Notes under the pieces: model-generated
Told to the model about the DNA's origin: nothing
The model's input: the letters and a program-made list of their open reading frames with translations, nothing else
The model's database searches: none
In this document: positions 1 through 64,000 of the stretch, piece after piece
Layout of the letters: each line of letters starts with the position of its first letter
How positions within the stretch are numbered: position 1 is the first letter of the stretch
Origin: an uncultured Rivularia sp.
GTDB taxonomy: Bacteria; Cyanobacteriota; Cyanobacteriia; Cyanobacteriales; Nostocaceae
Length of the DNA: 64,000 nt
Reading direction: 5' to 3'
NCBI GenBank assembly: GCA_963665115.1
Contig: OY762007.1
Location: 1,152,001 to 1,216,000, forward strand
Translations under genes and position numbers: made by a program

Positions 1-1641
1 GTTGATATCGAACCTGGTAGCGCCCAAGACATCACAACACCTTTGAACGATACAACCTTTAACGTTAACGGGGTGAATGTCCGCAGGGTAACAGATCGTA
101 ACACACCAACTGTAATTAACGCGGTGTTCAACTTCCGTAACTTTTGGGATGGAAGGGCACAAAGCGTTTTTAACGGGGTGAATCCTTTTGGTTTGAGAGA
201 TAAAAGAGCTTTTGTTTTAAAGGCTCCGACTAAAAGAGAACTTAGAGATGTCAGAGTCAAAATTAACAATGCTTCTTTAGCTTCCCAAGCTGTGGGACCA
301 CCTTTAAGTGCTTTTGAGATTGCTGCGGAGAATGATGATGTAATTGCACCATTTAGAGTAAATCTTGACGAATCGGAAGAAAATATTGAAGTACTCACTG
401 AAGAAGGAGCGCTGATTGAAAAAGGTTCTGCTGTGGAAGGAGTATCTGCCGAAGAAAGCCTGGAATTAACCAAACAAAATAAACCAAATAGTATCAAGAT
501 TCAACCAATCGAACAACCGAAGCGGAAAAGACGTTTTCAGCGATTTGGTAGAAAGCTTGGTAAAAAACTGCTGGCCGTTACTCCTTTAAATAAACAAGTT
601 GTAGCTAGCGACGATAGCGTTTTAGGTTCATTAAGTAAATCTCCCACGGGTTTGAATAAATCCTACGAACAATTAGTAAAAGATACTTTTCGACGAAAGT
701 GGTGGGATTCTAAGCTCGCTATCAGAATTAATCCCAAAAACGGTAGACGCAGATTTATCCGTATACCCAAGAATCGACCATTGAAAAGCAACGAATATAC
801 TTTGATGGAGTATAACTTCGCATTGTTTTTCGGGTTAGCAGTGCAGGAATATGAATCAACTTTGATTTCCGATCAAACACCATTTGATGAATTTTTGAAT
901 GGTAATACAAGTGCTATGACTACAGAGCAAATCCAGGGATTCCAATTATTCCAACGAAATGGATGTATTGGCTGTCATGCTGGCACAGAATTAACTGCTG
1001 CTTCGGTTAGTAACGTTAACAGTAAAGGACGCATCGAACGCGGTATATTTCCTCCGAATCCCGCACAGGATACTGGCTTTTTCGCGATAGGAGTTAGACC
1101 GTCAGGAGAAGATGTTGGGCTGGCTGGTAAAGATGAATTTGATAATTCATTTTCGGAAGCAACCTTAGCTTTAGAAGGTAAATTTAAACGACTTCTAGGT
1201 GAAGAACCACCTTTTGTTCCCAATTCGCCACAAGATATAGTTGCAACTGGTGCATTTAAAACACCGGGGCTTCGTAACATAGAGTTAACTGCTCCATATT
1301 TTCATAATGGCGGACAATCGACCTTAGAGCAAGTGGTTGACTTTTACAAACGAGGTGGAAATTTTGGTGGATTGCGGGAGCTGAATTTGACTCAAGATGA
1401 CAAAGACAAATTAGTTGCATTTCTCAAAAGTCTTACCGACGAAAGAGTTCGCAATCAACAAGCACCTTTCGATCATCCACAGTTATTTGTTCCTTACGGA
1501 CATCCCAACGACGAGAATTCTGTAGTTGTGGATTCCGGTGCATCATCTAATGGCGTTCAACAAGCCCAAGATGATTTATTGGAAATACCTGCTGTGGGAA
1601 GAAATGGTGGTACTCCTTTAGCGGAGTTTCTCGCACCTTAA
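1..1641 (+). CDS. Cytochrome c peroxidase/MauG family protein, 5'-truncated by the window edge
   Basis: Frame is open from base 1. Motifs RNTPTVINAVFNFRNFWDGRA, CIGCH (heme c), AFKTPGLRNIELTAPYFHNGG and LVAFLKSLTDERV. Confidence 0.9.
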   Translation, partial: VDIEPGSAQDITTPLNDTTFNVNGVNVRRVTDRNTPTVINAVFNFRNFWDGRAQSVFNGVNPFGLRDKRAFVLKAPTKRELRDVRVKINNASLASQAVGPPLSAFEIAAENDDVIAPFRVNLDESEENIEVLTEEGALIEKGSAVEGVSAEESLELTKQNKPNSIKIQPIEQPKRKRRFQRFGRKLGKKLLAVTPLNKQVVASDDSVLGSLSKSPTGLNKSYEQLVKDTFRRKWWDSKLAIRINPKNGRRRFIRIPKNRPLKSNEYTLMEYNFALFFGLAVQEYESTLISDQTPFDEFLNGNTSAMTTEQIQGFQLFQRNGCIGCHAGTELTAASVSNVNSKGRIERGIFPPNPAQDTGFFAIGVRPSGEDVGLAGKDEFDNSFSEATLALEGKFKRLLGEEPPFVPNSPQDIVATGAFKTPGLRNIELTAPYFHNGGQSTLEQVVDFYKRGGNFGGLRELNLTQDDKDKLVAFLKSLTDERVRNQQAPFDHPQLFVPYGHPNDENSVVVDSGASSNGVQQAQDDLLEIPAVGRNGGTPLAEFLAP

Positions 1642-1765
1642 ATAGAAAAAGGTTAGAGGTCAAAGGTTAAAGGTTAAAGGTATTAAATTACCGAAAATTA
1701 ATCAAACGAACATATTTTAATCAAACTCTTAAAATGTGTTCTTTGAAAGCATAGATTAATTGATT

Positions 1766-1800
1766 GAAGAGACGGGGCTGTTGCTTCGTCTTTTTTTTTG
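1766..1800 (+). terminator. Probable intrinsic terminator
   Basis: Hairpin AAGAGACGGGGC-tgtt-GCTTCGTCTTTT followed by a T-run, downstream of the peroxidase gene. Confidence 0.7.
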
Positions 1801-1822
1801 ATTCTTTTCTGGCTTTAAAATT

Positions 1823-1965
1823 ACGGCGTTGCTGAATCCGGGTATGAATTCATTTTTTCCTTCATAGTGATGCCCCCTAAATCCCCCCATTTAGGGGGGA
1901 CTTTTGATTGTCTTATTCCCCCATAATTGGGGGTTAGGGGGCAATTCATACTAATCAGCAACCCC
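1823..1965. repeat. MITE/REP-like element with internal CCCCCTAAATCCCCC...GGGGGTTAGGGGGC palindromes
   Basis: Imperfect terminal inverted repeats (GGCGTTGCTGA / TCAGCAACCCC) and nested G/C hairpins. Confidence 0.6.
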
Positions 1966-2027
1966 AAAATTACCTATCTCTCTATGCGTCTAGTAAGGTT
2001 TTTAAAATCGGTAATTTTCGGAATTCC

Positions 2028-2056
2028 TGCATAATTAAAAAAACTTGTCCGGTATG
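2028..2056 (+). promoter_or_regulatory. Candidate bipartite promoter TGCATAA...CCGGTAT (variant)
   Basis: TGCATAA at 2028 with TA at +25. Shares AATTCCTGCATAA with the copy upstream of trpA. Confidence 0.55.
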
Positions 2057-2148
2057 AAATAACAGAAGCGGCGAAACACCGCGAACGAAATGCAGACCGA
2101 ACAAGGATTAAAAAAATGCTTACTTCAACTTTACTAGATATGTGTGAA

Positions 2149-3630
2149 ATGACCAACTTGCAACCTGGTAAAAAAATTACCATTCTAGGTGCAGGTATTG
2201 CGGGTTTGGTTGCAGCTTATGAATTAGAACGTTTGGGACATGAAGTTGAGATTATCGAAGGTAGTTCCCGTGTAGGTGGAAGGGTTTGGACTCATCGCTT
2301 TGGTAAGGATAACAACGCACCTTATGCAGAGTTGGGAGCAATGCGGATTCCTAGCAGCCATCACCATACATTACATTATGTAAATGAAATGGGATTGAGT
2401 GACAAACTTTGTAAATTTATGACTGTATTTGAAGAACAAAATGCCTTTATTAATTTGGAAGGTAAAATCTTCAAGATGAAGGATGCTCCTCGTATTTTGC
2501 AACAACGTTATCAAGGAATTTTTACAGATACTCGTTACAGCGAAACAACTCGTTTATTTGCTGCTTGGTTAAAAACTATTGTTGATACTATTTCTCCCGG
2601 CGATTTGCGCGAAGGTTTAGAAAATGACCTCAAATCTCATTTGATGGATGAATTAGAAAAATTGGATTTAGAACCTTATTTTTGCGAAGATAACGAGTCA
2701 ATCGATTTACAATCTTTTATTAAAGAAAATCCTGGCTTCCGCGCTCGTTGTAGCAAAGCATTAGATATGTTTTTTGAAGATATTGTTGTTGAAACCAGTC
2801 GCGATTTATTGCAGCTTCAAGGTGGAATGGAGCAAATTATCGATCGTTTATTAGAATCTATTAAATCTCCTATTAAGTGCAATCAGAAAGTAGTAGCTAT
2901 TAGAGTTAATCCCGAATTTACAGAAATTGACTATATAGAAAATGGCGAGAAATCCACCCGCCGTTGCGATTATGTATTGTGTACAATTCCTTTTTCTGTA
3001 ATGCGAAAGATGGAATTGGAAGGATTTGATGAAAGAAAATTTAATTCTATTCAAGATACATATTATTGTCCCGCGACAAAGGTTGCTTTCCACACCAAAG
3101 AAGCATTTTGGCAAAAGCAAGGTATTCGCGGTGGTGCTTCTTTTAGCGGTGAAGGTGTGCGTCAAACCTATTATCCTTCTGTTAAATTTACTCCTGAAAG
3201 CGGTAGCATCATGTTAGCTAGTTATACAATCGGTGATGATGCTGACAGAATGGGAAATATGCCGGAATCACAACGTCACGATTACGTTAAAGATGTTGTT
3301 GGTAAAGTTCACCCCGAATTGCAAGCAGAGAATATGGTTGTGGAAGCAGCTTCTATTGCTTGGGGTAATTACGAATGGAGCGCTGGCGGTTGCGCGGTAC
3401 ATTGGGAAGATGATGCTGCAAATACTTCTAATTATTTAGAAGCTAGTAGAAGACAACATAAATTGTTATTTGCTGGCGAACATTGTTCTAGATATCCTGC
3501 TTGGTTACAAGGTTCTATTGAGTCTGCTTTGGAAGCTGTTTACGATATTGTTTCTGATAAGAGAAAGAATCGTGTAGCTACAAGTTTTGTTAATAAAATA
3601 GAAGATGCTTACGTTTTACAAGCTGCTTAG
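2149..3630 (+). CDS. Flavin monoamine/L-amino-acid oxidase family (possible tryptophan oxidase, VioA/RebO/StaO-like)
   Basis: GAGIAGL dinucleotide fold, RVGGRVWT, AELGAMRIP and FAGEH...WLQGSIESA. The substrate is inferred only from the trp gene context. Start could be 2116. Confidence 0.85.
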   Translation: MTNLQPGKKITILGAGIAGLVAAYELERLGHEVEIIEGSSRVGGRVWTHRFGKDNNAPYAELGAMRIPSSHHHTLHYVNEMGLSDKLCKFMTVFEEQNAFINLEGKIFKMKDAPRILQQRYQGIFTDTRYSETTRLFAAWLKTIVDTISPGDLREGLENDLKSHLMDELEKLDLEPYFCEDNESIDLQSFIKENPGFRARCSKALDMFFEDIVVETSRDLLQLQGGMEQIIDRLLESIKSPIKCNQKVVAIRVNPEFTEIDYIENGEKSTRRCDYVLCTIPFSVMRKMELEGFDERKFNSIQDTYYCPATKVAFHTKEAFWQKQGIRGGASFSGEGVRQTYYPSVKFTPESGSIMLASYTIGDDADRMGNMPESQRHDYVKDVVGKVHPELQAENMVVEAASIAWGNYEWSAGGCAVHWEDDAANTSNYLEASRRQHKLLFAGEHCSRYPAWLQGSIESALEAVYDIVSDKRKNRVATSFVNKIEDAYVLQAA

Positions 3631-3817
3631 AATAATTCGTCAAACTATTATACTTCCAAGCTATTGATGATATTAATAAACCCGGTTATTTCAAATAGCC
3701 GGGTATTTACAGCAGATTTCATTTAAGTGAGGTACACATCCTTTCTAGAGGGAGTAGTGAGTAGGGAGTAGGGAATAGGGAAATGTACCTCATATACAGA
3801 GAGAATTATTCATATTT

Positions 3818-3846
3818 TGCATAAACCAAAAAAGCCTCCCCCTACA
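3818..3846 (+). promoter_or_regulatory. Candidate bipartite promoter TGCATAA-N16-CCTACA
   Basis: Matches the recurring motif and spacing, about 30 bp before the aroF ATG. Confidence 0.65.
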
Positions 3847-3876
3847 AATAATTATCAGATAAAAACAAGGAAAAAA

Positions 3877-4989
3877 ATGATTATTGTTACCCAAAGTGGA
3901 ACCCCTGAAGTTGAAATCGAGCGGATTATTGATGAATTGAGCGTTTACGACGGAACTGTTGAGAAAATTGTTGGTAAAGAGAAGGTTGTAATTGGTTTAG
4001 TTAGCGATACTTCTAATATTAATCTTGGTTATATTCAACAAATTAGTCCTTTCATTGAAGATGTTTTTCGAGTTGAACAACCTTTTAAGCGAGCTTCTTT
4101 AGAATACCGTAACGGCGAACATTCTGAAGTTGTTGTCCAAACTCCCAACGGTGCGATTACCTTCGGTAGAGCTTCGCTTAACGCCTTTGGTCAAAATCAT
4201 CCTTTGGTTGTTGTCGCTGGGCCTTGTTCGGTAGAGAATGAAGAAATGATTGTGGAGACTGCGAAAGTAGTTAAAGCTACTGGCGCTCAATTCCTCAGAG
4301 GTGGTGCTTACAAGCCTCGTAGCTCGCCTTATGCTTTCCAGGGACACGGTGAAAGCGCTTTACATTTATTGGCTAAGGCTAGAGAAGTTACTGGTTTGGG
4401 AATTATAACTGAAGTAATGGACACAGCAGACTTAGATAAAGTAGCGGAAATTGCGGATGTGGTGCAAATTGGCGCTAGGAATATGCAAAACTTCTCGCTG
4501 TTGAAGAAAGCTGGTGCTGCTGGTAAGCCGATTTTGCTCAAGCGCGGGATGTCTGCAACTATTGAAGAATGGTTGATGGCTGCTGAATATATCTTATCTA
4601 CTGGCAATCCTAACGTGATTTTGTGCGAGCGCGGAATTCGCAGTTTTGATAAGAAATACACTCGAAACGTGTTGGATTTATCGATTGTTCCAGTATTGCG
4701 GACTCTGACTCATTTACCGATTATGGTCGATCCCAGTCATGCAACTGGTTACTCAAAATTTGTGCCGACAATGGCTAAAGCTGCGATTGCTTCCGGTACC
4801 GATTCTTTGATGATTGAAGTTCACCCCAATCCTGCAAAAGCGCTTTCCGACGGACCACAATCTTTGACTCCAGAGAATTTTGTTGAGTTGATGCGAGAAA
4901 TTAAGCCTTTATCGGAATACTTTGGACGTGGTGATTCTAATTTAGTAAATTCAAGTTTTGTTGAAAGTGGAATTAAAGTTGGTGTTTGA
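3877..4989 (+). CDS. aroF: 3-deoxy-7-phosphoheptulonate (DAHP) synthase, class I-beta with N-terminal regulatory domain
   Basis: AGPCSVE, LRGGAYKPRSSPY, QIGARNMQNF, LCERGIR, DPSH and MIEVHPNP. ATG at 3877 follows AAGGA. Confidence 0.95.
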   Translation: MIIVTQSGTPEVEIERIIDELSVYDGTVEKIVGKEKVVIGLVSDTSNINLGYIQQISPFIEDVFRVEQPFKRASLEYRNGEHSEVVVQTPNGAITFGRASLNAFGQNHPLVVVAGPCSVENEEMIVETAKVVKATGAQFLRGGAYKPRSSPYAFQGHGESALHLLAKAREVTGLGIITEVMDTADLDKVAEIADVVQIGARNMQNFSLLKKAGAAGKPILLKRGMSATIEEWLMAAEYILSTGNPNVILCERGIRSFDKKYTRNVLDLSIVPVLRTLTHLPIMVDPSHATGYSKFVPTMAKAAIASGTDSLMIEVHPNPAKALSDGPQSLTPENFVELMREIKPLSEYFGRGDSNLVNSSFVESGIKVGV

Positions 4990-5080
4990 TGGATAAAAAT
5001 TAAAATCCTTACTACGAAAGATTAATTTAATAGTTTTATCAAACCTGGTTTTTTGTAAAAAATCGGGTTTTTTGATTCTT

Positions 5081-5415
5081 TGTAGGGTGCTGTGACGGTT
5101 ACGAAACCATTATAAAACGCAACTAAAATATTGATATTACCGTCACGCACCTTGTTGTTTTTATCATCCTTCTTGAGCTATAAAATATTAAATATAAATT
5201 CAAAACTTTGGAAGGTTACATTTTGATAATTAATTGGTGCGTGACGGTAATATTTAATTTATTTATTTATTGTAATTTAAGTTTTTTGTGACCGTCACAG
5301 CACCCTACAATAATATCTTTAATTTGTTGTTTTCTATTGGTTAATTGGTGCGTGAAGGCAATTTTAATTTTTAGTTGTATTTTATAATTTATCGTAACCA
5401 TCACACACCCTACAA
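5081..5415. repeat. Cluster of REP-like inverted repeats (GTAGGGTGC-GTGACGG...CCGTCAC-GCACCCTAC family)
   Basis: Three related stem-loop units; a similar unit lies at about 27571-27635. Confidence 0.7.
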
Positions 5416-5425
5416 TAATTAAAAT

Positions 5426-5983
5426 TTAAGATGAATGAAGCCATTTATAAAACAACTTAGTTAACCTGGGCATGACTACATAAGCTAATAATACAACTAC
5501 TAATCCAGTCATAATTGCTTGACGTAATAGAAAATGTAAAGGTGCTAAATAAGGACCGAGAAAATAACCTAAAGTAGATGCACAGATAAAAACCCCAATC
5601 CAGGTGACAAAGGCGGTTTTATATTTTGGTGGTGGAGCAGAAGCTGTGTTGGGAAGAGACACCAAAGCTTCCAATCCCGTTAATACTTGAACGCTTTCAG
5701 GTTTTTCAATTAAAGGTTGAGCGTTTTCTATCCACTGTTTTCGTTCGGATGACTTCATCCACTTGCAGAGATTTTTATAGTTATTAAAGCGTAAAATAAT
5801 TACATATTCTGTTCTACCAGGTTGCGGCCTCAGAATAGTTACTCCATGATGACCTTCAAATTGTCTTGCTGCTTCGGAAATTCCTGTCAGCCATTCTTCA
5901 TATCCCGATTCGCGACCTGGACGGATATAGTGGGAAATAACGGCTGTAACTTGTTGATTTGATTGATTTTCTTGTAAATCCAT
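5426..5983 (-). CDS. Antibiotic biosynthesis monooxygenase (ABM) domain protein with C-terminal membrane helices
   Basis: VTAVISHYIRPGRESGYEEW, WMKSSERKQW, then PPPKYK and two hydrophobic segments. Confidence 0.8.
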   Translation of the reverse strand: MDLQENQSNQQVTAVISHYIRPGRESGYEEWLTGISEAARQFEGHHGVTILRPQPGRTEYVIILRFNNYKNLCKWMKSSERKQWIENAQPLIEKPESVQVLTGLEALVSLPNTASAPPPKYKTAFVTWIGVFICASTLGYFLGPYLAPLHFLLRQAIMTGLVVVLLAYVVMPRLTKLFYKWLHSS

Positions 5984-6041
5984 AAAATAAAAATTTAGAA
6001 AGAACCATTATTTATATTGACTGATGGTGCGTGACAGTTAT

Positions 6042-6171
6042 TATAGCGATTTTCAGTTGAGTCCAATACACTCGGAACCTCACCCCGTCCTGCGGACACC
6101 CCTCTCCTTAATAAGGAGAGGGGAAGGGGGTGAGGTTAAGACGGTATTCCTCAAGCCTGAAAACCGCTATA
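6042..6171. repeat. MITE-like element
   Basis: Terminal inverted repeats TATAGCG.TTTTCAG / CTGAAAA.CGCTATA with an internal CCCCTCTCCTT..AAGGAGAGGGG hairpin. Confidence 0.65.
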
Positions 6172-6222
6172 TATTCACACACCCGCTTCGCTATTTTCAA
6201 TTACCCATTACCAATTGCAAAT

Positions 6223-6251
6223 TGCATAAACATAATTGACCAACCCCTACA
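6223..6251 (+). promoter_or_regulatory. Candidate bipartite promoter TGCATAA-N16-CCTACA
   Basis: Matches the motif and spacing, about 30 bp before the trpE ATG. Confidence 0.65.
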
Positions 6252-6283
6252 AGAAATTAAAGGACCTAATTGGAATTATTAAT

Positions 6284-8482
6284 ATGCAATTTGACACGAA
6301 TTCTTATACAACTCAAGGTGGTATATTTATATCCCGTTCCGTTACCAATACTTCTATCGATTCCGCTATTGATGAAGTTTTGATGCGTCTGGATTCTCAA
6401 CGGGGTGGTTTATTAGCTAGTAGTTATGAATATCCAGGAAGATATAAAAGATGGGCGATAGGCTTTGTCAATCCTCCTTTGGAAATATCTACAAGAGACA
6501 GAACTTTTAAAATTACGGCTCACAATGACCGAGGTTTGATTTTATTAGGTTATTTGGAAGAATTATTTTTAGATAAGTCTTATATAGAAGAGTTGGATAA
6601 GCAAGATAATTCTATTTCGGGTTCTATTCAACCGAGTAACCGTTTATTTTCAGAAGAAGAACGCAGCAGACAGCCATCTGTATTTAGCGTGATTCGAGAA
6701 ATTATCTCTGCATTTTTTAGTCCGTTGGATGAAAATTTAGGGCTTTACGGTGCTTTGGGTTACGATTTGGTGTTCCAATTTGAACAAATGCCCAAGCTGT
6801 TGGAAAGAGAAGATGACCAGAGGGATTTGGTTTTATATTTACCCGATGAGTTATTCGTCGTTGACTACCATTTACAGCAAGCATTTCGGATGCAGTACGA
6901 TTTTGTCACCAAAAACGGTAGCACTAGAGATTTACCTCGCAAAGGTGAAAAGATTGATTTCCGTGGCAAGCGTCTCAACGTGACTCAAGGTTCCGATCAT
7001 GCACCGGGAGAATACGAGCAACAAGTTACCAAGGCTTTAGATTATTTCCGACGTGGGGATTTATTTGAAGTTGTTCCTTCTCAATGCTTTTCTGAAACCT
7101 GCGAAAAATCTCCTACAGAATTATTCCGCACTCTGATGAAAATTAATCCCAGCCCTTATGGATTTATCTTTAATATGGGTGGGGAATATTTAGTTGGTGC
7201 ATCTCCAGAAATGTTTGTCCGAGTTGAAGGTAGACGTGTGGAAACCTGTCCCATCAGCGGCACAATTAGAAGGGGAGAAACTGCGATTGATGATGCGGTA
7301 CAAATTCAAAAATTGCTTAATTCACGCAAGGATGAATCAGAGCTTACTATGTGTACCGATGTCGATCGCAATGACAAGTCTAGAATTTGCGAACCCGGTT
7401 CAGTTAGAGTTATCGGCCGTCGTCAAATTGAAATGTACAGTCATCTTATCCACACAGTAGACCATGTAGAAGGTGTACTCAAGCCAGAAGCCGATGCTTT
7501 AGATGCATTTTTGACTCACTTATGGGCAGTTACCGTTACCGGAGCGCCCAAACGTTCGGCAATGCAGTTTTTAGAGCAAAACGAACGCAGCGCCAGACGT
7601 TGGTATGGTGGAGCGGTGGGAGGTTTTAATTTTAAAGGTAATTTGAATACAGGTTTGATTTTACGAACTATTCGACTCCAAGATTCAATTGCAGAAGTCA
7701 GAGTTGGTGCCACAGTTTTGTATGATTCCGATCCAGAAGCAGAAGCACAGGAAACTTTAACCAAAGGTGGTGCTTTATTCCAAGCATTGAATAGAGCCAG
7801 TCATCAAGAAGTTGCTTTACCAATAATTCCAGAATATGGCATCAAAGAAGCCAAGCCAGCAGCAGGTAAAAAAGTTTTACTAATAGATTACGAAGACTCA
7901 TTCGTTCATACCCTTGCTAACTATATTCGTCAAACAGGTGCAGCCGTCACCACATTACGATATGGTTTTCCCGAATCCGTATTTGACGAGCAAAAGCCAG
8001 ATTTAGTTGTATTGTCTCCCGGCCCTGGAAAGCCCAGCGACTTTGGTTTAGATAAGGCGATCGCCGCTTGCAAGAAACGTGAAATCCCTATATTCGGCGT
8101 ATGTTTGGGATTGCAGGGAATAGTAGAAGCCCACGGTGGAAAATTAGGAGTTTTAGATTATCCCCAACACGGTAAAACATCTTTAGTAAATGTAGTTGAT
8201 AAGGATTCCGTCGCTTTCAAAGATTTACCAGAAAGCTTTGAAGTAGGTAGATATCATTCCTTATATGCATTGCAAGATAGTTTACCCGACGAACTAAAAA
8301 TTACAGCCATATCCGCAGACGGAATAGTAATGGGAATAGAACACAAAACCTTACCAATAGCCGCAGTACAGTTTCATCCCGAATCCATCATGACATTAGT
8401 TGGAGGAGCAGGGCTGATGATTATTACTAACGTTGTACGTGAATTTACCTGTTCCGCTAAGGGAGTGGTTTTGGCTTCGTGA
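6284..8482 (+). CDS. trpE: Anthranilate synthase, fused component I + II (TrpEG)
   Basis: Chorismate-binding domain (GDLFEVVPS, ASPEMFVR, PISGT, VTGAPK) fused to a glutamine amidotransferase (SPGPG, GVCLG, QFHPES). Confidence 0.95.
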   Translation: MQFDTNSYTTQGGIFISRSVTNTSIDSAIDEVLMRLDSQRGGLLASSYEYPGRYKRWAIGFVNPPLEISTRDRTFKITAHNDRGLILLGYLEELFLDKSYIEELDKQDNSISGSIQPSNRLFSEEERSRQPSVFSVIREIISAFFSPLDENLGLYGALGYDLVFQFEQMPKLLEREDDQRDLVLYLPDELFVVDYHLQQAFRMQYDFVTKNGSTRDLPRKGEKIDFRGKRLNVTQGSDHAPGEYEQQVTKALDYFRRGDLFEVVPSQCFSETCEKSPTELFRTLMKINPSPYGFIFNMGGEYLVGASPEMFVRVEGRRVETCPISGTIRRGETAIDDAVQIQKLLNSRKDESELTMCTDVDRNDKSRICEPGSVRVIGRRQIEMYSHLIHTVDHVEGVLKPEADALDAFLTHLWAVTVTGAPKRSAMQFLEQNERSARRWYGGAVGGFNFKGNLNTGLILRTIRLQDSIAEVRVGATVLYDSDPEAEAQETLTKGGALFQALNRASHQEVALPIIPEYGIKEAKPAAGKKVLLIDYEDSFVHTLANYIRQTGAAVTTLRYGFPESVFDEQKPDLVVLSPGPGKPSDFGLDKAIAACKKREIPIFGVCLGLQGIVEAHGGKLGVLDYPQHGKTSLVNVVDKDSVAFKDLPESFEVGRYHSLYALQDSLPDELKITAISADGIVMGIEHKTLPIAAVQFHPESIMTLVGGAGLMIITNVVREFTCSAKGVVLAS

Positions 8483-8499
8483 AATTGAGAGGGAAGAAA

Positions 8500-8625
8500 T
8501 CAAAAACGCCCGCAGGCTATAAGCCTGGGGCTACACCTACAAAGCCTGCCTTCGCAGGCTAGAAGATTAATAGCCTGCGAAGGCAGGCTTCGTAAATGTA
8601 GCGATACCCTTCTAGGGTATTGCGA
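8500..8625. repeat. REP-like palindromic element
   Basis: Inverted pair AAGCCTGCCTTCGCAGGCT...AGCCTGCGAAGGCAGGCTT. Confidence 0.7.
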
Positions 8626-8652
8626 CAAAATTACGATACTCCCGAAAATTCC

Positions 8653-8681
8653 TGCATAAACTTAAAATCCCTTCCCCTAAA
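8653..8681 (+). promoter_or_regulatory. Candidate bipartite promoter TGCATAA-N16-CCTAAA
   Basis: Matches the motif and spacing, about 30 bp before trpA. Confidence 0.6.
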
Positions 8682-8713
8682 AAGAGAATAACAATCTAAA
8701 ATCTAAAATTGAA

Positions 8714-9530
8714 ATGAAATCAATATCCGAAAAATTCAAACATTTACGCGCCGAAAAGCAATGTGCTTTAATTCCATTTATCACCGCTGGCGACCCTGAT
8801 TTAGAAACTACCACAGAAGCTTTAGGAATATTAGAAGCAAACGGTGCTGATTTTATAGAGTTAGGAGTTCCTTATTCCGATCCGTTAGCCGATGGGCCCG
8901 GTGATTCAAGCAGCAGCAACCCGCGCTCTGGAAAGAGCAACTCGTTTAGATGATGTTTTACGAATCGCGCAGTCGGTAACTCGTAAAATTGAAGCTCCAA
9001 TTATTTTATTTACTTATTACAACCCCATTCTTAACTTAGGGATTGACCAATTTCTCAAAAGAATTGCCGAAGCTGGAATCAAAGGATTAGTCGTACCCGA
9101 TTTACCTTTAGAAGAAGCAGACAATTTAATAAACACTGCCGAAACAGCCGGAATCGAAGTTATTTTACTAGTTACTCCCAACACACCCGACGACAGAATC
9201 AAGGCGATCGCCCAAAAGTCTCGCGGATTTATTTATCTTGTCAGCGTCACCGGAGTAACAGGTGTTCGTTCCCAATTGCAGACGCGAGTAAAAGATGTAC
9301 TGCAAAACATCAGAAAATTTACAGATAAACCCATTGCCGTTGGTTTTGGTATATCCAGCCCAGAGCAAGCACTTCAAGTAAAAGAATGGGGAGCAGATGC
9401 AGTAATCGTCGGCAGCGCATTTGTAAAACGTTTAGGAGAATCCACACCGTATAAAGGATTGCGAGCCATTTCAGAATTTTGCGCCGAGCTTAAAGCAGTT
9501 ACCAGTGAGCAGTTAACAGTGAGCAGTTAA
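8714..9530 (+). CDS. trpA: Tryptophan synthase alpha chain, +1 frameshift at about 8897 (probable sequencing error)
   Basis: [11 protein letters not shown] and [19 protein letters not shown] join if one C is removed from [16 protein letters not shown] and VGFGIS follow. Confidence 0.93.
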
Positions 9531-9626
9531 CAGTTATAAATTTTCTACCGCATCTACCCCCTCTTCCCCCTCTTCCCCCTCTACCCCCTCTTCCCCTCTC
9601 AATCAATAAACTAATAAGGAAAAATC

Positions 9627-10841
9627 ATGCTACTAACAACTCAAAAAACAACACCAGACGCTCTCGGCAGATTTGGAAAATTCGGTGGAAAATATGTACC
9701 GGAAACTTTGATGCCTGCTTTAACTGAATTAGAAACGGCTTATCAAAAGTACCGCAATGACGCGGATTTTCAAAGTGAATTACAAGGATTACTGCGGGAT
9801 TATGTTGGACGCTCTACTCCTTTATATTTTGCCGAAAGACTTACTCAACATTATGCTCGTCCTGACGGTACGGGAGCGCAGATTTACTTAAAGCGAGAAG
9901 ACTTAAATCATACTGGCGCTCATAAAATTAATAATGCTTTAGGACAAGTTTTACTTGCTAAGCGCATGGGCAAACAAAGGATTATTGCGGAAACTGGAGC
10001 CGGACAACACGGTGTTGCAACTGCTACTGTCTGCGCTCGATTCGGTTTGGAATGCATCATTTATATGGGTGTCCACGATATGGAACGACAATCCCTGAAT
10101 GTGTTCCGAATGCGGTTGATGGGTGCGGAAGTTCGTCCGGTGGCAGCGGGAACTGGTACTTTAAAGGATGCGACTTCCCAAGCAATTCGAGATTGGGTAA
10201 CTAATGTTGAAACTACTCATTACATTTTAGGTTCCGTTGCCGGGCCACATCCTTATCCGATGATTGTGCGCGACTTTCAAGCAATAATTGGAAAAGAAAC
10301 TCGTTCTCAAGCTGAAGAAAAATGGGGTGGATTACCCGATATTTTACTGGCTTGTGTTGGTGGTGGTTCTAATGCAATGGGATTATTTCATGAATTTGTG
10401 AGCGACGTTGAGGTACGGTTAATTGGTGTTGAAGCGGCTGGTGAAGGTATTGATACTGATAAACACGCCGCTACTTTGACACTTGGTAAAATAGGTGTTC
10501 TGCATGGAGCAATGAGTTTTGTTTTACAGGATGGAGATGGACAGATTATCGAGCCTTACTCTGTTAGCGCTGGTTTAGATTATCCCGGTGTCGGGCCGGA
10601 ACACAGCTATTTCAAAGAAATAAAACGTGCTGAATATTACAGCGTCACCGATAAACAGGCTTTAGCCGCATTTCAACTGATATCGCAATTAGAAGGAATA
10701 ATTCCCGCTTTAGAAACATCTCATGCAATTGCTTATTTAGAAACACTTTGTCCCCAATTGAGCGGTAATCCTCGAATTGTACTTAACTGTTCTGGCAGGG
10801 GAGATAAAGATGTGCAGACAGTTGTGAAATTATTACAGTGA
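9627..10841 (+). CDS. trpB: Tryptophan synthase beta chain
   Basis: [29 protein letters not shown] and SGRGDKD. Confidence 0.98.
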
Positions 10842-10897
10842 GTAGTTAATAGTTAGGAGTAGTGTAGGTTAAAGGTTAAAGGTGAGCAATTATCTTC

Positions 10898-10962
10898 CCA
10901 TGCCCAATGCCCCATGCCCAATTACCAATTACCAATTACCAATTACCAATTACCAATTACCA
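10898..10962. repeat. STRR heptamer tract (TGCCCAA/TTACCAA)
   Basis: Tandem 7-mers; they create a spurious N-terminal extension in the ORF track. Confidence 0.85.
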
Positions 10963-10972
10963 GTTTTCAAAA

Positions 10973-12560
10973 ATGATTAAAAGCTTTAAATTCTTCTTTC
11001 TTCTTTCTTCTTGCTTCTGCTTTCTCTTAACTACTCCTGTCAAAGCAGAATCTGGGATGAGCCAGGTAACGAATGTCAATCAATTAAGCGATGTTCAACC
11101 AACTGATTGGGCGTTTCAAGCTTTGCAATCTTTGGTTGAAAGGTATGGTTGTATTGCTGGATATCCCAACGGCACTTTTCGCGGCAATCGGGCTATGACT
11201 CGTTATGAATTCGCTGCTGGGCTTAATGCTTGTTTGGATAGAGTTAATGAATTGATTGCAACTGCTACTACTGATGTGGTTAGTAGGCAAGATTTAGAAG
11301 TTTTGCAGAGGTTACAGGAAAGTTTTGCTGCTGAATTAGCAACTTTACGCGGTAGGGTAGATGCTTTAGAAGTGCGTAGTGCGGAATTAGAAGCCAATCA
11401 GTTTTCTACAACTACTAAGTTGAGGGGACAAGCAATTTTTGCTGTTAACGGTGGTGGTTTTGATGGGAACAGTATTATTGATGCTGCTGGGAGAACAGTT
11501 GCTAATGATGACCCCAATACCACAATGATATTTAGGGCTGGATTCGATTTAGATACCAGCTTTAACAAAACTGACTTATTAAAAATGCGTTTGGAAGCCG
11601 GAAGCGGTATATTAGGGCCAAACGGCCAACCCGACGGTGGTAGAGATAATGCCGCAGGTTTCTTGGAACCATCTTTCGGAAGTGCTTTGGATTATTCGAT
11701 TAATCCCCCTACAGACAGGGATATCGAGTTATCGAGACTTTATTACACCTTTAAACCCAGTCAAAATTTAGCAGTTACCATCGGGCCCGAGTATGCGTGC
11801 TTCTGATTTTTTAGACTTTAATAGTTATGCCAAACTCAGTTTCCGCGACTTTAGTACTCAAGCCTTTGTTAATAACTATGTAATGTTCCCCATCGAGTTT
11901 CCCAGTGCTGGTGCATTAATTGATTGGAAACCCAATAAAGGAGCTTTTTCCGTCAGGGCTGCTTATACCGCAGCAGATGCAGCAAATCCCAGCAACCAAG
12001 GCGGAATTATTGGCAATGCGCCTTTTATTAACGTACTCTATGACACCCCCAATCCTGGTTCACCTCCCGGAGTTGGAGGGGAGCGGGGTTTATTTGGGGA
12101 TAATTATCAAGGTGTAGTGGAAGTCGAATTTTCCCCTTCAAGGGATTTAGCTTTACGTTTGCAGTATAGCGGTGGAGAAGTATTTGATAACCATTTTGAA
12201 GCAATCGGAGCCAATTTAGAATTAACTCTTGCTAAGAAATTGGGTATATTTGGACGCTATGGTTACAGTAATTATGACAATACTCGGTTCGGCGATATCA
12301 GCCCTAATTATTGGATGGCTGGAGTTGCATTTAGAGACTTATTTACTAGAGGAGCTTTAGCTGGTGTAGCAGTCGGACAGCCTTTTATAGCAAACGAAAT
12401 CGGAAATTCAACCCAGACAAATTACGAAGCATTTTACAACTATCCAATTAGCCGCAACGTGCAAATTACACCCACACTGCAAATAATTGAAAACGCCGCC
12501 AATCAAGATGCTAACGGAACGATTTATACCGGAACGCTGCGGACTACTTTTTCGTTTTAG
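10973..12560 (+). CDS. Cyanobacterial SLH-domain outer-membrane porin (OprB/iron-uptake porin family), +1 frameshift at about 11788
   Basis: Signal peptide, SDVQPTDWAFQALQSLVERYGC, QFSTTTKL and C-terminal GTLRTTFSF. The two ORFs join by deleting one C in GGGCCCGAG. Confidence 0.9.
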
Positions 12561-12589
12561 AGAGGGGGGAGAGGGGGAGACATTATTAA

Positions 12590-12802
12590 AGTAGTGAGTA
12601 GTGAGTAGTGAGTAGTGAGTAATGAGTAATAAGTAGTGAGTAGTGAGTAGTGAGTAATGAGTAACAAGTAGTGAGTAGTGAGTAGTGAGTAATGAGTAAC
12701 AAGTAGTGAGTAGTGAGTAGTGAGTAGTGAGTAATGAGTAATAAGTAGTGAGTAGTGAGTAATGAGTAATAAGTAGTGAGTAGTGAGTAGTGAGTAATAA
12801 GT
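12590..12802. repeat. Long STRR heptamer tract (AGTAGTG/AGTAATG/AGTAATA), about 30 units
   Basis: Directly visible tandem array between the porin and trpD. Confidence 0.95.
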
Positions 12803-12924
12803 AAAAATAGACGGGCAGAAGTACCGACATTTATGAAAATAATAAAAAAGTGATTTACTTGCTACTCTCTACTCCCTACTCCCTACTCAATACTATTCCC
12901 AATGCCCAATTACCAAATATAAAA

Positions 12925-13989
12925 ATGATTCAAACTTTAACAAAAAATTGGTCTACATTTTTGCAACAGTTACTTTCGGGTGAATCTCTGGAAGTTTCTC
13001 AAGCTGCGGATTTAATGCAGGGTTGGCTAACTCAAAGTATTCCGGATGTGTTGTCTGGTGCGATTATTACGGCTATTCAAGCGAAAGGTGTTTCTGTTGA
13101 AGAGTTGTTGGGAATGGTGGAGGTTTTACATTCTCAATCGGTAAAACCGGATAGTGAAATTATTATCGGGGATTTACCTTTTATTGATACTTGCGGAACT
13201 GGTGGAGATGGAGCTTCAACCTTTAATATTTCTACAGCGGTTGCTTTTGTCACGGCTGCTTGTGGTGTGAAGGTTGCTAAACATGGTAATCGTTCTTCTT
13301 CGGGTAAAACTGGTTCTGCTGATGTGTTGGAAGCTTTGGGTGTTAATCTTAAAGCCGATACCCAAAAAGCTACAGCTGCTTTAGAATCTGTGGGAATAAC
13401 CTTTTTATTTGCACACAATTGGCATCCAGCATTAAAGGCGATCGCACCATTACGAAAAACTCTCAAAGTCCGCACTGTATTTAATTTACTCGGTCCTTTA
13501 CTCAATCCTCTCAAACCTACGGGACAAGTTATTGGCGTTAATAGTCCGGTTTTGATCGAAACCTTTGCTAAAGTACTGCATAACTTGGGAACTCGTCGCG
13601 GTGTTGTACTCCACGGTAGGGAAAAATTAGACGAAGCAGGCTTGGGAGATAAAACAGATTTAGCAGTTTTATCCAACGGAGAAATAGAGATAGTGGAATT
13701 AGAACCCGAAGAATTGGGTATTAGTGCAGCACCTATTAGCAGCATCAAAGGTGGGGAAGTTGCAGAAAATGCACATATCCTAAAAGCTGTTTTGCAAGGT
13801 AAAGGAACTCAGCAGCAGCAAGATGTAGTAGCTTTAAATGCTGCTTTGGCATTGTATGTGGGTGAAGCTGTTGCAGATAAAGGTGATCATTCGCAGACTT
13901 TTGCCGATGCTGTGGTATTAGCGAAAGATGCGTTGAATAGTGGGGAGCCTTGGCGAAAATTGGAAGAATTAGCGGGGTTTTTGAAGTAG
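12925..13989 (+). CDS. trpD: Anthranilate phosphoribosyltransferase
   Basis: [30 protein letters not shown] and [13 protein letters not shown]. Confidence 0.97.
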
Positions 13990-14220
13990 TTTATTGAATA
14001 ATAAATCCCGAAATGATGTAGAGACGGCGTGCACAGTGCAACGTCTCTATTTTATTGTTTTTTAATGCCAATCAAAATGTTTTTCTAAATTTATTTTAAT
14101 ATACTATTTTGCTTGCTTTGCCTGTAAATAAAGTCCAATTGGCAAGACAATTAAATCAAAATATGAAATTCTTCTATTAAATATAAATTTTAGTTTTGCA
14201 GCAAAATTTTAAGTTAAGAC

Positions 14221-14248
14221 TGCATAATTGAACCAAAATTCACCTATA
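14221..14248 (+). promoter_or_regulatory. Candidate bipartite promoter TGCATAA-N15-CCTATA
   Basis: Motif match, separated from the GMC oxidase start by an inserted MITE. Confidence 0.6.
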
Positions 14249-14268
14249 GAATTAATAGGACAAACTAT

Positions 14269-14471
14269 TAGACATCTCCGGAAATCAATAAGAACCCCTC
14301 TCCATGAACGCGTTCACGCCTTCGGCGTGCGGCTCAGCGTTTTCTCGTAGAGTACCTCTCCCCCACAGGGAGAGAGGCTTAATTTTCCCCCTTCCCTCGT
14401 AGGGAAGGGGGTTAGGGGGTTAGGTTTTACCGAAAAGTTGAAACCATACAAATGTTTTCCGGAGATGTCTA
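14269..14471. mobile_element. MITE with perfect 16-bp terminal inverted repeats and nested palindromes
   Basis: TAGACATCTCCGGAAA (14269-14284) and TTTCCGGAGATGTCTA (14456-14471). Confidence 0.75.
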
Positions 14472-14511
14472 TTCAATCAAAACAATTAATAAGCAGATCG
14501 GGAAATCAAAT

Positions 14512-16071
14512 ATGTCACCTAAATTCAAGCGTCGTCAATTCCTTCAAGCTTCGTTAGCAGCTACTGCAAGTATAGGTGCTTACAACCTTCGTACTTTTGC
14601 CGAGCGCTCAGAAGAACGTGTAGAAGCTGTAGTTATCGGTAGCGGTTTTGGTGGAGCAGTAGCTTCCTTAAGGCTTGCTCAAGCAGGAATTGAAACAGTT
14701 GTACTGGAGCGCGGACGACGATGGGAAATCACTGACGCGGGTGATACTTTTTCTACCTATGAAAAACCTGATGGTCGCTCTACTTGGTTGAGTCCAACTA
14801 CAATTATTTCCGGAGAAACTCCCATTGATGTGTATACAGGAGTTCTGGATATTAAGGTAGGTGATGGGGTTAGTGCCTTACGGGGAGCGGGTGTAGGTGG
14901 TGGCTCCCTTGTATATAATGCTGTTACCTATCAGCCAACTGAAGAACTTTTCTACAGAGCTTTTCCACGGAACATAAATTACGAAGAACTCGATAGAGTT
15001 TATTATCCAAGGGTGCGTTCGATTCTTAAACCGTCCCTCATACCCGATGATATCCTTGAAAGTCCATTTTATTTAACCAGTCGTATAGTTTTAGAGCAAG
15101 CAGCAAAGGCGAATTTAACAGCTCGCAAAGTTGATATGAATGTTGATTGGGATATTGTTCGTCAGGAAATTGCCGGTACAAAAGTTCGGAGTGCGATCGA
15201 TGGTCAAGTATACTATGGCATCAATAGTGGAGCAAAACAAAGTTTAGACCGTAATTACCTTTCGATGGCAGAGGCTACTGGTTTCGTTGAGATACGACCT
15301 TTGCATATGGTAATGGAGATAGAGGAAGTAAATCGCGGGCGTTTCCGTATAATAAGCAATCAAATCGACGAGCAAGGAAATGTAGTTGCACAGAAAAATA
15401 TTGTTTGTAAATATCTATTTTTAGCAGCTGGTTCTATTGGAACTACAGAACTTTTATTACGTGCTAAAAATAATCGTAAATTGCGCCGTCTCAACAACCA
15501 ATTAGGAAAACGATGGGGAACTAATGGAGATACGGTTGGTGCTGTCCTTACTTCAATGCAAACCAATCCCACAGAGGGGGGACCTGGGGCTACAGTAATT
15601 GAAGACTTCGACAACCCGATAACTCCTTTGGTATTTGAACAAGTTCCTTTTCCTGGTTTACCGGAAGGCGTTTATAGTGGTGTAAGTCTTGCTATGACAA
15701 CGCCGGAGGGTTCTCTAATTTATAATCCTTCTACTAAAACAGCCGATTTAGTTTGGCCTGAGAATTCAGCCAACAATCAAAAAATTAAACAGGCTAATCT
15801 TGATTTTTTCCAACGACTAAACGAAGCTAACGGTACAACTTTAGCTCAACAACCAGATGATAGTCTTACCGCTCATCCCCTTGGTGGTGCAACAATCGGC
15901 GCTGTATGCAGTCCTTACGGTAGAGTTCGCGGTTATCGTAATTTGTTTGTTGTTGATGGTGCTTTTATCCCTGGCTCTACAGCCTGCGCCAACCCTTCTC
16001 TTACCATTGCGGCTTTAGCGGAGCGTAATATGGATAGATTTCTTAATAGATACCGCAAACGCGATTGTTAA
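14512..16071 (+). CDS. GMC oxidoreductase, cholesterol-oxidase-like, Tat-exported
   Basis: Tat motif KRRQFL, VIGSGFGG, GVGGGSLVY, LAAGSIGTTELLLRA, AHPLGG and ANPSLTIAALAER. Confidence 0.88.
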   Translation: MSPKFKRRQFLQASLAATASIGAYNLRTFAERSEERVEAVVIGSGFGGAVASLRLAQAGIETVVLERGRRWEITDAGDTFSTYEKPDGRSTWLSPTTIISGETPIDVYTGVLDIKVGDGVSALRGAGVGGGSLVYNAVTYQPTEELFYRAFPRNINYEELDRVYYPRVRSILKPSLIPDDILESPFYLTSRIVLEQAAKANLTARKVDMNVDWDIVRQEIAGTKVRSAIDGQVYYGINSGAKQSLDRNYLSMAEATGFVEIRPLHMVMEIEEVNRGRFRIISNQIDEQGNVVAQKNIVCKYLFLAAGSIGTTELLLRAKNNRKLRRLNNQLGKRWGTNGDTVGAVLTSMQTNPTEGGPGATVIEDFDNPITPLVFEQVPFPGLPEGVYSGVSLAMTTPEGSLIYNPSTKTADLVWPENSANNQKIKQANLDFFQRLNEANGTTLAQQPDDSLTAHPLGGATIGAVCSPYGRVRGYRNLFVVDGAFIPGSTACANPSLTIAALAERNMDRFLNRYRKRDC

Positions 16072-16308
16072 GCAGTAATTAGCATTTTTGGCAAATTAAT
16101 TTGTACAGACGCTACATTGTAATGTCTGTATTATTTTGGGATATCGCAGATTATTTTTTCAACGCGGAGGATAATACAGAGTTTTAGGTTGGTTATTTTT
16201 AACTGTTCCGGTAAGGGAATAAAATAAAAGGAGATCGCTCTCATGTGATAAAGTGATGTAGCAATCTTTAACCAACCTTTCTCAAGTCTCTAAAGTATTA
16301 AAAACAAG

Positions 16309-16698
16309 ATGAATAAATTTTCCGGCTTAATTTTAATTCTGTATATAATGATTATGGGATGCGGTCGCAATACTATAAATAACAACCCCGTTCCCGAAAA
16401 TACCAACAATACTACAACTAACACTTCTAGCCCTAAAACCATCGAACTTTACGTTGACTCTAAGCGGGTTGATTGTGTTGGTGTTGCTCCCCAAAAGTGC
16501 CTGCGTACAAGAACAGATCCTAATAGTGAATGGCAATTTTTCTATAACGATATTGAGGGATTTGATTATGAAGAAGGATTTATCTATAAGCTGAAAGTTA
16601 ATACATTCGATGTAGAGAATCCACCCGCAGATGCATCGTCAATTCGCTATGAATTAAATGAAGTTATTAGCAAAACAGCGGTTGAGAATAGTAATTAG
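16309..16698 (+). CDS. DUF4377-type lipoprotein
   Basis: Lipobox IMGC, DCVGVAPQKCL, IEGFDYEEGF and PPADASSIRYEL. Confidence 0.8.
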   Translation: MNKFSGLILILYIMIMGCGRNTINNNPVPENTNNTTTNTSSPKTIELYVDSKRVDCVGVAPQKCLRTRTDPNSEWQFFYNDIEGFDYEEGFIYKLKVNTFDVENPPADASSIRYELNEVISKTAVENSN

Positions 16699-16872
16699 TT
16701 TTAGTATAAAATAAGTTTTATACTAAAATTAAAATAAATTAATTAAATAAGCTTTTATCCAACGATCCGATAATTAAATAAATGATTCGCTGCTCGATTG
16801 TTGTTGAAGCGTGAAAATTAACTGTTCCTTTATCTGGAATAATAGCGGAGTTCAAAATACTGATGCTCCAAT

Positions 16873-17043
16873 GTTGGGTTACGACGCGATATCAATTTTT
16901 GGTTATAATTTATTCTTTTTCGTGCGTCTAACCCAACCTACAAAGAACTGTTGCGGTAAGCGAATAAAACATAATTAAAATACCAATAATCCAATGTTGG
17001 GTTACGACGCGATACTCTTATCCGTGTATCTAACCCAACCTAC
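16873..17043. repeat. Two REP-like units (GTTGGGTTACGAC...CTAACCCAACCTAC)
   Basis: Paired stem-loops; the same family occurs at about 58400-58472. Confidence 0.7.
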
Positions 17044-17052
17044 GAGAATACT

Positions 17053-18228
17053 TTATAAATACAAAGCTTCATATTCATAATCATCGGATATGGGTTCTGT
17101 TTTCCATACCAAACCTTCTTCTTCTTCACCTAAAGCAATATCTACATAAAGTCTTTCTACGGGTTTTTTGGCTTGGGCTTGGTTGCCGTCGAATGGCTGT
17201 AAGTCTTCTGTTAATAACATTAATTTTACGCCGACGGGAATCATTTCTCCCACGGCGGCAGGTCGTAATTCAAAGCGCCAGGTTCTATTTTGAATTTCAC
17301 CTTTTGCTTTTACTGATAGTTCGTATTCCGAACCCGAGATAGTAATCCTTTTAATTAATGTTGGTAGCTGTACTGGTGCTGCTATTCCTCTGGCACCTGC
17401 TAAATTTTGTTGTAGATCTGCGCTTGCCCAACCAAATGTTTGTGCAAATTCGGAAACTCCGTTTTGCATCCATTGGCGAATTGACCACTGTCTTTGCATT
17501 CCTTGACGTTTTTCGTACAATCCCTGTCTCCAGGCTCCATGCTCTAACAGCGCTCCCCATGAACTAAAAGGTATTTCTTGACGGGGGTTGATTAATTGGG
17601 GATTTCCTAAACGAGTTATTAAGTTTTCTGCTTGGGTTGTAGATAATTCCGCCATCGGAACAGTTTCATTTTTAGTGATTTCTTCGGGACAAAGTTGACG
17701 CGATATCCATAAAATACTTAAGTTGGAAATTAAATCTTCTTTGTCTAAACAATAAGCTTTTTCGTTAGCGTCGTAAGTTGCTTTTTCTTTTAAATTTACT
17801 TGGGATGTATAACCCCAAATTCTGATATATCCTTCTTCTACATTTACCTGTACTGCTACATAATAATCGGCGCTCCATTTGGGAATGTCTACCCATTCTT
17901 GAGGAATTCTTAATTCCGATATATCAAGAGCTTCGCTGGGAATCAATACCAATTTTTTATCGTTAAAAGAAATTCCCGTTCCGTTGGTAACTTCCCAAAT
18001 GCTTGGTAATGTTGCAGAGTTAGGAAATACTTTTGCGTCTGAAGAGTGTTCTTCTTTTAACCAAGGTAAAAATGCTTTTAAGCTTAAGCGGTTGAGATAA
18101 GCCATCCAACGACGATTGTCTGTAGAAAAGGCTTGGCTCTGCTCCCAAATTTTGCTTTGTTGCTCTTCGGGAATTTCCAACCATAGGTTTGTAGGATTGT
18201 TTAAAGTCAGCGTTTCTAAGTCAATCAT
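17053..18228 (-). CDS. DUF1822 family protein (candidate anti-sigma partner)
   Basis: ELRIPQEWVDIPKWSADYYVAVQVN and YIRIWGY. Directly downstream of a sigma-like gene; paralog of 55137-56384. Confidence 0.82.
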   Translation of the reverse strand: MIDLETLTLNNPTNLWLEIPEEQQSKIWEQSQAFSTDNRRWMAYLNRLSLKAFLPWLKEEHSSDAKVFPNSATLPSIWEVTNGTGISFNDKKLVLIPSEALDISELRIPQEWVDIPKWSADYYVAVQVNVEEGYIRIWGYTSQVNLKEKATYDANEKAYCLDKEDLISNLSILWISRQLCPEEITKNETVPMAELSTTQAENLITRLGNPQLINPRQEIPFSSWGALLEHGAWRQGLYEKRQGMQRQWSIRQWMQNGVSEFAQTFGWASADLQQNLAGARGIAAPVQLPTLIKRITISGSEYELSVKAKGEIQNRTWRFELRPAAVGEMIPVGVKLMLLTEDLQPFDGNQAQAKKPVERLYVDIALGEEEEGLVWKTEPISDDYEYEALYL

Positions 18229-18287
18229 AATTGCGGGCTTCCTTTTGATAATAATACGATTAATGTAAATTTATTTCTTTGTTCAAT

Positions 18288-19482
18288 TCAATTTAACTCT
18301 TGAGGTTTATAGTAGTTTTGTAGCCACTCCTCTAAAACTGTACTCATATAATCTAGTACCGACGAGTCTAAGGAAATATGCATCGATTCTTTTGTCCAAG
18401 TTGCTAGCTTGATTAGTAACATATCTTTACATTTACTGAGCTTACGAGAAATAGTGTATTGTTTTACTCCTAGTTCTTTCGCTATCTGGGATTGGTTTAA
18501 GTCTCCCCGGTAATAGTATTTGATGATATTTTGACCTTGCTCATCTAGCTCCCCGATGGCAGTGATTAATACATCACCGATCTTCGATTGCTGCGATTTT
18601 CGTTCTTCAATTTCTTCTTGAACTTCAATTTGCGAAAGTAAAGAATCTTGCCTGAGTTGCGGTAAAATATCTTGAAATTCTCCCGAATTATCTCCGGTAG
18701 TTGCATTCAAGGAAGTCATGTTGGGATAAAGATAAGCTCGTATTGCTTTAGCACAAGCAACCAAACATTTCTCTGCGGTTTCACCTTTACATTCGGGGGC
18801 CACTTTGAGAAAGTTGATGACGCTCTTTGTTATAAAGTTGAGCGATGCTTTGCCATACAGCATCATCGGGCTTTGCTAGTTTGCGAGTTCCCTTTTCTTT
18901 CCGGGGAGCGTACAAAGCTTGATAGGATTTCCATACAAGTACGTACCTTTCGACAATTTGGGGACTTAATCCAGCATTTTCTAAAGATTCTATCAAGCGT
19001 TTTTGAGTTACTTTTCGCAACAATCGCCAATCTGTGGAAATATCAACTTCTTTTTGCTGACGCAGTAATTCTTTTAATTCGCTGCTGAATATGGCGCTGG
19101 CGTAGTTTTTGATATTAAAACCCATATTGGGCTTAAAACCTTGCAATACTTTATCAGTTTTAGTGGCGATCGCTTGGAAGCAATCTGACAAAGTATATTG
19201 TCCACTTGAGAAATTAGTCGCTGTTTTATTGGCTGCCCAATAGCAAACTTCCTGTAAGTAAGCCGTTAAATGTCCGCTTGCTAAATTTTGGCTTTGAGAT
19301 TGCCATTCTTTGTACCAGTAAGACACCCAGAAATCTTCAGAATCTTCAGGCTTTGATAATTTTTGCTGACAATTGGTAATATTTCGCCGCAATCTACCAT
19401 CGCTAGCCCAACCGATGGCTCTATCTGCATCAAATTGCAGAAAAGTTGCAAATAATTCAGTTATTCCTTGACGAGAACGCAT
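18288..19482 (-). CDS. Sigma-70-family (HetZ-like) factor, +1 frameshift at about 18797
   Basis: MRSRQGITELFATFLQF, HLTAYLQEVCYWAA and a region-4 HTH (LNQSQIAKELGVKQYTISRKL). The ORFs join (SQSGP|ECKGE) on deleting one C. Confidence 0.82.
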
Positions 19483-19516
19483 AAATTTTACCACTCACGA
19501 ATGCATTATTACATCA

Positions 19517-19545
19517 TATATACAGGAATTTATATAGTATATGCA
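19517..19545 (-). promoter_or_regulatory. Degenerate copy of the TGCATA motif upstream of sigma gene 1
   Basis: Minus strand reads TGCATATACTATATAAATTCCTGTATATA; TATA at +25 but the CC is displaced. Confidence 0.4.
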
Positions 19546-19702
19546 GTTTTGTACTGTATCGACTATTGTAGATTCCTTGTTTTTAAAAGATTTAAAAATT
19601 TTATCTTTGATTATTTATGATTAAATTGTTACGAAAGAGTCAATTTTGTCAATACTTCTGAATAGGTAATTTTCAAGAAAGTGGAAAATTGGGATGCTCA
19701 AC

Positions 19703-19730
19703 TGCATAATTGACTAAATCTTCCCCCATA
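19703..19730 (+). promoter_or_regulatory. Candidate bipartite promoter TGCATAA-N15-CCCATA
   Basis: Motif match, divergent from sigma gene 1 and pointing toward the caspase gene. Confidence 0.6.
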
Positions 19731-20265
19731 GTATTAGTAGGGAACTATTACAGAAGTTGTAAAAAGCAAATGCTTAAAACTTACAGCATATTTAGTTTTG
19801 GTGAAGTACATTCTGACGGGCAGGGATGCCCATCCCACAAGACTTTCGGAATATAGTTTTGTACCTCATTTAGCTGCAAAGGGCTGTATTTTAATTATTG
19901 ACGACGGTTGCTTGGCAATGCAAATGTATGGTTCTTTGCTCCCGTTGTAACTATAAATATCCTATTGCTAAATATTCTTCCCTACTTCTTCTCGATTGCT
20001 GATTATCTTTAAACTATGGAAAATTTGATAGTTGAATCGTCAAAGCAAAGTTATAGAAAAGTTGAGTCGATTGTGACGAAGGATATTCCCTCATTTTTCT
20101 ATATGGATTGTTTATAATTCGAGTTATATAACTATAAATGCGATCTATTAAATTTATATTAAAATTTTGTGAAACATATTGAAAAAAGCAGGTTTATATG
20201 TGATAGCGGTTCAACTGGTGACGTTTTCCTAACTGTAGAAGAAGATTATTAGAGGTTTAGTAATT

Positions 20266-22407
20266 ATGGCTCCCGTCGGCATTGGTTCTAGCGATTCAAG
20301 TTATACATTAAAATCGGGTGAAGCTAAACTTTGGCTGTTATTGGTGGGTGTCAACGATTATCAAGATATAGGTTTACCTTCTTTACGTTATCCAGCTTTG
20401 GATTGTCAGGGTTTGGAGCAGTCATTAATTAAAGCTACTGAAGGATTTCCTAATAAGGAGATTGTGGTACATCACGATTTTGCTTCAAAAACGCCTATAT
20501 TAAAAAATATTCGGGAGAGTTTAAAGAAGATTGTCTTTTATTCTCAACCTGACGACTCCATAATGCTATATTTTTCCGGACATGGAATGTTAGATCCGAG
20601 TACCCAAGAAGCTGTATTATGTTTTTCCGATACCAACCAAAATAATTTATTAAATACTGGTTTACCGATGCAGGAATTGGTAGAAATTTTAAGTAAAAGT
20701 CCTGCAAAGCAACAATTATTATGTTTGGATACCTGTCATAGTGGTGATATGGCATTATTGGGTTCCGGTGGTAGTGCTAGAGATGCAGAAACACCCGTGA
20801 GCAATTCCACCCCGCAACTGATGAGCGTCTTGAGACAGCGAGCTTCTCAAAGCAAGGGATTTTGTGCTTTACTAAGTTGCGATCGCGGACAAAAGTCTTG
20901 GGAATTTCCCGAGTTGGGGCATGGGGTGTTCACCTATTATTTAATGCAGGGGTTGTCGGGAGAAGCTGCCGATACCACCGGATTTATTGATGCTGACGGC
21001 TTATATAAATATGTTTATCGTCAAACGGTACAGTATATTGATAAATTAAATTATCAAGTACGTTTAATTAATCAGCAAAAGCTGGCTCGTGGAGACAGTA
21101 AACTTTATCCGGAGTATCCTTTACAAACTCCTAAAAGAATTGTTGAAGGGGTAGGAGAATTAATTGTTGGATATAAGCCCAAGAAAGAAAATCGTCAAAG
21201 TCAATTAAGACGTGCTTTTGTGGTTGATGGGCTGTTAAATCGAGATTCGAGCAACAAGTTAAGTCTATTGCTGGCTGGTGCTGGTGGTTTTGAAGTCGAA
21301 TGTTTTCATCAACAAGATAAAAATTGGTCGGATATTCAAGGAGAAATTCAAAAATTTATCCAAACTACCCAGGAATTAAAAGCAGAAAATCATGGCATAG
21401 GGGGAGTTAACAACATATCCACCTGTTTATTATATTTACGGGGTTGCGTTAAAGAAACCGAAGATGGAGAAGGCAGATTAATTTTAGGTGGTGGAGCCTA
21501 TTTGAGTCGCAGTTATTTTAGAAGAATATTGCGTCAGGCCCAAAAAACACAGCAAATAGTAATATTAAATTTAGTCAGCCCGGATTCAAATCTTTCTACC
21601 GCACAGAATTGGATCGAAGATTTACAATGCTCAGCCGAATACGGACAATGTTTAATAATTACTCAAACATCCTTCGATAAATCGGAAGTCTTTTGCCAAA
21701 CCTTGATAGAAAGTCTTGCTGCGGCAAATTCTCAACTTGGATTACCAGTTGCAAAATGGATTACTCAATTACAAAAACTGTTGCAGAATAAAGATATTAA
21801 TTTAAAAACTTGGTTTTCCGGTACCCAAGCCATAATTGATATTTTACCAGGTGGTATCGATCGGGTATTTGAGGAAGTTAAGCAAGTTGAAATTAAGAAA
21901 GCAGCAGTAACGAAGCTTGCAAAACCATTAGCAACTGCACAAAATATACAGAATATAGTTTTAACAGCCGAAAATTACACTAGATTAGAAACATTGCTCA
22001 AACATTCAGTAGGAGTAATTGCATCGGCGATATTGCAACAGTGCATTGACAAATCGGCAAATAACCAAGAATTAATCGAAAAGCTGACAGATTATATATC
22101 TCTCCAGCAAAAAAGGCATTTTAAAAATCAAGCCAAAGTTATTTTAGAGTCTTCAGATATTGCCATTCAACCCCAGCTATCTAAATCGGCAGCAGTTGTA
22201 GGGCAAAGCATCGATAATGATTTTATCAAAGAATGCAAACGCGACTTGATTTATTTAATTGGCCCAATCGCGAATTTTGTTATTGAAGAGATATTGCAAT
22301 CTAATCCGCAGATTAGTGCAACCGACTTTGTAAACGAATTAGCAAAAAACGTACCCGACTCCGGAATGGCTGAAGAATTTAAACAGCGGATGTTAGAAAA
22401 AGGTTAA
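20266..22407 (+). CDS. Caspase-family (peptidase C14, orthocaspase-like) multidomain protein
   Basis: LLLVGVNDY, YFSGHG (His), LDTCHSG (Cys) and GHGVFTYYL. A degenerate middle domain and two C-terminal helical repeats (VGVIA / IGPIA) follow. Confidence 0.88.
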   Translation: MAPVGIGSSDSSYTLKSGEAKLWLLLVGVNDYQDIGLPSLRYPALDCQGLEQSLIKATEGFPNKEIVVHHDFASKTPILKNIRESLKKIVFYSQPDDSIMLYFSGHGMLDPSTQEAVLCFSDTNQNNLLNTGLPMQELVEILSKSPAKQQLLCLDTCHSGDMALLGSGGSARDAETPVSNSTPQLMSVLRQRASQSKGFCALLSCDRGQKSWEFPELGHGVFTYYLMQGLSGEAADTTGFIDADGLYKYVYRQTVQYIDKLNYQVRLINQQKLARGDSKLYPEYPLQTPKRIVEGVGELIVGYKPKKENRQSQLRRAFVVDGLLNRDSSNKLSLLLAGAGGFEVECFHQQDKNWSDIQGEIQKFIQTTQELKAENHGIGGVNNISTCLLYLRGCVKETEDGEGRLILGGGAYLSRSYFRRILRQAQKTQQIVILNLVSPDSNLSTAQNWIEDLQCSAEYGQCLIITQTSFDKSEVFCQTLIESLAAANSQLGLPVAKWITQLQKLLQNKDINLKTWFSGTQAIIDILPGGIDRVFEEVKQVEIKKAAVTKLAKPLATAQNIQNIVLTAENYTRLETLLKHSVGVIASAILQQCIDKSANNQELIEKLTDYISLQQKRHFKNQAKVILESSDIAIQPQLSKSAAVVGQSIDNDFIKECKRDLIYLIGPIANFVIEEILQSNPQISATDFVNELAKNVPDSGMAEEFKQRMLEKG

Positions 22408-22474
22408 AGGTTAAAGGTTAAAGGTTAAAAATGTTTACCAATTACCAATTACCAATTACCAATTACCAATTACC
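22400..22474. repeat. STRR tracts (AAAGGTT, TTACCAA) between convergent genes
   Basis: Visible tandem 7-mers. Confidence 0.85.
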
Positions 22475-22476
22475 TA

Positions 22477-23370
22477 TTACCTATTATCCTTATTTTTCAA
22501 CATATTCATTGCAATTTCCAAACTATACTTCATTCTATTAAAGGCTTCGGCTAAATCTCCGATTTCATCGTTACGTTGTTGACCAAAACTAGCATTCATA
22601 TCACCGACGCTAACTTGCTCGGCAACTGTAGAAATTCGTTTAATTCGCCCTAAAACGGTTCTTTTTAATAGTCCGTTCATTATTACAACTACGGCTGTAA
22701 AAATCATCGCCACAACTCCCATAACTATCATAAAAGACCGATTCGCATTTTGAAAAATCTTTTGGGCAGGTACATAAACAATTTGAGTGGCAACAATTTC
22801 ATTTAATTTCCATCCGTAGCCACTTTCTGTGCCATAAGTGTTTATCTGACTTTTCGGTGCTTTATCGACTGTAGTGTGACAGCGAAGACAACTTTCGTTT
22901 TTGATTTGAAAAGGTTTGGCAGTGTAATACAGTTGGGTTCCATTCTTATTGCGAAAACCCGATATAGATTTTGTATCTGGTTCCCGACGAAATCTGTTAA
23001 CAATATCAGCTTCAAAATCATCAGCTTTATCTCGTAAATTCGTCGGATTTAATGCCGCATCTTTATAGAAGTAACTGGCAAACTCTGGACTTTTACGAAA
23101 ATATTCAAAGGTTTCTCTAACTGAATAAGTTGGTATCGCTTCGGGAATAAACTCTTCTTGAGTTTCTAGTTTTGGCAATAATAAAGGTTGTACTCTGTCA
23201 TTTGTATAGGTTCTAATTGAATTATTCATTGCCATTAACGCGCTTGCTTTAGAATCTACCTCGCTCTCAGCTTTATCTTCTAATACATTTGCCAGCGATA
23301 TTCCACTGATTAGAATACCAATGACGAAGACAATTATTAAACTTAACGTTACTTTGGTTTCAATTTTCAT
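22477..23370 (-). CDS. DUF3365/Tll0287-like c-type heme sensor with HAMP domain, no output domain
   Basis: TM, periplasmic domain with LNPTNLRDKADDFE and CLRCH, TM, then HAMP (DEIGDLAEAFNRM). Confidence 0.85.
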   Translation of the reverse strand: MKIETKVTLSLIIVFVIGILISGISLANVLEDKAESEVDSKASALMAMNNSIRTYTNDRVQPLLLPKLETQEEFIPEAIPTYSVRETFEYFRKSPEFASYFYKDAALNPTNLRDKADDFEADIVNRFRREPDTKSISGFRNKNGTQLYYTAKPFQIKNESCLRCHTTVDKAPKSQINTYGTESGYGWKLNEIVATQIVYVPAQKIFQNANRSFMIVMGVVAMIFTAVVVIMNGLLKRTVLGRIKRISTVAEQVSVGDMNASFGQQRNDEIGDLAEAFNRMKYSLEIAMNMLKNKDNR

Positions 23371-23440
23371 AGTTTTAATGTGGTAATTGGTAATTGGTAA
23401 TCGGTAACTGGTAATTAGTCAACATCTTTAACATTTAACC

Positions 23441-24331
23441 TCAACCACCTCTTTTTTTATTAATCATATTCATGGCAATTTCTAAACTGTATTTCATTCG
23501 GTTAAACGCTTCAGCTAAGTCTCCAATTTCATCTTTATTTTGTTTGCCGAAATTAGCATTCATGTCACCAACACTAACTTGTTCTGCAACTGATGCAATT
23601 TTTTTAATTCGCTGTAATACGGTTCTTTTTAATAGCAAATTTATGATGACAACGACTGCTGTGAAAATCATCGCGACAATTCCGGTAATTAAGAGAAATG
23701 AGTCGCGAGCATTTGTAAGAATGCTTTCGGCAGGTACGTAAACTATTTGAGCGCCAAGTACTTCATTCAATTTCCATCCGAAACCATTTTCTCTTCCATA
23801 GGTTGCTAATTGACTTTTTGGTGCCCTTTCGGGAGTACTATGACAGCGAAGACAACTTTCATTTGTTACCGAGAAAGGTTTAGCTGTATAGTAAAGTTTT
23901 GTCCCCGATATTGTGCGATAACCCGATGAAGTATTCTTATCGGTATTTTTAAATTTGTTGACGATTTTCGTTTCAAAATTATCTGCTTTATCTCGTAAAT
24001 TAGTCGGATCTAATGTCGCATCTTTATAGAAAAAATTGGCATAATCTGGAGTACTACGAAAATATTCAAAGATTTCTCTGACGGAAAAAGCTGGTATCGA
24101 TTCTGGAATAAATGTATCTTGATTTTCTGCTTTTGGTAATAATAAAGGCTGTACTCGCTCGTTTGTATAGTTTCTGATGGCATTGTTCATTTCCATCAAC
24201 GCGCCTGCTTTTGAATTTACTTCTCCCTGGGCTTTTGTATTTAATACGTTTGATAGTGCAATTCCACTAATTAAAATACCAATTACAAAAACAATTATCA
24301 AATTTAAAGTTAATCGGGTTCCTATTTTCAT
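23441..24331 (-). CDS. DUF3365/Tll0287-like c-type heme sensor with HAMP domain (tandem paralog)
   Basis: Same architecture, with CLRCH and an identical HAMP tail. Confidence 0.85.
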   Translation of the reverse strand: MKIGTRLTLNLIIVFVIGILISGIALSNVLNTKAQGEVNSKAGALMEMNNAIRNYTNERVQPLLLPKAENQDTFIPESIPAFSVREIFEYFRSTPDYANFFYKDATLDPTNLRDKADNFETKIVNKFKNTDKNTSSGYRTISGTKLYYTAKPFSVTNESCLRCHSTPERAPKSQLATYGRENGFGWKLNEVLGAQIVYVPAESILTNARDSFLLITGIVAMIFTAVVVIINLLLKRTVLQRIKKIASVAEQVSVGDMNANFGKQNKDEIGDLAEAFNRMKYSLEIAMNMINKKRGG

Positions 24332-24351
24332 GATTTTTTATCCTTTTATAA

Positions 24352-24500
<149 letters not shown>

Positions 24501-24666
24501 TTTATATTAGTAATAAAACATAATTTTATGAAGAATAATTGGTTTGACGAAGCTTTTTATGCAAACTTTAAAATTATTATTTTTGAAAAATTATTTAAGT
24601 ATGATTATTTATAATTCTTCGTAATCTTCAGATAAAGATTTATTTTATACTCATACTCTTCTTGAT

Positions 24667-25566
24667 ATGATTTACATAATGAAAGTATATTTACTCCATC
24701 ATATTAAAATGAATTCCAAATTATCTCGACGTATATTTATATCACAAATGCTTTTATCAATAGCTGCTTGTGCGACAGAAGAAACAATATTTACTCGACG
24801 TTTAGTTATAGGTGTACTCAGTTATGGACAAGGAAAACAAACTGTAGAAAGATTAAGCGAATTTCGTGAATATTTAAGCGATAATCTCAAGACGATTATT
24901 GAATTGGAACCCGCTTTTAATGAAAGAATCGCCATCGAACGCATCAAACGTAAATCTTGGTCATTGGTTTTTGCTACTCCTGGTTTAGCTGCTATGGGTA
25001 TTGCTTATCATCAATATTGGAGTATGTTTCCTTTAAAATTAGATAGCAACTCTCGTTCTATAATTGTTGTCAATCAAGGTAGTTCTTTAAAGAAAATACA
25101 AGATTTACAAGGGAAAAAACTGGCTTTAGGACAACAGGGTTCGGCAACTGGTTATTATTTTCCACTTTTCAATCTTTACGGTTTGACATTAGCCTCGATC
25201 CGATTTTCTCCTACACCACAATTATCTTTAGAATTATTATCGCAAGGTGAAGTTGATGCTGCTGCTCTTTCTTTAGAAGAGTTTAATTTTTATAAATCAA
25301 AAATAGATTCTGCACAGTTTCAGATTTTATTTACAGATACTCATACTGCACCTTCCGGCTCTTTGATATGTAGTCCAATGGTAGAAAGAAAACTCGCCGA
25401 TGCGATTCGCAGTAACTTGAATAAAGCTCCTGATTCCTTGATTCAACAAGCCGAATATGTCCCAAAATCATCACCCCCCGATTATAAATATATGATCAGT
25501 GTGGTTAAAAGAGTTAATGCTATTACTGAAAATATTAACTCCAAACCCGTGCGTTTATTTAATTGA
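24667..25566 (+). CDS. PhnD/SsuA-type substrate-binding protein (probable lipoprotein; start may be 24709)
   Basis: SRRIF...IAAC, DLQGKKLALGQQGSATGYYFP and GEVDAAA. Confidence 0.78.
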   Translation: MIYIMKVYLLHHIKMNSKLSRRIFISQMLLSIAACATEETIFTRRLVIGVLSYGQGKQTVERLSEFREYLSDNLKTIIELEPAFNERIAIERIKRKSWSLVFATPGLAAMGIAYHQYWSMFPLKLDSNSRSIIVVNQGSSLKKIQDLQGKKLALGQQGSATGYYFPLFNLYGLTLASIRFSPTPQLSLELLSQGEVDAAALSLEEFNFYKSKIDSAQFQILFTDTHTAPSGSLICSPMVERKLADAIRSNLNKAPDSLIQQAEYVPKSSPPDYKYMISVVKRVNAITENINSKPVRLFN

Positions 25567-27173
25567 ATTGTAATATAAATGCTATCATGTCACGCTTACC
25601 TAAACCAATCTTTACTCCGGGACCTAACTTATACCAAATACCCGGTAAAAGTGGATATTTATTAATATATGTACCGTTAGAACTTCCCATATCTTGAATA
25701 TAGTAATCTTCTCCATCAAATTTAATTTGAGCATGGTTTCGAGAAACTACTTCCGAATGAGGTAAATTTGCAACGTCTATATTTTGACTATTATCGTTAT
25801 TTCCTTTACCGATATTAATTAATGAAGGAACTTCCGGTAAATCAAGTACTTGATTAGTTAAAGTATGAATTAATTGAGGAACGGGTGCTTGTAAATTTGT
25901 CGGTGAATCTGTTGCTGGAATAAATGTTTTTTGTGCTTGTAATCCGCTAATAATTGGTGCGGGTAGTGTTTGTTTGGGAGTTATGAGAATGTTGAAGATG
26001 AAAAATGCAATTACAGAATAAACAGCAGCACTGAAAAATACAACTTTGATTCCACCTAAGCCAATTGCTAAACCTCCGAGTATGGGGCCCGAGTGCTTGC
26101 CCTAACGATTGCACGCTGGCATTCACAGCCATAAATCCAGCACGGGAATCTTGAGCGGATAATCCTGCTAATAATGCTTGAGATGATGGTAAAGCGAATG
26201 CTAATGCTACACCAAATAAAGCGCTAGGAATTAATAACAGCCAGGGGTTAGTTATTAACGGAATCATTATTAATGCTACCGCACTGATGGGAAAAGAAGT
26301 TTTAATTAAAGTTATTTCCGAAAACCTTTGAATTAACCATCCCAATTGAGAAGCACTTATCGCAACAGCCAAGGACATTACACATAATATAATTCCATTC
26401 ATAAACCCAGAAGCACCAAGATTAACCCCTGCAAAAATTGGTATGTAGGTTATAAAAGCCCCAAACTGAATCATAAATATGGTACCCACCGCAAATAATA
26501 ATCCCATCACGGAACGGTTATTAACGCTATTCCAAGTACCTTTGAGATAAACTTTTAAACTTTCTTGTTTTACATTAGCAGGTCTTTTTGGTAATTTTAA
26601 AACCATGATTACCAGCATTACCAAAGGAAAAGCTAAAACCGAAAGTAGAAATGGGTACGACCAATTTAGACTTCCTAAAGCTCCACCCACCAACGGGTAA
26701 ATTGCCGAAGATATGCCGATTACAGCAGCATTGATGGACATTGCCGCACCCAACATTCTACCTTGGTAGAGCATGGCAATCATCGTTAGCGATAAAGCAT
26801 CTAGAGGAGCAGCACCCAATCCTTGTAAAAATCGCAATCCGAGAACAGAAGTGAAAGTACCCGCAAAAGAAATCGAAGCTCCCGCGATCGCAAACAATAT
26901 TAAAGCCGGAATCAACACTTTGCGAATTCCAATCCGATCTGCCAAAACCCCTAAAATAGGAGTTGCAAGACCGATGGGTAACACAAAAAGCGTCATCACC
27001 AGTTCAATTTCCCTGGTAGAGACATTAAATACTTCCGTCAGACTCGGTAATATTGGAGCAACCGTTTGTCCTCCCATAATAGATATCAAAGTTACACCAA
27101 TAATGATGTAAAGATTTTTATCCTGAGCGATATTTGGTGTATTTTTCTGCTCTGCTTGAACTGATGTATTCAC
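25559..27173 (-). CDS. MFS transporter fused to a C-terminal FHA domain, +1 frameshift at about 26087
   Basis: MFS motif GVLADRIGIRKV. After removing one C in GGGCCCC the frame reads GPILGG...INIGK...VSRNHAQI...IQDMGSSNGTYIN...FILQFN*. Confidence 0.85.
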
Positions 27174-27209
27174 ATTTACTCCCTATTGATTTTACTGCTT
27201 CATTTATTA

Positions 27210-27238
27210 AATAGGAGTTGGGGTAATCAGTTTATGCA
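27210..27238 (-). promoter_or_regulatory. Candidate bipartite promoter TGCATAA-N16-CCTATT
   Basis: Minus strand TGCATAAACTGATTACCCCAACTCCTATT, about 35 bp before MFS-FHA. Confidence 0.65.
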
Positions 27239-27790
27239 ATATTAATTTTGGGGAATTGGGAATTGGGGATTGGGTAATGGGTAATGGGTAATTGGTAATT
27301 GGTCAGTAAGTCGGCATGAATAAATATAATTGTCTTCTGTCATTGCCACGAGGGACAAGGAAGCAATCCCAACCGTTTCGAGCTTTTTACTTTTCGTTAC
27401 ATAGTTTGATTTCTTTGCGCCAACTTACTTGTATCTAATCTTCCTGTATGGGAATAGTTCGTAGGTTTTAATCTTATTGTGGAAAAAGATCAATTAAGAA
27501 AAAACCTTACTAAACGCAGAGGACGCTGAGGGAAGAGGTTTTAGAGAGATGGTTGGTAATTTTTTTATTTTGTAGGGTGCGTGACACCTTAAGTAATGTT
27601 GGATGTAGCGATAATTTTGATTGTGTCACGCACCAATCCGTGTATTGTAATTTCCGAGATTGGGAAAGGGAATATCTTGTTATATCAGGTGTTCCGGTAT
27701 CGGAATAGTATTTTTTTAAACGCAGAGGAGCGCTGAGGGAAACGCGGAGGAGCGCGGAGTAGAGGTAAGGGGATGAGAGAAAAGTTGGTG

Positions 27791-28897
27791 TTAAAATATT
27801 TCACAAGCAACTCGGAAGCCGTTTTCTGGGATGAGATTAGTTCGGTCTACCTTAAGACGATAAGCAGAATGACACTTATCAGGACTGACTCTCCATGAAC
27901 CACCACGCATCGAACGAATTATACGACTTTGGTAATTAATCCATGCGCTACCATCTAATGGTAATTTTTTATAATCATCAAGCCAAGTATCTTCGCACCA
28001 TTCCCATACATTTCCGTGCATATCGTATAACCCAAAAGCATTAGGAGGGAATTGTCCGACTGGGGTTGTTTTTCCCCTGGATTCACCTTTTGGCTCATCT
28101 GCATAGCTGCTTGTGTGAGCGAAATAATTAGCTAATTCGCTGGTAATTGTCTCTCCATAATGGAATGGTGTGATAGTTCTGGCTCTACAAGCATATTCCC
28201 ACTGAGTTTCACTAGGTAATCTGTATTCTTTCCCTGTAGCTTTTGATAATCTCGCACAAAATTCTGCTGCGTCAGACCGAGTAACTCTTTCTACCGGACG
28301 ATTTTGATGTTTTCCTTCATAGTTAGAAAGTTCTGAGTATAAATCTCGCTTAATCTTGAGTAATATAGCTATTGCTTTCCATTGTGCTTGAGTAACTGGG
28401 AATTTCCCCATATAAAATGGTTTTATTGTGACTTGATGCTGTGTTCCTTTGTCTTCCGGTGAACGCATCAAAAATGTCCCACCGGGAATATAAGCCATTT
28501 CCAACTCAATATTATTACCCAAATCTTCCACAAAATATTTCGCTAAATGCTGCTGACGTTGAATAATTTCACCACAACGGTTTACAGTTACTACTTCAAT
28601 TGATTCCAATCCTTCTAAAGCTTGTTTTACCTTCTGTTCCGATAAAGGAGCTAATAAGGAATAGACTTTGATTTGAACTTGTGGTGATTCATCTTCTAAA
28701 GCTTTGATAACCAAATCCAAACCTGGTTCCCCATAATTCAAAGCTTGTTGAAGCGCTTTTATCCTCACCTGTGGATTTGAATTACTCAACCGCAGTTTTA
28801 CACCTTCAATTCCACCAAGGACTGCTGCATGTTTTGGAGGCGGATTTTTCCCACCGAGTACTGCATCGTAGGGTTTAGGATTTTGATTATCTGACAT
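27791..28897 (-). CDS. FGE-sulfatase/SUMF1 (CLec-fold) protein with N-terminal HEAT-like module
   Basis: PYDAVLGG, VTQAQW, RLPSETQWEYACRA, NAFGLYDMHGNVWEWC and RGGSW...GFRV. Confidence 0.88.
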   Translation of the reverse strand: MSDNQNPKPYDAVLGGKNPPPKHAAVLGGIEGVKLRLSNSNPQVRIKALQQALNYGEPGLDLVIKALEDESPQVQIKVYSLLAPLSEQKVKQALEGLESIEVVTVNRCGEIIQRQQHLAKYFVEDLGNNIELEMAYIPGGTFLMRSPEDKGTQHQVTIKPFYMGKFPVTQAQWKAIAILLKIKRDLYSELSNYEGKHQNRPVERVTRSDAAEFCARLSKATGKEYRLPSETQWEYACRARTITPFHYGETITSELANYFAHTSSYADEPKGESRGKTTPVGQFPPNAFGLYDMHGNVWEWCEDTWLDDYKKLPLDGSAWINYQSRIIRSMRGGSWRVSPDKCHSAYRLKVDRTNLIPENGFRVACEIF

Positions 28898-29149
28898 ATC
28901 TTCTATTAAGTTTGGGAACTACCTGAAAATTATTATTCCCAACTCACCCGTGAAATAATCATCTCAAATCAAAAAGCAGGTGAAATCAATAGTTTCAGGA
29001 GTGCGATAAGCCTTCGTGCTTGACCGAAAGAATTTTAGATTTTGGATTATAAATCGTTTCAAGCAAGATGGTTTCAACTATGGGAACAATCTAAAATCCA
29101 AAATCGTTTGACTTAACTTTCATGATAAAATTCTCTTTTTATATAATAA

Positions 29150-29767
29150 GTGATGACAAATACTTCAAATTTCAACCGATTTACTTATGTAATTGGAGCA
29201 AATGATGAAATTGAAGATGAACTAATTAATTGGGTGACAAAATCGGAAGAATATATTAATCAATATTTTGAAGGATATAGAAGCCAAATTAATAAAACAG
29301 TTTTTGGAGATTGCGTATCGAAAATAGAGGCTCTAGCAGAATTATTTATATATGATGATAATTACTTATCGGATTTTAGAGGAGTAAGAGATATAGATGG
29401 TCGTTTGCAAGCTGGTGCCGTAATTTCCGAGCAGATAGGTGAACTTTACCCGTATGCAGAAGAAAGAAAATACTTATCGATAGACCCATTTACTACTCCT
29501 CCCTGGAATTGTTTAAAATTAGAGGGAATAGAGTTTCCTGAAAAAAGGAAAGGTGCGGCTACATGGTTGATGGCAGAAATTGTTCAAGAAACAATTGAGA
29601 CTGAAATTGAAGGAGTAACTAAAGTATTAGCAATTGATAGAGCAAGAAATTTTTATTTAGATATTGGATTTGAAGAAAATCCCGAGTATTCTAGAGAATT
29701 AATTTTGACAAAAGAAACAGCAAGAATTTTCTTAAATAAAGAATTGAGAACTAGAGGAGAGCAATAA
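29150..29767 (+). CDS. GNAT-fold-like hypothetical protein
   Basis: C-terminal KGAATWLMAEIV...ARNFYLDIGFE resembles GNAT motifs A and B. Confidence 0.55.
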   Translation: MMTNTSNFNRFTYVIGANDEIEDELINWVTKSEEYINQYFEGYRSQINKTVFGDCVSKIEALAELFIYDDNYLSDFRGVRDIDGRLQAGAVISEQIGELYPYAEERKYLSIDPFTTPPWNCLKLEGIEFPEKRKGAATWLMAEIVQETIETEIEGVTKVLAIDRARNFYLDIGFEENPEYSRELILTKETARIFLNKELRTRGEQ

Positions 29768-30039
29768 TGGATAAACAACATTATCAACCAACAGAAGAAG
29801 AAATAAAATGGCGAGAAAGATTAGACGAGTTAGGTATGACTGCAATGTGTGGTACACCTATGTCTGATGAAGAAAAAGAGCGAAGGCTTCAATCGGTAAT
29901 TGATGGTAGTTGTTTTAAGAAGTATCTGGAAGGAATATTACAAAGAAAGAAAAAGCTTTTAGAAAGATTAGCGGCTACCGAAAAAACCGAACAATTATTA
30001 AGGGATAAAATAGCAGAAATGGAAGCTAGAAAGAAATAG
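29767..30039 (+). CDS. Small coiled-coil hypothetical protein, translationally coupled to the upstream gene
   Basis: TAATG stop/start overlap and a GAGGAG RBS. Confidence 0.65.
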   Translation: MDKQHYQPTEEEIKWRERLDELGMTAMCGTPMSDEEKERRLQSVIDGSCFKKYLEGILQRKKKLLERLAATEKTEQLLRDKIAEMEARKK

Positions 30040-30275
30040 AAATAAGAAATTTATAAAAATACTAATTCGATACCGCAATAGTTTTTTGCAAATGTAGAAT
30101 CATCTCCGTATTTGAGCTTCTGTTCCGATAGGGGGATTGATAGTCATAGCTAGGAATAAAAATTTATTGTGATATCTACTGTTCCGGAGTCGGAATAGTT
30201 GTTTTTTTTAACGCAAAGGAGTGCTGAGTAAGTTATTCGTTAGTTTGATTATTTTGAGGCTCCGGGGAGTTGAGA

Positions 30276-31471
30276 TTAAAAGATATCGCAGACAACCCGA
30301 AAACTAAGCTTGCTCTTAATATGGTAGCGGTCATCGGTAAAGCTTGGAATTAATTCAAATTCGTCGTCGTGAAAAAAGCGTTGAGTGCAACGACACCAAT
30401 CAGCAAGTGAAAACCATGAACCAGAGCGTACTACTCGCTGAAAGGGACTTCCAAAAATAACATTCCATGCCTTAGTAATCCGCGAACTACCGTCTGTAGA
30501 CGCTCCTCTATAATTATCATGCCAGTTATCTTGGCACCATTCCCATACATTTCCGTGCATATCGTATAACCCAAAAGCATTAGGAGGAAATTGTCCGACT
30601 GGGATAGTTTGTCCTCGCCATTCTCCTTTGGGTTCGTCTGCATAAGTGAAGTTAGCATCATAATTCGCTAATTCACTCGTAATTGTTTCCCCATAGTGAA
30701 ATGGTGTTGTAGTCCCCCGGCTCTACAAGCACATTCCCATTCGGCTTCACTAGGTAATCTATATTTTTTTCCTGTTAGTTTAGATAATCTGGCACAAAAT
30801 TCTATTACATCGTACCAGGATACTCTTTCTACAGGACGATTATCTCCTTTGAAGTAAGAAGGTTCTAGTTTTAGTTTTCGCTCTATCTTAGATAATTTGG
30901 CTATTGCTTCCCATTGTGCCTGAGTAACAGTAAATTTTCCCATGTAAAATGGTTTTATTGTGACTTGGTGTTGAGGTTTTTCATAACCAAAGCGAGTTTT
31001 TTCATCTTCTGGTAAACCCATTAAGAAACTACCACCCCTGATATAAGCCATTTCCAAATCAATCCCATTACCCAAATCTTCCACAAAATATTTCGCTAAA
31101 TGCTGCTGACGTTGAATAATTTCACCACAACGGTTTACAGTTACTACTTCAATCGCTTCAAGCTTTAAATTACAAGGATTAAATTCAAGTAGAGCTTGTT
31201 TAACTTTCTGTTCCGATAAAGGGATTAATAAAGAATGAGCTTTGATTTGAACTTGTGGTGATTCGTCTTCCAAAGCTTTGATAATTAAATCTATTCCTGG
31301 TTCACCATAATTCAAAGCTTGGTGAAGCGCTGTTATTCTCACCTCTAGATTTTCATTATTCAATCGTTGCTTTACACCTTCTATTCCACCGAGAACTGCT
31401 GCACCTTCTGGAGCTTGATTTTGATTACCTAAAACTGCATCGTATGGTTTTGGTTGTTGATGATTTTCCAT
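30276..31471 (-). CDS. FGE-sulfatase paralog 2, frameshift in a G-run at about 30716
   Basis: ACRAG|TTTPFHYGETITSELANY continues into GLYDMHGNVWEWC once the frame is corrected. Confidence 0.83.
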
Positions 31472-31835
31472 AAGTAAGATATTGATTCCACCCTATTTGT
31501 TATGTCAGATATTTTTCTAAACTATATTAGTGAATTTATTTAAGATTCAGTTAGCGATCGCCTTTTGTCAATAAAAAAGCTTTTGAGTTGGAAATCGTTT
31601 TAAATAAAGGGTTTTATCTTCTATTCCGATACCGGAATTGATAATCCGAGTCGGATATGAGAAATTTATACAAATAGTAATTCTATACTGCAATAGTTTT
31701 TTACGAACTTAGAATAATCTCCGTGTTTTAGCTTCTACTCCGATAAAGGAATTAAAGGAATTCTAATTTTACTAATCCGGTATCGGTTGGGGTTTTTGAA
31801 AAAAGCACAGAAGTGCTGAATCAATAATTTTGAGA

Positions 31836-33059
31836 TTAAAAGACATTACAAGCGATGCGGAAGCCAACATAATAATGTCCAAAACTTTCGTAATCGACAA
31901 GTTTAAAACGTTTAGCAGAGCGTAAATAGTCAGGATTATCTTTCCAACAACCACCGCGTAATACTCGCTCATTAGAGCCACTATAATTGTGATGAACCCG
32001 TGGATTACCATTCTTAGGGGCTTTTTCATAGTTGCTATACCAGCTATCTTGACACCATTCCCAGACATTTCCGTGCATATCGTATAATCCAAAAGCATTA
32101 GGAGGGAATTTACCGACTGGGGCTATCTGGTTTCGGAATTCTCCTTGTGATTCGTTTAAATATGTATTGTTAGCTTTGTAATTAGCTAATTCGCTGGTTA
32201 TTGTTTTTCCATAGTGGAACGGTGTTGTTGCTCCCGCTCTACAAGCGTATTCCCATTCTGCTTCGGAAGGTAATCCGTATTTTTTTCCGGTTGCTTTTGA
32301 TAATCTCGAACAAAATTCTACAGCATCATGCCAGGTTATATCGCATACAGGACGATTTTTCCCACCAAAAAAACGAGAATCCGGGTCTAAATCTAGATTT
32401 ATCTTAGGTAATATAGCTACTGCTCTCCATTGTGCTTGAGTAACTGGATATTTCCCCATGAAGAAGGGTTTTATTGTGACTCTATGTTGGGGACGTTCGT
32501 TATTGCTGCTTAATTTCTCTCTTTTTGGTGAACCCATCATAAAAGTACCACCAGGAATGTAAGCCATTTCCAAGGTTTTATCATTACCCAAATCTTCAAC
32601 AAAATATTTAGCGTTAGCTAATCGCTGCTTTCGATAAAGTTGACGTTGGATAATTTTAGCCAGATTTTCAGTGAAGTATTTAGCTAAACTCTGCTGACGT
32701 TGAATTATCTCACCACTACGATTTACCGTCACAACTTCAATCAACTCTAATTTCATACTTAGAGGTTGAAATTCTTGTAATGCTTTTTTAACTTTAAGTT
32801 CGTTTCGGGGAATTAATAGAGAATAAGCTTTTGCTTGTACTAGTGGTGATTCATCTTCCAAAGCTTTGATGATTAAATCTATTCCTGCTTCTTTGTAATT
32901 TAAAGCTTGTTCAACTGCTACTATTCTTATTTCTGGATTCGGATTATTTAATTTTCCCTTTACCCCTTGTATTCCACCAAGTACTGCTGCATCTTTTGAA
33001 GGTTGATTTTGACCACCCAATACTACGTCGTATGGTTTCGGATTTTGATTATCTGACAT
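31836..33059 (-). CDS. FGE-sulfatase paralog 3
   Basis: Same motifs; the start MSDNQNPKPYD matches paralog 1. Confidence 0.88.
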   Translation of the reverse strand: MSDNQNPKPYDVVLGGQNQPSKDAAVLGGIQGVKGKLNNPNPEIRIVAVEQALNYKEAGIDLIIKALEDESPLVQAKAYSLLIPRNELKVKKALQEFQPLSMKLELIEVVTVNRSGEIIQRQQSLAKYFTENLAKIIQRQLYRKQRLANAKYFVEDLGNDKTLEMAYIPGGTFMMGSPKREKLSSNNERPQHRVTIKPFFMGKYPVTQAQWRAVAILPKINLDLDPDSRFFGGKNRPVCDITWHDAVEFCSRLSKATGKKYGLPSEAEWEYACRAGATTPFHYGKTITSELANYKANNTYLNESQGEFRNQIAPVGKFPPNAFGLYDMHGNVWEWCQDSWYSNYEKAPKNGNPRVHHNYSGSNERVLRGGCWKDNPDYLRSAKRFKLVDYESFGHYYVGFRIACNVF

Positions 33060-33115
33060 CTGAAAAACGAGGAACTTCTTTATATTTATTGTTCCCAGTT
33101 GATTTTGAAAAAGAA

Positions 33116-33270
33116 TCATTTCAATTCACAGACAACTCGAAAACCTATATAGCCGAAGTCATTAAAAACATCACCACGATTTCCTCGGGAGCAACGATAA
33201 CGGTGTGCGGAACGACATAAATCGGAACCTTCAATCCAAGAACCACCCCGTAGAACTCTCATCCTATTGA
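33116..33270 (-). pseudogene. Orphan 3' fragment of a fourth FGE paralog
   Basis: RVLRGGSW...CRSAHR...IGFRVVCELK*, cut upstream by a palindromic element at about 33272-33370. Confidence 0.75.
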
Positions 33271-33393
33271 TAAGCTGTAACGCACTTAATTTGTATAGTA
33301 CTAGCGGGCAAGATGCCCGCACTACAATAATTCCAATTTTTTTTAATACAACTTAGCTGCACATCAGTTCAAAAGGAGGAAATCTCAAATCAT

Positions 33394-35328
33394 CTATGCC
33401 GAAAAATCAAACCCAAATACAGCATCATTAAAATCATTATCGCTTTCACCAAGATTACTGGGAAGGTCTTCAAAACCGAAGATATTGTTTCCACGAGCTT
33501 GTAAATGTGAAGCTCCATCGGGATTGGCTCCAACAAACCCAAAATAAGCTACTGCATCATCGCGGAATTCAGCAGCATTATTAAATGTATTTCCTTCTCC
33601 ACCTTCGCTTTCTACAAATCCATCAAAACCTAAATCCCCACCGTTAGCAATAATAAACGGAGAATACAAGGTTCCTCCATTCAAAATTACACTTCCAAAT
33701 TCTTCAACTGAGGTGTTTTGATCTTCATCTCCCGAACCACCGGCTTCGATGACAAAATTATCAATTCGGTTTTCAATTGCTGCTAATGCATAACCTTCCT
33801 GTCCGGGGAGTATATCACCTATACCATCATCGTTTGTGTCTATTGCTCCGCTGGCATCTGCGATTTCGTAAAAGCCGACAAGGTTGTCAAATGCTGCATC
33901 AGTTCCCAAATCCAACATATCGTCAGTTAGTCTAGCAACGATATCGGTTCCCGCATTTGTGGGAGTTGTATCGAATATTAAACTGCTGATTGAATTATCT
34001 TCGGCTGCATCAAATACAACATTGACAATTTCACCAGTCCCTGAATCGGGTGTTGGTGTTGGTTCAGTTTGCGATGTATCTCCAACATTTATCTGTACCG
34101 TTGCGGGTTCGGATGTCGAGGTACCGTCGCTAACTGTATAGGTAAAACTATCTGTTCCGTTAAATCCTTCGAGGGGAGTATAGGTAAATGAACCGTCGCT
34201 AGTAAATGTATAACTACCATTTTTAGGATTCTCGACAACCGTAGCGCTTAATCTATTCCCTTCAGCATCCGTATCGTTTGCTAATACTCCGCTATTTACA
34301 TCTACATTTAAAGGCTCTCCAATATCCGTTGTGTAACTATCATTTTGAGCTACTGGAGCGGTATTGGTGAGGGTTCCAACATTTATCTGTACCGTTGCGG
34401 GTTCGGATGTCGAGGTACCATCCCTAACTGTATAGGTAAAACTATCTGTTCCGTTAAATCCTTCAAGGGGAGTATATGTAAATGAACCATCGCCGGTAAA
34501 TGTAAGACTACCGCTATCGGGAGCGTCGGCAATCGTAGCATTTAATGTATTTCCTTCTGCATCGGTATCGTTTGCCAATACCCCGGCATCTACAGCTACT
34601 TGCAAAGGTTGATTTGCAGCCACGGTGTAGCTATCGTCTTGAACTACTGGAGCAGTATTACTTCCTGCGGGTGGAGCTTCAACATTTATCTGTACCGTTG
34701 CAGGCTCGGAAGTTAATTGACCATCGCTAACTGTATAGGTAAAACTGTCTGTTCCGCTAAATCCGTCCAGGGGAGTATATGTAAATGAACCATCGCTGGT
34801 AAAGCTATAACCACCACTAACGGGATTATCGACAATCGTAGCGCTTAGGCGATCGCCCTCGGTATCGGTATCATTTGCCAATACTCCAGCATTTACATCT
34901 ACATTTAAAGGTTGTGCCGAAGCAACTGTGTAACTATCATTTTGAGCTACTGGAGCGGTGTTGTTTCCTGGTTCAACATTTATCTGTACCGTTGCAGGTT
35001 CGGAAGTTAATTGACCATCGCTAACTGTATAGGCAAAGCTATCGGTTCCACTAAATCCATCAAGGGAAGTGTATGTAAATGAACCGTCGCTGCTAAAGGT
35101 ATAGCTACCACTATCGGGATTATCGACAATGGTTGCACTTAATGTATTGCCCTCAGCATCCGTATCATTTGTCAATACTCCGGAAGCTACATCTACATTT
35201 AAAGGTTGACCGGAAGCGGCTGTGTAAGTATCGTTTTGAGCAATTGGAGGGCTGTTTTCTACTTGTTGGGGTACTGGTTGCAGTTCATTCTCTTGTTCTT
35301 CTGGATTATTAATGATTTCAGGTTCCAT
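33394..35328 (-). CDS. Surface protein with four Ig-like (Big_9/cadherin-like) repeats and an acidic C-terminal DUF4114-like domain
   Basis: Four repeats of about 98 aa (GVLANDTD...SDGSFTYTP...GTDSFTYTV) and a FGFEDL...DNDFNDAV tail. Confidence 0.85.
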   Translation of the reverse strand: MEPEIINNPEEQENELQPVPQQVENSPPIAQNDTYTAASGQPLNVDVASGVLTNDTDAEGNTLSATIVDNPDSGSYTFSSDGSFTYTSLDGFSGTDSFAYTVSDGQLTSEPATVQINVEPGNNTAPVAQNDSYTVASAQPLNVDVNAGVLANDTDTEGDRLSATIVDNPVSGGYSFTSDGSFTYTPLDGFSGTDSFTYTVSDGQLTSEPATVQINVEAPPAGSNTAPVVQDDSYTVAANQPLQVAVDAGVLANDTDAEGNTLNATIADAPDSGSLTFTGDGSFTYTPLEGFNGTDSFTYTVRDGTSTSEPATVQINVGTLTNTAPVAQNDSYTTDIGEPLNVDVNSGVLANDTDAEGNRLSATVVENPKNGSYTFTSDGSFTYTPLEGFNGTDSFTYTVSDGTSTSEPATVQINVGDTSQTEPTPTPDSGTGEIVNVVFDAAEDNSISSLIFDTTPTNAGTDIVARLTDDMLDLGTDAAFDNLVGFYEIADASGAIDTNDDGIGDILPGQEGYALAAIENRIDNFVIEAGGSGDEDQNTSVEEFGSVILNGGTLYSPFIIANGGDLGFDGFVESEGGEGNTFNNAAEFRDDAVAYFGFVGANPDGASHLQARGNNIFGFEDLPSNLGESDNDFNDAVFGFDFSA

Positions 35329-35724
35329 ATTTCTATTGCTAAAACTACACTACAGTTCAAATCTTTAGGTCAATTGGTCATCTATTTTACAAAGGGTTAA
35401 TAGCCTTTATATAACTTCGATCAAGAATTGCAAATAATCCTAAAGGAATAGAACGGCAAATTAAAATTGCTTTAAGTGCATTAATAGCAGAACTATAGAT
35501 AATCCAAATATTTAACCCGGTAATGGTATACAGATATTTTATAATTGGAGATTGGGGGGATTTTTTTTATGCTGGTAGGTTGATGTGAGGAATTTCAAAG
35601 TTAAAAGATGATGAGTTTTTTGATGTCCGATTGATTTTTTCTAACAGATGTTCTTGTGGTGTTACGACTTCTGCTATTTTCTATGAGAAAAACCCCCGTA
35701 AATGGGGGAATATATCGGTTTTTG

Positions 35725-35934
35725 TTACTGCATTGCTGCTTCAGCAAGTGCTTCTAAATGAAAAGAAACGTTTTTGAGCGACATTTCAATTTCGTTACTG
35801 TAAGAAAGCTTTCTCCACATTCGAGTTGTAGCATTATCCAGAGCGGTTGAATCCAAGTATTGGGCAAAAATTACTAACCTTTCCGAATCTGTTTTTGCTT
35901 GTGCCAAACTTTCTAAAAATTCTTGAGGTGCCAT
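35725..35934 (-). CDS. Small hypothetical protein (69 aa)
   Basis: GGAG RBS upstream, helical composition and a downstream hairpin at about 35690-35710. Confidence 0.6.
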   Translation of the reverse strand: MAPQEFLESLAQAKTDSERLVIFAQYLDSTALDNATTRMWRKLSYSNEIEMSLKNVSFHLEALAEAAMQ

Positions 35935-36594
35935 TGTTTACAACTCCATTGATGTTCGCTTTTTGAGTCTTTATATTTTTGCCACAACTGGATTTAAAAT
36001 TCTGATATCTGCTTACCTTGATTCAATAATTTTTGATTTTAATTAGTAGGATGTTTTACGCAATTAATTTGTATAGTACCCTTCGTGCAAGATGTATGTC
36101 CTGACGGACACACTGAGCCGCACTTCGTGAACGTTAACGCACTACAAATTAGATCGTGCCGTAACGCACATCTTGCACCTTTGTTAGCTTTCACAATCGC
36201 CTTGGAATAAATTCCCAGGCTGATATACCAAGTCTGATAAATCAGATTGGGCATGGCTTTTAGTGCGTTTTAACGTACTTAGTATATTAGCCTTGAAATT
36301 GATTTCTCTGCGTTCACGCGGCTAGCGGAGCGTACCGTAGGTATTGCGTGCGGGCTAGAAAGCCTCCGGCTTACAAGGCGGGAAATCGGGCTTAACAATA
36401 ATGGTGCAAGATATCAGGTAACGCACCATCAGCAATTAGAAATCTCCGCAAATAAAAAAGAACTGCATACAAACCTAATTCCAGGTTTATCTTCTTACAT
36501 CCATATGCCGGGTATTAATCCTGACACTGAAATATAATGCGAATATAATGTGATTAATAATATCAATTTTTGATTTACTCTTTAATCTACCGCA

Positions 36595-38824
36595 ATGGAT
36601 GATAATTCAATACAGCCATCTATCGCTGCTTTAAAAGAAAACATAACCCAGGCACAATTAGTAGCAGCTTCCTCGACTACCAACCCCGATTTATTGCGGG
36701 AATTAGCATTATTTAACGATGAAAAAACTCGCGAAGCAGTTGCGAGTAATGCGAATACTCCACCCGACGTGCTTGTACAGCTAGGAGAAGAATTTCCATC
36801 TCAATTGTTAGATAATCCCGTATTTCCACTATTGCTTTTAGAAAATCCTAATTTTATTAGAGAAATTCCTTTAACTACTTTGAGGAGTATTCTTCAACAG
36901 GAAAACGTTCCGGATTACATCTTGGAGCAAGCAGCAGATAAAGCAGATATGGGAGTGCAATTAGCGCTTGCTAATAATATTAAAACTAGTAGAAGTATTT
37001 TAAATCGGTTGAGTCAAAGCCGAAATTCCGAGGTTGTGGAAGCTGCGAATTTACACGTTAATCTTGTGGGGGAATTGACGGAGGGAGTTGAGGAGAAGAT
37101 TGAGGAGTTGGTTCAAAAAGTTATACCTTCTGGCTACCAAAATGATATTCGTAATCTTACATTTGTCCTTGCTCAAATCTGTTGTATTCCAAAATTTATT
37201 ATACAAGTTTGGGTTCAGGAAAAAACCTACATGATTATGTGTAGAGAGCTTGCTGAGTCTTTTGCTACTACTCCAAATATTCTTAAGTACTTAGCAAATC
37301 ATACCGATAGTTATACACGCATAAAATTAGCCATAAATCCTAATACCCCGACGGAAACTTTACATAAATTAGCAAATGAGCAACCTTCGTATATAGCTAG
37401 ATATGTAGCTATGAACCCTAGCACAACCAATGATTTATTAGAGATTTTGAGCAAACGTGAAGATAAAGAATTGGTTCTTCTTGTTGCTCAAAATGATAAT
37501 ACTCCCTTACCCGTGCTTCAAGAATTAACAAAAGATGTTGACAGAAGAATTGCACAAGCTGCCACCAAAAATTTAGGAGAGCAACAAGGAGAATACGAGG
37601 AGCAAGCAATTAGAAAAAAACCAGAAATTTCCACCGAAATTTTAGAAAAATTTGCACTAAAAGACCCCAAAAACTGTTGCTGAGCTACGGTATACACCCC
37701 CTAAATTGCTTTCCAAGTTATTCCAAAACGTTAATGAAAAACAAAAAAATGCTTTAGCCGTATATGAAAATATCGCTAGAAATCCAAATACACCAGTCAC
37801 AATTTTAGAACAGTTAGCTCACAATGAAAGTAGTTTTGTTAGACAGGCAGTTGCTATAAATTCTAGTACACCAACAAATATTTTATTTAAGCAGTTAGCA
37901 AGGGATGTACAAGTATACTGGAAAATTGCTGGGATGATGTCAACTGTAAAATCCAACGAGTACATTGAAGAAGACAATATATTAGATATTTTTGCGGAAG
38001 AAAGTACTAATTCTTTAGAAAACATTTTACAAAGATTAATACAAGAGGGAGGCTCATCTGCTCGTTTATTTTTAGCTCGTCGCTTTGATTTATCTACTGA
38101 TTTATTAGCAAAATTAGCTCAAACTTCGGAAGTTAGAGTCTGCGAAGCTGTAGCTCAGAATCCTAATACCTCTATTAGTACTTTGGATAAACTAGCCCAA
38201 TCACCAGAAACAGAAATTCGTCAAGCAGTTGCTCAAAATATTAATACATCAATCGAGAGTTTAGAAAAACTAACCCAATCACCAGAAACAGAAATTCGTC
38301 AAGTAGTTGCTCAAAATCCGAATACACCAATAAATCTTTTAGAAAAATTAGCTAAAGATAGAGACAGCAAAGTTCGGATGCATATTGCTTCAAATACTAA
38401 AGTGCCATCTAAAATTATAGATGAATTAGCGAATGACGAATCATTTGAAGTTTTCACACAAGCATTTAGGAATCCTTGCTTATCAACAAAAACTGTAGAA
38501 CGTATTCTTTGTAGTCAATATGCATCTTATTATATAAATTTTAATCCCGATTATCTCTCTTATCATCCGAACGTTAAGGCTTCAGTAATCAATCATTATG
38601 CTAATGTAGAACATTCTTCGATTTGGTTCAGTTTAATAATTTTAATTCAACCAGAAATTACCCAAGAATTACTACAGAAAAAAAGCATTTCTATTAGCTG
38701 GTTAGAACGTTTTGCTGTAGCTCAGAATCCACGAGCCGATAAAATTATCCTAAATAAGTTAGCTGAAGATTGTAACCAATTCGTTCGAGCAGCGGCAAAA
38801 GGTACAATTATATCCCTTGCATAA
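36595..38824 (+). CDS. Leucine-rich-repeat-variant (LRV/HEAT-like) repeat protein, frameshift at about 37670
   Basis: Repeated AVAxNPNTP...LEKLA units in both ORFs. They join as KDPK|TVAELRYTPPKLL after removing one base from CCCCAAAAA. Confidence 0.82.
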
Positions 38825-38852
38825 TGAATTCCAACAAAAATAAATAATAACT

Positions 38853-40964
38853 ATGCTTCCAGAAAAACAAGATTCAAAAATAAAAAAAACAGATGCTTCT
38901 AAAGAATTCCAAGACATCAGAGGTGCTGAAGGATTACTAGCAGCATATCAAAAAGGAGAACGTAATTTTCCTAACATTGACTTAGAAAATGCTGATTTAA
39001 GTACGGCTAACTTAACAGGAATTAACTTGAAGGGAGCTAACCTGAAAAGAGCTAATTTAGTAAGAGTAGATTTCCAATGTGCAGACTTAAGTGAAGCTAA
39101 TCTAAGCAATGCAAACCTTGAAGAATCAAAGTTAGATGCTGCTAATTTAAAGAATGCAATTTTAATAGAAAGTAATCTTAATTATGCTTATATGGCTCGT
39201 GCTGAATTGGTAGGAGCACAACTTCAAGGAGCTAAGTTAAAAAATGCGGATTTAACAGCAGCTAATCTGCAAAAATGTGTTTTGAATAAAGCTAATTGCT
39301 CGGGAGTAAGATTACGAAAAGCTAAATTGCAAGAAGCTAGTTTAATACAAGCTTATTTACGAAAAGGTAAATTACAGTTAGCAAATTTTAGAAATGCTAA
39401 TTTACAAAAAGCTGATTTATCTGAAACTGAATTAAAAGGAGCAATATTAACAAAAACTGATCTAAGAGGAACAAATATAGCTCAAGCGAGACAGGGAAAT
39501 TTTGACTTAGCAATTTTAGGTAATCTAGCTAAAAAAATTGAAGAATCTCTACATCTGAGTGTCGAAATATGGAGATCAGATGGGTCATCTTTTGCCTTTA
39601 GTCCTGATAGTAAAATGCTTGCATACACTGCTTCTAGAGATGAACATATTATTTTGATTAATACTAATACTGGTAAACCAATTAATAAGATAAATATTCA
39701 ATCGGAACCAGTCGTCTCAGTTTTTTTTGGTACGAATGGAATAAATATCTACGAAAGTTTTTATGTTAATGAGTTGAAAGTGTGGAATCCAGTAACAGGG
39801 AATTTAATTCAAAATCTTAAAAACCATCCTGCTAATATTACTTCTAGCGTATTTGATGGTAATGGTGAAATTTTTGACGTGATAGGAACAGGGAAACCCT
39901 TGGAGCTATTTGATCTTGGTCATGAGACACGAACCTTAAAGGGTTATTCTAGTGAGATTTTAACTAAAGCACATAGCCCAGATGGACAATTTACAGCTAG
40001 AAGCGGATCGGATACAGATGGTCAAATCGAACTACTTGATAGAGAAACTGGTAAACGAATTTGCATTCTTACCGGACATAAAGATCCAGTACAGTCTTTA
40101 GCTTTTAGTCCCAATAGCAAAATATTAGCCAGCAAAAGTATTAAAGATTTTAAGTTATGGCAAATTGGAACCAACGAAGAAATATACAGTAAATACTTCT
40201 CATCAAGACGAACATTCTACCCTACCGTTGCTTTTACTCAGGCAAAAAATCAGTCACATCCAGTTTTAGTTAGTAGCGATTTTTGGGATGAATTGTATCA
40301 TCGAGATACTTTAACTGGTAACAATGATGGTAATAAGTGGAAGATAATAATTCGAGATTCAACAGATACTGCTGTTCATGCTTTAAGTACAGATGGAAAA
40401 ATATTAGCGAGACGCTATGGAAATCAACCAGTTCAATTATGGAATTTACAAACTAGAAAAGAATTAGGTGCTATAAATTTAGCTCAAGAATATTATAGAT
40501 TAGCACTTAGCTCAACTGGCGATATTCTTGCAGTATGGGATTATGAAAAAGAAATTGAGTTGTGGGATGTTAGAACTAATAAACTAATTAATAGTTTTAT
40601 GGCCGATCCTGACGAACACGGGCAAATTGCATTTAGCGCTGATGATAAAATGCTTGCTATCGGCATTAAGGACTACAAAATTAAACTGTGGAATTTATAT
40701 AAAAATTCTGAGATAACAACTTTTCAAGAATATTCTTTTATATATGCTTTAGCATTTAGTCCTTCAGAGCAAATTTTAGCTTCTGGTAACTCTGATGGTG
40801 TAATAAGATTATGGGATTTAGAAACAATGAAGGAAATTTACTATTTCAACCAAGGAAGACCTGACAACTATAATTTAGAATTAAAATTTAGCCCAAATGG
40901 AAAATTTTTAGCAAGTAATGATGGAAGCAAAATTAAATTATGGAAACTGAAACACTCATCATAA
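38853..40964 (+). CDS. Pentapeptide-repeat + WD40-repeat protein
   Basis: A(D/N)Lxx repeats at the N-terminus; AFSPxxxxLAS...IxLWD repeats at the C-terminus. Confidence 0.9.
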   Translation: MLPEKQDSKIKKTDASKEFQDIRGAEGLLAAYQKGERNFPNIDLENADLSTANLTGINLKGANLKRANLVRVDFQCADLSEANLSNANLEESKLDAANLKNAILIESNLNYAYMARAELVGAQLQGAKLKNADLTAANLQKCVLNKANCSGVRLRKAKLQEASLIQAYLRKGKLQLANFRNANLQKADLSETELKGAILTKTDLRGTNIAQARQGNFDLAILGNLAKKIEESLHLSVEIWRSDGSSFAFSPDSKMLAYTASRDEHIILINTNTGKPINKINIQSEPVVSVFFGTNGINIYESFYVNELKVWNPVTGNLIQNLKNHPANITSSVFDGNGEIFDVIGTGKPLELFDLGHETRTLKGYSSEILTKAHSPDGQFTARSGSDTDGQIELLDRETGKRICILTGHKDPVQSLAFSPNSKILASKSIKDFKLWQIGTNEEIYSKYFSSRRTFYPTVAFTQAKNQSHPVLVSSDFWDELYHRDTLTGNNDGNKWKIIIRDSTDTAVHALSTDGKILARRYGNQPVQLWNLQTRKELGAINLAQEYYRLALSSTGDILAVWDYEKEIELWDVRTNKLINSFMADPDEHGQIAFSADDKMLAIGIKDYKIKLWNLYKNSEITTFQEYSFIYALAFSPSEQILASGNSDGVIRLWDLETMKEIYYFNQGRPDNYNLELKFSPNGKFLASNDGSKIKLWKLKHSS

Positions 40965-40970
40965 AATCCC

Positions 40971-42251
40971 TTAATCCGACAACAACCGTACCGCTTCCCC
41001 AAACGGAAACCCTTGCAACTCCAACCCCCCAGGAGTCACCACCCACAACACGGGTAATTGCGGTGCTGCATCCGGGAAAGTACCGTAGCCATCGGTCAAA
41101 TAAATACAGACACTTTGAGTATACCCATCCCAATTTTCTGCAACTTTCTCAAAAAAGGGTACAAATGAAGTTCCACCTCCTCCCTCTGGTTTCGGTAATG
41201 TCATATCAGGACTAAGTTCATAAGGGCCGTAAGCTTCTGCATCAGCATAATAAAGCTCGCATTTTAAATGTGGATATGAACTTAATATTCCCCCTACTTC
41301 GTTCAAAAACATTAATAATTGCTGGTTATCAACCGAACCGCTAGTATCTACAGCCAGATATACTTGGATACTTTCACCTTGCAGAGTTTCTAAATATAGT
41401 CCCCTGCCGATAAAACGACGGTCAAAACCGCTAAAATCAGTAGGTGTCTGCACTAAATAACGCCAAAGATAACTTCGCCAATTTATTTGAGCGGCGCTTA
41501 ATGCTCCTAATTCCCGTTCCATTCCTGCTGGAAGTGTACCTTGATTCACCGTCCGAGCAATTACGGAAGCTTGTTGTAATGCATTTCGCCAATGTTCTTC
41601 TAAAGCTGCTTTTCTTTTTACTGAAAGACTGTGTTTGCTTGTAAAATTTGTAGAATCTAAACGATTGTCACCTGTTTTTTCAACGCGAAGCCCCCCTTTT
41701 TTAAGGGGGGTTGGGGGGATCTGAATATTTGGGTTATTGTCGTTGTGTAAATCCCGTGAGTTACGAGAAGACGAAGCATCACTAGGAGCTTCAGTTAATA
41801 AATCGGGATTAACCAGCTTTAATGATTTAGAAGTATTATTCGTATTTTTCAACAGCAATTCATAAATTTCTTCTACACTCAAATCCTCCAATTTTTTATC
41901 TCTTAAACCTCCCGGAGGTAGTTCAAATACACCTTGTTTATAAATAATTCCATTCACAACAATATCTGCGGCAATATTCCATAATTCTGCTTCTCGCACA
42001 CCTTGACGCGGTACGTGGAGCAGTGCAGCGTGTAATACTTCATGTAATAAAAGTCCATCTTGTTGAGCGACGGGTAATGAATGTAAATATTCGGGATTGT
42101 AAAATATATCTTTGCCGTCAGTAGCAGCACTTGTTAATTGTTGCGATGGAATAAAGCGAGCAAATAAAGCCAAAATAGCGAAAAATGGCGATTTCATCCG
42201 CAAACGTAATAGGGATGCACTGATGATTCGGGAATTGGTTTGGGTGTTCAT
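40971..42251 (-). CDS. DUF2201 putative metallopeptidase + vWA domain protein
   Basis: ATDG, HEVLH, WNIAADIVVN, MIDAS VDTSGS, GGGGTSF and YLTDGYG. Confidence 0.88.
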   Translation of the reverse strand: MNTQTNSRIISASLLRLRMKSPFFAILALFARFIPSQQLTSAATDGKDIFYNPEYLHSLPVAQQDGLLLHEVLHAALLHVPRQGVREAELWNIAADIVVNGIIYKQGVFELPPGGLRDKKLEDLSVEEIYELLLKNTNNTSKSLKLVNPDLLTEAPSDASSSRNSRDLHNDNNPNIQIPPTPLKKGGLRVEKTGDNRLDSTNFTSKHSLSVKRKAALEEHWRNALQQASVIARTVNQGTLPAGMERELGALSAAQINWRSYLWRYLVQTPTDFSGFDRRFIGRGLYLETLQGESIQVYLAVDTSGSVDNQQLLMFLNEVGGILSSYPHLKCELYYADAEAYGPYELSPDMTLPKPEGGGGTSFVPFFEKVAENWDGYTQSVCIYLTDGYGTFPDAAPQLPVLWVVTPGGLELQGFPFGEAVRLLSD

Positions 42252-42447
42252 GGGGGGAGAGGGGACAAGGAGACAAGGGAGGGAATAATAAATCGAGTTT
42301 ATGATGATTCAAATATATGAATTAAAATGTGCTGAAATCTTTACCCAGTCCTATTCATAGGACTTTCGCTATTAGCTTGGGGTTTGCAACCCCAAGGGTG
42401 GGAATATTCACCAATCAATTTGATATAACCCAAGCGGGTGGGAATAT

Positions 42448-43449
42448 TCACAAGCCAATCAATTCCCGAAAATCTTTCATAAATTCTTGCAATTTCGCAT
42501 CTTTCTGAATCAATTGAGCCAAAACTGCCATTTGTCCTTTACTCCTCATGACTCGAAATAAATCAACTGCAAACAACTGTACCCATTCCGCTGTAGCTAC
42601 TCTACTCAACCAGGTGAAAGCGTTGTAAGCTTGATTTGCATTAACCGCACGCATTGTTAAACCAATGGTTGTTGCATACTTAATACTTGGCTCTGATGAC
42701 CAAGAAATATTTTCGCCTTTACCTTCTAAAATTGGCGTGAGATTGGGCAATGTGGTGTAAAGCTGAGTAAATGCTTGAAACTCGGCTGCTGTGGCAACTC
42801 CGACGGCTGGTGCAATATCTAATTGTGCTTCGTGTAGCTTACCTGCCATTTCCCAGGAGCGGGGGGAAGGCCAAGCCGGTTGTTGGGGGTCGATTTTGTG
42901 TAATATTGTGGGACGAAACGAAAGAAAGGCTAAGATTTGCTCGTGTAAGTTTCTTTCTAGAGCATAAGCTTTGAAACTATCAAAATCAGCTTGTACTTCT
43001 AGATGTAAAAACCGATTTGCTAGAGGTGAAGGCATATCAAATACGGCGGCTCTATCTTCTTTACGGTTGCCAGCAGCCCAGACAAACCAGCCGGTTGGTA
43101 CAACGTAAGAGCCAACTTTTCGATCTAAAATCAACTGTTGAGCAACTCCCTGCATCGCTGGTGGTGCCATATTTAATTCGTCTAAAAACAAAATACCTTT
43201 ACCCTTCCGAGGAAGGAATTCTGGCGGATACCATTTAGAGATACCATCTTCAGCGACGGGTAAACCGCGTAAATCGGTGGGTGCAAGTTGACTCAAACGC
43301 ACATCGATAAAATCAATTTTACATTCGCTCGCTAATTGTCCAACAATGCTTGATTTGCCAATACCGGGTGGTCCCCAAATCATCGTACTAATTTGCAAAT
43401 CTTTTTGAATAAGGTTGTTTAAATATGCTTTTAGTTCAGATGGAGTCAT
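42448..43449 (-). CDS. MoxR-type AAA+ ATPase
   Basis: GPPGIGKS (Walker A), LFLDE (Walker B), AAGN, LANRF and PSPRSW. Confidence 0.92.
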   Translation of the reverse strand: MTPSELKAYLNNLIQKDLQISTMIWGPPGIGKSSIVGQLASECKIDFIDVRLSQLAPTDLRGLPVAEDGISKWYPPEFLPRKGKGILFLDELNMAPPAMQGVAQQLILDRKVGSYVVPTGWFVWAAGNRKEDRAAVFDMPSPLANRFLHLEVQADFDSFKAYALERNLHEQILAFLSFRPTILHKIDPQQPAWPSPRSWEMAGKLHEAQLDIAPAVGVATAAEFQAFTQLYTTLPNLTPILEGKGENISWSSEPSIKYATTIGLTMRAVNANQAYNAFTWLSRVATAEWVQLFAVDLFRVMRSKGQMAVLAQLIQKDAKLQEFMKDFRELIGL

Positions 43450-43655
43450 TTTCTGATTATTAATTAATTAGATTTTTTTGTTGTTATAGTTAGTATTCCC
43501 AATTAATTTATCAATATTGCAATAATATTAAGTTCGGTAGGATTGGAATGATTAAAAAACCGTTGAGAGCGCTGAGAACGCAGAGGAAGAGGAAGAGAGA
43601 GGAAGTTTAAATAGTTCCGATACCTTCTGGGAAAAATATCGCTTGTATAGCACAC

Positions 43656-44729
43656 TTACCATAAAGACAACTGAACTATTTTCTCGGCAACATTATCAAG
43701 ATTTGACAGCGAAAGTCCTAATAATCGAATGCTGCGGTTGTTTAATTCGATAGTTTTAAATAATGCTTTTGCTTCGCTAAAAATCGGATTGAAATCGCTG
43801 GTTGGAATATTCAAAGTTCTGCTGCGGGTAATCTGCTGGTAATCGGAAAATTTTACTTTAAGTGTTATGGTTCTACCCGATGCTTGATGTTTATCGATAC
43901 GCTCTTTCAACGTAATCGCAATCTTTTCAAGTTCTTGTAATATCGATGATGTATCGCTTAAATCGATTGCAAAAGAATTTTCTGCCCCGATTGATTTACG
44001 AATGCGATTTGCTTCAACCGCTCGTTCATCTTTTGCCCTGGCAATATTGTAATAATAATAACCAGCTTTCCCAAACTGCCGTACTAAAAATTCGAGCGTT
44101 CGCCTTTTTAAATCTGCACCCGTGCGAATACCCAAATCGTTCATCTTAGCGGCTGTAACTCTACCAATACCGTGAAACTTTTTGATCGGTAAGGCTTCCA
44201 CAAATTCTTGCGCTTGTTCTGGTAAAATCACTGTCATGCCATTAGGCTTGTTTCTACCGGAAGCCATTTTTGCTAGAAACTTATTCATAGAAACCCCAGC
44301 GGATGCAGTCAAATTAGTTTCTTGAAATATTTCATTTCTAATTAACCGAGCAATAGTAGAAGCATAAGGAATATTTTGCTTGTTACTCGTCACATCGAGG
44401 TAAGCTTCATCTAGTGCGATGGGTTCGAGTAAATCGGTGTAACGTCTGAAAATAACCTGAATTTGGGATGATATGTTTCTGTATACTTCAAATCTAGGTT
44501 TTACAAAGATCAAATTCGGACATCTTGCAACTGCTATTTTTGACGGCATAGCAGAATGGATACCATATTTTCTTGCTTCATAACTCGCTGCTGCAACTAC
44601 ACCGCGTTGACTGGGTGAAGCACCGACTACCAATGGTTTACCTATATATTCTGGTTTATCCCGTTGCTCTACTGAAGCGTAGAAAGCATCCATATCAATG
44701 TGAATGATTTTTCGAGTTTGATTCGCCAT
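43656..44729 (-). CDS. dinB: DNA polymerase IV (Y family)
   Basis: HIDMDAFYASVEQ, ASYEARKYGIHSAM, LDEAYLD and NKFLAKMAS. Confidence 0.97.
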   Translation of the reverse strand: MANQTRKIIHIDMDAFYASVEQRDKPEYIGKPLVVGASPSQRGVVAAASYEARKYGIHSAMPSKIAVARCPNLIFVKPRFEVYRNISSQIQVIFRRYTDLLEPIALDEAYLDVTSNKQNIPYASTIARLIRNEIFQETNLTASAGVSMNKFLAKMASGRNKPNGMTVILPEQAQEFVEALPIKKFHGIGRVTAAKMNDLGIRTGADLKRRTLEFLVRQFGKAGYYYYNIARAKDERAVEANRIRKSIGAENSFAIDLSDTSSILQELEKIAITLKERIDKHQASGRTITLKVKFSDYQQITRSRTLNIPTSDFNPIFSEAKALFKTIELNNRSIRLLGLSLSNLDNVAEKIVQLSLW

Positions 44730-45035
44730 TACGCGAAAATAAAATTTTAACTATTTATGTACTAATACGGTATCTTCAAGGTTGATTATATACCTTAATT
44801 GTCATATTTTTAATAGCAATTGCATTAAATTTAACGGGTTCGTTTTTGCGGGAAACGTCCGGAGACGTAGCACTGCTACGTCTCTACAACCCATTGGAAT
44901 TAATGAAATGTACTACTACTCCACCACATTAATCATGCCGGGTATTAGTTCAGTCCTATTTATAGGAATGCCAAACTCCTGTAGCGAACCATTGCACGAA
45001 ATGTTAAATTTACTTTGCACGGTAACTAACTACAA

Positions 45036-47285
45036 TTAAGGTGCAGTAATCACGGCTACCGGACAATGGGCTTTTTTCAAAATCGCATCAACTCGATGGC
45101 CGAAGAAAACCCGCCCAGTTACCATGCGGATATTGCTACCAAGAATAATTAGGTCAAAGTTTTGATTTTCAGCATAGGTAAGAATTTCCATTTCTGCACT
45201 GGTTCCTTTAAGAATGCGGGTTTTGACATCAGCGCCAAAACTGCGACCAATTACAGCTTGTTGTTCGAGTAAATCGCTGGCAATATCTTTCATCGGGTTT
45301 AAGGTTCGCCTTTCATAAAGGATATACTCTATCGGCGGCAAGTTAATCACGTTGACGATTGTAATTATTGCCCCCGTCTGAGCAGCAATTGTACTCGCTA
45401 CCTCTACGGCATTTTTGCTGTATTCGGTTCCTACCGTGGGGACGAGAATGTTCTTTAACTGTTGTTGAGTGGTTCTAGAACTTTCTGCCTCGGCTTCACT
45501 TAAATGCGACTTGACCACCATTGTTGCACAAGGGGCTTCTTGAATTACCCGGTCAACTAATAAATTAAATAGTGAATCTTTGGAACGAGTTTTTTCGGAT
45601 GCTCCTAGCACAATTAAGTCATACCCTTTATTAGCTTCATTGATAATTGCTTCTACTTTATTAGATCCCAATTCTGTTTTTTTCTGAAGGGTGGCATCAG
45701 CAGGTAGCTGCATTACTTCAGAAGCAGCAGCAAAGGCTTCTTGAGCGACGGTATCTTTTACCGCTGTTGCTGCTTGACTTGCTTCAGCAGACTTTTCATT
45801 AGCATACAAAAGTGTTACTTCTGTATGATTTTGATGCGCCATATAGCCGACTAATTGCGCTGCAAGTTGGATGTTTGCACCACCGCGAGTGGGTATCAAA
45901 ACGCGATGTATCTGCTTAATAAAACTGCGGCTGGCGAGTTCTTCTTGCTCCAAACGTTGTGCTTCTTCTTCACCAATAGCCACTTTCGACAAAGACCAGC
46001 GCAATAGAGGTGGAGCCATCAGCGAAGTAATAATTGCCACCATTAAGATAATCGAATACATTTGGGGATTGAGAACACCCAAAGATAAACCAATTGTGGC
46101 TACGACAATTTCCATCGCTCCACGGGCATTCATCCCCGAACCCATCGCCATGCCTTCCCAATGGCTCAAACCGCCGACGCGAGAACCGAGGTAAGCTCCT
46201 GTAAATTTTCCTACACAGGCTACGGCAAGAACGAGCAGACCAAAGATGAAAGTTTGCGGAGCTAAAAGAGCCAGTAAATTAACTTTCAAGCCAGCTGAAG
46301 CGAAGAAAATCGGCGCGAGAAAAGCGGCGGTGAAAACTTCGAGGGTGCGACCGGCTTCACTATTGAAACGGCGCGATTGTCCGACGAGAATCCCCACCAC
46401 AAAAGCGCCCAAAGCGGCTTCTAAACCTAAGTACTGAGTAAAAGCTGCGGCCAGGAAGGATATAACCAGCAGCATCGATAAACTAGCGGTAACTCCGCCA
46501 ACTTTGTCATCTACCCAGCGGAATATTTGGTCTACAATTGTCCGTCCGATTGTGAAGGCGATCGCCAAAAATAAGATGGCGGCACTTACCGAACGAAAAA
46601 CAGTAGCGAAGTCAAATTTACCACTGCTAGCCAACCCGGAAACCACGGAAAGTAAAATCCAGCCGATGGTATCATCGGTCATTCCTGCTGCCAAAGTGAC
46701 TTGACCGATATCGCGGCGAATCAAATTCAAGTCCATCAGTACTTTGGCAATCACAGGCACCGCCGAAATACTCATCGCGGTGGCAATAAACAAGCTGAAA
46801 ACCAATCTCTTGCTGGGGTCTGCTAAAAAGTTCTCAGGTAAAAACCAGCCGAGTACGAATCCGGTAAGAAACGGAATCAAAATTCCACCGAGTGAAATCA
46901 GCAAAGCCGTTTTTCCCTTGCGGATAATCAACTTCAGGTCGGTTTCTAGCCCGGTGACAATCAGCAAACACAGCACGCCCAACCAAGAAACTACTGATAA
47001 TAGATCGGACTGTTGTTGGCTTTCGGGAAAAATCTGAACCTGTAAGCTGGGAAACAACAAGCCAAAGAATGAAGGGCCAAGCAGCACACCTGCAAGTAAT
47101 TCCCCGACAACAGGTGGGAAGTTAATTCGTCGCATTACCTCACCCAGTCCCCGCGAAACCAGCAGCAACAGCGATAGTTCTAACAGCACCAACAGCAACT
47201 GATGATGACCTAGCGGTTTAATTAAATGTCCGCCTGCCCCTTCGGGCGTTACAAGAAACTGAAGCATTAAGGACAGGTTTTCCAT
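45036..47285 (-). CDS. Cation:proton antiporter (CPA2) with two C-terminal universal stress protein domains
   Basis: Multi-TM domain (VGELLAGVLLGPS, MTDD, MNARG) and two USP domains (DLIVLGAS, DLIILGS..., AHCPVAVI). Confidence 0.9.
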   Translation of the reverse strand: MENLSLMLQFLVTPEGAGGHLIKPLGHHQLLLVLLELSLLLLVSRGLGEVMRRINFPPVVGELLAGVLLGPSFFGLLFPSLQVQIFPESQQQSDLLSVVSWLGVLCLLIVTGLETDLKLIIRKGKTALLISLGGILIPFLTGFVLGWFLPENFLADPSKRLVFSLFIATAMSISAVPVIAKVLMDLNLIRRDIGQVTLAAGMTDDTIGWILLSVVSGLASSGKFDFATVFRSVSAAILFLAIAFTIGRTIVDQIFRWVDDKVGGVTASLSMLLVISFLAAAFTQYLGLEAALGAFVVGILVGQSRRFNSEAGRTLEVFTAAFLAPIFFASAGLKVNLLALLAPQTFIFGLLVLAVACVGKFTGAYLGSRVGGLSHWEGMAMGSGMNARGAMEIVVATIGLSLGVLNPQMYSIILMVAIITSLMAPPLLRWSLSKVAIGEEEAQRLEQEELASRSFIKQIHRVLIPTRGGANIQLAAQLVGYMAHQNHTEVTLLYANEKSAEASQAATAVKDTVAQEAFAAASEVMQLPADATLQKKTELGSNKVEAIINEANKGYDLIVLGASEKTRSKDSLFNLLVDRVIQEAPCATMVVKSHLSEAEAESSRTTQQQLKNILVPTVGTEYSKNAVEVASTIAAQTGAIITIVNVINLPPIEYILYERRTLNPMKDIASDLLEQQAVIGRSFGADVKTRILKGTSAEMEILTYAENQNFDLIILGSNIRMVTGRVFFGHRVDAILKKAHCPVAVITAP

Positions 47286-47504
47286 ATAGTCGAACAGAAA
47301 TACTTGACGAATCTTGTCAAGCCGTTGGCTTAATTAAATACGGTGAAATTTAATTAAACATCAGTCGGAAGTCTTGACTTGAGATACCATTTATTGGGCT
47401 ACTAATAATTTCTTATGATAATTCTCAAACGACTGTTGATTTCTTACATTTTCCAAAGTGCGCTTGGAAATTGATGAAATGCCGTTCTTTTGATGCACTT
47501 GATT

Positions 47505-47725
47505 CTAGTAGTTCTTTTCATTAATTCTGAGGGGTTCGTTTTCGACCTAACGTCGGGAGACGTAGCACTGCTACGTCTCTACAACCCATCAAAACAAATG
47601 AAAAGGACTACTAGTAGTTGATTGCATAAATTCTGATGGGTACGTTTTCGACCTAACGTCGGGAGACGTAGCACTGCTACGTCTCTACAACCCATTAAAA
47701 CGGCTGGAAAAGGACTACTAGGAAG
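47505..47725. repeat. Tandem duplication (period about 105 bp) of a REP element with core GAGACGTAGCACTGCTACGTCTCTAC
   Basis: Two near-identical units; related copies at about 44815-44920, 52160-52270 and 14018-14050. Confidence 0.85.
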
Positions 47726-47847
47726 TTGTTAACATATGTGCAAAATCAAGCTGAATATTATTCGGCGAATAGAATTGGCAGCTACACAGGCAAAATCCAA
47801 ATGCGCGGATTTGAGATTTTCAAATCAATACCTGTAACTGGTAAAAG

Positions 47848-48616
47848 CTACCTATTTTCCCCAAGAATGGGTTTGTTCGATAAGTGTTGCAAGCCAACAT
47901 TATTTAATAGCTGCAACCAATCTCTAGCAAGAGTCTTATTCTGGGGATTTTCTCGACGAAGTTTGACTAATTCTGTTAAAGCTGAATACCAAATACCATT
48001 CTGAGCGTAAAAAGCAACTCGCTGACGGGGAGAAGCTACGCCACTTAATTGCTTTTGCTGGTTTGGTTGTAGGGCTACTCTTCGCACCCATCCGCGCACG
48101 TAAATAGGAGTAGTTGATTTATCGCGATCGCAATACAGTTTAAAATACCACTGGTAGGTTTTATCAATTTCTAAAGATTGCCCGGAAGCAAGACTAACAC
48201 CAACAATTCCTTCACCTTTATTTATCGGGAAATCGGGTCCGATATACATCATTATCAGCTTCATCTTGCAAGACAAATTCTCCTTTGGGTATCTTGCTCG
48301 ATTTATAAGGAATAAATAACCAAAATGTCGGATTAGATCCTACTACTTTACCAACTTGCTTTTCTGGAATTAAAGCAGTCAGCGGCATATCTGTAGCAGG
48401 ACAATCGTTACGGCTCCCCATTCCTCTTCTTTTCGTTGGTCTTCCTCGATTATCTCCACTTTGCTGCTTTTTTTTTTGCTGTATTTGGATTTTGGGAGCA
48501 TTTCTACTAATTTGGCTTTGTGATGCTGTTACTGGTTCATACCAACTTAAATTAGTCAACGTTAATAAGGGAATAATGCTAAATCTAGTTAGGTTTAATA
48601 TTTTATTTTTCATCAT
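47848..48616 (-). CDS. DUF928 family secreted protein, +1 frameshift at about 48236
   Basis: Signal peptide, GRPTKRRGMGSRNDC, LTALIP, PTFWLFIPY, YQWYF and YAQNGIWYSAL. Joins as VYRT|DFPIN after deleting one C in GGACCC. Confidence 0.85.
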
Positions 48617-48877
48617 AATTCTCCTTATCTTGAAAGTTTTATTTACATTTATTAAAAAAATTATTTTACATCAAATATTTTTGAATTGAATCATTGCAGA
48701 TAGCTTATCAAATTATCGATGAGGATTATAGAAAATAATTGTGTAACTTACGCATAACAATCCATAAGTTGTTTTATCTGTAAATATCTATTTAGTTGGA
48801 TTTTCTAAAATCTATGTTACTGTTTATTTTGTAGTTATTTCTGAAGAATATTGGAAATGAAATAAAAATAATTCGCT

Positions 48878-49093
48878 TAAGTCGGTTGGCACTAATAAAT
48901 CTAGCTATGTAACGAAAAGTAAAAATCTCAAACCCCTTGTGATGAGCCGCAGCTCAGACGCACCTCCGGTGAACGCTGAATGCTTCGTCGTGCCTCCATT
49001 CCCGCTTTTGGGAAGACTCCATGTTCAGCTTGCCTCACCGTTAGGGTAACGCAATGACAAATTATAGTTATGTTTATTTACACCCATCTACTT
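48878..49093. repeat. MITE-like element (TAAGT.GG...CC.ACTTA termini)
   Basis: Imperfect terminal inverted repeats; a related element lies at about 27305-27430. Confidence 0.5.
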
Positions 49094-49165
49094 ATTTAGT
49101 TATTTAGTTATTTAGTTTACTTAAATGACTTTTTGGATAATATTCTGTTCTTTTAAAGGAAAAAC

Positions 49166-49194
49166 TGCATAAATTTGTTTGAGGGGCACCTATA
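49166..49194 (+). promoter_or_regulatory. Candidate bipartite promoter TGCATAA-N16-CCTATA
   Basis: Matches the motif and spacing, 100 bp before ORF 49294. Confidence 0.68.
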
Positions 49195-49293
49195 TAGTGA
49201 GTAGAAGGATGGAGAAAGTTTTTTCATCTTCTGCAATTCAATTTTGCTGCAAAACAAAGTTCAAAAGTTTAGCGATTAGTAAGGATAAAAACC

Positions 49294-49647
49294 ATGAGCT
49301 TACAAGAAAATCAACCAAAATCAGAAACCACGGTTAATGAACAGTTAGAACAACTAAAAGATAAAATTGTTGATGCCCTCAGCAAGGCAATTAAAGATCC
49401 TGATATAGTCAATTCCATTGAGCAAGAGGATGGTTTACTAAAAAAATTAGTCAATGCTAAGTTTGTAATAGATTTGAATAAATTAAAGAAGAACGAAAAC
49501 TTAGAAATATGCTTACAAAATGAGCTTGATTTTAAGGAACCATCACCTAATGTACTCAACAATTGTGAATGTCAGTATATGGGAGAAACAGTAACATGTT
49601 GTGCATATAACAATCAGTTGTTCATCTTTATGTATGGAAAAAATTGA
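49294..49647 (+). CDS. Hypothetical 117-aa protein with a Cys-rich C-terminus
   Basis: AAGGA RBS; the tail reads NNCECQYMGETVTCCAY. Confidence 0.75.
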   Translation: MSLQENQPKSETTVNEQLEQLKDKIVDALSKAIKDPDIVNSIEQEDGLLKKLVNAKFVIDLNKLKKNENLEICLQNELDFKEPSPNVLNNCECQYMGETVTCCAYNNQLFIFMYGKN

Positions 49648-49835
49648 CATCATTTAACTGATTTTTGCTAACTTCATAACAAACATTTAACCGGACAGGA
49701 TATTTACATTCTCGGCTTTTCATTAGAAGTCGGGAATTTTTTTTATGTTTGTATGTCTAATATTAAATACTGCATCCTACATCATGTTACCAAAACGATG
49801 GTATTTTGTTGAGAGGTTCAATATGGAAATAGATC

Positions 49836-52137
49836 GTGAAAATTTCGAGGCATTGCTTCCAAAAAATTGCAGTTGCAATATTTTCGATTATCGCATTCTA
49901 CCCTAATGCTAATGCTCAAATCGTTCCTGATACAACTTTACCGAATAATTCGAGCGTAACTTCACAAGATAACATCAAACTGATTGAAGGTGGAACTCAA
50001 GCACAAACTAATCTATTTCATAGTTTTGAAGAGTTTTCCGTGCCTACTAATTCAACAGCATATTTTAACAATACAGCAAATATTCAAAATATTATTACCC
50101 GCATTACAGGAAAGTCTATCTCTAATATTGATGGCAAACTTCGTGCTAACGGTACGGCAAATTTATTTTTAATTAATCCTAATGGAATTGTTTTTAGCGA
50201 GAATGCTGCTTTAGATATTGGTGGTTCGTTTTTCGCAACTACCGCAAGTACTATTAACTTTACTGACGGTACAAAATTTAGCGCTACACAACCCCAAACA
50301 AAACCACTTTTAACTATAAATGTTCCTGCTGGGTTGCAATTTGGCACAACATCTGCATCCATCCGCAATCAATCCAAAGCTACTATTGATAATGCAAATA
50401 ATACATTTATACGACCTACGGGTTTACAAGTATCTACAGGCAAAACTTTAGCGTTGATTGGCGGTGATGTAATATTAGAAGGTGGCAATTTGAGCGTAGA
50501 TTCAGGACTAATTGAATTAGCTGCTGTTGCTAGTAATAGTTTAGTGAATCTCAACTCAACTGATAAAGGTTGGTTTTTAGGGTATGAAGGTGTAGATAAT
50601 TTTAGGAATATTCAACTAATTCAACGTAATGCTGATGGTTCAAAGATACAATCTTCTATAGAAGTTCGTAACAACGTAAACAGTGGTAACATTCAAATAC
50701 GAGGTGCAAAAGTTGAATTAATTGGTTTTAATATTATAAACCTAATTAATCAAATCGATCGAGATATTATCGATAATGGTAATTTGAATATTGATGCAAA
50801 CAAATTAGTTGCCCGAGATGGGGCACAAATAAGAAGTTCTAATAATGGCAACAGTTTCGGGGCAAATATAACAGTAAATGCCTCCGATTCGGTAGAAATC
50901 ATTGGTGGTTTTATTAGTCCCATTGGTTATATTTCTACTGCTTTGACTAGTAATACTGTCGCAGTTGGGAAAGCAGGTAATATTAACATTAACACCAGCA
51001 GAATGTTAATCCAAGATGGAGCCACTATCGGCGCTAACTCTATTGGTAAGAAATCGCAAAACTCTCAATTTTTTGCAGCTACAGGAGTAGCAGGAAATTT
51101 AACAGTAAATGCTTCTGATTCGGTAGAATTAATTGGCAGCTTTGAAACATATCCGAGCAGTTTGACTGCAAGTTCATTAGGTTTCACAAATGCGGGAAAT
51201 TTAACTATTTCCACAAAGCAATTAATTGTTAGAGATCGATCTGAAATTAGTGTCAGTAGCTTATTCACCCAAATTCCACAAAATGTAACTGTCATCGGCA
51301 ATGTAAGTAATATAGGAAATGCAGGAGAAACTCAGAATCACTGCCGATTCTATACTTTTAGATCGCCAAGGCAAGATAATTTCTGAAACCGACTCAGCAA
51401 ACGGAGGCAATATCAATCTTCAGTTAAAAGATTTATTATTAATGCGTCGCAACAGTCGAATTTCTACTAATGCAGGGAAAGCAGAATTTCTAGGTGATGG
51501 TGGTAATATCAGTATTAATATTCCCAATGGTTTCATAGTTGCCATACCTGAAGAAAACAGCGATATCACTGCGAATGCTTTTACTGGTAATGGTGGAAAA
51601 GTTGATATTAATGCTGTTGGTATTTTCGGCATTCAACCCCGCAGTCGAGATGAATTAACAGAACTTTTATCTCCTCAAAACCCCAGCGAATTAAATCCCC
51701 AAGAACTTTTAACCAGCGATATTACAGCAATTTCTCAGCAAAATCCAAATTTAAACGGTGAATTAAATATTATTGCAACTGATGTGGAACCGACAAGACA
51801 ATTAGTGGAATTACCAGAGATACCAGTTGATACGAAAGTTTCTCAAGTTTGCAGATTTCGTAGAGGTAATCAAAGCGAATTTGTCTTTTCTAGACGTGGT
51901 GGTTTACCTCCTTTACCAAGTGAAGCTTTGAGGGAGGATTCTGCTTTGGGTGTTGGTTGGGTGGAGGGAGAGATGGGGAGAAGAATCCAAAATCTAAAAT
52001 CTAAAATCCAAAATAGAAGAATTCAAAATCCAATTGTTGAAGCTACAGGTTTGGTTAAAGATGAAAATGGCGATATCTTGTTTGTTGCCGAGCAACCTTC
52101 TAAAAGTAGCGATAATTTTAAGAGGTTTGGTTGTTAA
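49836..52137 (+). CDS. Filamentous-haemagglutinin N-terminal (TpsA) protein, +1 frameshift at about 51329
   Basis: AQIVPDTTL, NLFHSF, NLFLINPNGI and C-terminal ENSDITANAF. Joins as NAGE|LRITAD. Confidence 0.88.
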
Positions 52138-52237
52138 CGATGTAATTTTTTTCTCTCTACTACTACTCCTTTTCATTAATTTTAACGGGTTGTAGAGACG
52201 TTATACATAACGTCTCCCGAAGATTACGGGAAAAACG

Positions 52238-52485
52238 AACCCTTCAGAATTTATGCAATCAACTACTACTCCACCACATAAGTTTTGCGGGGTAATCAAA
52301 ATGTAGTGGGAGCGTCTCGCTCCCTCGTGACAACCAGCGAGCTTTCCGGCTCGCACTCCCAGAACCCTTCAGAATTTATGCAATCAACTACTACTCCACC
52401 ACATAAGTTTTGCGGGGTAATCAAAATGTAGTGGGAGCGTCTCGCTCCCTCGTGACAACCAGCGAGCTTTCCGGCTCGCACTCCC
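52238..52485. repeat. Direct tandem duplication, period 125 bp, with internal palindromes
   Basis: AACCCTTCAGAATTTATG...GGCTCGCACTCCC starts at 52238 and again at 52363. Confidence 0.9.
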
Positions 52486-52595
52486 GAAACCCCGCAGAAT
52501 TATCGTGGTTAACTACTCCCTACTCCCCCAATCTCAGAATAAAATGCTTAAATTCTAAGAGAAGACAGGAGAACCTGAAGGTGAATGGCTGTTAG

Positions 52596-54959
52596 TTAAA
52601 TTAGTTTTTTTAGTCTGTAGGTTGCAATGCTACCGCTACCAGCCATCAAAGCAAACACTGAAGGAATAAAGGGTATCCAACCACCTTGAATTAATATTGT
52701 ATAGCAAAGAAAATATAATACAATTTGGGTTAAGCCTAAAGTTAATGCTAATTGCAAGGATGATTTACTTTTCCAAGCTAGCATTCCGCCAACTATTGCC
52801 CAACAGTAAATCCAAAGTGCTTCTGTCCATTTTGACCATACCCATAATAATGGTCTATTATCAAGCACTGCGCTAAGAATTTGACTTACCATATGTGCGT
52901 GTATAACTACCCCCGAAGTTTTCTTTTGTGGAGATGTGGCAGCACTATAGGATGTTGACCAATAATTATTAAAGCTTTGGGCGGTTGTGCCAATAATCAC
53001 AATTTTATCTCGAACTAAATCGGGTTTAATTTTATTGTTAAGCACGTCTTGAAGGGTAACATGGGTTGCAACTTCCCTTGTAGAACGCCAATTTAACATT
53101 ATTTGATAGCCGAGACTATCGATATTACTGTAACTACCGCTATTATCTTCTAAATATGGCAGAACAAAATTATTACCTGATTTGGGGTTTTCTTCTGGAT
53201 TGAGTTTGAATTCTCTGTTTTCTTGAGCTAAGTAACGCTCTGCTAATTGAAAGCTAAAGGATTTGTCGGTATTGCAAGGTTGTGCCGGAGTCATCGCTAA
53301 TAAATGACGGCGTAGAATTCCGTCCGAATCTTCTACAACGTCAGTAAAACCCAAATTTTGTGGGGATTCTGGAGGTGATGGTACGCCGGGGTTTTCATCT
53401 CCTTCGCTGACTTGACAAACTCCAATAAATTTGGAACTTGTTTTCATCCATTTAGCTAAATTTGCATATTTGGGTTTAACGGGATTATCTCGATAAATAT
53501 TTAAACCGATGATGCGGGGGTTATATTTTTCTAATTTATCGATCAATTTTGCTAAAGCGCCATCGGAAATTGACGCAGCACCTCTTTCATCGGCATTCTG
53601 TGCCTGTACATCTGGCTCAGTAATTTTTACGATCAAAATGCGATTATCTTTGCCTTCATCGGGACGCGATCGCATCATACTGTCAAATGCTCTAAGCTCC
53701 CAATGCTCTAATAATCCGAAACTTCGCGCTCCCACAATTGCTGTTGCGATCGCCAAACCAGCGCTTAAAACTACAGGTATAATTTGACGCAGATTTACGT
53801 GATGATTATTAAGTGTTTGCGAGTATTGAATGGGATTAGACCAAACTAAAGGTGCTTCGGTAGGATTTTGACATATCACTGGCAACCAACTTGCACAGGG
53901 AAATTCTGCTTCTAAACCTTGCAATTTTTCCCCAGCTTCGCGTACTGCCCGATAAAATGATTTAGATTCGGAAAAACCTGATAGGAAAAACTGTAAAAAT
54001 CTTTGTGCGACTAAATCCGGTACGGGTTCGCGCATGACAATCATTTGCGGTATATGTAATGAAGTTAATTGCGTTGCTAATCCCAAACCATCGCAAGAAT
54101 TAAAGATTGCTAACCGTAACCCCCGCGATATTGCCGCTCTCAAACCGTTTTTTAATTGCTCGATTGTTAAACTATCATCTCTGTTAATATAAATTCGCCC
54201 ACTTTCTCCATTTCCTTGACTCGAACTATGTCCGGCAAAAAATAAGATATCCCATCCTCTTTCATCCCACAGCATCAAATCTAATTCTTGACGCTGAGCT
54301 TCTACTAAAAAAATTGTTTCCGCACCAGGTAAATTTTCTAATATTAATCTATCTTCTTGAATATCAATATTTTCGCTATGACCTAATATTGCTAATATTC
54401 TGATTTTATCTCTGAATGGTTTGTAGCTGCTTTCTAACCGTTCAAAATCCAATTTACTCAAACAGAAAACAGCATTTGGGTAATCATCAAAAAAGTCCCA
54501 TAAGTTCCAAGGTAATCGCCGTATCTCATCTAAATCTGTTTGAATAATTACCTGAATCTCTTCGCTAGGATTTAATTTTGTGCGTAATTTTTGTTCTAAA
54601 TTAACAAAAGTAGGGCAGTTGAGCCAAGTATTAAACTTATTTTTTAAATTTTCACATAAATTATGAAATTCAACCGATGAAATATTAGTTACATCTTCTG
54701 AATCAATTTCAATTTCATCATCCGATTCATATTGCTGTCGCCAAGTCAAATCAGGAATCAAAGAATCATAAAGCAAATTGTAAAGAATCTGCCAGCGTGT
54801 ATAAAGTTGGGTAAGCTCTGGTGCCGCAGGTAAACTTCCAGTAAACTGAATGGGGAAAAGATTTACGTCTCCATCGCGCTCGTAAATTTGAGCGATCGCA
54901 CTATCAAATCCCTCTTGTAAGCTACCTTTTCCCAGATTTAATACGACTAATTTACTCAT
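52596..54959 (-). CDS. CHAT (caspase-clan) protease - TM - CHASE2 sensor - TM receptor
   Basis: CHAT motifs LPW, FFAGHS (His), IFNSCDG (Cys) and WLPVICQNP. CHASE2 motifs DNRILIVKI, DSDGILRR, DKIVIIGTTA and GVVIHAHMVSQIL, then three TMs. Confidence 0.9.
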   Translation of the reverse strand: MSKLVVLNLGKGSLQEGFDSAIAQIYERDGDVNLFPIQFTGSLPAAPELTQLYTRWQILYNLLYDSLIPDLTWRQQYESDDEIEIDSEDVTNISSVEFHNLCENLKNKFNTWLNCPTFVNLEQKLRTKLNPSEEIQVIIQTDLDEIRRLPWNLWDFFDDYPNAVFCLSKLDFERLESSYKPFRDKIRILAILGHSENIDIQEDRLILENLPGAETIFLVEAQRQELDLMLWDERGWDILFFAGHSSSQGNGESGRIYINRDDSLTIEQLKNGLRAAISRGLRLAIFNSCDGLGLATQLTSLHIPQMIVMREPVPDLVAQRFLQFFLSGFSESKSFYRAVREAGEKLQGLEAEFPCASWLPVICQNPTEAPLVWSNPIQYSQTLNNHHVNLRQIIPVVLSAGLAIATAIVGARSFGLLEHWELRAFDSMMRSRPDEGKDNRILIVKITEPDVQAQNADERGAASISDGALAKLIDKLEKYNPRIIGLNIYRDNPVKPKYANLAKWMKTSSKFIGVCQVSEGDENPGVPSPPESPQNLGFTDVVEDSDGILRRHLLAMTPAQPCNTDKSFSFQLAERYLAQENREFKLNPEENPKSGNNFVLPYLEDNSGSYSNIDSLGYQIMLNWRSTREVATHVTLQDVLNNKIKPDLVRDKIVIIGTTAQSFNNYWSTSYSAATSPQKKTSGVVIHAHMVSQILSAVLDNRPLLWVWSKWTEALWIYCWAIVGGMLAWKSKSSLQLALTLGLTQIVLYFLCYTILIQGGWIPFIPSVFALMAGSGSIATYRLKKLI

Positions 54960-55136
54960 ATTTCCGAGCAGGTAAACCTTTCGAGTATAAAATTATATTT
55001 TATTTTGACATCTTTGGGGGCTACTTAAATATTAAACAATTCTGTTTTTATAGTACGACTCCTTGAGCAAATATAGAATCTGTACCAAAAAAATGCTACC
55101 CAAATTACTAGCTGAATCTACTTGTTACTCATGCTT

Positions 55137-56384
55137 CTAAGCAAGCCCCTCAATGACAAAATTCTCTTTGATTTTAATATCCTTGCAAGCTACTTGAATA
55201 CTAAAATATTTACCGAGGGGTAGTTTGAATCGTTTCAATTGAATGTAATTATCGTAACTTCTAGATTCGACAGATTGTAAAGCATTTCCAGATTCGGAAA
55301 GCAAAGTTAATTGCACGTTGTCTGGTAAATAACTTTCCCCGGAAGCTGGATAAAGCTGCACTCGGATACCGACTTTGTTATCAACTTGCGGTGATAAACC
55401 AATTAATAAAGCCACTGATTTACTCTCTAACTGCATCCCCAAATCAATAAGTTTGGCTCCTTTAACACAAACTTCATTTAAAACCGAATCGCTTCTGAAT
55501 TGAAAAGTTCTCGTATCAGTTAAGCCGAATAAATCATCAACAGAACGCCAACCTTCATGAAAAATATTTTCAAACCACGAACTCAAATTATGTACGACTT
55601 TTTGGCTGTTTTCCATAAAATTAACTTGTGAATTTTTTATCCTCTGGTTGTACAAAATAGTACGATATTTTTGCGCCGATAAGATTGCTCCCCATTCTGA
55701 AAATTTCATATATAAGCGAGGTGAATAAACAGTCGGCTTGCTTAATTTTTCTATAATTTGCTTTGCTTGAAACTCCGATAAACTTGGCAAAGTTTGCACT
55801 TGTGGTTGTTCGAGAGTACAAAGCTCCTGGGCAACCCACATAATATCAATATCCGCAATCAAATCGCGGTTGCTTACACAATAAGTTCTATCCATTGAAT
55901 CATATTGTGCTTTTTCACGAATTTGCTGATGGCTAATAAAACCCCAAATTCTTAACCAACCCTCCTCAACATTTAACTGTACCTTCATATAATAATTAGC
56001 AGCCCAATTAGGGATATCAACCCATTCTTGGGGAATGCGAAATTCAGTTGGATAGCTTTGTTCATTTGGAACTAAAACCAATCGAGAACGATCGAAGTTT
56101 AAATCAATTCCATTCACAAATTCACATTGCCGAAATGAATCTTCAGATAGCTCGGGTATCTGCAATTTTTCTAGTAAATCCGGTTCATTCTTTAACAATT
56201 TGACAAAAGTATTTAAACACAAGCGATTTACAAAAACCCTATTTACTTCGGCATCATTTCGATAGTTCTCTTTTACAGTTTGTTGCCATGCTATTTCTCG
56301 TTCTTTAGCTGAAAAATCTACCCATAAATATTCGTGGTAAATTTCTCTCAAATCATCAAATTGCAACATATGACTATTAATCAT
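55137..56384 (-). CDS. DUF1822 family protein (candidate anti-sigma partner)
   Basis: EFRIPQEWVDIPNWAANYY, LSSWFENIFHEGW, GAKLIDLGMQ and VQLYP. Confidence 0.85.
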   Translation of the reverse strand: MINSHMLQFDDLREIYHEYLWVDFSAKEREIAWQQTVKENYRNDAEVNRVFVNRLCLNTFVKLLKNEPDLLEKLQIPELSEDSFRQCEFVNGIDLNFDRSRLVLVPNEQSYPTEFRIPQEWVDIPNWAANYYMKVQLNVEEGWLRIWGFISHQQIREKAQYDSMDRTYCVSNRDLIADIDIMWVAQELCTLEQPQVQTLPSLSEFQAKQIIEKLSKPTVYSPRLYMKFSEWGAILSAQKYRTILYNQRIKNSQVNFMENSQKVVHNLSSWFENIFHEGWRSVDDLFGLTDTRTFQFRSDSVLNEVCVKGAKLIDLGMQLESKSVALLIGLSPQVDNKVGIRVQLYPASGESYLPDNVQLTLLSESGNALQSVESRSYDNYIQLKRFKLPLGKYFSIQVACKDIKIKENFVIEGLA

Positions 56385-56393
56385 TTTAAAAAA

Positions 56394-57923
56394 TTATCCT
56401 TGTTTTAGCTGTATCCATCGATCTACCACATCAACTATTTTGGCATTTACCACAGATAGCGAATCTCTTTGTAAACACATAGTCCTTTCCACGTACTGTT
56501 TGAAACACTCTAAGAATCTAAGCTTTACCGCTGCTGATTCATTTAATTCTTTTAAATCATTATTATAATCTTTAACAATGAAGCTGTTTGGAGATTTAAT
56601 ACTAATAAATATACTTGTTTGTTCTTCATAACTAAACTGTTTAATAATTTCATCCAATATAGAAAAAATCAGTTGCTGGCAATAAAGCTGTAAGCATTTG
56701 TCCAAAGCAGATTTTATTCTTTCAATATCTTTTTCATTATTAAGATAGATATCTGGATTCGTTTTATTCCATTCCGAGGCAAACTCCTTTATAATAGTTC
56801 TACTATATTTTTTTAACTGACGGGCTACTTGATACTGCTTTTGTAAATCAGAATATTTATATTTAAGAAGATTGGCTATTTCAGTTTGAGTTAAATTTAA
56901 GCCCTGCCATAATTTGAAAATCATTTGACATAATTCTGGCATACTCGTAAATAATTTATCAAAAATCGTTTCTAGGTTTTGAAATTCTTCCTGCTGTATT
57001 AATACATCCCATCTAGAAGGTGCGGGATTTGATAAACCGTAATAATCTTCCTCAAAATATAAATATTCCTTGTTACGGTAATTTTTAGCTGCTTTTATAC
57101 AAGTTGAAAGCATTTCTAAAATTGCAATCTTTGTTGCAGGTGGAGAATTAATATTAAATTGATTGCATCGTTGATTATAATAACTAGCAATTTCCGTCAA
57201 TTCATCATGTGAAGGTTTTTGCGCCGAACCCGAACGGCTAGGTGTCATGTGAAAAAGTTCATTAAAACATTGCCAAGCTAAGCGATGTGAAACAACTTGT
57301 TGAGCCGGAATTTGCGCGACTAAAGCATCATTTAATTCTCCAGCACTTAAATCTTTCAATAAACCGTAACTTGAAAATCTTGTTCTTCTCGCTTCCAAAT
57401 CTTGTCGATAGATTTGGTTGCGAATAAATCTTTTAAAAGCAGTTATCGCGTATGCTTCTATATTTATTTGATTACGCTCAAAATTAAAATTATTAAAAAA
57501 CTTGCGTGGTGAATTTGCGGCGATATTTGCTATTTGAAAAAATTCTTCTAAAGAATATTTATGTTTGATATACTTAAATTCATGATGTATATCTTTTGCT
57601 GCTTTAAAACAGGCTTCTTGCAAATAAGCAGAAAAATGTTTTTTAGCCGTAGAGCAACAGCAATCTGGATTAAATTGACGTAAACTTTGATTATTCGACT
57701 GCTCTTGGATAAGTAAAGCTTTTAAAAAATATTGTGCCCAAAAACTTTCCTTAGCATCTGGATCTGCTTCTACTTTTGATCTCATATTTTTTTCAAGCGG
57801 TGCATCGTGCTTCCAACTCAATTGAATTTGAGAATTGTTGGCTGTAAAACAGATAAAGCTAGAAAACTTATCAACTAAATTCTTACGTTTTTTTACAAGC
57901 ATTGATTTTTCCAAAAACATCAA
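56394..57923 (-). CDS. Sigma-70-family (HetZ-like) factor 2
   Basis: VDKFSSF, HFSAYLQEAC and HTH LTQTEIA...KQYQVARQL; homologous to 18288-19482. Confidence 0.78.
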   Translation of the reverse strand: MMFLEKSMLVKKRKNLVDKFSSFICFTANNSQIQLSWKHDAPLEKNMRSKVEADPDAKESFWAQYFLKALLIQEQSNNQSLRQFNPDCCCSTAKKHFSAYLQEACFKAAKDIHHEFKYIKHKYSLEEFFQIANIAANSPRKFFNNFNFERNQINIEAYAITAFKRFIRNQIYRQDLEARRTRFSSYGLLKDLSAGELNDALVAQIPAQQVVSHRLAWQCFNELFHMTPSRSGSAQKPSHDELTEIASYYNQRCNQFNINSPPATKIAILEMLSTCIKAAKNYRNKEYLYFEEDYYGLSNPAPSRWDVLIQQEEFQNLETIFDKLFTSMPELCQMIFKLWQGLNLTQTEIANLLKYKYSDLQKQYQVARQLKKYSRTIIKEFASEWNKTNPDIYLNNEKDIERIKSALDKCLQLYCQQLIFSILDEIIKQFSYEEQTSIFISIKSPNSFIVKDYNNDLKELNESAAVKLRFLECFKQYVERTMCLQRDSLSVVNAKIVDVVDRWIQLKQG

Positions 57924-58058
57924 ACTTCACCATAGAGCCATTTAAATTTTTGCTTCTCCTATATTTATTGATATACAAAGCATCAAATTAACATTTAATT
58001 CATAGAAGTTAACAATTACTTACTGTACTTCGCACGCTCGCCAAGCGTTACATATATT

Positions 58059-58087
58059 TATGGGCACCCAGATAAATCGGTTATGCA
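58059..58087 (-). promoter_or_regulatory. Candidate bipartite promoter TGCATAA-N16-CCCATA upstream of sigma gene 2
   Basis: Minus strand TGCATAACCGATTTATCTGGGTGCCCATA. Confidence 0.62.
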
Positions 58088-58480
58088 GTTTTAAAGAATT
58101 TTTCTCAAAACAGATCGAATATCAAGCTAAAACTCCGTGCAACCATCGGTGTTTTTTTGAAATAACTGTAGTTAAGTAAAATTATTCGTCTCGATTTCTT
58201 TGATGCTGCCAAAGTTGCTAATTCTTTTAACCCGTCTGGTTTTGAATAAAAAAACCGCTATCTGATGATAGCGGTAAAGGAGTTGTAAAAAAATTCAGTA
58301 ATTGTAAGTTGGGTTAGATACTTTTCTAATTTGAGGTTTTATTTCCGAATCCATATAGCGTTGTAACCTAACATCTTGCAGGTATATCCTAACGGTGGCG
58401 TTGGGTTACGACATCATGAGTAAAGATATTTGTAATAATCAAGATTGATTTTGGTGTCTAACTCAACCTACGAACTTTTT

Positions 58481-59308
58481 TTATTCTCCGTAATAGTCAA
58501 CCGAGCCGTAATCATACAGTACATCACCGAGAGTGCTATTCATGCTGCCTTCGATTGAAAGCTGAAGAGGTAATAATGCGTCACCCACAGCTGTATTTTG
58601 TGGAGTTTCTTTTTCAACAACTCCTAACCAACCAGTATCATCGTATTCAACATCAACTAATTCCCATCCTTGATTCGCGAATTTTTGTCGAAAATTTCCT
58701 ACAAGTTCATCAAAAGTATCTCCGCCGATTGCACCACTTGTAATACTAGAATCTTGTTGAAAAGTTCCAAACCAAATACCATCACCGTATTCAATATCAA
58801 TTAAGTCATATCCGTTATTCGACATATTTTGAATATCTTCTTTAAATTCACCATTACTACTAGCTGTTTCATAAGCATTAAGCCCAGGAACATCACTAAA
58901 AGTTCCAAACCAGATACCATCACCGTATTCAACATCAACTAATTCATATCCTTGATTCCATAACTGCGAAATATCTTGTGTAAGTTCGGTAAGACTATTT
59001 GCGATGCTATAGTTGTTAGCACCAGAATTTTCTTCAAAAGTTCCAAACCAGACACCATCATCGCCGTATTCAACGTCAGTTAAGCGATATCCTCCTACTT
59101 GCCACTGTTGTTGAACTATTTGTCCGAGTTCCGAAGCACTGCTTGCAGGGGCAAAACCAGTATTATTAGGTGTGTCTTGATACGATGCAATCCATTTACC
59201 GTCACCATATGTAGTACCGATTAAATCATATCCTTCACTCAAACTTACTAGTATTCCTTGTTGAAATTCCTCAAGATTTTCGCTGATAGAGTAAACATTA
59301 TTAGCCAT
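58481..59308 (-). CDS. Acidic tandem-repeat protein (five units of about 47 aa, BTRD1-like)
   Basis: Repeated GY(E/D)L(V/I)D(V/I)EYGDG(I/V)WFGTF. The family name is tentative. Confidence 0.75.
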   Translation of the reverse strand: MANNVYSISENLEEFQQGILVSLSEGYDLIGTTYGDGKWIASYQDTPNNTGFAPASSASELGQIVQQQWQVGGYRLTDVEYGDDGVWFGTFEENSGANNYSIANSLTELTQDISQLWNQGYELVDVEYGDGIWFGTFSDVPGLNAYETASSNGEFKEDIQNMSNNGYDLIDIEYGDGIWFGTFQQDSSITSGAIGGDTFDELVGNFRQKFANQGWELVDVEYDDTGWLGVVEKETPQNTAVGDALLPLQLSIEGSMNSTLGDVLYDYGSVDYYGE

Positions 59309-59583
59309 AATTTTGATCCTATATTTTGAAGTTTTAAAGATTAGCTCAAACCAAGCGACGAACTAGCACTCAGTCTTTTCGCTGTTGATAATATACACTT
59401 TAGATCGAGTTCAAATATTAAGCATTACACTTTTATGCATACTGGAGTGTAGTTTTGGGAAAAGAGCGATCGCACCATTGCACAAAACTATATTGCAATT
59501 GTTACCTTATGTAAGATTTGATTTATCTATCAGGCTATGTTAAGTATCATAAAATATATTTTGATCGGTATATAAGCGTAGCT

Positions 59584-62500
59584 ATGTGCATAAAAAGCAG
59601 GTTTTATAAGGGTTTGCGGTTAGGTTTAACAGGAATTACTAGCTGTGTAAGTGTACTTTTAATTACAAATCAAACCCTGGCACAGCAAAGTAATATTGTT
59701 CCCGACAACACTTTGGGTGTAGAAAATTCTCGTTTAAACCGCGATGTTTTGATTAATGGGATTAATGCAGACACTATTGATGGTGGAGCAACACGGAATA
59801 GCAATCTTTTTCACAGTTTCAACGAGTTTAATATTAACAATGGGCAAACAGTATATTTTCTTAACCCTGCTGGTATCGAGAATATCTTGACACGGGTAAC
59901 TGGTGGGAATGCATCGAATATTTTTGGCACTTTGGGAGTTGATGGTGCTGCGAATTTGTTTTTGATTAATCCCAACGGAATTGTATTTGGAGAAAATGCC
60001 AGTTTAGATTTACAAGGCTCGTTTGTGGGAACAACTGCTTCGGGATTGCAGTTTGGTGAACAAGGTAATTTTAGCGCTACAAATCCGGAAGTACCTGGTA
60101 GTTTAACCATTAATCCTTCGGCTTTATTTTTCAATCAAGTAGAAGCGAGTGGGGGAATTATTAATAATTCTCAAGCATTCGCAGAGATAAATCCCTATGG
60201 ATTTGAAACTACAGGATTAAGAGTTCCTAATGGTAAAAGTTTATTGTTAGTGGGTGGTGAGATTAATTTAGATGGTGGAAATTTAACAGCTGACGAAGGA
60301 AATATTGAATTAGCTTCTGTAGCTGCACCGGGAAAGGTAGGATTAAATATTTCAGGTGATACTTTTAGTTTAAATATTCCGAAAGATGTGGATTATGGAG
60401 ATATTTCTTTAGCGAATGAATCTTATTTAAGTGTTTTTGGTGCAGGTGGGGGAAATATTGAAATAAATGCTGGTAATTTAGAGATTTCCGATTCAATTAT
60501 ATTAGCTGGACTGAGCGAAGATTCAATAAATCCTAATGTGAAAACTGGAGAGATTAATATTAATGCAACTGGTTCAATTGAACTTAAAAATGATGCTTTG
60601 ATTAATAATGCTATTCAAGGTAAAGGAAATGCTGGTGATATAAATATTAATGCTGGTGAAAGTATTTCCTTAAATGGAAATGGTACTGTATTTTTAAATA
60701 GTGTAAACGATGATTTAATTACTGGCATCATTAGTTTTGTTGCAGACGAAGCTGTAGGTAATGCAAGTAATATTCAATTAACTACAGGTACTCTTTCTGT
60801 TAATAATGGGGCTTTTATTAGTACCCGTATTTTTGGTAAAGGAAACGCAGGTAATATTACTATTAATGCTCGCGACGCTGTTAGATTTGACAAATATGGT
60901 AATGCTGGTACTGATACTTTGCTTAATGCAGTTGGTAAAGGCGGAGATATTCGGGTTTTTACCGGAACTTTATCGTTGACTGAGGGAGGTCAATTAACTA
61001 CCAACGCATTTGGAAAAGGAAATGCAGGTAATATTTATATAGAAGCTCGCGATAGCGTTAATTTGGATGGTTTTTTATTAATTTCAAATATAACGGGAAT
61101 AGATACTAGTATATTTGATATAGGTGGTGTTCCTGTTTTGAGCGGTATTCAAAGTAATTTATTAATAGGTACGGGTAAAAGTGGAGATATTCAAATCAAC
61201 ACGGGTTCTCTTTTAGTAAACAATTTGGCGGGTATATTAGCTAGTACAAATGGAAATGGAAATGCTGGCAATATCACTATAAATGCTCGCGATACTGTTA
61301 CCTTTAGCGAATTAGGAAATGCTCAAAGTATATCTAGTATTAATGCGACTGGGAATGGTGCTGATATACGTATTACCGCAGGTGAATTGTTATTAAAAGA
61401 CGGTGGTTTTTTTCAAACAGCTAGTATTGAAAAAGGAAATGCAGGTAATATCTTTCTGGATGTCCGAGACACAATTACTGTGGATGGTTTTTCACGAAAT
61501 CGAATAGCACCAAGTGCAGTCAATGCTTATGCAAATAATGGTAATGCAGGAAATATTGATGTAAAAACTGGTTCGCTATTTTTAACTGACGGTGGTTTCA
61601 TGGCTGCTTTTCTAATCGGTAAAAATAACGATGAAAACATTGCAAACGCCGGTAATATCACAATTAATGCTCGCGATAAAGTTAAGATAGATGGTGAAGT
61701 AAGCAGTTTACAAAGTAGTTTAGTTAGTGGATTTGGGAAAGCAGGTAATATCCAAATTACAGCAGATTCGTTTTCTATTAGTAATAATGGTGAAATTAAT
61801 AGCACTACGAGTGGAGAGGGTAACGCTGGAAATATTACATTTAACGCGAATGTTTTTGAAGCTGTTAACGGTGGACGAATTACTACCACTACCTTGAGTA
61901 ACGGTGATGCTGGTACTATCAACCTCAATATTAAAGATAAAATTACTTTGTCTGGAAGCGAATTGCCGACGGGTTTATTTGCCAGTACTGCTCCTAACTC
62001 TGGCGGAAAAGGCGGTTCCATTAATATCGATCCGCGCTTAGTAATTATAGAAAACGGAGCAGCGGTATCGGTTGGTAGCGATGGAAGCGGAGATGCAGGG
62101 AATATCACATTACAAGCAGGAACTCTGCAATTAAATAACGGTTTTATCACTGCTCAAACAGCAAGCACCCAAGGTGGTGATATCAACTTACAAATAAGCG
62201 ACTTATTATTACTCCGCAACGAAAGCCAAATCACCACTACAGCAGGAACAGCACAAGCTGGGGGAGATGGTGGAAACATCGATATCAATTCTAAATTTAT
62301 CGTCGCACCACAAAACGAAAACAGCGATATCACCGCAAATGCTTTCACTGGTAATGGTGGTAAAGTTAATATCAATAGTAGCGGTATTTTTGGTATTGAA
62401 AGACAGCAAGATGTAACCGGAAAAAGCGATATTACTGCAAGTTCTCGACTTGGTATTTCTGGTGAAACAAATATCAACGCAGACGATACAAGTTCAATTC

Positions 62501-62793
62501 AAAATAGCTTTACCGAACTTCCTCCAAACATCGACACCGACGCAATAATTGCTAATAGCTGTATAGCAAGAAGTAGTCAAAAACAAGAAAACTCTTTTAC
62601 GAATACGGGTACTGGTGGTTTAGCTAGCAATCGTCCCCCCGGTAACGTTTTGGTTTCTAATTACGCAACTGGTGAAGTTAGGAATATTGACGCTAAAAAT
62701 CAAGATTGGAAAAAAGGGGATGCGATTGTTGAACCCCAAGGGTTGTATCGGATGGAAAATGGGGAATTATTATTAAGTCGGGAGTGTAATTAA
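59584..62793 (+). CDS. Filamentous-haemagglutinin N-terminal (TpsA) beta-helix protein
   Basis: Signal peptide, NIVPDNTLG, NLFHSF, NPNGI, repeated GNAGNITINA and ENSDITANAF. Confidence 0.92.
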   Translation: MCIKSRFYKGLRLGLTGITSCVSVLLITNQTLAQQSNIVPDNTLGVENSRLNRDVLINGINADTIDGGATRNSNLFHSFNEFNINNGQTVYFLNPAGIENILTRVTGGNASNIFGTLGVDGAANLFLINPNGIVFGENASLDLQGSFVGTTASGLQFGEQGNFSATNPEVPGSLTINPSALFFNQVEASGGIINNSQAFAEINPYGFETTGLRVPNGKSLLLVGGEINLDGGNLTADEGNIELASVAAPGKVGLNISGDTFSLNIPKDVDYGDISLANESYLSVFGAGGGNIEINAGNLEISDSIILAGLSEDSINPNVKTGEININATGSIELKNDALINNAIQGKGNAGDININAGESISLNGNGTVFLNSVNDDLITGIISFVADEAVGNASNIQLTTGTLSVNNGAFISTRIFGKGNAGNITINARDAVRFDKYGNAGTDTLLNAVGKGGDIRVFTGTLSLTEGGQLTTNAFGKGNAGNIYIEARDSVNLDGFLLISNITGIDTSIFDIGGVPVLSGIQSNLLIGTGKSGDIQINTGSLLVNNLAGILASTNGNGNAGNITINARDTVTFSELGNAQSISSINATGNGADIRITAGELLLKDGGFFQTASIEKGNAGNIFLDVRDTITVDGFSRNRIAPSAVNAYANNGNAGNIDVKTGSLFLTDGGFMAAFLIGKNNDENIANAGNITINARDKVKIDGEVSSLQSSLVSGFGKAGNIQITADSFSISNNGEINSTTSGEGNAGNITFNANVFEAVNGGRITTTTLSNGDAGTINLNIKDKITLSGSELPTGLFASTAPNSGGKGGSINIDPRLVIIENGAAVSVGSDGSGDAGNITLQAGTLQLNNGFITAQTASTQGGDINLQISDLLLLRNESQITTTAGTAQAGGDGGNIDINSKFIVAPQNENSDITANAFTGNGGKVNINSSGIFGIERQQDVTGKSDITASSRLGISGETNINADDTSSIQNSFTELPPNIDTDAIIANSCIARSSQKQENSFTNTGTGGLASNRPPGNVLVSNYATGEVRNIDAKNQDWKKGDAIVEPQGLYRMENGELLLSRECN

Positions 62794-62943
62794 AGGTTCG
62801 TTCGTAGTTGCGCTTTAGCGCCAAATGTGTACAACGAAGACAGCGCAACTACGAACATATTTTTATTAATAGATAATGCGTTACGGCATAATTTAATTAA
62901 TAACTTTGCATTAAATTTATTCAACCCGTAACACACCCTATAA

Positions 62944-64000
62944 CCCACATTCCGCACCCTAAGTTTCAGAGGTAGGCGAAAACAGATTATTTAGTACTTT
63001 GATACTACTAGTTACAAGTTTTAAAAAGGAACTATTAATAATAAATTGCATTAGTGTTGATACATAGTTACTAAAAAGATTTTGAGGATAAATGCTTTCT
63101 TGAAGTTACATGAAAGAGTAAAAATAATTTATAACGAACAAAAAATGTCAAAATGAAAGCAGAAATCTCCCCCCGCCAGTTCTGTCTGCCATGTTTGATA
63201 TTAAAGACGTTGAAATAAAGAACATAGACCATTTGGGTATAGTAGCAGGGATAATAGATTCGATTGGGTTAGTAGAAATAATTAACGAGTCCATCGGTGT
63301 AAATGAAAACGAAAAAGTTAATGCTGGACAAGTTGTAAAAGCAATGATTTTAAATGGCTTAGGATTTGTTTCTAAGCCTTTATATATGTTTCCCAAATAC
63401 TTTGAGTCAATCCCTTGCGAGCATTTAATAGGTTCTGGAGTAAAAGCAGAATACTTAAATGACGATAAACTCGGTAGAGTAATGGATAAATTATTTATTA
63501 AAGGGCTTGATTCAATATTTTTGTCAATTACTTTAAATGTCATTAAAAAATTCAAAATATCTTTATCGACATCACATTTAGACTCATCATCTATGCACTT
63601 ACATGGAGAACATAATTCAAGCTTACCTGAAGTAGTATTTGATTCTCAAAAGGTAGAAAATAACGATCTGGAAGAAGAACTAAAAACTAAATCATTACAA
63701 CCAATAAATATTACATACGGATACTCTCGCGACCATAGACCAGATTTGAAGCAATTTTTAATAGAACTAATATGTAGTGATGATGGAGATATACCAATAT
63801 TCTTGAAATCAGCATCTGGTAATATTGTTGATTCTTCATGTTTTGGTCAAATTTTAGTTGATTATAAAAAACAACTACAAGTTGATAGTTTAATGGTTGC
63901 TGATTGTGCGCTATATACAGAACAAAATATCAAATTAATGTCAGAGATGAAGTGGCTATGTCGAGTACCTTTGAGTATTAAAGAAGCAAAGTTATTAACA
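62944..64000 (+). mobile_element. IS1634-family insertion sequence (left part)
   Basis: Putative left end CCCACATTCCGCA at about 62944, next to a REP-like unit; the transposase lies downstream. Confidence 0.75.
63191..64000 (+). CDS. IS1634-family DDE transposase, truncated by the window edge (not in the ORF track)
   Basis: Open frame MFDIKDVEIKNIDHLGIVAGIID...LNDDKLGRVMD...HLDSSS...ITYGYSRDHRPDLKQF...VADCALY. Confidence 0.92.
   Translation, partial: MFDIKDVEIKNIDHLGIVAGIIDSIGLVEIINESIGVNENEKVNAGQVVKAMILNGLGFVSKPLYMFPKYFESIPCEHLIGSGVKAEYLNDDKLGRVMDKLFIKGLDSIFLSITLNVIKKFKISLSTSHLDSSSMHLHGEHNSSLPEVVFDSQKVENNDLEEELKTKSLQPINITYGYSRDHRPDLKQFLIELICSDDGDIPIFLKSASGNIVDSSCFGQILVDYKKQLQVDSLMVADCALYTEQNIKLMSEMKWLCRVPLSIKEAKLLT

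Follow-up and report, generated by a model that had tools for sequence, protein, structure and literature searches.

A tryptophan-supply locus in an uncultured Rivularia sp. as the probable entry module of a split indolocarbazole pathway

What pathway is served by a set of tryptophan genes clustered with a flavin amino-acid oxidase in an uncultured Rivularia sp.? The set opens the window, by which we mean the whole 64,000-nucleotide stretch of contig OY762007.1 that was analysed. From sequence and gene order, we consider it quite probable that the window carries the genes for precursor supply and for the first step of an indolocarbazole (bisindole) pathway, the remaining genes of which lie 252–290 kb away.

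Genes of the locus and quality of the assembly

All genes named in the first-pass annotation (aroF, trpEG, trpA, trpB, trpD, oxidase, peroxidase, ABM protein, porin and GMC oxidase) were present at positions 1–16071 and, as it had stated, trpC, trpF and scy genes were found nowhere within that interval. The plus strand begins with the 3′ part of a gene for an exported, 726-aa di-haem CCP/MauG-like protein (1..1641), which is cut by the window edge and starts 540 bp further left. It is followed by a RebO/StaO/Tjp1-type flavin L-amino-acid oxidase (2116..3630; PF01593) and by aroF, encoding DAHP synthase (3877..4989, ORF open from 3817; NF009933, 632 bits), a gene present three times in this genome. 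An ABM-domain membrane protein on the minus strand (5426..5983; PF03992) is likely a passenger. The plus strand continues with trpEG, a fused anthranilate synthase gene (6236..8482; TIGR01815, 1155 bits against a cut-off of 739), trpA (8714..9530), trpB (9627..10841; TIGR00263), which a tree places in a pathway-linked paralogue group, an SLH/OprB porin (10973..12560), trpD, for anthranilate phosphoribosyltransferase (12925..13989, ORF open from 12850; TIGR01245), and a cholesterol-oxidase-like GMC oxidoreductase with a twin-arginine-like leader (14452..16071). The di-haem protein and the GMC oxidoreductase are neighbours and likely not pathway enzymes. Twenty loci of this oxidase type were compared, four of which had too little downstream DNA; of the 16 informative loci, 15 have aroF within 10 kb 3′ of the oxidase, and thus the clustering is non-random.

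The family scan of window genes was carried up to 27.2 kb. Two tandem Tll0287-like/HAMP membrane proteins (22477–23370 and 23441–24331, minus strand), a phosphonate-binding-family periplasmic protein (24667..25566, plus strand; PF12974) and an MFS transporter with a C-terminal FHA-like part (25559..27173, minus strand; frame break near 26090) form a transporter trio at 22.5–27.2 kb that belongs to the cluster by synteny. The first two families flank the synthase cluster in other Nostocales, and an MFS transporter adjoins the P450s and StaP in G127, G144, G123, G140 and G111. Judged by gene order, the MFS gene of the window marks the break point of the cluster in this genome.

The reading frames of trpA and the porin are each broken by a single surplus base within a G/C run (at 8894 and 11786, respectively), and the remote synthase gene (rebD) also carries an extra base. 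Four short-read runs, all from one study, were compared as contigs. The base at 8894 is absent in all four runs, that at 11786 is absent fully in three runs and partly in the fourth, and that in the synthase gene is absent in three of the four and retained in run X3. Because the breaks consist of one or two surplus bases within G/C stretches, affect both genome copies of trpA at the identical position and are mostly missing from the short-read contigs, the pseudogene reading of trpA, the porin and rebD was rejected; the frameshifts are likely assembly errors, not decay.

The oxidase had been proposed as kin of the flavin tryptophan oxidases, and its assignment to the RebO/StaO type is supported by 41–42% full-length identity, by invariant catalytic-type residues and by synteny. 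It is 42.3% and 41.3% identical to the enzymes encoded immediately 5′ of RebD/StaD in L058 and L059, actinobacterial, plasmid-borne indolocarbazole clusters of rebeccamycin and staurosporine type; similar values (43% and 42% to RebO and StaO) are reported for Tjp1 (PMC7497240 Table S1). Residues G25, R77, K322, Y370 and W463 are invariant across all 54 aligned oxidases, and against the VioA model, which has a cut-off of 600 bits, the protein reaches 55. The oxidase is predicted to convert L-Trp to an indole-3-pyruvate imine, the committed step. A second oxidase, 71% identical to that of the window, lies at 8.539 Mb and could likewise feed the synthase; in a quick tree the two oxidases did not sort by partner, nor was the clade ancestral to the synthase link resolved.

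The synthase module and its linkage in relatives

The core genes had been expected to the left of the window. The 40 kb read there (ORFs judged by sequence, three of them Pfam-scanned) holds no scy, halogenase or synthase gene, and the core genes were located to the right instead, about 250–290 kb from the window genes on the same chromosome. This module, at 1.431–1.447 Mb of the genome (G000; 99.93% complete), encodes a RebD/StaD-like synthase, a GST, an MFS protein, a StaP-like P450, two further P450s, an O-methyltransferase and a HabB-like protein, with no oxidase of its own. The suggestion of a bisindole pathway is therefore borne out at the level of sequence by a synthase and a StaP-like P450. 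The oxidase-to-synthase distance is 288 kb, so that the pathway does not form one contiguous cluster.

By homology, the synthase (1,443,739–1,447,054) is a putative chromopyrrolic acid synthase of the RebD/StaD type and the ~1100-aa class. It is 39.5–39.6% identical to the L058 and L059 synthases, falls short of the VioB cut-off (744 + 151 bits against 1250) and has no match among solved structures. A second PF12902 match, at 5.09 Mb, was rejected as a synthase, being a stand-alone 359-aa ferritin-like protein. The StaP-like P450 (1,436,104–1,437,381) shares 42% and 39% identity with its counterparts in the L058 and L059 clusters; its best solved match is 2z3t, which we take to be StaP (E 2e-109; runner-up 8e-85). 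Neither a RebC/StaC flavoprotein nor a Trp halogenase (PF04820), for which a check had been advised, was matched in this genome. Among the 27 genus genomes, 19 carry RebC, and a RebC-like protein from a congener could be matched to the solved RebC structure (E 3e-175). According to PMC11350588, RebC is not required for ring formation. Its absence here could be early decay of the pathway.

In a family sample of 120 genomes, the synthase occurs in 30 and the oxidase in 27, all within the 30, and the two genes lie side by side in 22 of the 27. Within the genus set (27 genomes, this one included), the synthase is found in 21, the StaP-like P450 in 22 and the window-type oxidase in 24; since the relatives are kin, counts across genomes are not independent. 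Every one of the 21 synthase-bearing congeners carries a window-type oxidase, and eight of them have no other oxidase copy. Two congeners, G067 and G137 (100% and 99% complete), jointly lack the oxidase, synthase, StaP, RebC and extra trpB. The whole pathway lies within 37 kb in G127, where 2.3 kb separate synthase and oxidase and StaP is at most 37 kb from both, and within 55 kb in G144, in which gene order matches that in the window genome. Additionally, StaP lies directly 3′ of trpD in G142, and trpA-trpB-trpD lies directly 5′ of oxidase-synthase in G055, G072, G094 and G005. The oxidase, trpEG, trpB, synthase and StaP gave dN/dS values of 0.04–0.16; purifying selection singles out no pathway genes, since the peroxidase and GMC oxidase (0.07–0.19) are under it as well.

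Tryptophan genes, neighbours and competing readings

The trp set had been proposed to be an extra copy, and a second set was found, giving two copies each of trpA, trpB and trpD. The accompanying premise that housekeeping trp genes are scattered did not hold: this genome has no scattered trpA, trpB or trpD, and its only other set lies inside a complete scytonemin cluster (scyA-F/ebo, with its own ScyB) at 6.51–6.54 Mb. Stand-alone trpC and trpF are present elsewhere. Redundant trp operons reportedly occur in heterocystous cyanobacteria. A scytonemin role for the locus was rejected, as scyA, scyB and scyC are absent from the interval and from the 40 kb to its left, and the full set is at 6.53 Mb.

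Since the only other set sits in the scytonemin cluster, which is stress-induced, the window genes could share in primary tryptophan supply. They might even be mainly the housekeeping set, completed by the stand-alone trpC and trpF, with the oxidase a mere neighbour, but we regard this as improbable. Of the 27 congeners, 13 carry the window-type trpB, always as an extra gene beside a second copy (13 of 13), whereas the 82–84% trpB type is the sole copy in 10 congeners and sits in an ebo-linked trp set in the two of these that were checked (G067 and G137). In the tree, the window TrpB clade pairs as sister with the TrpB that G115 encodes close to its synthase cluster (support 96/93), and both are nested in a group with synthase-operon TrpBs (support 94/95, below the tool's starred threshold). 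Five synthase-bearing congeners at least 95% complete (G111, G122, G125, G130 and G143) lack the window-type trpB, indicating that the extra set is dispensable. A shared housekeeping and pathway role in this genome is possible.

The oxidase might instead supply indole-3-pyruvate for another use, such as making indole-3-acetate or scytonemin, or scavenging nitrogen while the peroxidase removes H2O2, with the synthase fed by the second oxidase or decaying. In keeping with such a use, this genome has that second oxidase and lacks RebC, some family genomes carry 3–6 oxidase copies, several distant from the synthase, and the peroxidase precedes the oxidase in half of the informative loci (9 of 18). 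We nevertheless hold this very unlikely: in 8 of the 21 synthase-bearing congeners the window-type oxidase is the only one, it adjoins the synthase in G127, a ScyB belongs to the scytonemin cluster itself, and the peroxidase has a leader peptide in its sequence whereas the oxidase has none. We give hardly any credence to positions 1–16071, peroxidase, ABM and GMC included, being a self-contained cluster for a new oxidised indole made without a synthase. The genes are co-oriented apart from ABM, and L013 keeps the same order from peroxidase through GMC; yet the three proteins, which the first-pass annotation had counted in, proved to be variable neighbours, each missing from many congener loci and all from the 18 synthase-cluster loci of other genera. 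ABM is missing between aroF and trpEG in L013, L024, L027 and L077 and inverted in L074, and the GMC oxidase, with cholesterol oxidase as its best solved match (E 4e-85), lies 3′ of trpD in 4 of 7 congener loci showing post-trpD DNA. Terminator-like hairpins part the peroxidase from the oxidase, though their count in the region is at the level of chance (15 versus 13.9); the promoter and terminator scan of the region gave counts at or below chance. The porin, one of at least 15 paralogues in the genome, is a long-standing passenger of the window trp set.

Proposed pathway and comparison with known systems

In the indolocarbazole pathway that we favor, AroF, TrpEG, TrpD, TrpA and TrpB would raise tryptophan output, with TrpF and TrpC borrowed from elsewhere. 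The flavin oxidase, by family and synteny, would form the imine from L-Trp, and homology suggests that the synthase would join a pair of imines into chromopyrrolic acid, with the indolocarbazole ring closed by the StaP-like P450. With no RebC/StaC, tailoring would start from a mixture of K252c, 7-hydroxy-K252c and arcyriaflavin A and could involve the two further P450s, the O-methyltransferase, the GST and the HabB-like membrane protein. Export by MFS proteins, the weakest step, may follow. Since this genome lacks both RebC and a Trp halogenase, the predicted product is a non-halogenated, likely hydroxylated and O-methylated indolocarbazole.

Indolocarbazoles are scaffolds of kinase and topoisomerase inhibitors, and an origin of calothrixin from an indolo[2,3-a]carbazole has been proposed. 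We offer, tentatively and with more doubt than confidence, the following extension: the pathway, conserved in most genus members despite modular splitting, would yield an undescribed alkaloid with a regular role (light screening, signalling or defence), the RebC-less, O-methyltransferase-bearing form of G000 and G139 would lead to a new hydroxy/methoxy or ring-rearranged scaffold, and the cluster family would be a candidate for the calothrixin route. On this reading, a regular physiological role is suggested by the strong conservation of a pathway that survives separation into movable modules.

The pathway was recognised in 30 of the 120 family genomes, a quarter of them, and in 21 of 27 congeners. 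Naming the window oxidase as the missing entry enzyme of an otherwise orphan synthase module yields a short gene list for reconstitution. Neighborhood-based mining would mislead in this genome, where one half resembles a trp operon and the other a cluster without an entry enzyme.

The logic of a fused trpEG with trpA, trpB and trpD beside an indole pathway is common to the scytonemin cluster, but scy and ebo genes are absent from the window, where a flavin oxidase stands in place of ScyB and TrpB is of another clade. Violacein biosynthesis (vioABCDE) shares the chemistry of a flavin Trp oxidase and a VioB-family synthase; here, however, the scores on both VioA and VioB models fall below cut-off and a StaP-like P450 is present. 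The rebeccamycin (rebO-D-C-P) and staurosporine (staO-D-P-C) systems match in oxidase, synthase and P450 at 39–42% identity to L058/L059, whereas the Rivularia genome has no RebC/StaC, no glycosyltransferase or sugar genes in the module, a pathway in two pieces and its own tryptophan supply. In the literature searched, the tjp cluster of Fischerella ambigua 108b (PMC7497240) is the only cyanobacterial cluster with a proposed indolocarbazole pathway that we found. Tjp1 (the window oxidase), Tjp2 (synthase), Tjp3 (GST), Tjp4 (methyltransferase), Tjp5 (HabB-like) and Tjp9 (StaP-like P450) have family-level counterparts here. Unlike tjp, which includes the Trp halogenase Tjp10, this genome has no Trp halogenase or RebC/StaC-like gene and no azoreductase near either module; it has two extra P450s, and its oxidase, 288 kb from the synthase, is tied to aroF and the trp genes. 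The locus is thus likely, as read from its genes, a new split form of the tjipanazole/rebeccamycin-type cluster, with a staurosporine-like alkaloid as its product.

The window oxidase and a remote synthase module

The window encodes a RebO/StaO-type flavin amino-acid oxidase (2116..3630, plus strand) whose best-scoring 120 relatives are all at least 61% identical to it, nearly all of the named organisms among them being cyanobacterial. Among plasmid records, the best non-cyanobacterial matches reach 41–43% (Pseudonocardia, Streptomyces clavuligerus and Nocardiopsis). In both actinobacterial regions examined, the oxidase match sits directly upstream of a VioB/ferritin-like synthase. One region also carries a RebC-like monooxygenase, a P450 and Trp halogenases, the other a P450, methyltransferases and deoxysugar genes; these are the rebeccamycin and staurosporine layouts. 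All 54 aligned sequences share residues G25, R77, K322, Y370 and W463. The predicted substrate is tryptophan.

The first-pass annotation had guessed that the core genes lie left of the window. This position proved wrong, as the 40 kb upstream contain ABC transporters, LRR and AAA proteins, a thiE-like gene and regulatory genes, with no scy, halogenase or synthase-type genes. A PF12902 search located a RebD/StaD-like synthase at 1,443,739–1,447,054 of the same genome; it is 39.5–39.6% identical to the two actinobacterial synthases, and the VioB model gives it 744 + 151 bits, under the cut-off. Downstream of it lie a GST gene; a HEAT protein and an aspartoacylase, both encoded on the opposite strand; an MFS transporter; three P450s, the first of them StaP-like; and, between the second and third P450, an O-methyltransferase and a HabB/styrene-oxide-isomerase-like membrane protein. 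The best solved match of the StaP-like P450 is 2z3t, presumably StaP itself. This module contains no oxidase; directly upstream of the synthase, at the place of the oxidase in other genera, there appear to be cas6-like and RAMP/Cas10-like genes, which begin ∼150 bp from it (1.447–1.459 Mb; loci L054:11256-20000 and L056:1-3108).

A second PF12902 match (5,088,783–5,089,859; L057) is a stand-alone ferritin-like protein of 359 aa with no bisindole neighbours. Additionally, a second aromatic-metabolite cluster lies 22 kb from the synthase (1,469,476–1,480,914 of the window contig; L056, L012), with aroF, an aromatic ammonia-lyase in two pieces, an acyl-CoA ligase, a ScyA-related TPP enzyme, FabH-like and Coq4-like genes and a prephenate dehydrogenase.

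The source genome has only one other oxidase of this family, 71–72% identical, at 8.539 Mb, where it adjoins a P450 and SAM methyltransferases (8.539–8.545 Mb; L007:8937-14950). Its setting is conserved across congeners, the type occurs in 15 of 27 genus genomes, and it could feed a different indole product. Some family genomes carry 3–6 RebO-type copies, several of them tandemly arranged at sites apart from the synthase (G026, G115, G071 and G095; loci L088, L080, L081 and L087).

Linkage of the two halves among relatives

At cut-offs of 1e-40 and 1e-60, the synthase occurs in 30 of 120 family genomes and the oxidase in 27, all of them among the 30, with the pair no more than 5 kb apart in 22 of the 27; these counts, like those for the genus, are descriptive only, because the genomes are related to one another and some belong to both samples. 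Within the genus (27 genomes, the source included) we found the synthase in 21, the StaP-like P450 in 22 (90–97% identity), RebC in 19 and the window-type oxidase in 24. Every synthase-bearing genome has the window-type oxidase (21 of 21), as the sole oxidase copy in eight, and the three with this oxidase and no synthase are 68–83% complete. Two genomes (G067, 100% complete; G137, 99%) lack oxidase, synthase, StaP-like P450, RebC and the extra trpB together, and G132 (99% complete) retains no more of these than a piece of the oxidase that carries a stop.

In the congener G127, synthase-RebC-GST lies 2.3 kb from oxidase-aroF-trpEG-A-B-porin-trpD, with a transporter trio, two P450s and StaP further along, the whole set spanning ∼37 kb. 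G144 holds the oxidase, trp genes, GMC, trio, P450s, StaP, MFS, aspartoacylase, GST, RebC and synthase within 55 kb, and in G142 StaP is directly 3′ of trpD. The source genome keeps the G144 order, except that 252 kb now separate the MFS-FHA gene (window 27,173) from the last P450. Such splits are common among congeners, since the oxidase-synthase distance in other well-assembled congeners is 46 to ∼740 kb.

The cluster extends past the interval first annotated, to the trio itself (window 22,477–27,173), which comprises a pair of Tll0287/HAMP genes, a gene of the phosphonate-binding family and an MFS-FHA transporter gene. In other Nostocales genera, members of these families lie beside the synthase cluster (L080-L088, L094, L095, L097). 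After the MFS gene come what look like three related HEAT/formylglycine-generating-enzyme-like genes (27791–33119), at the position where congeners carry the P450-StaP module.

Tryptophan genes, neighbours and assembly breaks

The source genome has two trpEG fusions and two copies each of trpA, trpB and trpD. The trp genes of the window had been proposed as extra copies, and a second set does exist, inside a complete scyA-F/ebo cluster at 6.51–6.54 Mb (L004, L005). One trpC lies in that cluster and another stands alone, and trpF stands alone too; for trpA, trpB and trpD, no stand-alone copy turned up in this genome. Because the sole trpB of G067 and G137 lies in the ebo-linked set (L142, L143), this set would have to serve housekeeping. 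The window set may serve protein synthesis as well. Window-type trpB (at least 91% identity) occurs in 13 of 27 congeners, each time as an extra copy; ten have only the other type. The window set is not required, its trpB being absent from five near-complete synthase-bearing congeners.

A TrpB tree was built from 35 rows, hand-picked from 15 searched genomes and the synteny loci, leaving out the broken second copies of the source genome and G143 and one fragment. The window clade (100/99) has as its sister (96/93) the G115 copy that lies near the synthase cluster of that genome. A larger group (94/95) also takes in one G080 copy and the copies that G005, G055, G072 and G094 carry in their synthase operons; ebo-linked and stand-alone copies fall outside it. 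In those four operon genomes trpA-trpB-trpD lead straight into oxidase-synthase. This grouping and synteny indicate that the window set is a pathway-linked booster.

All genes first listed at the window start were confirmed by their ORFs and by scans for protein families. The peroxidase-like gene begins 540 bp before the left edge of the window, and its 726-aa product has a leader and two CxxCH motifs; the GMC oxidase best matches cholesterol oxidases. Of 18 informative loci, 9 have the peroxidase gene 5′ of the oxidase; GMC follows trpD in 4 of 7, and four loci lack ABM and there aroF leads straight into trpEG. None of the three occurs at 18 synthase-cluster loci of other genera, and these supposed members are better read as bystanders. 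The peroxidase might conceivably help by removing H2O2. Immediately to the left of the window (L002:13532-17251) are two secreted-looking proteins retained in several congeners, one of 522 aa without a Pfam match and one of 682 aa with HEAT repeats.

The window covers positions 1,152,001–1,216,000 of a single 8.69 Mb contig. In it trpA (8894) and the porin (11786) each have their frame broken by a single surplus base within a G/C run; breaks of this kind also occur in the other copies of trpA, where the position is the same, and of trpB, and in the synthase. In contigs of four short-read runs, all of one study, the base at 8894 is missing in four of four, that at 11786 fully in three and partly in one, and that of the synthase in three, run X3 retaining it. 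We read trpA, porin and synthase as intact. Many genes of this genome are split by 1–2 extra bases in G/C runs (also near 26090), and its apparent pseudogenes need checking against reads. Tandem repeats of a 7-base unit occupy trp-set spacers (12590–12800, 10920–10960 and 9555–9600) and generate spurious ORFs, such as 12408–12830.

Predicted product and known clusters

We consider it probable that the window and the remote module form one split indolocarbazole pathway. The gene observations of the first-pass annotation stood, as did the substance of its interpretation; its layout did not. Neither RebC nor a Trp halogenase was found in the source genome, and no azoreductase lies near the window or the synthase module. 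G139 also lacks RebC and has, like the source genome, an O-methyltransferase and a HabB-like gene after StaP, which suggests, from these two genomes only, a real variant and not one decayed copy. According to a review (PMC11350588), the P450 without StaC/RebC gives K252c, 7-hydroxy-K252c (the main product) and arcyriaflavin A. Our best guess for the end product is a hydroxylated, O-methylated, non-halogenated indolocarbazole.

Over its full length, the window oxidase is 42.3% and 41.3% identical to the two actinobacterial oxidases, similar to the 43% and 42% that Table S1 of PMC7497240 gives for Tjp1 of the tjipanazole cluster against RebO and StaO. That paper expects the tjp genes for GST, methyltransferase, HabB-like protein and azoreductase to take part in pyrrole-ring removal. 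In other reports, mining tools call a single indole/indolocarbazole cluster per genome in four Chlorogloeopsis genomes (PMC11392904), and 56 indole clusters are counted in cyanobacteria (bioRxiv 10.64898/2026.09.06.749771). From these sources and PMC12842986, cyanobacterial indolocarbazole clusters are already known; our search, with most subscription journals outside it, found no paper on this cluster in either Rivularia or Calothrix, or on calothrixin genes. What is new here is a split, Trp-supplied, RebC-less form of the indolocarbazole cluster.

Follow-up and report, generated by a model that had tools for sequence, protein, structure and literature searches.

Modules that encode a sigma factor, a DUF1822 protein and a caspase-family protease together were already predicted in 2021, and were proposed to act through protease activation followed by a sigma-mediated transcriptional response (Kaur 2021, PMC8195603); the available portion of that paper gives no promoter, targets or experiment. 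A second point of comparison is sigma-HetZ, which reads TCCGGA/TGnA, has PatU as its partner and controls heterocyst fate, according to the portion available (Hu et al. 2026, PMC13342950). The two window modules described below resemble the sigma-HetZ/PatU3 system, as far as the same portion describes it, in that a large cyanobacterial sigma70-type factor with insertions is followed directly by its partner gene, in that the boxes of HetZ promoters lie 16-17 bp apart and in having paralogues, HetZ and HetZ' there, whose use of promoters overlaps, but differ in their boxes (TGCATAA/CCYA) and in their partner, which is DUF1822 and not PatU (PMC13342950).

We analysed a 64,000-nucleotide stretch of the genome of an uncultured Rivularia sp. 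(hereafter the window; Table 1), in which two such modules accompany genes for tryptophan supply. We think it likely, with moderate confidence, that TGCATAA-N15/16-(C/T)C(C/T)A is a -35/-10 promoter of DUF1822-partnered sigma70-family factors, of which sigma 1 is probably a cluster-situated switch for a predicted indolocarbazole pathway and sigma 2 probably drives its own gene.

Table 1. Features of the window and sites of the two-box motif, with conservation in related genomes (G numbers)
Feature	Coordinates	Strand	Remarks
Di-haem protein, MauG-like, C-terminal part of 726 aa	43..1641	+	its site lies just before the window
Variant site TGCATAA-N16-GGTA	2028..2054	+	before flavin amino-acid oxidase; score 16.1; same variant in G003, G004
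Flavin L-amino-acid oxidase	2116..3630	+	predicted StaO/RebO/Tjp1-type Trp oxidase
Site TGCATAA-N16-CCTA	3818..3844	+	before aroF; conserved in G003, G004, G019
aroF, trpE(G), trpA, trpB, oprB, trpD	3877..13989	+	tryptophan supply arm
Site TGCATAA-N16-CCTA	6223..6249	+	before trpE(G); conserved in G003, G004, G019, G020
Site TGCATAA-N16-CCTA	8653..8679	+	before trpA (likely heads trpA-trpB-oprB-trpD); conserved in G003, G004, G019
Site TGCATAA-N15-CCTA	14221..14246	+	before GMC oxidase; N16-CCCA in G003, G019
GMC (cholesterol-oxidase-like) oxidase	14452..16071	+	
DUF1822 partner of sigma 1	17053..18228	-	candidate anti-sigma; adjoins in 36 sigma-1-like loci
Sigma 1, about 400 aa, sigma70-family	18288..19482	-	sigma2 and sigma4 domains, inserted helical region
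Site TGCATAA-N15-CCCA	19703..19728	+	divergent from sigma 1, facing caspase; in 17/22 orthologous loci
Caspase-family protease	20266..22407	+	His/Cys motifs intact
Two Tll0287-HAMP membrane proteins (-), periplasmic binding protein (+)	22477..25566		travel with sigma 1
MFS transporter with C-terminal FHA domain	25562..27173	-	frameshifted in this assembly
Site TGCATAA-N16-CCTA	27212..27238	-	before MFS-FHA exporter; kept in G003, G004, G019, G020, G021; absent from G013
Site TGCATAA-N16-CCTA	49166..49192	+	before 117-aa Cys-rich ORF; pattern match and matrix score
CHAT(caspase-like)-CHASE2 membrane protease	52596..54959	-	EACC2-type architecture, His/Cys intact; layout as in the available portion of PMC8195603
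DUF1822 partner of sigma 2	55137..56384	-	
Sigma 2, 508 aa, sigma70-family	56394..57920	-	separate clade
Site TGCATAA-N16-CCCA	58061..58087	-	before sigma 2 (likely autoregulatory); in 4/4 distant orthologues as well as the genus

TGCATAA-N15..17-CCYA matches the window eight times, against an average of 0.35 and never more than 2 over 100 shuffles, while TGCATAA by itself occurs 21 times against 15.8 expected; since the single box is not enriched, we rejected it as the signal and take the signal to be the pair. All eight CCYA sites had been placed correctly, in coordinate and strand, by the initial annotation of this DNA and are, as it had claimed, intergenic and directed at the next gene; at 3818 the sole overlap is with an over-long ORF call that begins at a TTG, the aroF ATG lying 32 nt further on. 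Across the genome, spacers of 15-16 nt account for 29 gene-facing sites, 8 facing away and 9 in coding sequence, compared with 8, 15 and 42 for ten other spacers taken together (Fisher p 3e-6 for intergenic position, 1e-3 for orientation). Gene-facing motif sites thus number about 30 genome-wide, and for several intergenic sites we found no ORF that they face. Applied in the same way, the dyad method also finds the HetZ promoter already described, TCCGGA-N17-TGTA. Upstream of orthologues the boxes are conserved while the spacer sequence diverges. The initial annotation had proposed comparisons with shuffled DNA, with coding DNA genome-wide and with orthologous intergenic regions, and the motif stands out in all three. 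A pair of boxes with constant spacing and orientation, conserved in front of genes, has the architecture of a promoter, and judged from sequence these properties support the earlier suggestion that an alternative sigma factor reads it as a -35/-10 pair. The site divergent from sigma 1 has a 15-nt spacer in 8 loci and a 16-nt spacer in 9; because one orthologous site has either spacer, we treat the two forms as one class and rejected the notion that each spacer length goes with one sigma factor (15 nt with sigma 1, 16 nt with sigma 2).

Nine of the eleven sites originally listed hold, among them the GGTA variant before the flavin oxidase, and those at 19545 and 24563 do not. With a matrix trained on relatives and spacers of 15-17, the best scores there are 4.3 and only 3.3, respectively, and the former would need a 14-nt spacer. 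None of 22 sigma-1 orthologue loci has a site facing sigma 1, and of the 21 orthologues of sigma 2 in the genus 20 have a perfect site upstream, so the proposed autoregulation is supported for sigma 2 and not for sigma 1. Upstream of sigma 1 there is a conserved TGCATC/T...ATGATGTA stretch. A further motif site lies just outside the window start, upstream of the di-haem protein (C1:1151367).

Sigma 1 and sigma 2 both have the domains expected of sigma factors. A TIGR02937 profile match supports the sigma2 domain in each, and modelled residues 62-145 of sigma 1 match 8b3z (Z 9.1, rmsd 1.9) while residues 10-173 of sigma 2 match 5h6x (Z 7.8, rmsd 2.9). The sigma4 helix-turn-helix was recognised by PF04545, with structural matches to 2h27 for sigma 1 (Z 8.7, rmsd 1.4) and to 3hug for sigma 2 (Z 8.7, rmsd 2.6). 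For sigma 2, a Foldseek search returned no match at E <= 0.001, though its top rows were mostly sigma factors, and phmmer against the PDB found nothing. The best PDB match of the sigma-1 profile, covering both sigma2 and sigma4, is 1l0o (E 8e-8), a chain that we take to be sigma-F. The -35 elements of Bacillus sigma-F and sigma-G promoters are GTATA and GNATA (Table 4 in the available portion of PMC3416734); TGCATA contains the GNATA core, but there is no relation in the -10 box, and the cyanobacterial proteins have ~150 residues more. The assembly splits sigma 1 by one extra base near 18795, which is present in run X1 and absent in X2-X4; with three of four runs lacking it, we rejected a pseudogene. 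Frameshifts also affect trpA, MFS-FHA, oprB and the synthase. Kinship with HetZ, implied by the earlier label 'HetZ-like', was rejected from sequence: the hits of the HetZ_related model (NF037964) fall at three loci elsewhere in the genome and at neither window sigma, and hhalign against a three-sequence HetZ alignment gave probabilities of 0.4-6%.

In both window modules the sigma gene adjoins a DUF1822 gene and a gene for a caspase-domain protein. The neighbour of sigma 2 has an N-terminal region, CHAT, CHASE2 layout, with no hit to an EACC2 model, and the trio has the architecture described in the available portion of the 2021 paper (PMC8195603). Compared with that trio, the sigma 1 module has a caspase that starts with Peptidase_C14 and shares its C-terminal repeat with a Ser/Thr kinase of the regulon; it also includes a periplasmic protein and Tll0287-HAMP proteins, and its likely targets make up a metabolic pathway. 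The genome holds 12 sigma-DUF1822 pairs; ten more DUF1822-linked sigma-like genes than the initial annotation recorded are found elsewhere, and with so many pairs the identity of the motif's reader is a matter of inference. A third gene, sigma 3 (C1:1531115-1532302, helix SQSTVSR), was rejected as a motif-preceded gene, with no TGCATAA upstream.

The genes behind the motif comprise aroC, aroF, the trp genes, two amino-acid oxidases and a VioB/StaD-type synthase, as well as P450s, a methyltransferase and exporters, and their sequences predict an indolocarbazole (staurosporine-type) pathway. Its core is recognisable in a Trp oxidase, a chromopyrrolic acid synthase homologue (738 bits on the VioB model, below the 1250 cut-off) and a StaP-type P450, one of three P450s in the cluster, whose best PDB match is 2z3t (E 2e-109), presumably StaP itself. 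The same three proteins are found in the tjipanazole (Fischerella ambigua), staurosporine and rebeccamycin clusters as given in the available part of PMC7497240, from which the present pathway differs in its own Trp supply genes, its three P450s and its sigma/caspase/kinase module; no halogenase was seen in the mapped pathway loci. The link of the Trp genes to the sigma/caspase module that was noted at the outset is supported, and what had been missed is that these genes form the predicted supply arm of this pathway. In this genome the predicted pathway is split over three loci; two relatives have it as one contiguous cluster that also encloses sigma 1, DUF1822 and the caspase. As to a RebC/StaC-type flavin monooxygenase, the synthase is followed in G021 and G258 by proteins of 534-541 aa whose start is of Rossmann type, with no match in G000.

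The predicted indolocarbazole-type pathway occurs in 19 of 25 genomes of one genus. Among 77 genomes, sigma 1 is present in all 20 that bear the synthase, and in three genus genomes without it (G001, G006 and G010; fragmented or incomplete). The motif lies upstream of 19/19 other synthase genes, and the aroC site is found in 17/17 genus genomes with upstream DNA and in 0/11 from other genera; G258, which has sigma 1 and the cluster, lacks it. In 46 family genomes of other genera, the four highest motif counts (30, 12, 7 and 5) all belong to genomes that carry sigma 1 or sigma 2; one more genome of this kind, the fifth, has 3, and counts in the remaining 41 range from 0 to 4. No count exceeds 3 outside the family in a phylum sample of 400. 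The two complete genus genomes that lack sigma 1 as well as sigma 2 have no more CCTA sites than control sites (5 vs 5, 3 vs 3). The genomes are kin, so this co-occurrence rests on about three independent events.

Which protein reads the motif can be weighed from where the sites lie. In one alternative, which we consider unlikely, all sites are read chiefly by sigma 2, with sigma 1 a passenger or co-regulated cluster gene. Of the two sigma genes, that of sigma 2 alone is preceded by the motif, G299 (which has sigma 2 and only a 49% sigma-1 relative) tops the counts with 30 sites, two thirds of them CCTAT, and sigma 2, too, is absent from G005 and G012; against this, G258 has the cluster and 12 sites with no sigma 2 match, and sites cluster at sigma 1, not sigma 2 (CCTA sites within 30 kb in five complete genomes: 4, 8, 4, 6 and 9 at sigma 1, against ~0.15 expected, and 2, 0, 2, 2 and 0 at sigma 2). 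Around distant relatives most of 40 loci lack a CCTA-type site; sigma-1-like genes of other families are flanked by motif-type sites, three in G040 and one in G027. Slightly less credible is a reading in which another paralogue, most plausibly of the 475-483-aa sigL clade, recognises the motif and neither window sigma does. TGCATAA-N16-(T/C)CCA stands upstream of sigL in 16/20 genus loci, related sites flank the gene in G258, G299, G094 and G079, and sigL is present in G258 and G299 and kept, with residual sites, in G005. Yet sigL also occurs without motif enrichment in G005 (91% identical), G079, G094 and G276, sites are present in G169 and G250 where sigL has no match, only 0-2 sites fall within 30 kb of the gene, and its sigma4 helix, TSWDQARR, is unlike the QY type, the one found with TGCATA in different families; its genome distribution does not fit a sole reader, and we rejected it as such.

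An ordinary transcription factor or a described sigma factor (SigF, SigJ or HetZ) might instead bind the motif, the DUF1822 sigmas being mere targets, which we judge improbable. G005 and G012, without sigma 1 and 2, retain the aroC site, and show a residual excess of the broader pattern (24 vs 11 and 17 vs 11). The motif, however, has no dyad symmetry, its two unequal boxes standing 15-16 nt apart in fixed orientation, and its -10 box differs according to which clade the adjoining sigma gene belongs to. It is unlike the promoters of SigF (TAGGC/GGTAA; PMC2758279), SigJ (GGGaAtacT; PMC6495340) and HetZ (TCCGGA/TGnA; PMC13342950) as given in the available portions of those papers, and is near background in most family genomes, the expected carriers of all three. 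A dispersed repeat or chance is very improbable. One TGCATAA-containing repeat family does exist, which accounts for a peak at spacer 22 in this genome that we rejected as a motif class, and another inflates the counts in G383 and G223; the 15/16-nt sites, by contrast, have no common spacer or flank sequence, persist after repeat masking and are kept upstream of orthologues.

Under the preferred reading, a DUF1822-partnered sigma promoter, we infer that the sigma4 helix common to sigma 1 and sigma 2 (KQY-T/Q-I/V-S/A-R) reads TGCATA and that the -10 box varies by clade, with CCTA/TCTA near sigma 1 and CCCAT before sigma 2, the two overlapping here. The CCCAT share (5/5 sites in G169, 3/3 in G250 and 1/12 in G258) and the split from CCTA rest on few sites, and the sigma clade tree is a quick-search version. 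More speculatively, DUF1822 may keep the sigma factor inactive until the neighbouring caspase, triggered through the Tll0287/periplasmic-protein/kinase module, frees it; transcription would then cover the whole route, starting at chorismate (aroC, aroF), passing through Trp and ending with the oxidase, synthase, P450s, methyltransferase and exporters. Protease-released sigma factors have reportedly been found in CRISPR systems (CASP-sigma/Csx29/Csx30 and type III-B cascade), which also encode a caspase-family protease, a sigma factor and an inhibitor together; here, in contrast, there is no CRISPR effector, the module seems to take its input from the periplasm or a membrane, and its output is metabolic.

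Our literature search, from which subscription papers and supplements (SI of PMC13342950, Data Set S2 of PMC6495340) fell outside, found no paper on the motif or the module's targets, none linking the motif to a natural-product pathway and none on an indolocarbazole-type pathway in this genus; the available parts of PMC11119718 and PMC13200232 contain nothing on motif or module targets, and the string 'regulat' is absent from that of the tjipanazole paper (PMC7497240). The predicted caspase/sigma/DUF1822 signalling module would gain a concrete promoter and a concrete output. The motif unites a pathway that proximity-based cluster-finding would miss. If it is the promoter of the cluster-encoded sigma factor, that factor would be the on-switch for the predicted staurosporine-type compound; with sigma 1 the likely switch, its expression would be a direct route to turning the pathway on. 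More tentatively, most Rivularia-type cyanobacteria may have a conserved pathway to a staurosporine-type alkaloid with a caspase- and kinase-gated sigma factor as its master switch, this factor having captured the housekeeping aroC promoter and kept control after the cluster scattered, and the factor's large paralogue family, with one common -35 box and clade-specific -10 boxes, may constitute an unrecognised promoter code for cyanobacterial chemical defence.

The two-box pattern TGCATAA-N15/16-CCYA, a putative -35/-10 pair, is very probably a genuine promoter-class motif, judging from sequence. The window covers C1:1152001-1216000, on one contig of 8.69 Mb. The CCYA sites that the initial annotation had placed in the window are present: TGCATAA-N15..17-CCYA occurs eight times against a shuffle mean of 0.35, and TGCATAA by itself is not enriched there. 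Its predicted preference for upstream over coding DNA held genome-wide: of the sites with spacers 15 and 16, 29 lie between genes and face one, 8 point away and 9 are in coding sequence, against 8, 15 and 42 for ten control spacers (10-14, 17-21) pooled, these classes resting on our own calls of 6960 ORFs of at least 80 aa. Some sites facing away head shorter ORFs, for example that of a 71-aa peptidoglycan-binding protein; no gene was found downstream of others. Once repeats were masked and low-complexity C/T and G/A runs set aside, TGCAT-N18-CCTA was the top dyad (16 versus 1.8), and the same method recovered the known HetZ promoter TCCGGA-N17-TGTA (10 versus 0.9). A spacer-22 peak was rejected as a motif signal, being due to a repeat family. 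A matrix built on 89 sites from relatives, themselves picked by pattern, found 24 sense and 11 antisense sites in upstream regions at a score of at least 16 (shifted spacers, 0-3); it accepted nine of the eleven sites first listed, including the 2028 variant, and rejected those at 19545 and 24563.

Coordinates of features in the source genome (contig C1), its window and one relative
Feature	Location	Strand	Remarks
L258, predicted pathway genes	C1:1431423-1447054		synthase, GST-like protein, three P450s, O-methyltransferase, MFS
L259, predicted pathway genes	C1:8538937-8542193		second oxidase, P450
Stand-alone peptidoglycan-binding protein, 71 aa	C1:1440534-1440749	-	own motif site; in cluster of G004, G019, G020, G021, G258
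Caspase	window 20266-22407		~60-aa C-terminal repeat
Kinase and third protein	C1:2561923-2563395, C1:5567711-5568838		same repeat
Sigma 2 remnant	G002:C71 (L136)		match over ~65 N-terminal residues, immediately ahead of DUF1822; upstream motif still perfect
Two facing TGCAT boxes, ~35-40 nt apart	window 19505-19545; L222, L224, L241		ahead of sigma 1 and some distant relatives
Four apparent frameshifts	window 8865-8899, 11786, 18795, ~26090		trpA, oprB, sigma 1, MFS-FHA
HetZ-related genes	C1:983620, 5841942, 2461749		PatU-like ORF after 5841942
Dispersed intergenic repeat with TGCATAA	window 47623, 52251, 52376		at least 15 more in genome; source of false spacer-22 peak
Strong sites, no same-strand downstream ORF of at least 25 aa found	C1:1037894, 2595005, 3167148		may drive small RNAs or very short peptides
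Three tandem HEAT-FGE-sulfatase genes	window 27791-33119		GUN4/FGS-type
Leucine-rich-variant repeat protein over two ORFs, then pentapeptide-WD40 protein	window 36595-40964
AAA ATPase and vWA-like DUF2201 metallopeptidase	window 40971-44729		adjoining dinB

Every one of the other 24 genus genomes contains TGCATAA-N16-CCTA (3-27 copies; control 0-5), which occurs 0-3 times in 16 genomes from other families; the boxes of the motif are retained across orthologues while the spacer sequence drifts. The site upstream of sigma 2 is perfect in 20 of 21 orthologues, with one mismatch in the remaining one, and in all four from other genera; a site also precedes 19/19 other VioB-like synthase genes (TCTA 15, CCTA 4). 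Of 19 genus genomes searched at aroC, 2 are cut off before the upstream DNA and all the other 17 have the site, against 0/11 from other genera; at aroC the spacer is well kept too. Autoregulation of sigma 1, as originally proposed, is not supported: a site divergent from the gene occurs at 17 of 22 loci (spacer 15 or 16), and none of the 22 has one facing it.

Both window sigmas belong to the sigma70 family by profile and fold, with sigma2 and sigma4 domains separated by a helical insert (pLDDT 73 and 79, pTM 0.35 and 0.41; sigma 1 modelled from the intact, 95% identical G003 orthologue). Sigma 1 orthologues are mostly ~400 aa, and the extra base splitting the gene is present in sequencing run X1 and absent from X2-X4. 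More broadly, the two frameshifts under run coverage are missing from X2-X4 and the other two genes are intact in G003. The closest named homologues of sigma 2 carry Rivularia labels. The label 'HetZ-like' is not supported as kinship: neither protein belongs to that family, although the HetZ system follows a similar logic in the accessible text (PMC13342950). As far as the available parts of these accounts go, the motif differs from published SigA, SigF (PMC2758279), SigJ (PMC6495340) and HetZ (PMC13342950) promoters, its -35 core is similar to the sigma-F/G boxes of Bacillus (PMC3416734, Table 4), and the 2021 catalogue of the sigma/DUF1822/caspase module gives no promoter or targets for it (PMC8195603). 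The last source, in the portion available, also ties the HEAT-FGE-sulfatase family to conflict systems (PMC8195603).

The motif is likely read by the DUF1822-linked sigma family. Of the 25 genus genomes, 22 carry sigma 1 and 21 carry sigma 2; in the two complete ones that lack both, CCTA counts equal the control. Among 46 family genomes of other genera, four have sigma 2 (30, 7, 5 and 3 sites), one has sigma 1 (12 sites) and the other 41 have 0-4 sites; the synthase is found in 20 of 77 genomes, all 20 with sigma 1, but because the genomes are kin such co-occurrence counts represent only a few independent events. CCTA sites concentrate near sigma 1 (five complete genomes). Two genomes have sigma 2 but lack any sigma-1-class gene, and there a CCCAT ending marks 5/5 and 3/3 sites, versus 1/12 in the genome where sigma 1 is present and sigma 2 absent. 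Around more distant relatives, TGCATA is paired with CGTG, CGTA, CCAAT, CGATA or GGATA, or the second box is N15-CCTA (G040, G027, G391); these boxes track position in a quickly built tree, and most of the 40 loci examined around such relatives showed no clear site.

A near-identical site precedes sigL, a 475-483-aa third clade, at 16 of 20 genus loci, and sigL may be either a target or a reader; its distribution, however, does not follow that of the motif, and it and sigma 3 lack the QY-type sigma4 helix common to sigma 1 and sigma 2. Candidate readers within the DUF1822-linked family exceed two, since a sigma-like gene lies ahead of each of the 12 DUF1822 genes. G005 and G012, genus members without sigma 1 and 2, still have the aroC site and show a residual motif excess; they still have more distant QY-type paralogues, and retention of these, or recent loss, may account for the sites. 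G299, which lacks a close sigma 1, carries 20 CCTAT sites.

Counting the motif or one-base variants, the targets in the source genome include aroC, aroF, trpE, trpA, two flavin amino-acid oxidases, a VioB/StaD-type synthase, two P450 units (an O-methyltransferase behind one), a UDP-glycosyltransferase, the MFS-FHA exporter and a di-haem protein. The others are a Ser/Thr kinase, the caspase, TPR-CHAT and CHAT-CHASE2 proteases, a two-partner-secretion protein, sigma 2 and sigL. The suggested joining of Trp genes to the sigma/caspase modules is supported, the motif or a one-base variant heading aroF, trpE, trpA, caspase, CHAT-CHASE2 and sigma 2. One target P450 has 2z3t, which we take to be StaP, as its best solved-structure match (E 2e-109). 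Oxidase, synthase and P450 form the core of indolocarbazole biosynthesis (PMC7497240, in the text accessible), and the product is predicted from sequence to be of that type. In the source genome this core is divided between the window and two further regions, at C1:1.43-1.45 Mb and C1:8.54 Mb, and the synthase itself is split (141 + 958 aa; intact in relatives, ~1100 aa). G004 and G021 have a single cluster, with sigma 1, DUF1822, caspase, Tll0287 genes and a periplasmic protein at its centre and the motif at the start of nearly every transcription unit; this comparison took in little of G008 and the second half of G021. In G019 and G020, sigma 1 is flanked by P450, exporter and Trp genes, with the synthase more distant, and G258, from another genus, has sigma 1, synthase, oxidase and P450s inside ~30 kb.

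In the mechanism we propose, sigma4 of the sigma 1 holoenzyme would read TGCATAA and its sigma2 region and inserts (C/T)CTA, and sigma 2 would sustain its own expression via its CCCAT site while cross-reading others. After the proposal of Kaur et al. as far as its available text goes (PMC8195603), DUF1822 and the caspase may control the sigma. This putative control is also modelled on CRISPR protease-sigma cascades. His and Cys motifs are kept in both proteases. The ~60-aa C-terminal repeat, shared by the caspase and the regulon kinase (E 1e-20) and without a convincing Pfam match, is a candidate homotypic adaptor that may join the two, and the FHA domain found in the exporter would probably read phosphothreonine made by the kinase. 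We lean towards sigma 1 being the switch of this indolocarbazole-type pathway.

Follow-up and report, generated by a model that had tools for sequence, protein, structure and literature searches.

We propose that the locus described here uses proteolysis to couple gene expression to the sensing of a gas: two helical tail repeats would dock a caspase-type protease on the neighbouring heme-c/HAMP membrane receptors, the docked protease would cut DUF1822, a likely anti-sigma protein, and this cleavage would release the adjacent sigma factor. As a whole, this predicted chain of events comes, in our judgement, close to an even chance without quite reaching it. The wiring of the caspase, the Cache-heme/TM/HAMP (CHH) receptor and the sigma/DUF1822 pair appears to be new, as it was not found in the literature searched, a search outside which most subscription journals lie. 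It should be considered a novel way of connecting parts and not a class of its own, since its components and the sigma/DUF1822/caspase association had each been described or predicted before. Catalogues of caspase homologues in cyanobacteria have existed for years, with hardly any activators or substrates known; this locus supplies candidates for the upstream receptor, for the docking surface, and for the substrate together with the one bond to be cut in it (Arg280-Gly281 of DUF1822).

All named parts of the locus, which lies in a window of 64,000 nucleotides (the whole stretch of DNA analysed), were confirmed as genuine genes by Pfam and NCBIfam profiles (Table 1). They are transcribed in several directions and do not form one operon. 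The original prediction placed the sigma factor and DUF1822 genes divergently from a soluble C14 caspase with intact His and Cys, and this agrees with the profiles, with His106 and Cys157, and with the lack of any detected hydrophobic helix in the caspase. Its further statement, that the caspase is followed by heme, PhnD-like and MFS-FHA genes, was right about their identity and presence but not about co-orientation, as the heme genes converge on the caspase gene; in addition, the PhnD-like gene is divergent from the heme genes, and the MFS-FHA gene converges on it. The reading frames of the sigma and MFS-FHA genes are each broken by one extra base, in both cases probably an assembly error. 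The base in the sigma gene is missing from all four close relatives compared and from three of four near-identical sequencing runs of one study, the fourth run agreeing with the assembly; that in the MFS-FHA gene is missing from all four close relatives compared, and the gene is intact in relative L031. The possibility that either gene is a true pseudogene was rejected on these grounds, for MFS-FHA on the relatives only. Alignment of about 220 bases upstream of the caspase, sigma, CHH, PhnD and MFS genes (10-25 loci) revealed no motif common to different genes, which counts against the proposal.

Table 1. Genes and protein domains of the locus, with positions in the window
Feature	Position	Strand	Remarks
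DUF1822 protein	17053..18228	-	391 aa; PF08852 380 bits
ECF-type sigma-70 factor	18288..19494	-	~400 aa if intact; split by one extra base at 18794-18795
Caspase gene, whole	20266..22407	+	C14, dead caspase-like domain and two DUF8082 repeats
Catalytic C14 domain	20266..21051	+	aa ~21-262; His106, Cys157; PF00656 62.6 bits
Dead second caspase-like domain	21208..21846	+	aa ~315-527; Arg replaces His, Cys lost
Two DUF8082 (PF26309) helical repeats	21967..22401	+	aa ~568-628 and ~651-712; precomputed PF26309 annotation
CHH receptor A	22477..23370	-	297 aa; PF11845 139.7 bits, HAMP; CLRCH at 161
CHH receptor B	23441..24331	-	296 aa; paralogue 70% identical to receptor A
PhnD-like solute-binding protein	24667..25566	+	PF12974 82.5 bits
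MFS transporter with C-terminal FHA	25562..27173	-	537 aa if intact; MFS_1 and FHA; split by one extra base at 26083-26087

The His-Cys dyad in a caspase fold places the protease among the C14 (orthocaspase) proteins. His106 is kept in 119 of the 120 homologues and so is Cys157, a single gap being the exception; Asp46, His106, Asp155 and Cys157 are each present in 72 of 73 sequences. Asp46 and Asp155 would form an acidic, Arg-preferring S1 pocket, and cleavage after Arg or Lys is predicted from these conserved residues and from the literature; the best Foldseek matches were MALT1 and metacaspases, for which the literature describes Arg- or Arg/Lys-specificity. The dead domain matched the catalytic one in a profile-profile comparison (probability 94%, E 1.4e-7; reversed control E 0.056), and its Arg392 is kept in 70 of 73 sequences. 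The N-terminal unit of caspase and dead caspase is common to orthocaspase-STAND-WD40 proteins (catalogued e.g. in PMC8283722), at about 45-53% identity, and these often adjoin the same sigma/DUF1822 subfamily; however, a STAND-WD40 tail is present there and two DUF8082 repeats here. The accessory-domain table of PMC8283722 does not contain DUF8082, and neither this name nor PF26309 was found in the papers searched, most subscription journals lying outside that search. The locus has the appearance of a hybrid, in which the STAND-WD40 tail of a core caspase was replaced by a kinase docking tail; such a replacement would have joined the sigma/DUF1822/caspase core to the CHH/PhnD/FHA-transporter module.

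The proposed docking starts from these repeats. Both carry a helix position of the G-P-I-A type, repeat 1 reading G-V-I-A here, a point against the proposal; G and P are each kept in 115 of 120 homologues in repeat 2, and in 113 and 55, respectively, in repeat 1. Profiles derived from the caspase repeats matched the tails of receptor-linked proteobacterial kinases with best scores of 14.9-24.5 bits, versus 5.6 bits in 1000 shuffles, and matched those of three out of three proteobacterial kinases encoded directly after CHH genes. A PDB sequence search with the repeats gave nothing useful. Judging from these profiles, the repeats share ancestry with the tail by which the kinase binds Cache-heme/HAMP receptors. 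According to a recent preprint, the CHH-kinase of P. azotoformans (bioRxiv 10.64898/2026.05.25.727664; for the family, 10.64898/2026.02.01.703092) is bound at ~90 nM, and cryo-EM placed the contact in two helical bundles that bear IGP[LI]A motifs. The receptor there has the same anatomy as ours (Cache-heme, CxxCH, two TM helices, a terminal HAMP and no distal Cys), its partner gene is likewise adjacent, and at the end of the partner protein lie two helical repeats that contain the G-P-I-A helix. The difference is that the place of the adjacent Ser/Thr kinase is occupied here by a caspase-type protease, in a cyanobacterial host, with the sigma/DUF1822 pair and the PhnD-like protein attached; the main text of the preprint does not mention caspase, protease, sigma, cyanobacteria or phosphonate. 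The earlier guess that the helical repeats of the caspase meet the HAMP tail is backed by homology to this experimentally studied pair, and we predict with considerable confidence that the caspase repeats bind the HAMP dimer in the manner of the Pseudomonas kinase. On the other hand, the preprint also states that kinase-receptor binding is independent of NO, that the receptor itself is the kinase substrate, and that direct control of the kinase catalytic domain is considered unlikely (bioRxiv 10.64898/2026.05.25.727664), all of which counts against a ligand-switched protease.

Gene neighbourhoods are consistent with the docking prediction. Of 46 repeat-bearing caspases, 39 had a CHH gene in the stretch fetched around them, as against none of 23 STAND-WD40 relatives, although this contrast may reflect a single origin, because the repeat-type caspases fall on one side of one branch (support 87, FastTree). 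Where at least 3 kb of downstream sequence was available, CHH was found near 38 of 42; four of the seven repeat-type caspases with no CHH in the fetched stretch belong to this group.

The CHH receptors A and B have a Tll0287-like domain with CxxCH, two TM helices and a terminal HAMP, with no output domain or anything else beyond it; each contains one CLRCH motif, which holds its only two Cys residues. Most relatives outside the genus carry a single copy. Redox/heme sensing had been suggested as the input; in view of the preprint and of the lack of a distal Cys, a heme ligand such as NO is a likelier input than redox state. NO binding by CHH heme was demonstrated only for the P. azotoformans protein, and by analogy with it a heme ligand of the NO type may be the trigger, a suggestion we make tentatively.

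At the other end of the pathway, the AF2 model of DUF1822 (pLDDT 94.6) comprises an alpha/beta N-domain, a helical middle and a C-terminal beta-sandwich, and the view of this protein as a TPR protein was rejected on this basis. The lowest-scoring block, residues 271-280 (62), falls in a variable linker, of which Arg280 (codon 17389-17391) is the sole conserved residue: Arg occupies this position in 117 of 130 DUF1822 sequences and Lys in five. Arg280, within the GAR-G linker, is the residue after which we predict that the protease cuts, a point on which we regard the chances as balanced. The linker reads G/A/Q/V-A-R in 23 of 26 C14-linked sequences and mostly MR, FR or LR in the 11 CHAT-linked ones, and, as a point against the proposal, GAR is also common among the 16 protease-free ones; a relation between linker motif and protease type is thus only loosely borne out, the labels following the tree (a quick tree).

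One precedent for such cleavage is the HetF system of Anabaena PCC 7120, in which HetF cuts PatU3 at R117-S118 and PatU3 inhibits sigma-HetZ (PMC9457339, PMC13342950). There, too, a caspase-clan protease is combined with the product of the gene that follows an ECF-type sigma gene. PatU3 is cut after Arg and is sigma-inhibiting, whereas the counterpart in DUF1822 is a like-placed Arg only; moreover, HetF is a divisome CHAT protease, and no heme receptor belongs to that system. The top three non-DUF1822 Atlas clusters nearest to DUF1822 were PatU (0.81-0.82), scores under 0.9 being leads only. The C-terminal domains of DUF1822 and PatU are weakly similar (P 5e-4, probability 32%; reversed 0.09-0.24; other cuts P 0.001-0.014), and full-length hhalign comparisons were not significant for DUF1822 with PatU (probability 0.6%) or for sigma with HetZ (4%). 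The genome has a separate hetZ-patU locus, and NF037963 matches three other places in it and none at this locus. Orthology of the pair to HetZ/PatU was rejected on account of the separate locus and the hhalign results. By analogy, DUF1822 probably holds its sigma factor in the way that PatU does HetZ, being a putative anti-sigma. The intact sigma orthologue of L031 scored 103 bits with TIGR02937 (cut-off 42.9), and the PDB sequence search returned only region-4 matches for sigma and nothing useful for DUF1822. A fuller version, in which NO on an extracytoplasmic heme-c receptor would activate the docked caspase/pseudo-caspase, DUF1822 would be a distant PatU relative cut after Arg280 to free the ECF sigma, and DUF8082 would be a general plug by which heme receptors that lack an output are joined to kinases, histidine kinases or proteases, is unlikely to hold in its entirety. 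If true, HetF-PatU-HetZ would be a specialised member of a large family of sigma switches in cyanobacteria that are gated by caspases. Should the main proposal hold, the receptor-kinase mechanism described in 2026 would extend to protease output, DUF8082 and DUF1822 would gain functions, and the heterocyst switch could be tied to a wider family.

The protease could also dock on the receptor and yet have as its substrate the receptor HAMP, its own chain or some other protein; the role of the sigma/DUF1822 pair would then be confined to controlling transcription of the cluster. The rise in HAMP modification with NO in the studied system, as given in the preprint (bioRxiv 10.64898/2026.05.25.727664), and the divergence of the sigma and caspase genes speak for this, as do 16 of 38 close DUF1822 loci with no caspase-clan gene within about 9 kb (12 of the 38 have CHAT instead). 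However, sigma/DUF1822 pairs accompany caspase-clan genes of three different types, and the lone conserved linker Arg and the HetF-PatU precedent suit DUF1822 as the substrate, and we consider such other targets improbable, though more credible than the alternatives below. In this genome, a CHAT or C14 match is found no more than 5 kb away from 10 of 12 DUF1822 genes, whereas the same holds for 5.8% of random positions; this proximity is not due to chance. Sigma and DUF1822 are neighbours of the caspase in 43 of 46 cases of the repeat type and in 13 of 23 of the STAND type. The original prediction of a sigma/DUF1822 core reused with swappable inputs is borne out, these being the DUF8082-repeat caspase, STAND-WD40 in relatives, and EACC2-CHAT-CHASE2 in module 2 of the window. 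The two pairings in one window, once offered as support, are real, but they add little weight, because the core association is in print and the genome has 12 such pairs.

Another reading is that the repeats merely tether the protease at the membrane, and that switching depends on phosphorylation: a DUF8082 Ser/Thr kinase on the shared receptor would supply it, the FHA transporter would likewise read it, and the protease would cut DUF1822 downstream. Receptor binding is ligand-independent in the preprint, and a DUF8082-repeat kinase is encoded in 12 of 24 named loci, mostly directly after DUF1822. Such a kinase is also the neighbour in 13 of 20 caspase-free heme-gene loci, occupying the position of the caspase, and at the second CHH locus of this genome; FHA-fused transporters flank both CHH loci. 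Nevertheless, neither this locus nor any of the mapped genus-level loci contains a kinase, and the two DUF8082 kinases of the genome, one with a frameshift, are more than 1 Mb away, which makes this reading somewhat less probable still. Judging from gene neighbourhoods, the PhnD-like protein and MFS-FHA are part of the receptor/kinase module and dispensable: they occur in 19 and 15, respectively, of 24 named loci, and the PhnD-like gene, a regular partner of cyanobacterial CHH genes, adjoins the heme gene in 15 of the 20 loci that lack a caspase. A role of the PhnD-like protein in a phosphonate ABC transporter was rejected, as it scored 34 bits against a PhnD equivalog cut-off of 261 and has CHH and MFS-FHA as neighbours, with no permease or ATPase genes beside it; a PDB sequence search with it gave nothing useful.

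DUF1822 could instead be an effector or co-activator of a defence or cell-death system. The association of EACC2-caspases with ECF sigma and DUF1822 was noted computationally in 2021, and that paper frames such neighbourhoods as counter-invader systems (Kaur et al. 2021, PMC8195603). Their likeness to our locus extends to a caspase-clan protease with a variable C-terminal module, to the adjacent ECF sigma and DUF1822, and to a proposed order of sensing and then transcription. On the other hand, EACC2-CHAT and a TPR-type DUF1822 are described there, whereas here the protease is a C14 caspase with a dead caspase, its predicted docking tail would reach a sensor that is a separate receptor, and DUF1822 models differently; no EACC2 domain precedes the caspase fold, which begins at residue 21, and the N-terminal 200 residues of the CHAT protein of module 2, which we take as EACC2, had 12 match sites, none at this locus. 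STAND-WD40 versions of the same caspase exist, and Foldseek gave weak hits of DUF1822 to N-domains of restriction endonucleases (E 0.04-0.06), but no match at E<=0.001. With a sigma-like gene preceding DUF1822 in all 12 cases of this genome and in 37 of 38 close loci, and with PatU as its nearest look-alike, we find a defence role distinctly improbable. Type III-E CRISPR with Csx29, Csx30 and CASP-sigma follows the scheme proposed here, in that an anti-sigma is cut by a caspase-clan protease. At our locus, there are no CRISPR genes, and sigma scored 21 bits with NF041236 (cut-off 100).

Finally, that the sensor and sigma/DUF1822/caspase genes are unrelated neighbours, as their opposing strands and the common gene order of kin might suggest, can be practically dismissed, since the caspase itself bears receptor-linked repeats and the linkage spans families and survives rearrangement (L138, L185). 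The cluster order is kept across Nostocales, where, as the synteny check proposed earlier demanded, caspase and sensor genes stay with sigma/DUF1822, and the plasmid NC_011721.1 bears caspase, sigma, DUF1822, CHH and PhnD together.

The core of sigma, DUF1822 and caspase genes is common and had already been predicted; in Kaur et al. 2021 (PMC8195603), EACC2-caspase genes with variable C-termini adjoin ECF sigma and DUF1822 genes. Apparently new is the proposed wiring of a caspase with DUF8082 (PF26309) helical repeats to CHH receptors (Cache-heme, Tll0287-like/TM/HAMP proteins). Neither this link nor a PatU-like Arg site of DUF1822 was found described in the literature searched, in the case of the preprints the main text. 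All genes named in the original prediction were confirmed in the window, with 772 bases between the divergent sigma and caspase genes.

Genes of the caspase cluster (window coordinates)
Gene	Position	Strand	Arrangement
DUF1822	17053-18228	-	in window
ECF-type sigma	18288-19494	-	in window
C14 caspase	20266-22407	+	divergent from sigma gene
Two Tll0287-like/HAMP genes			convergent with caspase gene
PhnD-like			divergent from Tll0287-like/HAMP genes
MFS-FHA			convergent with PhnD-like gene

One extra base occurs in each of the sigma and MFS-FHA genes, in a G run beside GGCC. Since both are absent from 4 of 4 relatives compared, and that of the sigma gene also from 3 of 4 near-identical sequencing runs (a single study), they are probably assembly errors. 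Several other window genes are likewise split; those for OprB, LRV-repeat, DUF928 and TPS proteins (10907-12560, 36595-38824, 47848-48616, 49836-52137) each appear as a pair of ORFs that overlap or abut, which would fit frequent one-base errors in the assembly. Close homologues bear the source labels Rivularia or Calothrix. Short high-copy intergenic repeats, visible as depth spikes, flank the caspase gene (19780-19890 and 22400-22490).

The AF2 model of the caspase (pLDDT 75) comprises three units, and its closest folds are MALT1 and metacaspases. Catalytic His106 and Cys157 are conserved in 119 of 120 homologues. As its middle unit the protein has a second caspase domain (probability 94%, against 1% for the reversed control), in which Arg replaces His and Cys is absent. 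Two helical repeats form the tail; nearly every full-length homologue, in many genera of Nostocales, has a precomputed DUF8082 match. In other cyanobacteria the same two-domain N-terminal unit carries an nSTAND1-WD40 tail (STAND type). In a midpoint-rooted FastTree phylogeny (73 rows), a branch with support 87 sets off 47 repeat-bearing caspases and one truncated row amid STAND types, which makes a single swap between STAND-WD40 and DUF8082 tails plausible.

According to a 2026 preprint (bioRxiv 10.64898/2026.05.25.727664), a Pseudomonas Cache-heme/HAMP receptor and a neighbouring kinase bind at ~90 nM, the kinase making contact through a pair of helical bundles at its C-terminus that contain IGP[LI]A helices; HAMP phosphorylation is increased by NO, whose release from the receptor is slow (companion preprint, 10.64898/2026.02.01.703092). 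The window's receptors share the anatomy of this protein, including the lack of a distal Cys. When profiles were built from the caspase repeats alone, 3 of 3 proteobacterial kinases whose genes follow those of such receptors, a set without the P. azotoformans kinase itself, were matched in the tail, with best-domain scores of 14.9-24.5 bits versus 5.6 in 1000 shuffles. Proteobacterial CHH-kinase pairs at two loci (L233, L235) lie within or next to type VI secretion clusters.

In the most likely mechanism, whose observed basis is the parts and their linkage only, the protease would be held at the membrane by the HAMP dimer of the receptor; a heme ligand would alter HAMP, the protease would cleave DUF1822 after Arg280, and the sigma factor would then be set free. 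Activation of the protease is its weakest step, because in the Pseudomonas pair binding is independent of ligand and the receptor itself is the substrate (10.64898/2026.05.25.727664). Rival explanations were therefore considered. The strongest, a protease substrate other than DUF1822, is unlikely, and a kinase-driven switch is slightly less probable; that DUF1822 itself is the effector seems improbable. Arg280 is conserved in 117 of 130 diverse DUF1822 sequences, with variable adjacent residues, in the linker preceding the C-terminal beta-sandwich, the lowest-confidence stretch of an overall confident AF2 model (pLDDT 94.6 for the whole). According to two papers (PMC9457339, PMC13342950), HetF cleaves PatU3 between Arg117 and Ser118, PatU3 being an inhibitor of HetZ, an ECF-type sigma; Arg-Ser/Gly is present at the corresponding place in PatU homologues.

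DUF1822 is likely a distant homologue of PatU. With DUF1822 clusters excluded, the nearest three clusters in the Atlas are all PatU (0.81-0.82, lead level), and the C-terminal domains compare with P 5e-4 and probability 32% (other cuts P 0.001-0.014; reversed 0.09-0.24). Profile comparisons of full-length DUF1822 with PatU and of sigma with HetZ were not significant, and Foldseek gave no match to the DUF1822 model at E<=0.001. Two weaker rows are restriction-endonuclease N-domains (E 0.04-0.06). A TPR protein was ruled out by the model, which is not TPR-like. Five short DUF1822 paralogues of the genome (e.g. G000:C1:2878543-2879637) bear an Asp-Leu...Glu-Cys motif (E-C-R in four) reminiscent of PD-(D/E)XK nuclease folds.

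At other loci a kinase with DUF8082 repeats takes the caspase's place. Around the best 20 of 37 non-own receptor places, a DUF8082 kinase was found in 13 regions and a PhnD-like gene in 15, and caspase, sigma and DUF1822 in none. The second CHH locus of this genome (L051, G000:C1:5566241-5573026) holds a receptor, a kinase with one DUF8082 repeat, a PhnD-like gene and an FHA-ABC transporter, receptor and kinase being frameshifted in this assembly. An orphan Ser/Thr kinase (L052, G000:C1:2561923-2563395), which bears two repeats and lacks a receptor gene in its vicinity, could share the window's receptors. By-eye reading also places DUF8082 repeats on apparent NarX-type histidine kinases (L130:8536-9846, L131:6046-7791, L118:15407-16999, L160:15372-16592), 3 of these 4 adjoining heme-domain genes; this suggests that the DUF8082 tail may serve as a general plug, linking receptors to more than one kind of output.

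Each of the genome's 12 DUF1822 genes lies directly 3' of a sigma-like ORF, and a CHAT or C14 match falls within 5 kb of 10 of them, versus 5.8% of random places. In a phylum sample, close DUF1822 occurs in 32 of 301 genomes. At 38 of the 41 non-own places, examined over ~9 kb with some stretches ended by contig ends, sigma adjoins DUF1822 in 37; C14 of the window caspase type was present at 10, CHAT at 12, and no protease within that reach at 16. At one locus (L179), a kinase-DUF8082 and an FHA-ABC gene directly precede sigma and DUF1822, and caspase is absent from the stretch. Module 2 of the window (52596-57923) combines DUF1822 with a long sigma-like gene and a gene for CHAT-CHASE2, a protein with TM helices; this is the layout given by Kaur et al. 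2021 (PMC8195603), and the module adjoins DUF928 and TPS genes.

Chance proximity of the sensor genes to the sigma/DUF1822/caspase genes is very improbable. Of the repeat-bearing caspases, 39 of 46 had a receptor within the stretch examined, versus 0 of 23 STAND types (two duplicate records dropped, two unclassified rows left out); these sequences are kin and may go back to one origin. Among 24 named loci with the full caspase architecture, sigma and DUF1822 were found at 22 (the other two end at contig ends), a receptor at 23, full PhnD at 19, MFS-FHA at 15 and, additionally, a DUF8082 kinase at 12. Gene order differs between loci (L138, L185); on plasmid NC_011721.1 caspase, sigma and DUF1822 share one orientation, CHH and PhnD lying ~5.5 kb off across the origin.

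After the cluster, three HEAT and FGE-sulfatase paralogues follow (27791-33119). FGE domains recur near caspase systems (Kaur et al. 2021, PMC8195603), but one was found in only 3 of 18 mapped repeat-type caspase loci. A MoxR-type AAA ATPase and its partner DUF2201 metallopeptidase/VWA protein are encoded at 40971-43449.

Follow-up and report, generated by a model that had tools for sequence, protein, structure and literature searches.

Systems in which an EACC2-caspase is encoded with a sigma factor of the ECF type and a DUF1822 protein have been catalogued computationally (Kaur, Iyer, Burroughs, and Aravind 2021, PMC8195603), with a TRADD-N domain in one subtype only. The passages of that catalogue that deal with these systems make no mention of a substrate or a cut site, or of a promoter, TpsA, or a small gene. 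The closest experimentally tested analogue is the HetF-PatU3-sigmaHetZ system of Anabaena, in which HetF cuts PatU3 at a mapped site, Arg117 (PMC9457339). Here, we analyzed a 64,000-nucleotide stretch of contig OY762007.1 from an uncultured Rivularia sp. (the window) that carries a related locus. Its core gene set (sigma factor, DUF1822, and an EACC2-CHAT-CHASE2 receptor) is already in print (PMC8195603), a point overlooked in a preliminary description of this DNA; relative to the same passages, the predicted complex, the candidate cut site at Arg297, a promoter-like motif, and a small cysteine-tailed protein family are new. Domain scans of the open reading frames (ORFs) between positions 47848 and 64000 recovered every gene that the preliminary description had named, each where it had been placed:

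47848..48616, minus strand: DUF928 gene (PF06051 in two halves)
49163..49193, plus strand: bipartite motif before the small gene (conserved motif)
49294..49647, plus strand: small gene, 117 aa, cysteine-tailed (ORF; no named family)
49708..49737, plus strand: hairpin resembling a terminator, after the small gene and before TpsA1
49836..52137, plus strand: TpsA1, short TpsA-type exoprotein gene (PF05860)
52596..54959, minus strand: receptor-protease gene, 787 aa (Pfam CHAT and CHASE2)
55137..56384, minus strand: DUF1822 gene, 415 aa (PF08852)
56394..57923, minus strand: sigma-like gene, 509 aa (TIGR02937 and structure model)
58060..58090, minus strand: putative sigma-operon promoter motif (conserved bipartite motif)
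58481..59308, minus strand: acidic repeat protein gene, 275 aa, no known family (domain scan)
59518..62793, plus strand: TpsA2 gene, 1091 aa (Pfam/NCBIfam-type domain scans)

The DUF1822 gene starts 9 nt downstream of the sigma-like gene, the TpsA1 gene is convergent with the receptor gene, and the DUF928 gene lies 4 kb from the receptor gene, beyond two genes on the opposite strand. Single-base frameshifts split the DUF928 gene (at 48235) and the TpsA1 gene (at 51328). The extra base at 48235 was absent from the contigs of 3/3 covering runs and that at 51328 from the contigs of 2/3, all runs coming from one study and possibly being the assembly's own source data; the DUF928 frameshift is a likely assembly error. 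No kinase or receiver domain and no Cas family (Cas7-11, Csx29, Csx30, or Csx31) was found among the 11 ORFs scanned between 47848 and 64000, in agreement with the preliminary description of a CRISPR-independent system with neither kinase nor response regulator.

As in the EACC2-caspase systems described in PMC8195603, the ECF sigma and DUF1822 genes adjoin the protease gene. In a neighborhood survey of 61 DUF1822 genes, proposed as a check in the preliminary description, 57 had a sigma-like gene directly upstream and 42 had an EACC2-CHAT gene within 8 kb. Co-location of these three genes is far beyond chance. All 12 DUF1822 genes of the source genome are preceded by a sigma-like or HTH gene, and several of these partners were recognized by no sigma model. 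We consider it fairly probable that the locus encodes a protease-gated sigma switch: DUF1822 would hold the sigma factor, CHAT would cut DUF1822 after Arg297, and the sigma factor would transcribe the operon together with genes for secreted proteins.

According to its structure model, the product of 56394-57923 is a divergent sigma-70/ECF-type factor with sigma2 and sigma4 domains present. It matched TIGR02937 at 39.5 bits (E = 4.2e-10), below the curated cut-off of 42.9; the closest paralogue in the genome scored 101.2 bits. The model (pLDDT 77.6) comprises a sigma2-like region (about residues 60-181), a sigma4-like region (about 309-390), and insertions. Its top fold matches were mostly sigma factors at Z 7-9, values that are middling because the matched domains are mostly helical: SigA domain 2 aligned at Z 7.9 (rmsd 2.8, 106 aligned, residues 59-175) and SigL region 4 at Z 8.2 (rmsd 2.9, 80 aligned, residues 303-388). 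Foldseek with this model matched no sigma factor at an E-value of 0.001 or below, and searches of solved-structure sequences with the sigma and DUF1822 profiles found a relative of neither chain. Orthology to HetZ was rejected: NF037963 was silent, hetZ proper lies elsewhere in the genome (641.9 bits), and comparison with HetZ gave only a generic helix-turn-helix likeness (hhalign probability 13% or less).

A bipartite motif (AACTGCATAA, a spacer of about 17 nt, and C[CT]AT) lies 168 nt upstream of the sigma operon and was present in 17/17 orthologous loci; in the source genome it stands upstream of 1 of the 12 sigma paralogues. The motif also precedes the small gene in 11/15 loci, and its copy at 49163 had the best score genome-wide (36.4), with 0 matches in 100 shuffles. 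What the preliminary description had called a promoter at 49166 is thus a real conserved motif; a scan for sigma70 consensus promoters (40 found versus 46 expected) lists nothing there. A genome scan with the motif gave 11 sites that scored at least 20, versus 0-2 under the null, and every one of them was intergenic. The scan also put the motif ahead of two further TpsA genes and one TPR-CHAT gene; TpsA2 had no hit. We regard 58060-58090 and 49163-49193 as a shared putative promoter of the sigma factor. Over 29 loci, the strict motif occurred in 8, and the motif with the TGCATAA half in 16. Since this half is also found upstream of 13 sigma genes among 58 others, which fall into three classes, another regulator or a paralogue may read the motif.

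The small gene, a putative sigma target, was found in 13/14 genus loci. Its 117-aa product, which has no family in Pfam or NCBIfam, joins a leader-like conserved part to a variable cysteine-rich tail; the family comprises 110 clusters, 100 of them with at least two Cys among the 25 C-terminal residues. A TpsA gene lies directly downstream of the small gene in 25/29 loci, and TpsA1 occupies the same place in 14/14 genus loci. This leader-plus-cysteine-tail family tied to TpsA is newly noticed here and appears to be unnamed. The proposed switch would act on the sigma operon, on the small gene and the TpsA1 gene that follows it, and on the genes for two further TpsA proteins and one TPR-CHAT protease that is exported. 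Counting against TpsA1 as a target, the hairpin precedes it, and a motif site of its own was found in 0/15 loci.

The preliminary description had placed TpsA and DUF928 together at the head of the pathway, acting on CHASE2. The DUF928 part gained support: this gene was near 21/25 CHASE2-type systems versus 1/36 others, its product has a start that is signal-peptide-like by eye, and it is the probable periplasmic partner of CHASE2, or may act as its ligand carrier. TpsA genes, in contrast, look like outputs rather than a first step, because TpsA and TPR-CHAT genes either have the putative promoter or come after it. Nor did TpsA2 hold its place in the system: it lies beside the sigma operon in only 3/16 genus loci, where the 275-aa acidic repeat protein travels with it and not with the core, and it belongs to the next cluster (TpsA-TpsB-TPR-CHAT-DUF928-CHASE2), which extends beyond the window and is interrupted by IS1634. 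A linear input, with TpsA or its product as the CHASE2 ligand, is conceivable but doubtful; combined with the regulon, it would form a positive feedback in which the signal stems from TPR-CHAT after its export, from TpsA, or from the cysteine-tailed peptide. Consistent with such an input, genes within 10 kb of CHASE2 in the source genome included DUF928 in 10/12 cases, TpsA in 8/12, and TPR-CHAT in 8/12; TPR-CHAT lies beyond DUF928 in 12/14 genus loci, and TPR-CHATs have hydrophobic N-termini (13/16), the His motif (15/16), and the Cys motif (16/16). However, TpsA was within 8 kb of only 5/25 CHASE2-type systems (a lower bound), TPR-CHAT and TpsB are missing from the locus at 47848-62793, the putative promoter sits at the TpsA and TPR-CHAT genes themselves, and, in what is a weak test, no fused DUF928 form was found among 1270 candidates.

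The receptor consists, by Pfam and hydropathy, of a conserved N-terminal region, CHAT (207-375), a TM segment (393-411), CHASE2 (405-725), and a hydrophobic C-terminus. The EACC2-caspase layout places a caspase/CHAT domain close to the N-terminus and lets the C-terminal sensor vary; in the receptor the sensor is CHASE2 plus TM, and in its paralogues periplasmic binding or nSTAND1 domains replace CHASE2. Region 1-155, conserved in 41 neighboring proteases at L43, P44, W56, W112, and LPW149-151, is a candidate EACC2 domain, assigned by architecture and not by a profile match. The GH and SC motifs that the preliminary description had called intact form the catalytic dyad (FAGH244S and FNSC289), and His244 and Cys289 were kept in 41/41 neighbors. 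The receptor is not HetF, since NF045509 gave no match and hetF proper lies elsewhere in the genome (1364 bits); in a quick tree, HetF clustered with EACC2-CHATs, not TPR-CHATs (SH-aLRT 91).

The DUF1822 model has an N-terminal alpha/beta domain (20-190), then helices, a disordered linker (255-304), and an Ig-like C-domain (309-410); it contains no TPR, in contrast to the TPR protein named in PMC8195603. Complex prediction, as the preliminary description had suggested, yielded a sigma:DUF1822 complex scoring 0.81, versus 0.00 for the best of three controls. Runs shared at least 76% of contacts, and partner pLDDT was at least 76; in a rough calibration on our own alignments, the score mark was reached by 116/157 solved versus 2/215 mismatched pairs. 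In the predicted interface, DUF1822 residues 5-225 would bind the second sigma4 helix and the insertion domains, keeping the sigma factor inactive. Relatives with small genomes carry the DUF1822 N-domain at the start of a membrane protein whose gene adjoins that of an ECF sigma; 3/3 of these sigmas tested exceeded the TIGR02937 cut-off.

Arg297, located in the linker, was invariant in 99/99 aligned DUF1822 sequences. A hydrophobic/small-Arg-small motif was found in the linker of 61/73 diverse DUF1822 proteins (shuffle expectation, 22.3), with a Lys version in 4 more; it was missing in 8 by the pattern used. The alignment by hhalign sets FQFR/S of DUF1822 on PYR/S of PatU, where the Arg is residue 117 in 4/4 PatU3-type ORFs of 258 aa and the position reads R-S/G in 30/30 PatU. 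In language-model searches (Atlas), in which scores under 0.9 count as leads only, DUF1822 retrieved PatU first with its own family excluded (0.81), and PatU retrieved DUF1822 as the first named family (0.82). The DUF1822 C-domain scored 26.0 against PatU by hhalign versus at most 20.9 in 40 shuffles. The hhalign probability for DUF1822 and PatU was 2-20%, and profile searches of the source genome linked neither family to the other (PatU rank 60, E 18; DUF1822 outside PatU's top 22). We regard the two as reciprocal look-alikes whose kinship is weakly suggested by sequence. The central claim of the preliminary description, that CHAT cuts the anti-sigma DUF1822 and frees sigma, is partly supported by the predicted complex, the candidate cut site shared with PatU3, and the intact dyad. 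By analogy with HetF and PatU3, the cytoplasmic CHAT of the CHASE2 sensor would cut after Arg297, and housekeeping proteolysis would then degrade the N-fragment, releasing sigma. This second degradation is probably needed because the predicted sigma contacts are all located upstream of the cut (compare the Csx30 proposal).

Kaur et al. (PMC8195603, section 9) proposed self-cleavage instead, whereby the caspase would activate or release itself and DUF1822 would be a sigma-bound adaptor, not a substrate. Such a scheme would accommodate the 19/61 DUF1822 genes without an EACC2-CHAT gene within 8 kb (most of which keep the Arg) and the fact that the DUF1822 cut would miss the predicted sigma interface. 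We nevertheless judge it unlikely: a linker that is disordered and varies elsewhere would not keep one Arg fixed without a reason, and in PatU3, an anti-sigma distinct from the protease, the aligned Arg is where the related HetF cuts. A role for DUF1822 as sigma co-activator or chaperone, cleavage of which turns the response off or retunes it, seems very unlikely; complex prediction gives contact but not sign, and co-transcription is compatible with either role, but the interface takes in sigma4-like residues 345-347 and 362-383, and PatU3 and Csx30 are inhibitors. The DUF1822 N-domain has a nuclease-like fold without the catalytic motif (I-Ssp6803I, Z 7.9, rmsd 3.3, 118 aligned; Hjc, Z 7.1); Csx30 and CalpT were absent among the fold matches listed, and Foldseek with the DUF1822 model gave one spurious match only. 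Least probable of all is that DUF1822 serves immunity or cell death as a nuclease effector, latent until the caspase releases it: the fold resembles PD-(D/E)xK nucleases and Kaur et al. (PMC8195603) place these genes among conflict systems, but Z scores under 8 are middling, no Asp/Lys catalytic set appears among the columns with 60% conservation across 73 proteins, and the N-domain serves the predicted sigma interface.

If the protease-gated switch holds, many alternative sigma factors of filamentous cyanobacteria are under the control of caspase-like receptors and not of kinases, and the heterocyst switch gains an evolutionary source. For work at the bench, the locus offers a candidate cut site (Arg297), the His244/Cys289 dyad, a pair of putative promoters, and a gene to serve as reporter. 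As a more speculative extension, which we think improbable, the small protein might be a strain-specific peptide precursor, made with TpsA under sigma, exported, trimmed by the periplasmic TPR-CHAT, and read by DUF928/CHASE2 in a kinase-free, all-protease kin or quorum feedback loop, with HetF-PatU-HetZ as a domesticated branch of the dozen-copy family.

Among known systems, type III-E CASP (PMC10028731) resembles the proposed switch in that the CHAT protease Csx29 cuts the anti-sigma Csx30, whose N-terminal part binds CASP-sigma; release is thought to need further degradation, as proposed here, and sigma motifs likewise lie inside the locus itself. It differs in being RNA-activated, Cas7-11-bound, and cytoplasmic, whereas the locus described here has no Cas gene. 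The HetF-PatU3-sigmaHetZ system is not orthologous, the source genome having its own hetF, hetZ, and patU elsewhere. PatU lacks the N-terminal alpha/beta domain of DUF1822, and HetF has a periplasmic TPR and an unlinked gene, in contrast to the CHASE2 sensor and linked gene of the receptor. Nevertheless, both systems have a membrane-anchored CHAT without CRISPR (PMC9457339; PMC13342950), and both encode an ECF-type sigma with insertions directly before its inhibitor. PatU3 is cut after an Arg by HetF (PMC9457339), as we propose for DUF1822 at Arg297, and the contact of the inhibitor with sigma4 and the insertion domains, measured for PatU3 (PMC13342950; PMC9457339), is predicted for DUF1822.

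The genome holding the window is a single contig of 8.69 Mb, and Rivularia species are the nearest named relatives of its proteins. At the locus, a sigma-like gene, a DUF1822 gene, and a membrane receptor gene are co-directional, with intergenic gaps of 9 nt and 177 nt:

57923-56394, minus strand, sigma-like gene
56384-55137, minus strand, DUF1822 gene
54959-52596, minus strand, CHAT-CHASE2 receptor gene

These genes are present in one orientation as the preliminary description had claimed, and a domain-family scan of 11 ORFs in 47848-64000 detected no kinase or receiver domain, in line with its account. The neighboring DUF928 gene (47848-48616, minus strand) and TpsA1 gene (49836-52137, plus strand) are both split in the assembly. 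The extra base at 48235 in DUF928 is absent from contigs of all three covering runs and that at 51328 in TpsA1 from contigs of two of three (a single study, perhaps the source data); we attribute the split in DUF928 to an error of assembly, as we probably should that in TpsA1. Dispersed intergenic repeats occur in tandem copies at 47530-47720 and 52180-52520 (176 and 245 genome matches). Farther off lie a MoxR-like AAA ATPase gene with a DUF2201 vWA/metallopeptidase gene (40971-43449, minus strand), adjoined by DinB (43656-44729) and a cation antiporter-Usp fusion (45036-47285), and a cluster of three FGE-sulfatase-domain genes (27791-33119).

A neighborhood survey proposed in the preliminary description was carried out on 60 loci from 28 genomes, taken from full-length matches and labeled with profiles built on the window genome's own paralogues. 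Its counts for DUF928 and TpsA are lower bounds, since loci end at ∼9 kb or at contig ends, and related genomes are not independent. A sigma-like gene lay directly upstream of 57 of 61 DUF1822 genes, and EACC2-CHAT lay within 8 kb of 42 (directly downstream in 39), 25 of the 42 with CHASE2. DUF928 was near at least 21/25 CHASE2-type systems versus 1/17 other EACC2 systems and 0/19 without EACC2-CHAT; for TpsA the corresponding lower bounds were 5/25, 1/17, and 2/19. In the window genome, DUF928 accompanies CHASE2 in 10 of 12 cases but DUF1822 in only 4 of 12. On these counts the genes divide into two modules. One is a sigma/DUF1822/CHAT switch in the cytoplasm whose sensors are interchangeable; the other is an envelope set of CHASE2, DUF928, TPR-CHAT, and TpsA. 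All 14 loci of the genus have a short TpsA gene between those for the receptor and DUF928, and TPR-CHAT lies on the far side of DUF928 in 12 of these 14; it is absent at the window locus. Of the DUF928 gene and two TpsA genes said to flank the core, all are present, but TpsA2 (59518-62793, plus strand) is part of a neighboring cluster just past the window end; together with a 275-aa ORF it stands beside sigma in 3/16 genus loci (two were too short to judge).

That ORF (58481-59308, minus strand) encodes an acidic protein with DVEYGDG-like repeats and no family above cut-off. After TpsA2, across 63191-64000 (plus strand) and, in whole-genome coordinates, G000:C1:1217375-1224481, come IS1634, a TpsB fragment, TPR-CHAT, DUF928, and a CHASE2-only protein. 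At G000:C1:1286278-1290795, one ∼1500-aa ORF joins a TpsA secretion domain to a CHAT domain, with TpsB and CHASE2 genes adjoining. A second sigma and DUF1822 pair without EACC2-CHAT occupies 17053-19494 (minus strand); its sigma is split at 18795 by an extra base absent in two of three runs, and a Peptidase_C14 (caspase-domain) gene starts at 20266 on the opposite strand. In a further subclass (L106-L111, L119, and L126, loci from other genomes), sigma and DUF1822 are accompanied by a third gene of conserved length (350 to 400 aa), without CHAT, and DUF1822 retains an A-G-A-R-type site.

The sigma structure model contains sigma2-like and sigma4-like domains plus insertions, and that of DUF1822 runs from an alpha/beta domain through helices and a linker modeled at low confidence (255-304) to an Ig-like domain. 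By fold comparison the alpha/beta domain resembles a nuclease fold (Z up to 7.9), and no conserved nuclease catalytic set was found in it. The predicted sigma:DUF1822 complex, a check suggested in the preliminary description, scored 0.81 versus 0.00 for the best control, passing a mark reached by 116 of 157 solved pairs and 2 of 215 mismatched pairs, with at least 76% contact agreement between runs and partner pLDDT of at least 76. This prediction supports binding of sigma by DUF1822. All 53 predicted DUF1822 contact residues fall within 5-225, and sigma contacts include 345-347 and 362-383.

In f29, a family of relatives with genomes of 1.7 to 2.3 Mb that we take to resemble the non-photosynthetic Vampirovibrionia, the DUF1822 N-domain opens a ∼1000-aa protein that also has a membrane segment and weakly matches TonB-C (6/6 loci), and the following ORF exceeds the ECF sigma cut-off in 3/3 tested. 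A DUF1822 N-domain with a membrane segment beside an ECF sigma is built as a membrane anti-sigma would be. This arrangement occurs in 34/38 genomes of that family and is apparently undescribed. In loci L166-L171, the fusion runs from the N-domain through a long acidic linker and membrane segment to the TonB-C-like end; after it come the ECF sigma gene and a double-zinc-ribbon/NTPase/TPR gene.

The receptor retains its dyad, His244 and Cys289, as do 41/41 EACC2-CHAT proteins (>450 aa, adjoining DUF1822 genes). Hydropathy places hydrophobic segments at 393-411 and 739-757; extra C-terminal helices stayed below the threshold of the 19-residue window and were called by eye, as were the DUF928 and TpsA signal peptides, which did not reach it either. 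A candidate cut site is Arg297 of DUF1822, invariant across 99 close homologues in which Phe296 and Asp299 are nearly invariant and positions 290, 292, 300, and 301 variable. Among 73 diverse DUF1822 proteins, a hydrophobic/small-Arg-small motif occurs in 61 versus 22.3 expected from shuffled segments, a Lys version in 4, and neither in 8; the segment was 21 residues beginning 9 past a conserved Trp, and the pattern was picked after the alignment was seen. PatU3 is reported to be cleaved by HetF between Arg117 and Ser118 (PMC9457339). The Y-R-S Arg is residue 117 in 4/4 PatU3-type ORFs of 258 aa, R-S or R-G stands at that site in 30/30 PatU, and unguided hhalign aligned FQFRS of DUF1822 to PYRS of PatU (probability 1.9%).

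A bipartite motif, in which C[CT]AT comes a fixed distance after AACTGCATAA, lies upstream of the sigma gene in 17/17 loci and of a small gene (49294-49647, plus strand) in 11/15. The promoter previously placed at 49166 is thereby conserved as a motif and is a putative promoter. A looser form precedes DUF928 in 6/14 loci; the motif preceded TPR-CHAT in one of nine entries (two with little upstream DNA) and TpsA1 in none of 15 loci. The exact pattern, derived from its two sites in the window, matched only these and gave no match in 100 shuffles. A genome scan with a matrix of 21 sites, all from other genomes, returned 11 sites scoring at least 20, all intergenic, versus 0 to 2 for five column-shuffled matrices. 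The best four stand before the small gene, the sigma operon, one TpsA gene, and one TPR-CHAT gene. Of the other seven, one lies before a second TpsA gene, one before a gene for a 171-aa protein that looks exported, and one, at 14217 (plus strand, score 21.1), 235 nt before a GMC oxidoreductase gene (14452-16071); four lack a clear long ORF downstream. Among 12 sigma paralogues in the genome, only the sigma of this operon carries the motif, which points to a sigma that may activate its own operon. That this sigma reads the motif is something we infer, because the TGCATAA half precedes 13/58 sigma genes elsewhere, of all three classes.

The small gene has positional homologues in 13/14 genus loci. 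The front of its product is conserved, acidic, and helical-looking, whereas the tail varies and is rich in cysteine. The product matched no Pfam or NCBIfam family and looks like a putative peptide precursor; a profile gathered 110 clusters, 100 with at least two Cys in the last 25 residues. The family occurs in 62/151 genomes of the taxonomic family and in 5/251 of a class sample, all within that family. Outside the genus, TpsA is directly downstream in 25/29 loci, and the motif lies upstream in 8/29 (strict) or 16/29 (first half). In L200:2104-2625 and L205:2102-2617, hybrid ORFs fuse a TpsA-type signal peptide and partial secretion domain to the cysteine-rich tail; at L046:5333-5608 and 6259-6744 the gene is duplicated, one copy with a signal-peptide-like extension.

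With moderate confidence, we consider the following chain the most likely. An envelope signal relayed by DUF928 and CHASE2 would switch on the CHAT domain, which would cleave DUF1822 after Arg297; the sigma-bound N-fragment would then be degraded, as suggested for Csx30 (PMC10028731), and the released sigma would transcribe its own operon and export genes. Of this chain, the genes, motifs, and conservation are seen in the sequence, the complex is a prediction, and we infer the inhibition of sigma, the cleavage, the release, the input, and the regulon. Literature searches, thin in subscription journals, found no paper combining CHASE2, CHAT, and filamentous hemagglutinin, or cyanobacteria, two-partner secretion, and a CHAT domain.

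HetF shares LPW, GHS, and FNSC with the receptor, scores 53.7 against the EACC2-CHAT profile versus 28.1 against the TPR-CHAT profile, and clusters with EACC2-CHAT (SH-aLRT 91) in a quick tree, which was built from 46 rows after four without a His match had been excluded. HetZ is reported as a proven ECF sigma and PatU3 as its probable anti-sigma (PMC13342950); likeness of the window sigma to HetZ is confined to the HTH. Profile searches of the window genome found no DUF1822-PatU link. With a wider alignment, the Ig-like domains of DUF1822 and PatU gave an hhalign probability of 20% (score 26.0 versus at most 20.9 in 40 shuffles). In Atlas language-model searches, leads only, the three best matches to DUF1822 outside its own family were PatU (0.81), and DUF1822 was the first named family for PatU (0.82). 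The window system would work like HetF-PatU3-sigmaHetZ, yet is not a member of that pathway. Its gene set is one of the EACC2-caspase systems described in PMC8195603: the locus is real, intact, and conserved, and belongs to a kind that has been catalogued computationally, to which it contributes a candidate cut site, putative promoters, and an unnamed output gene.
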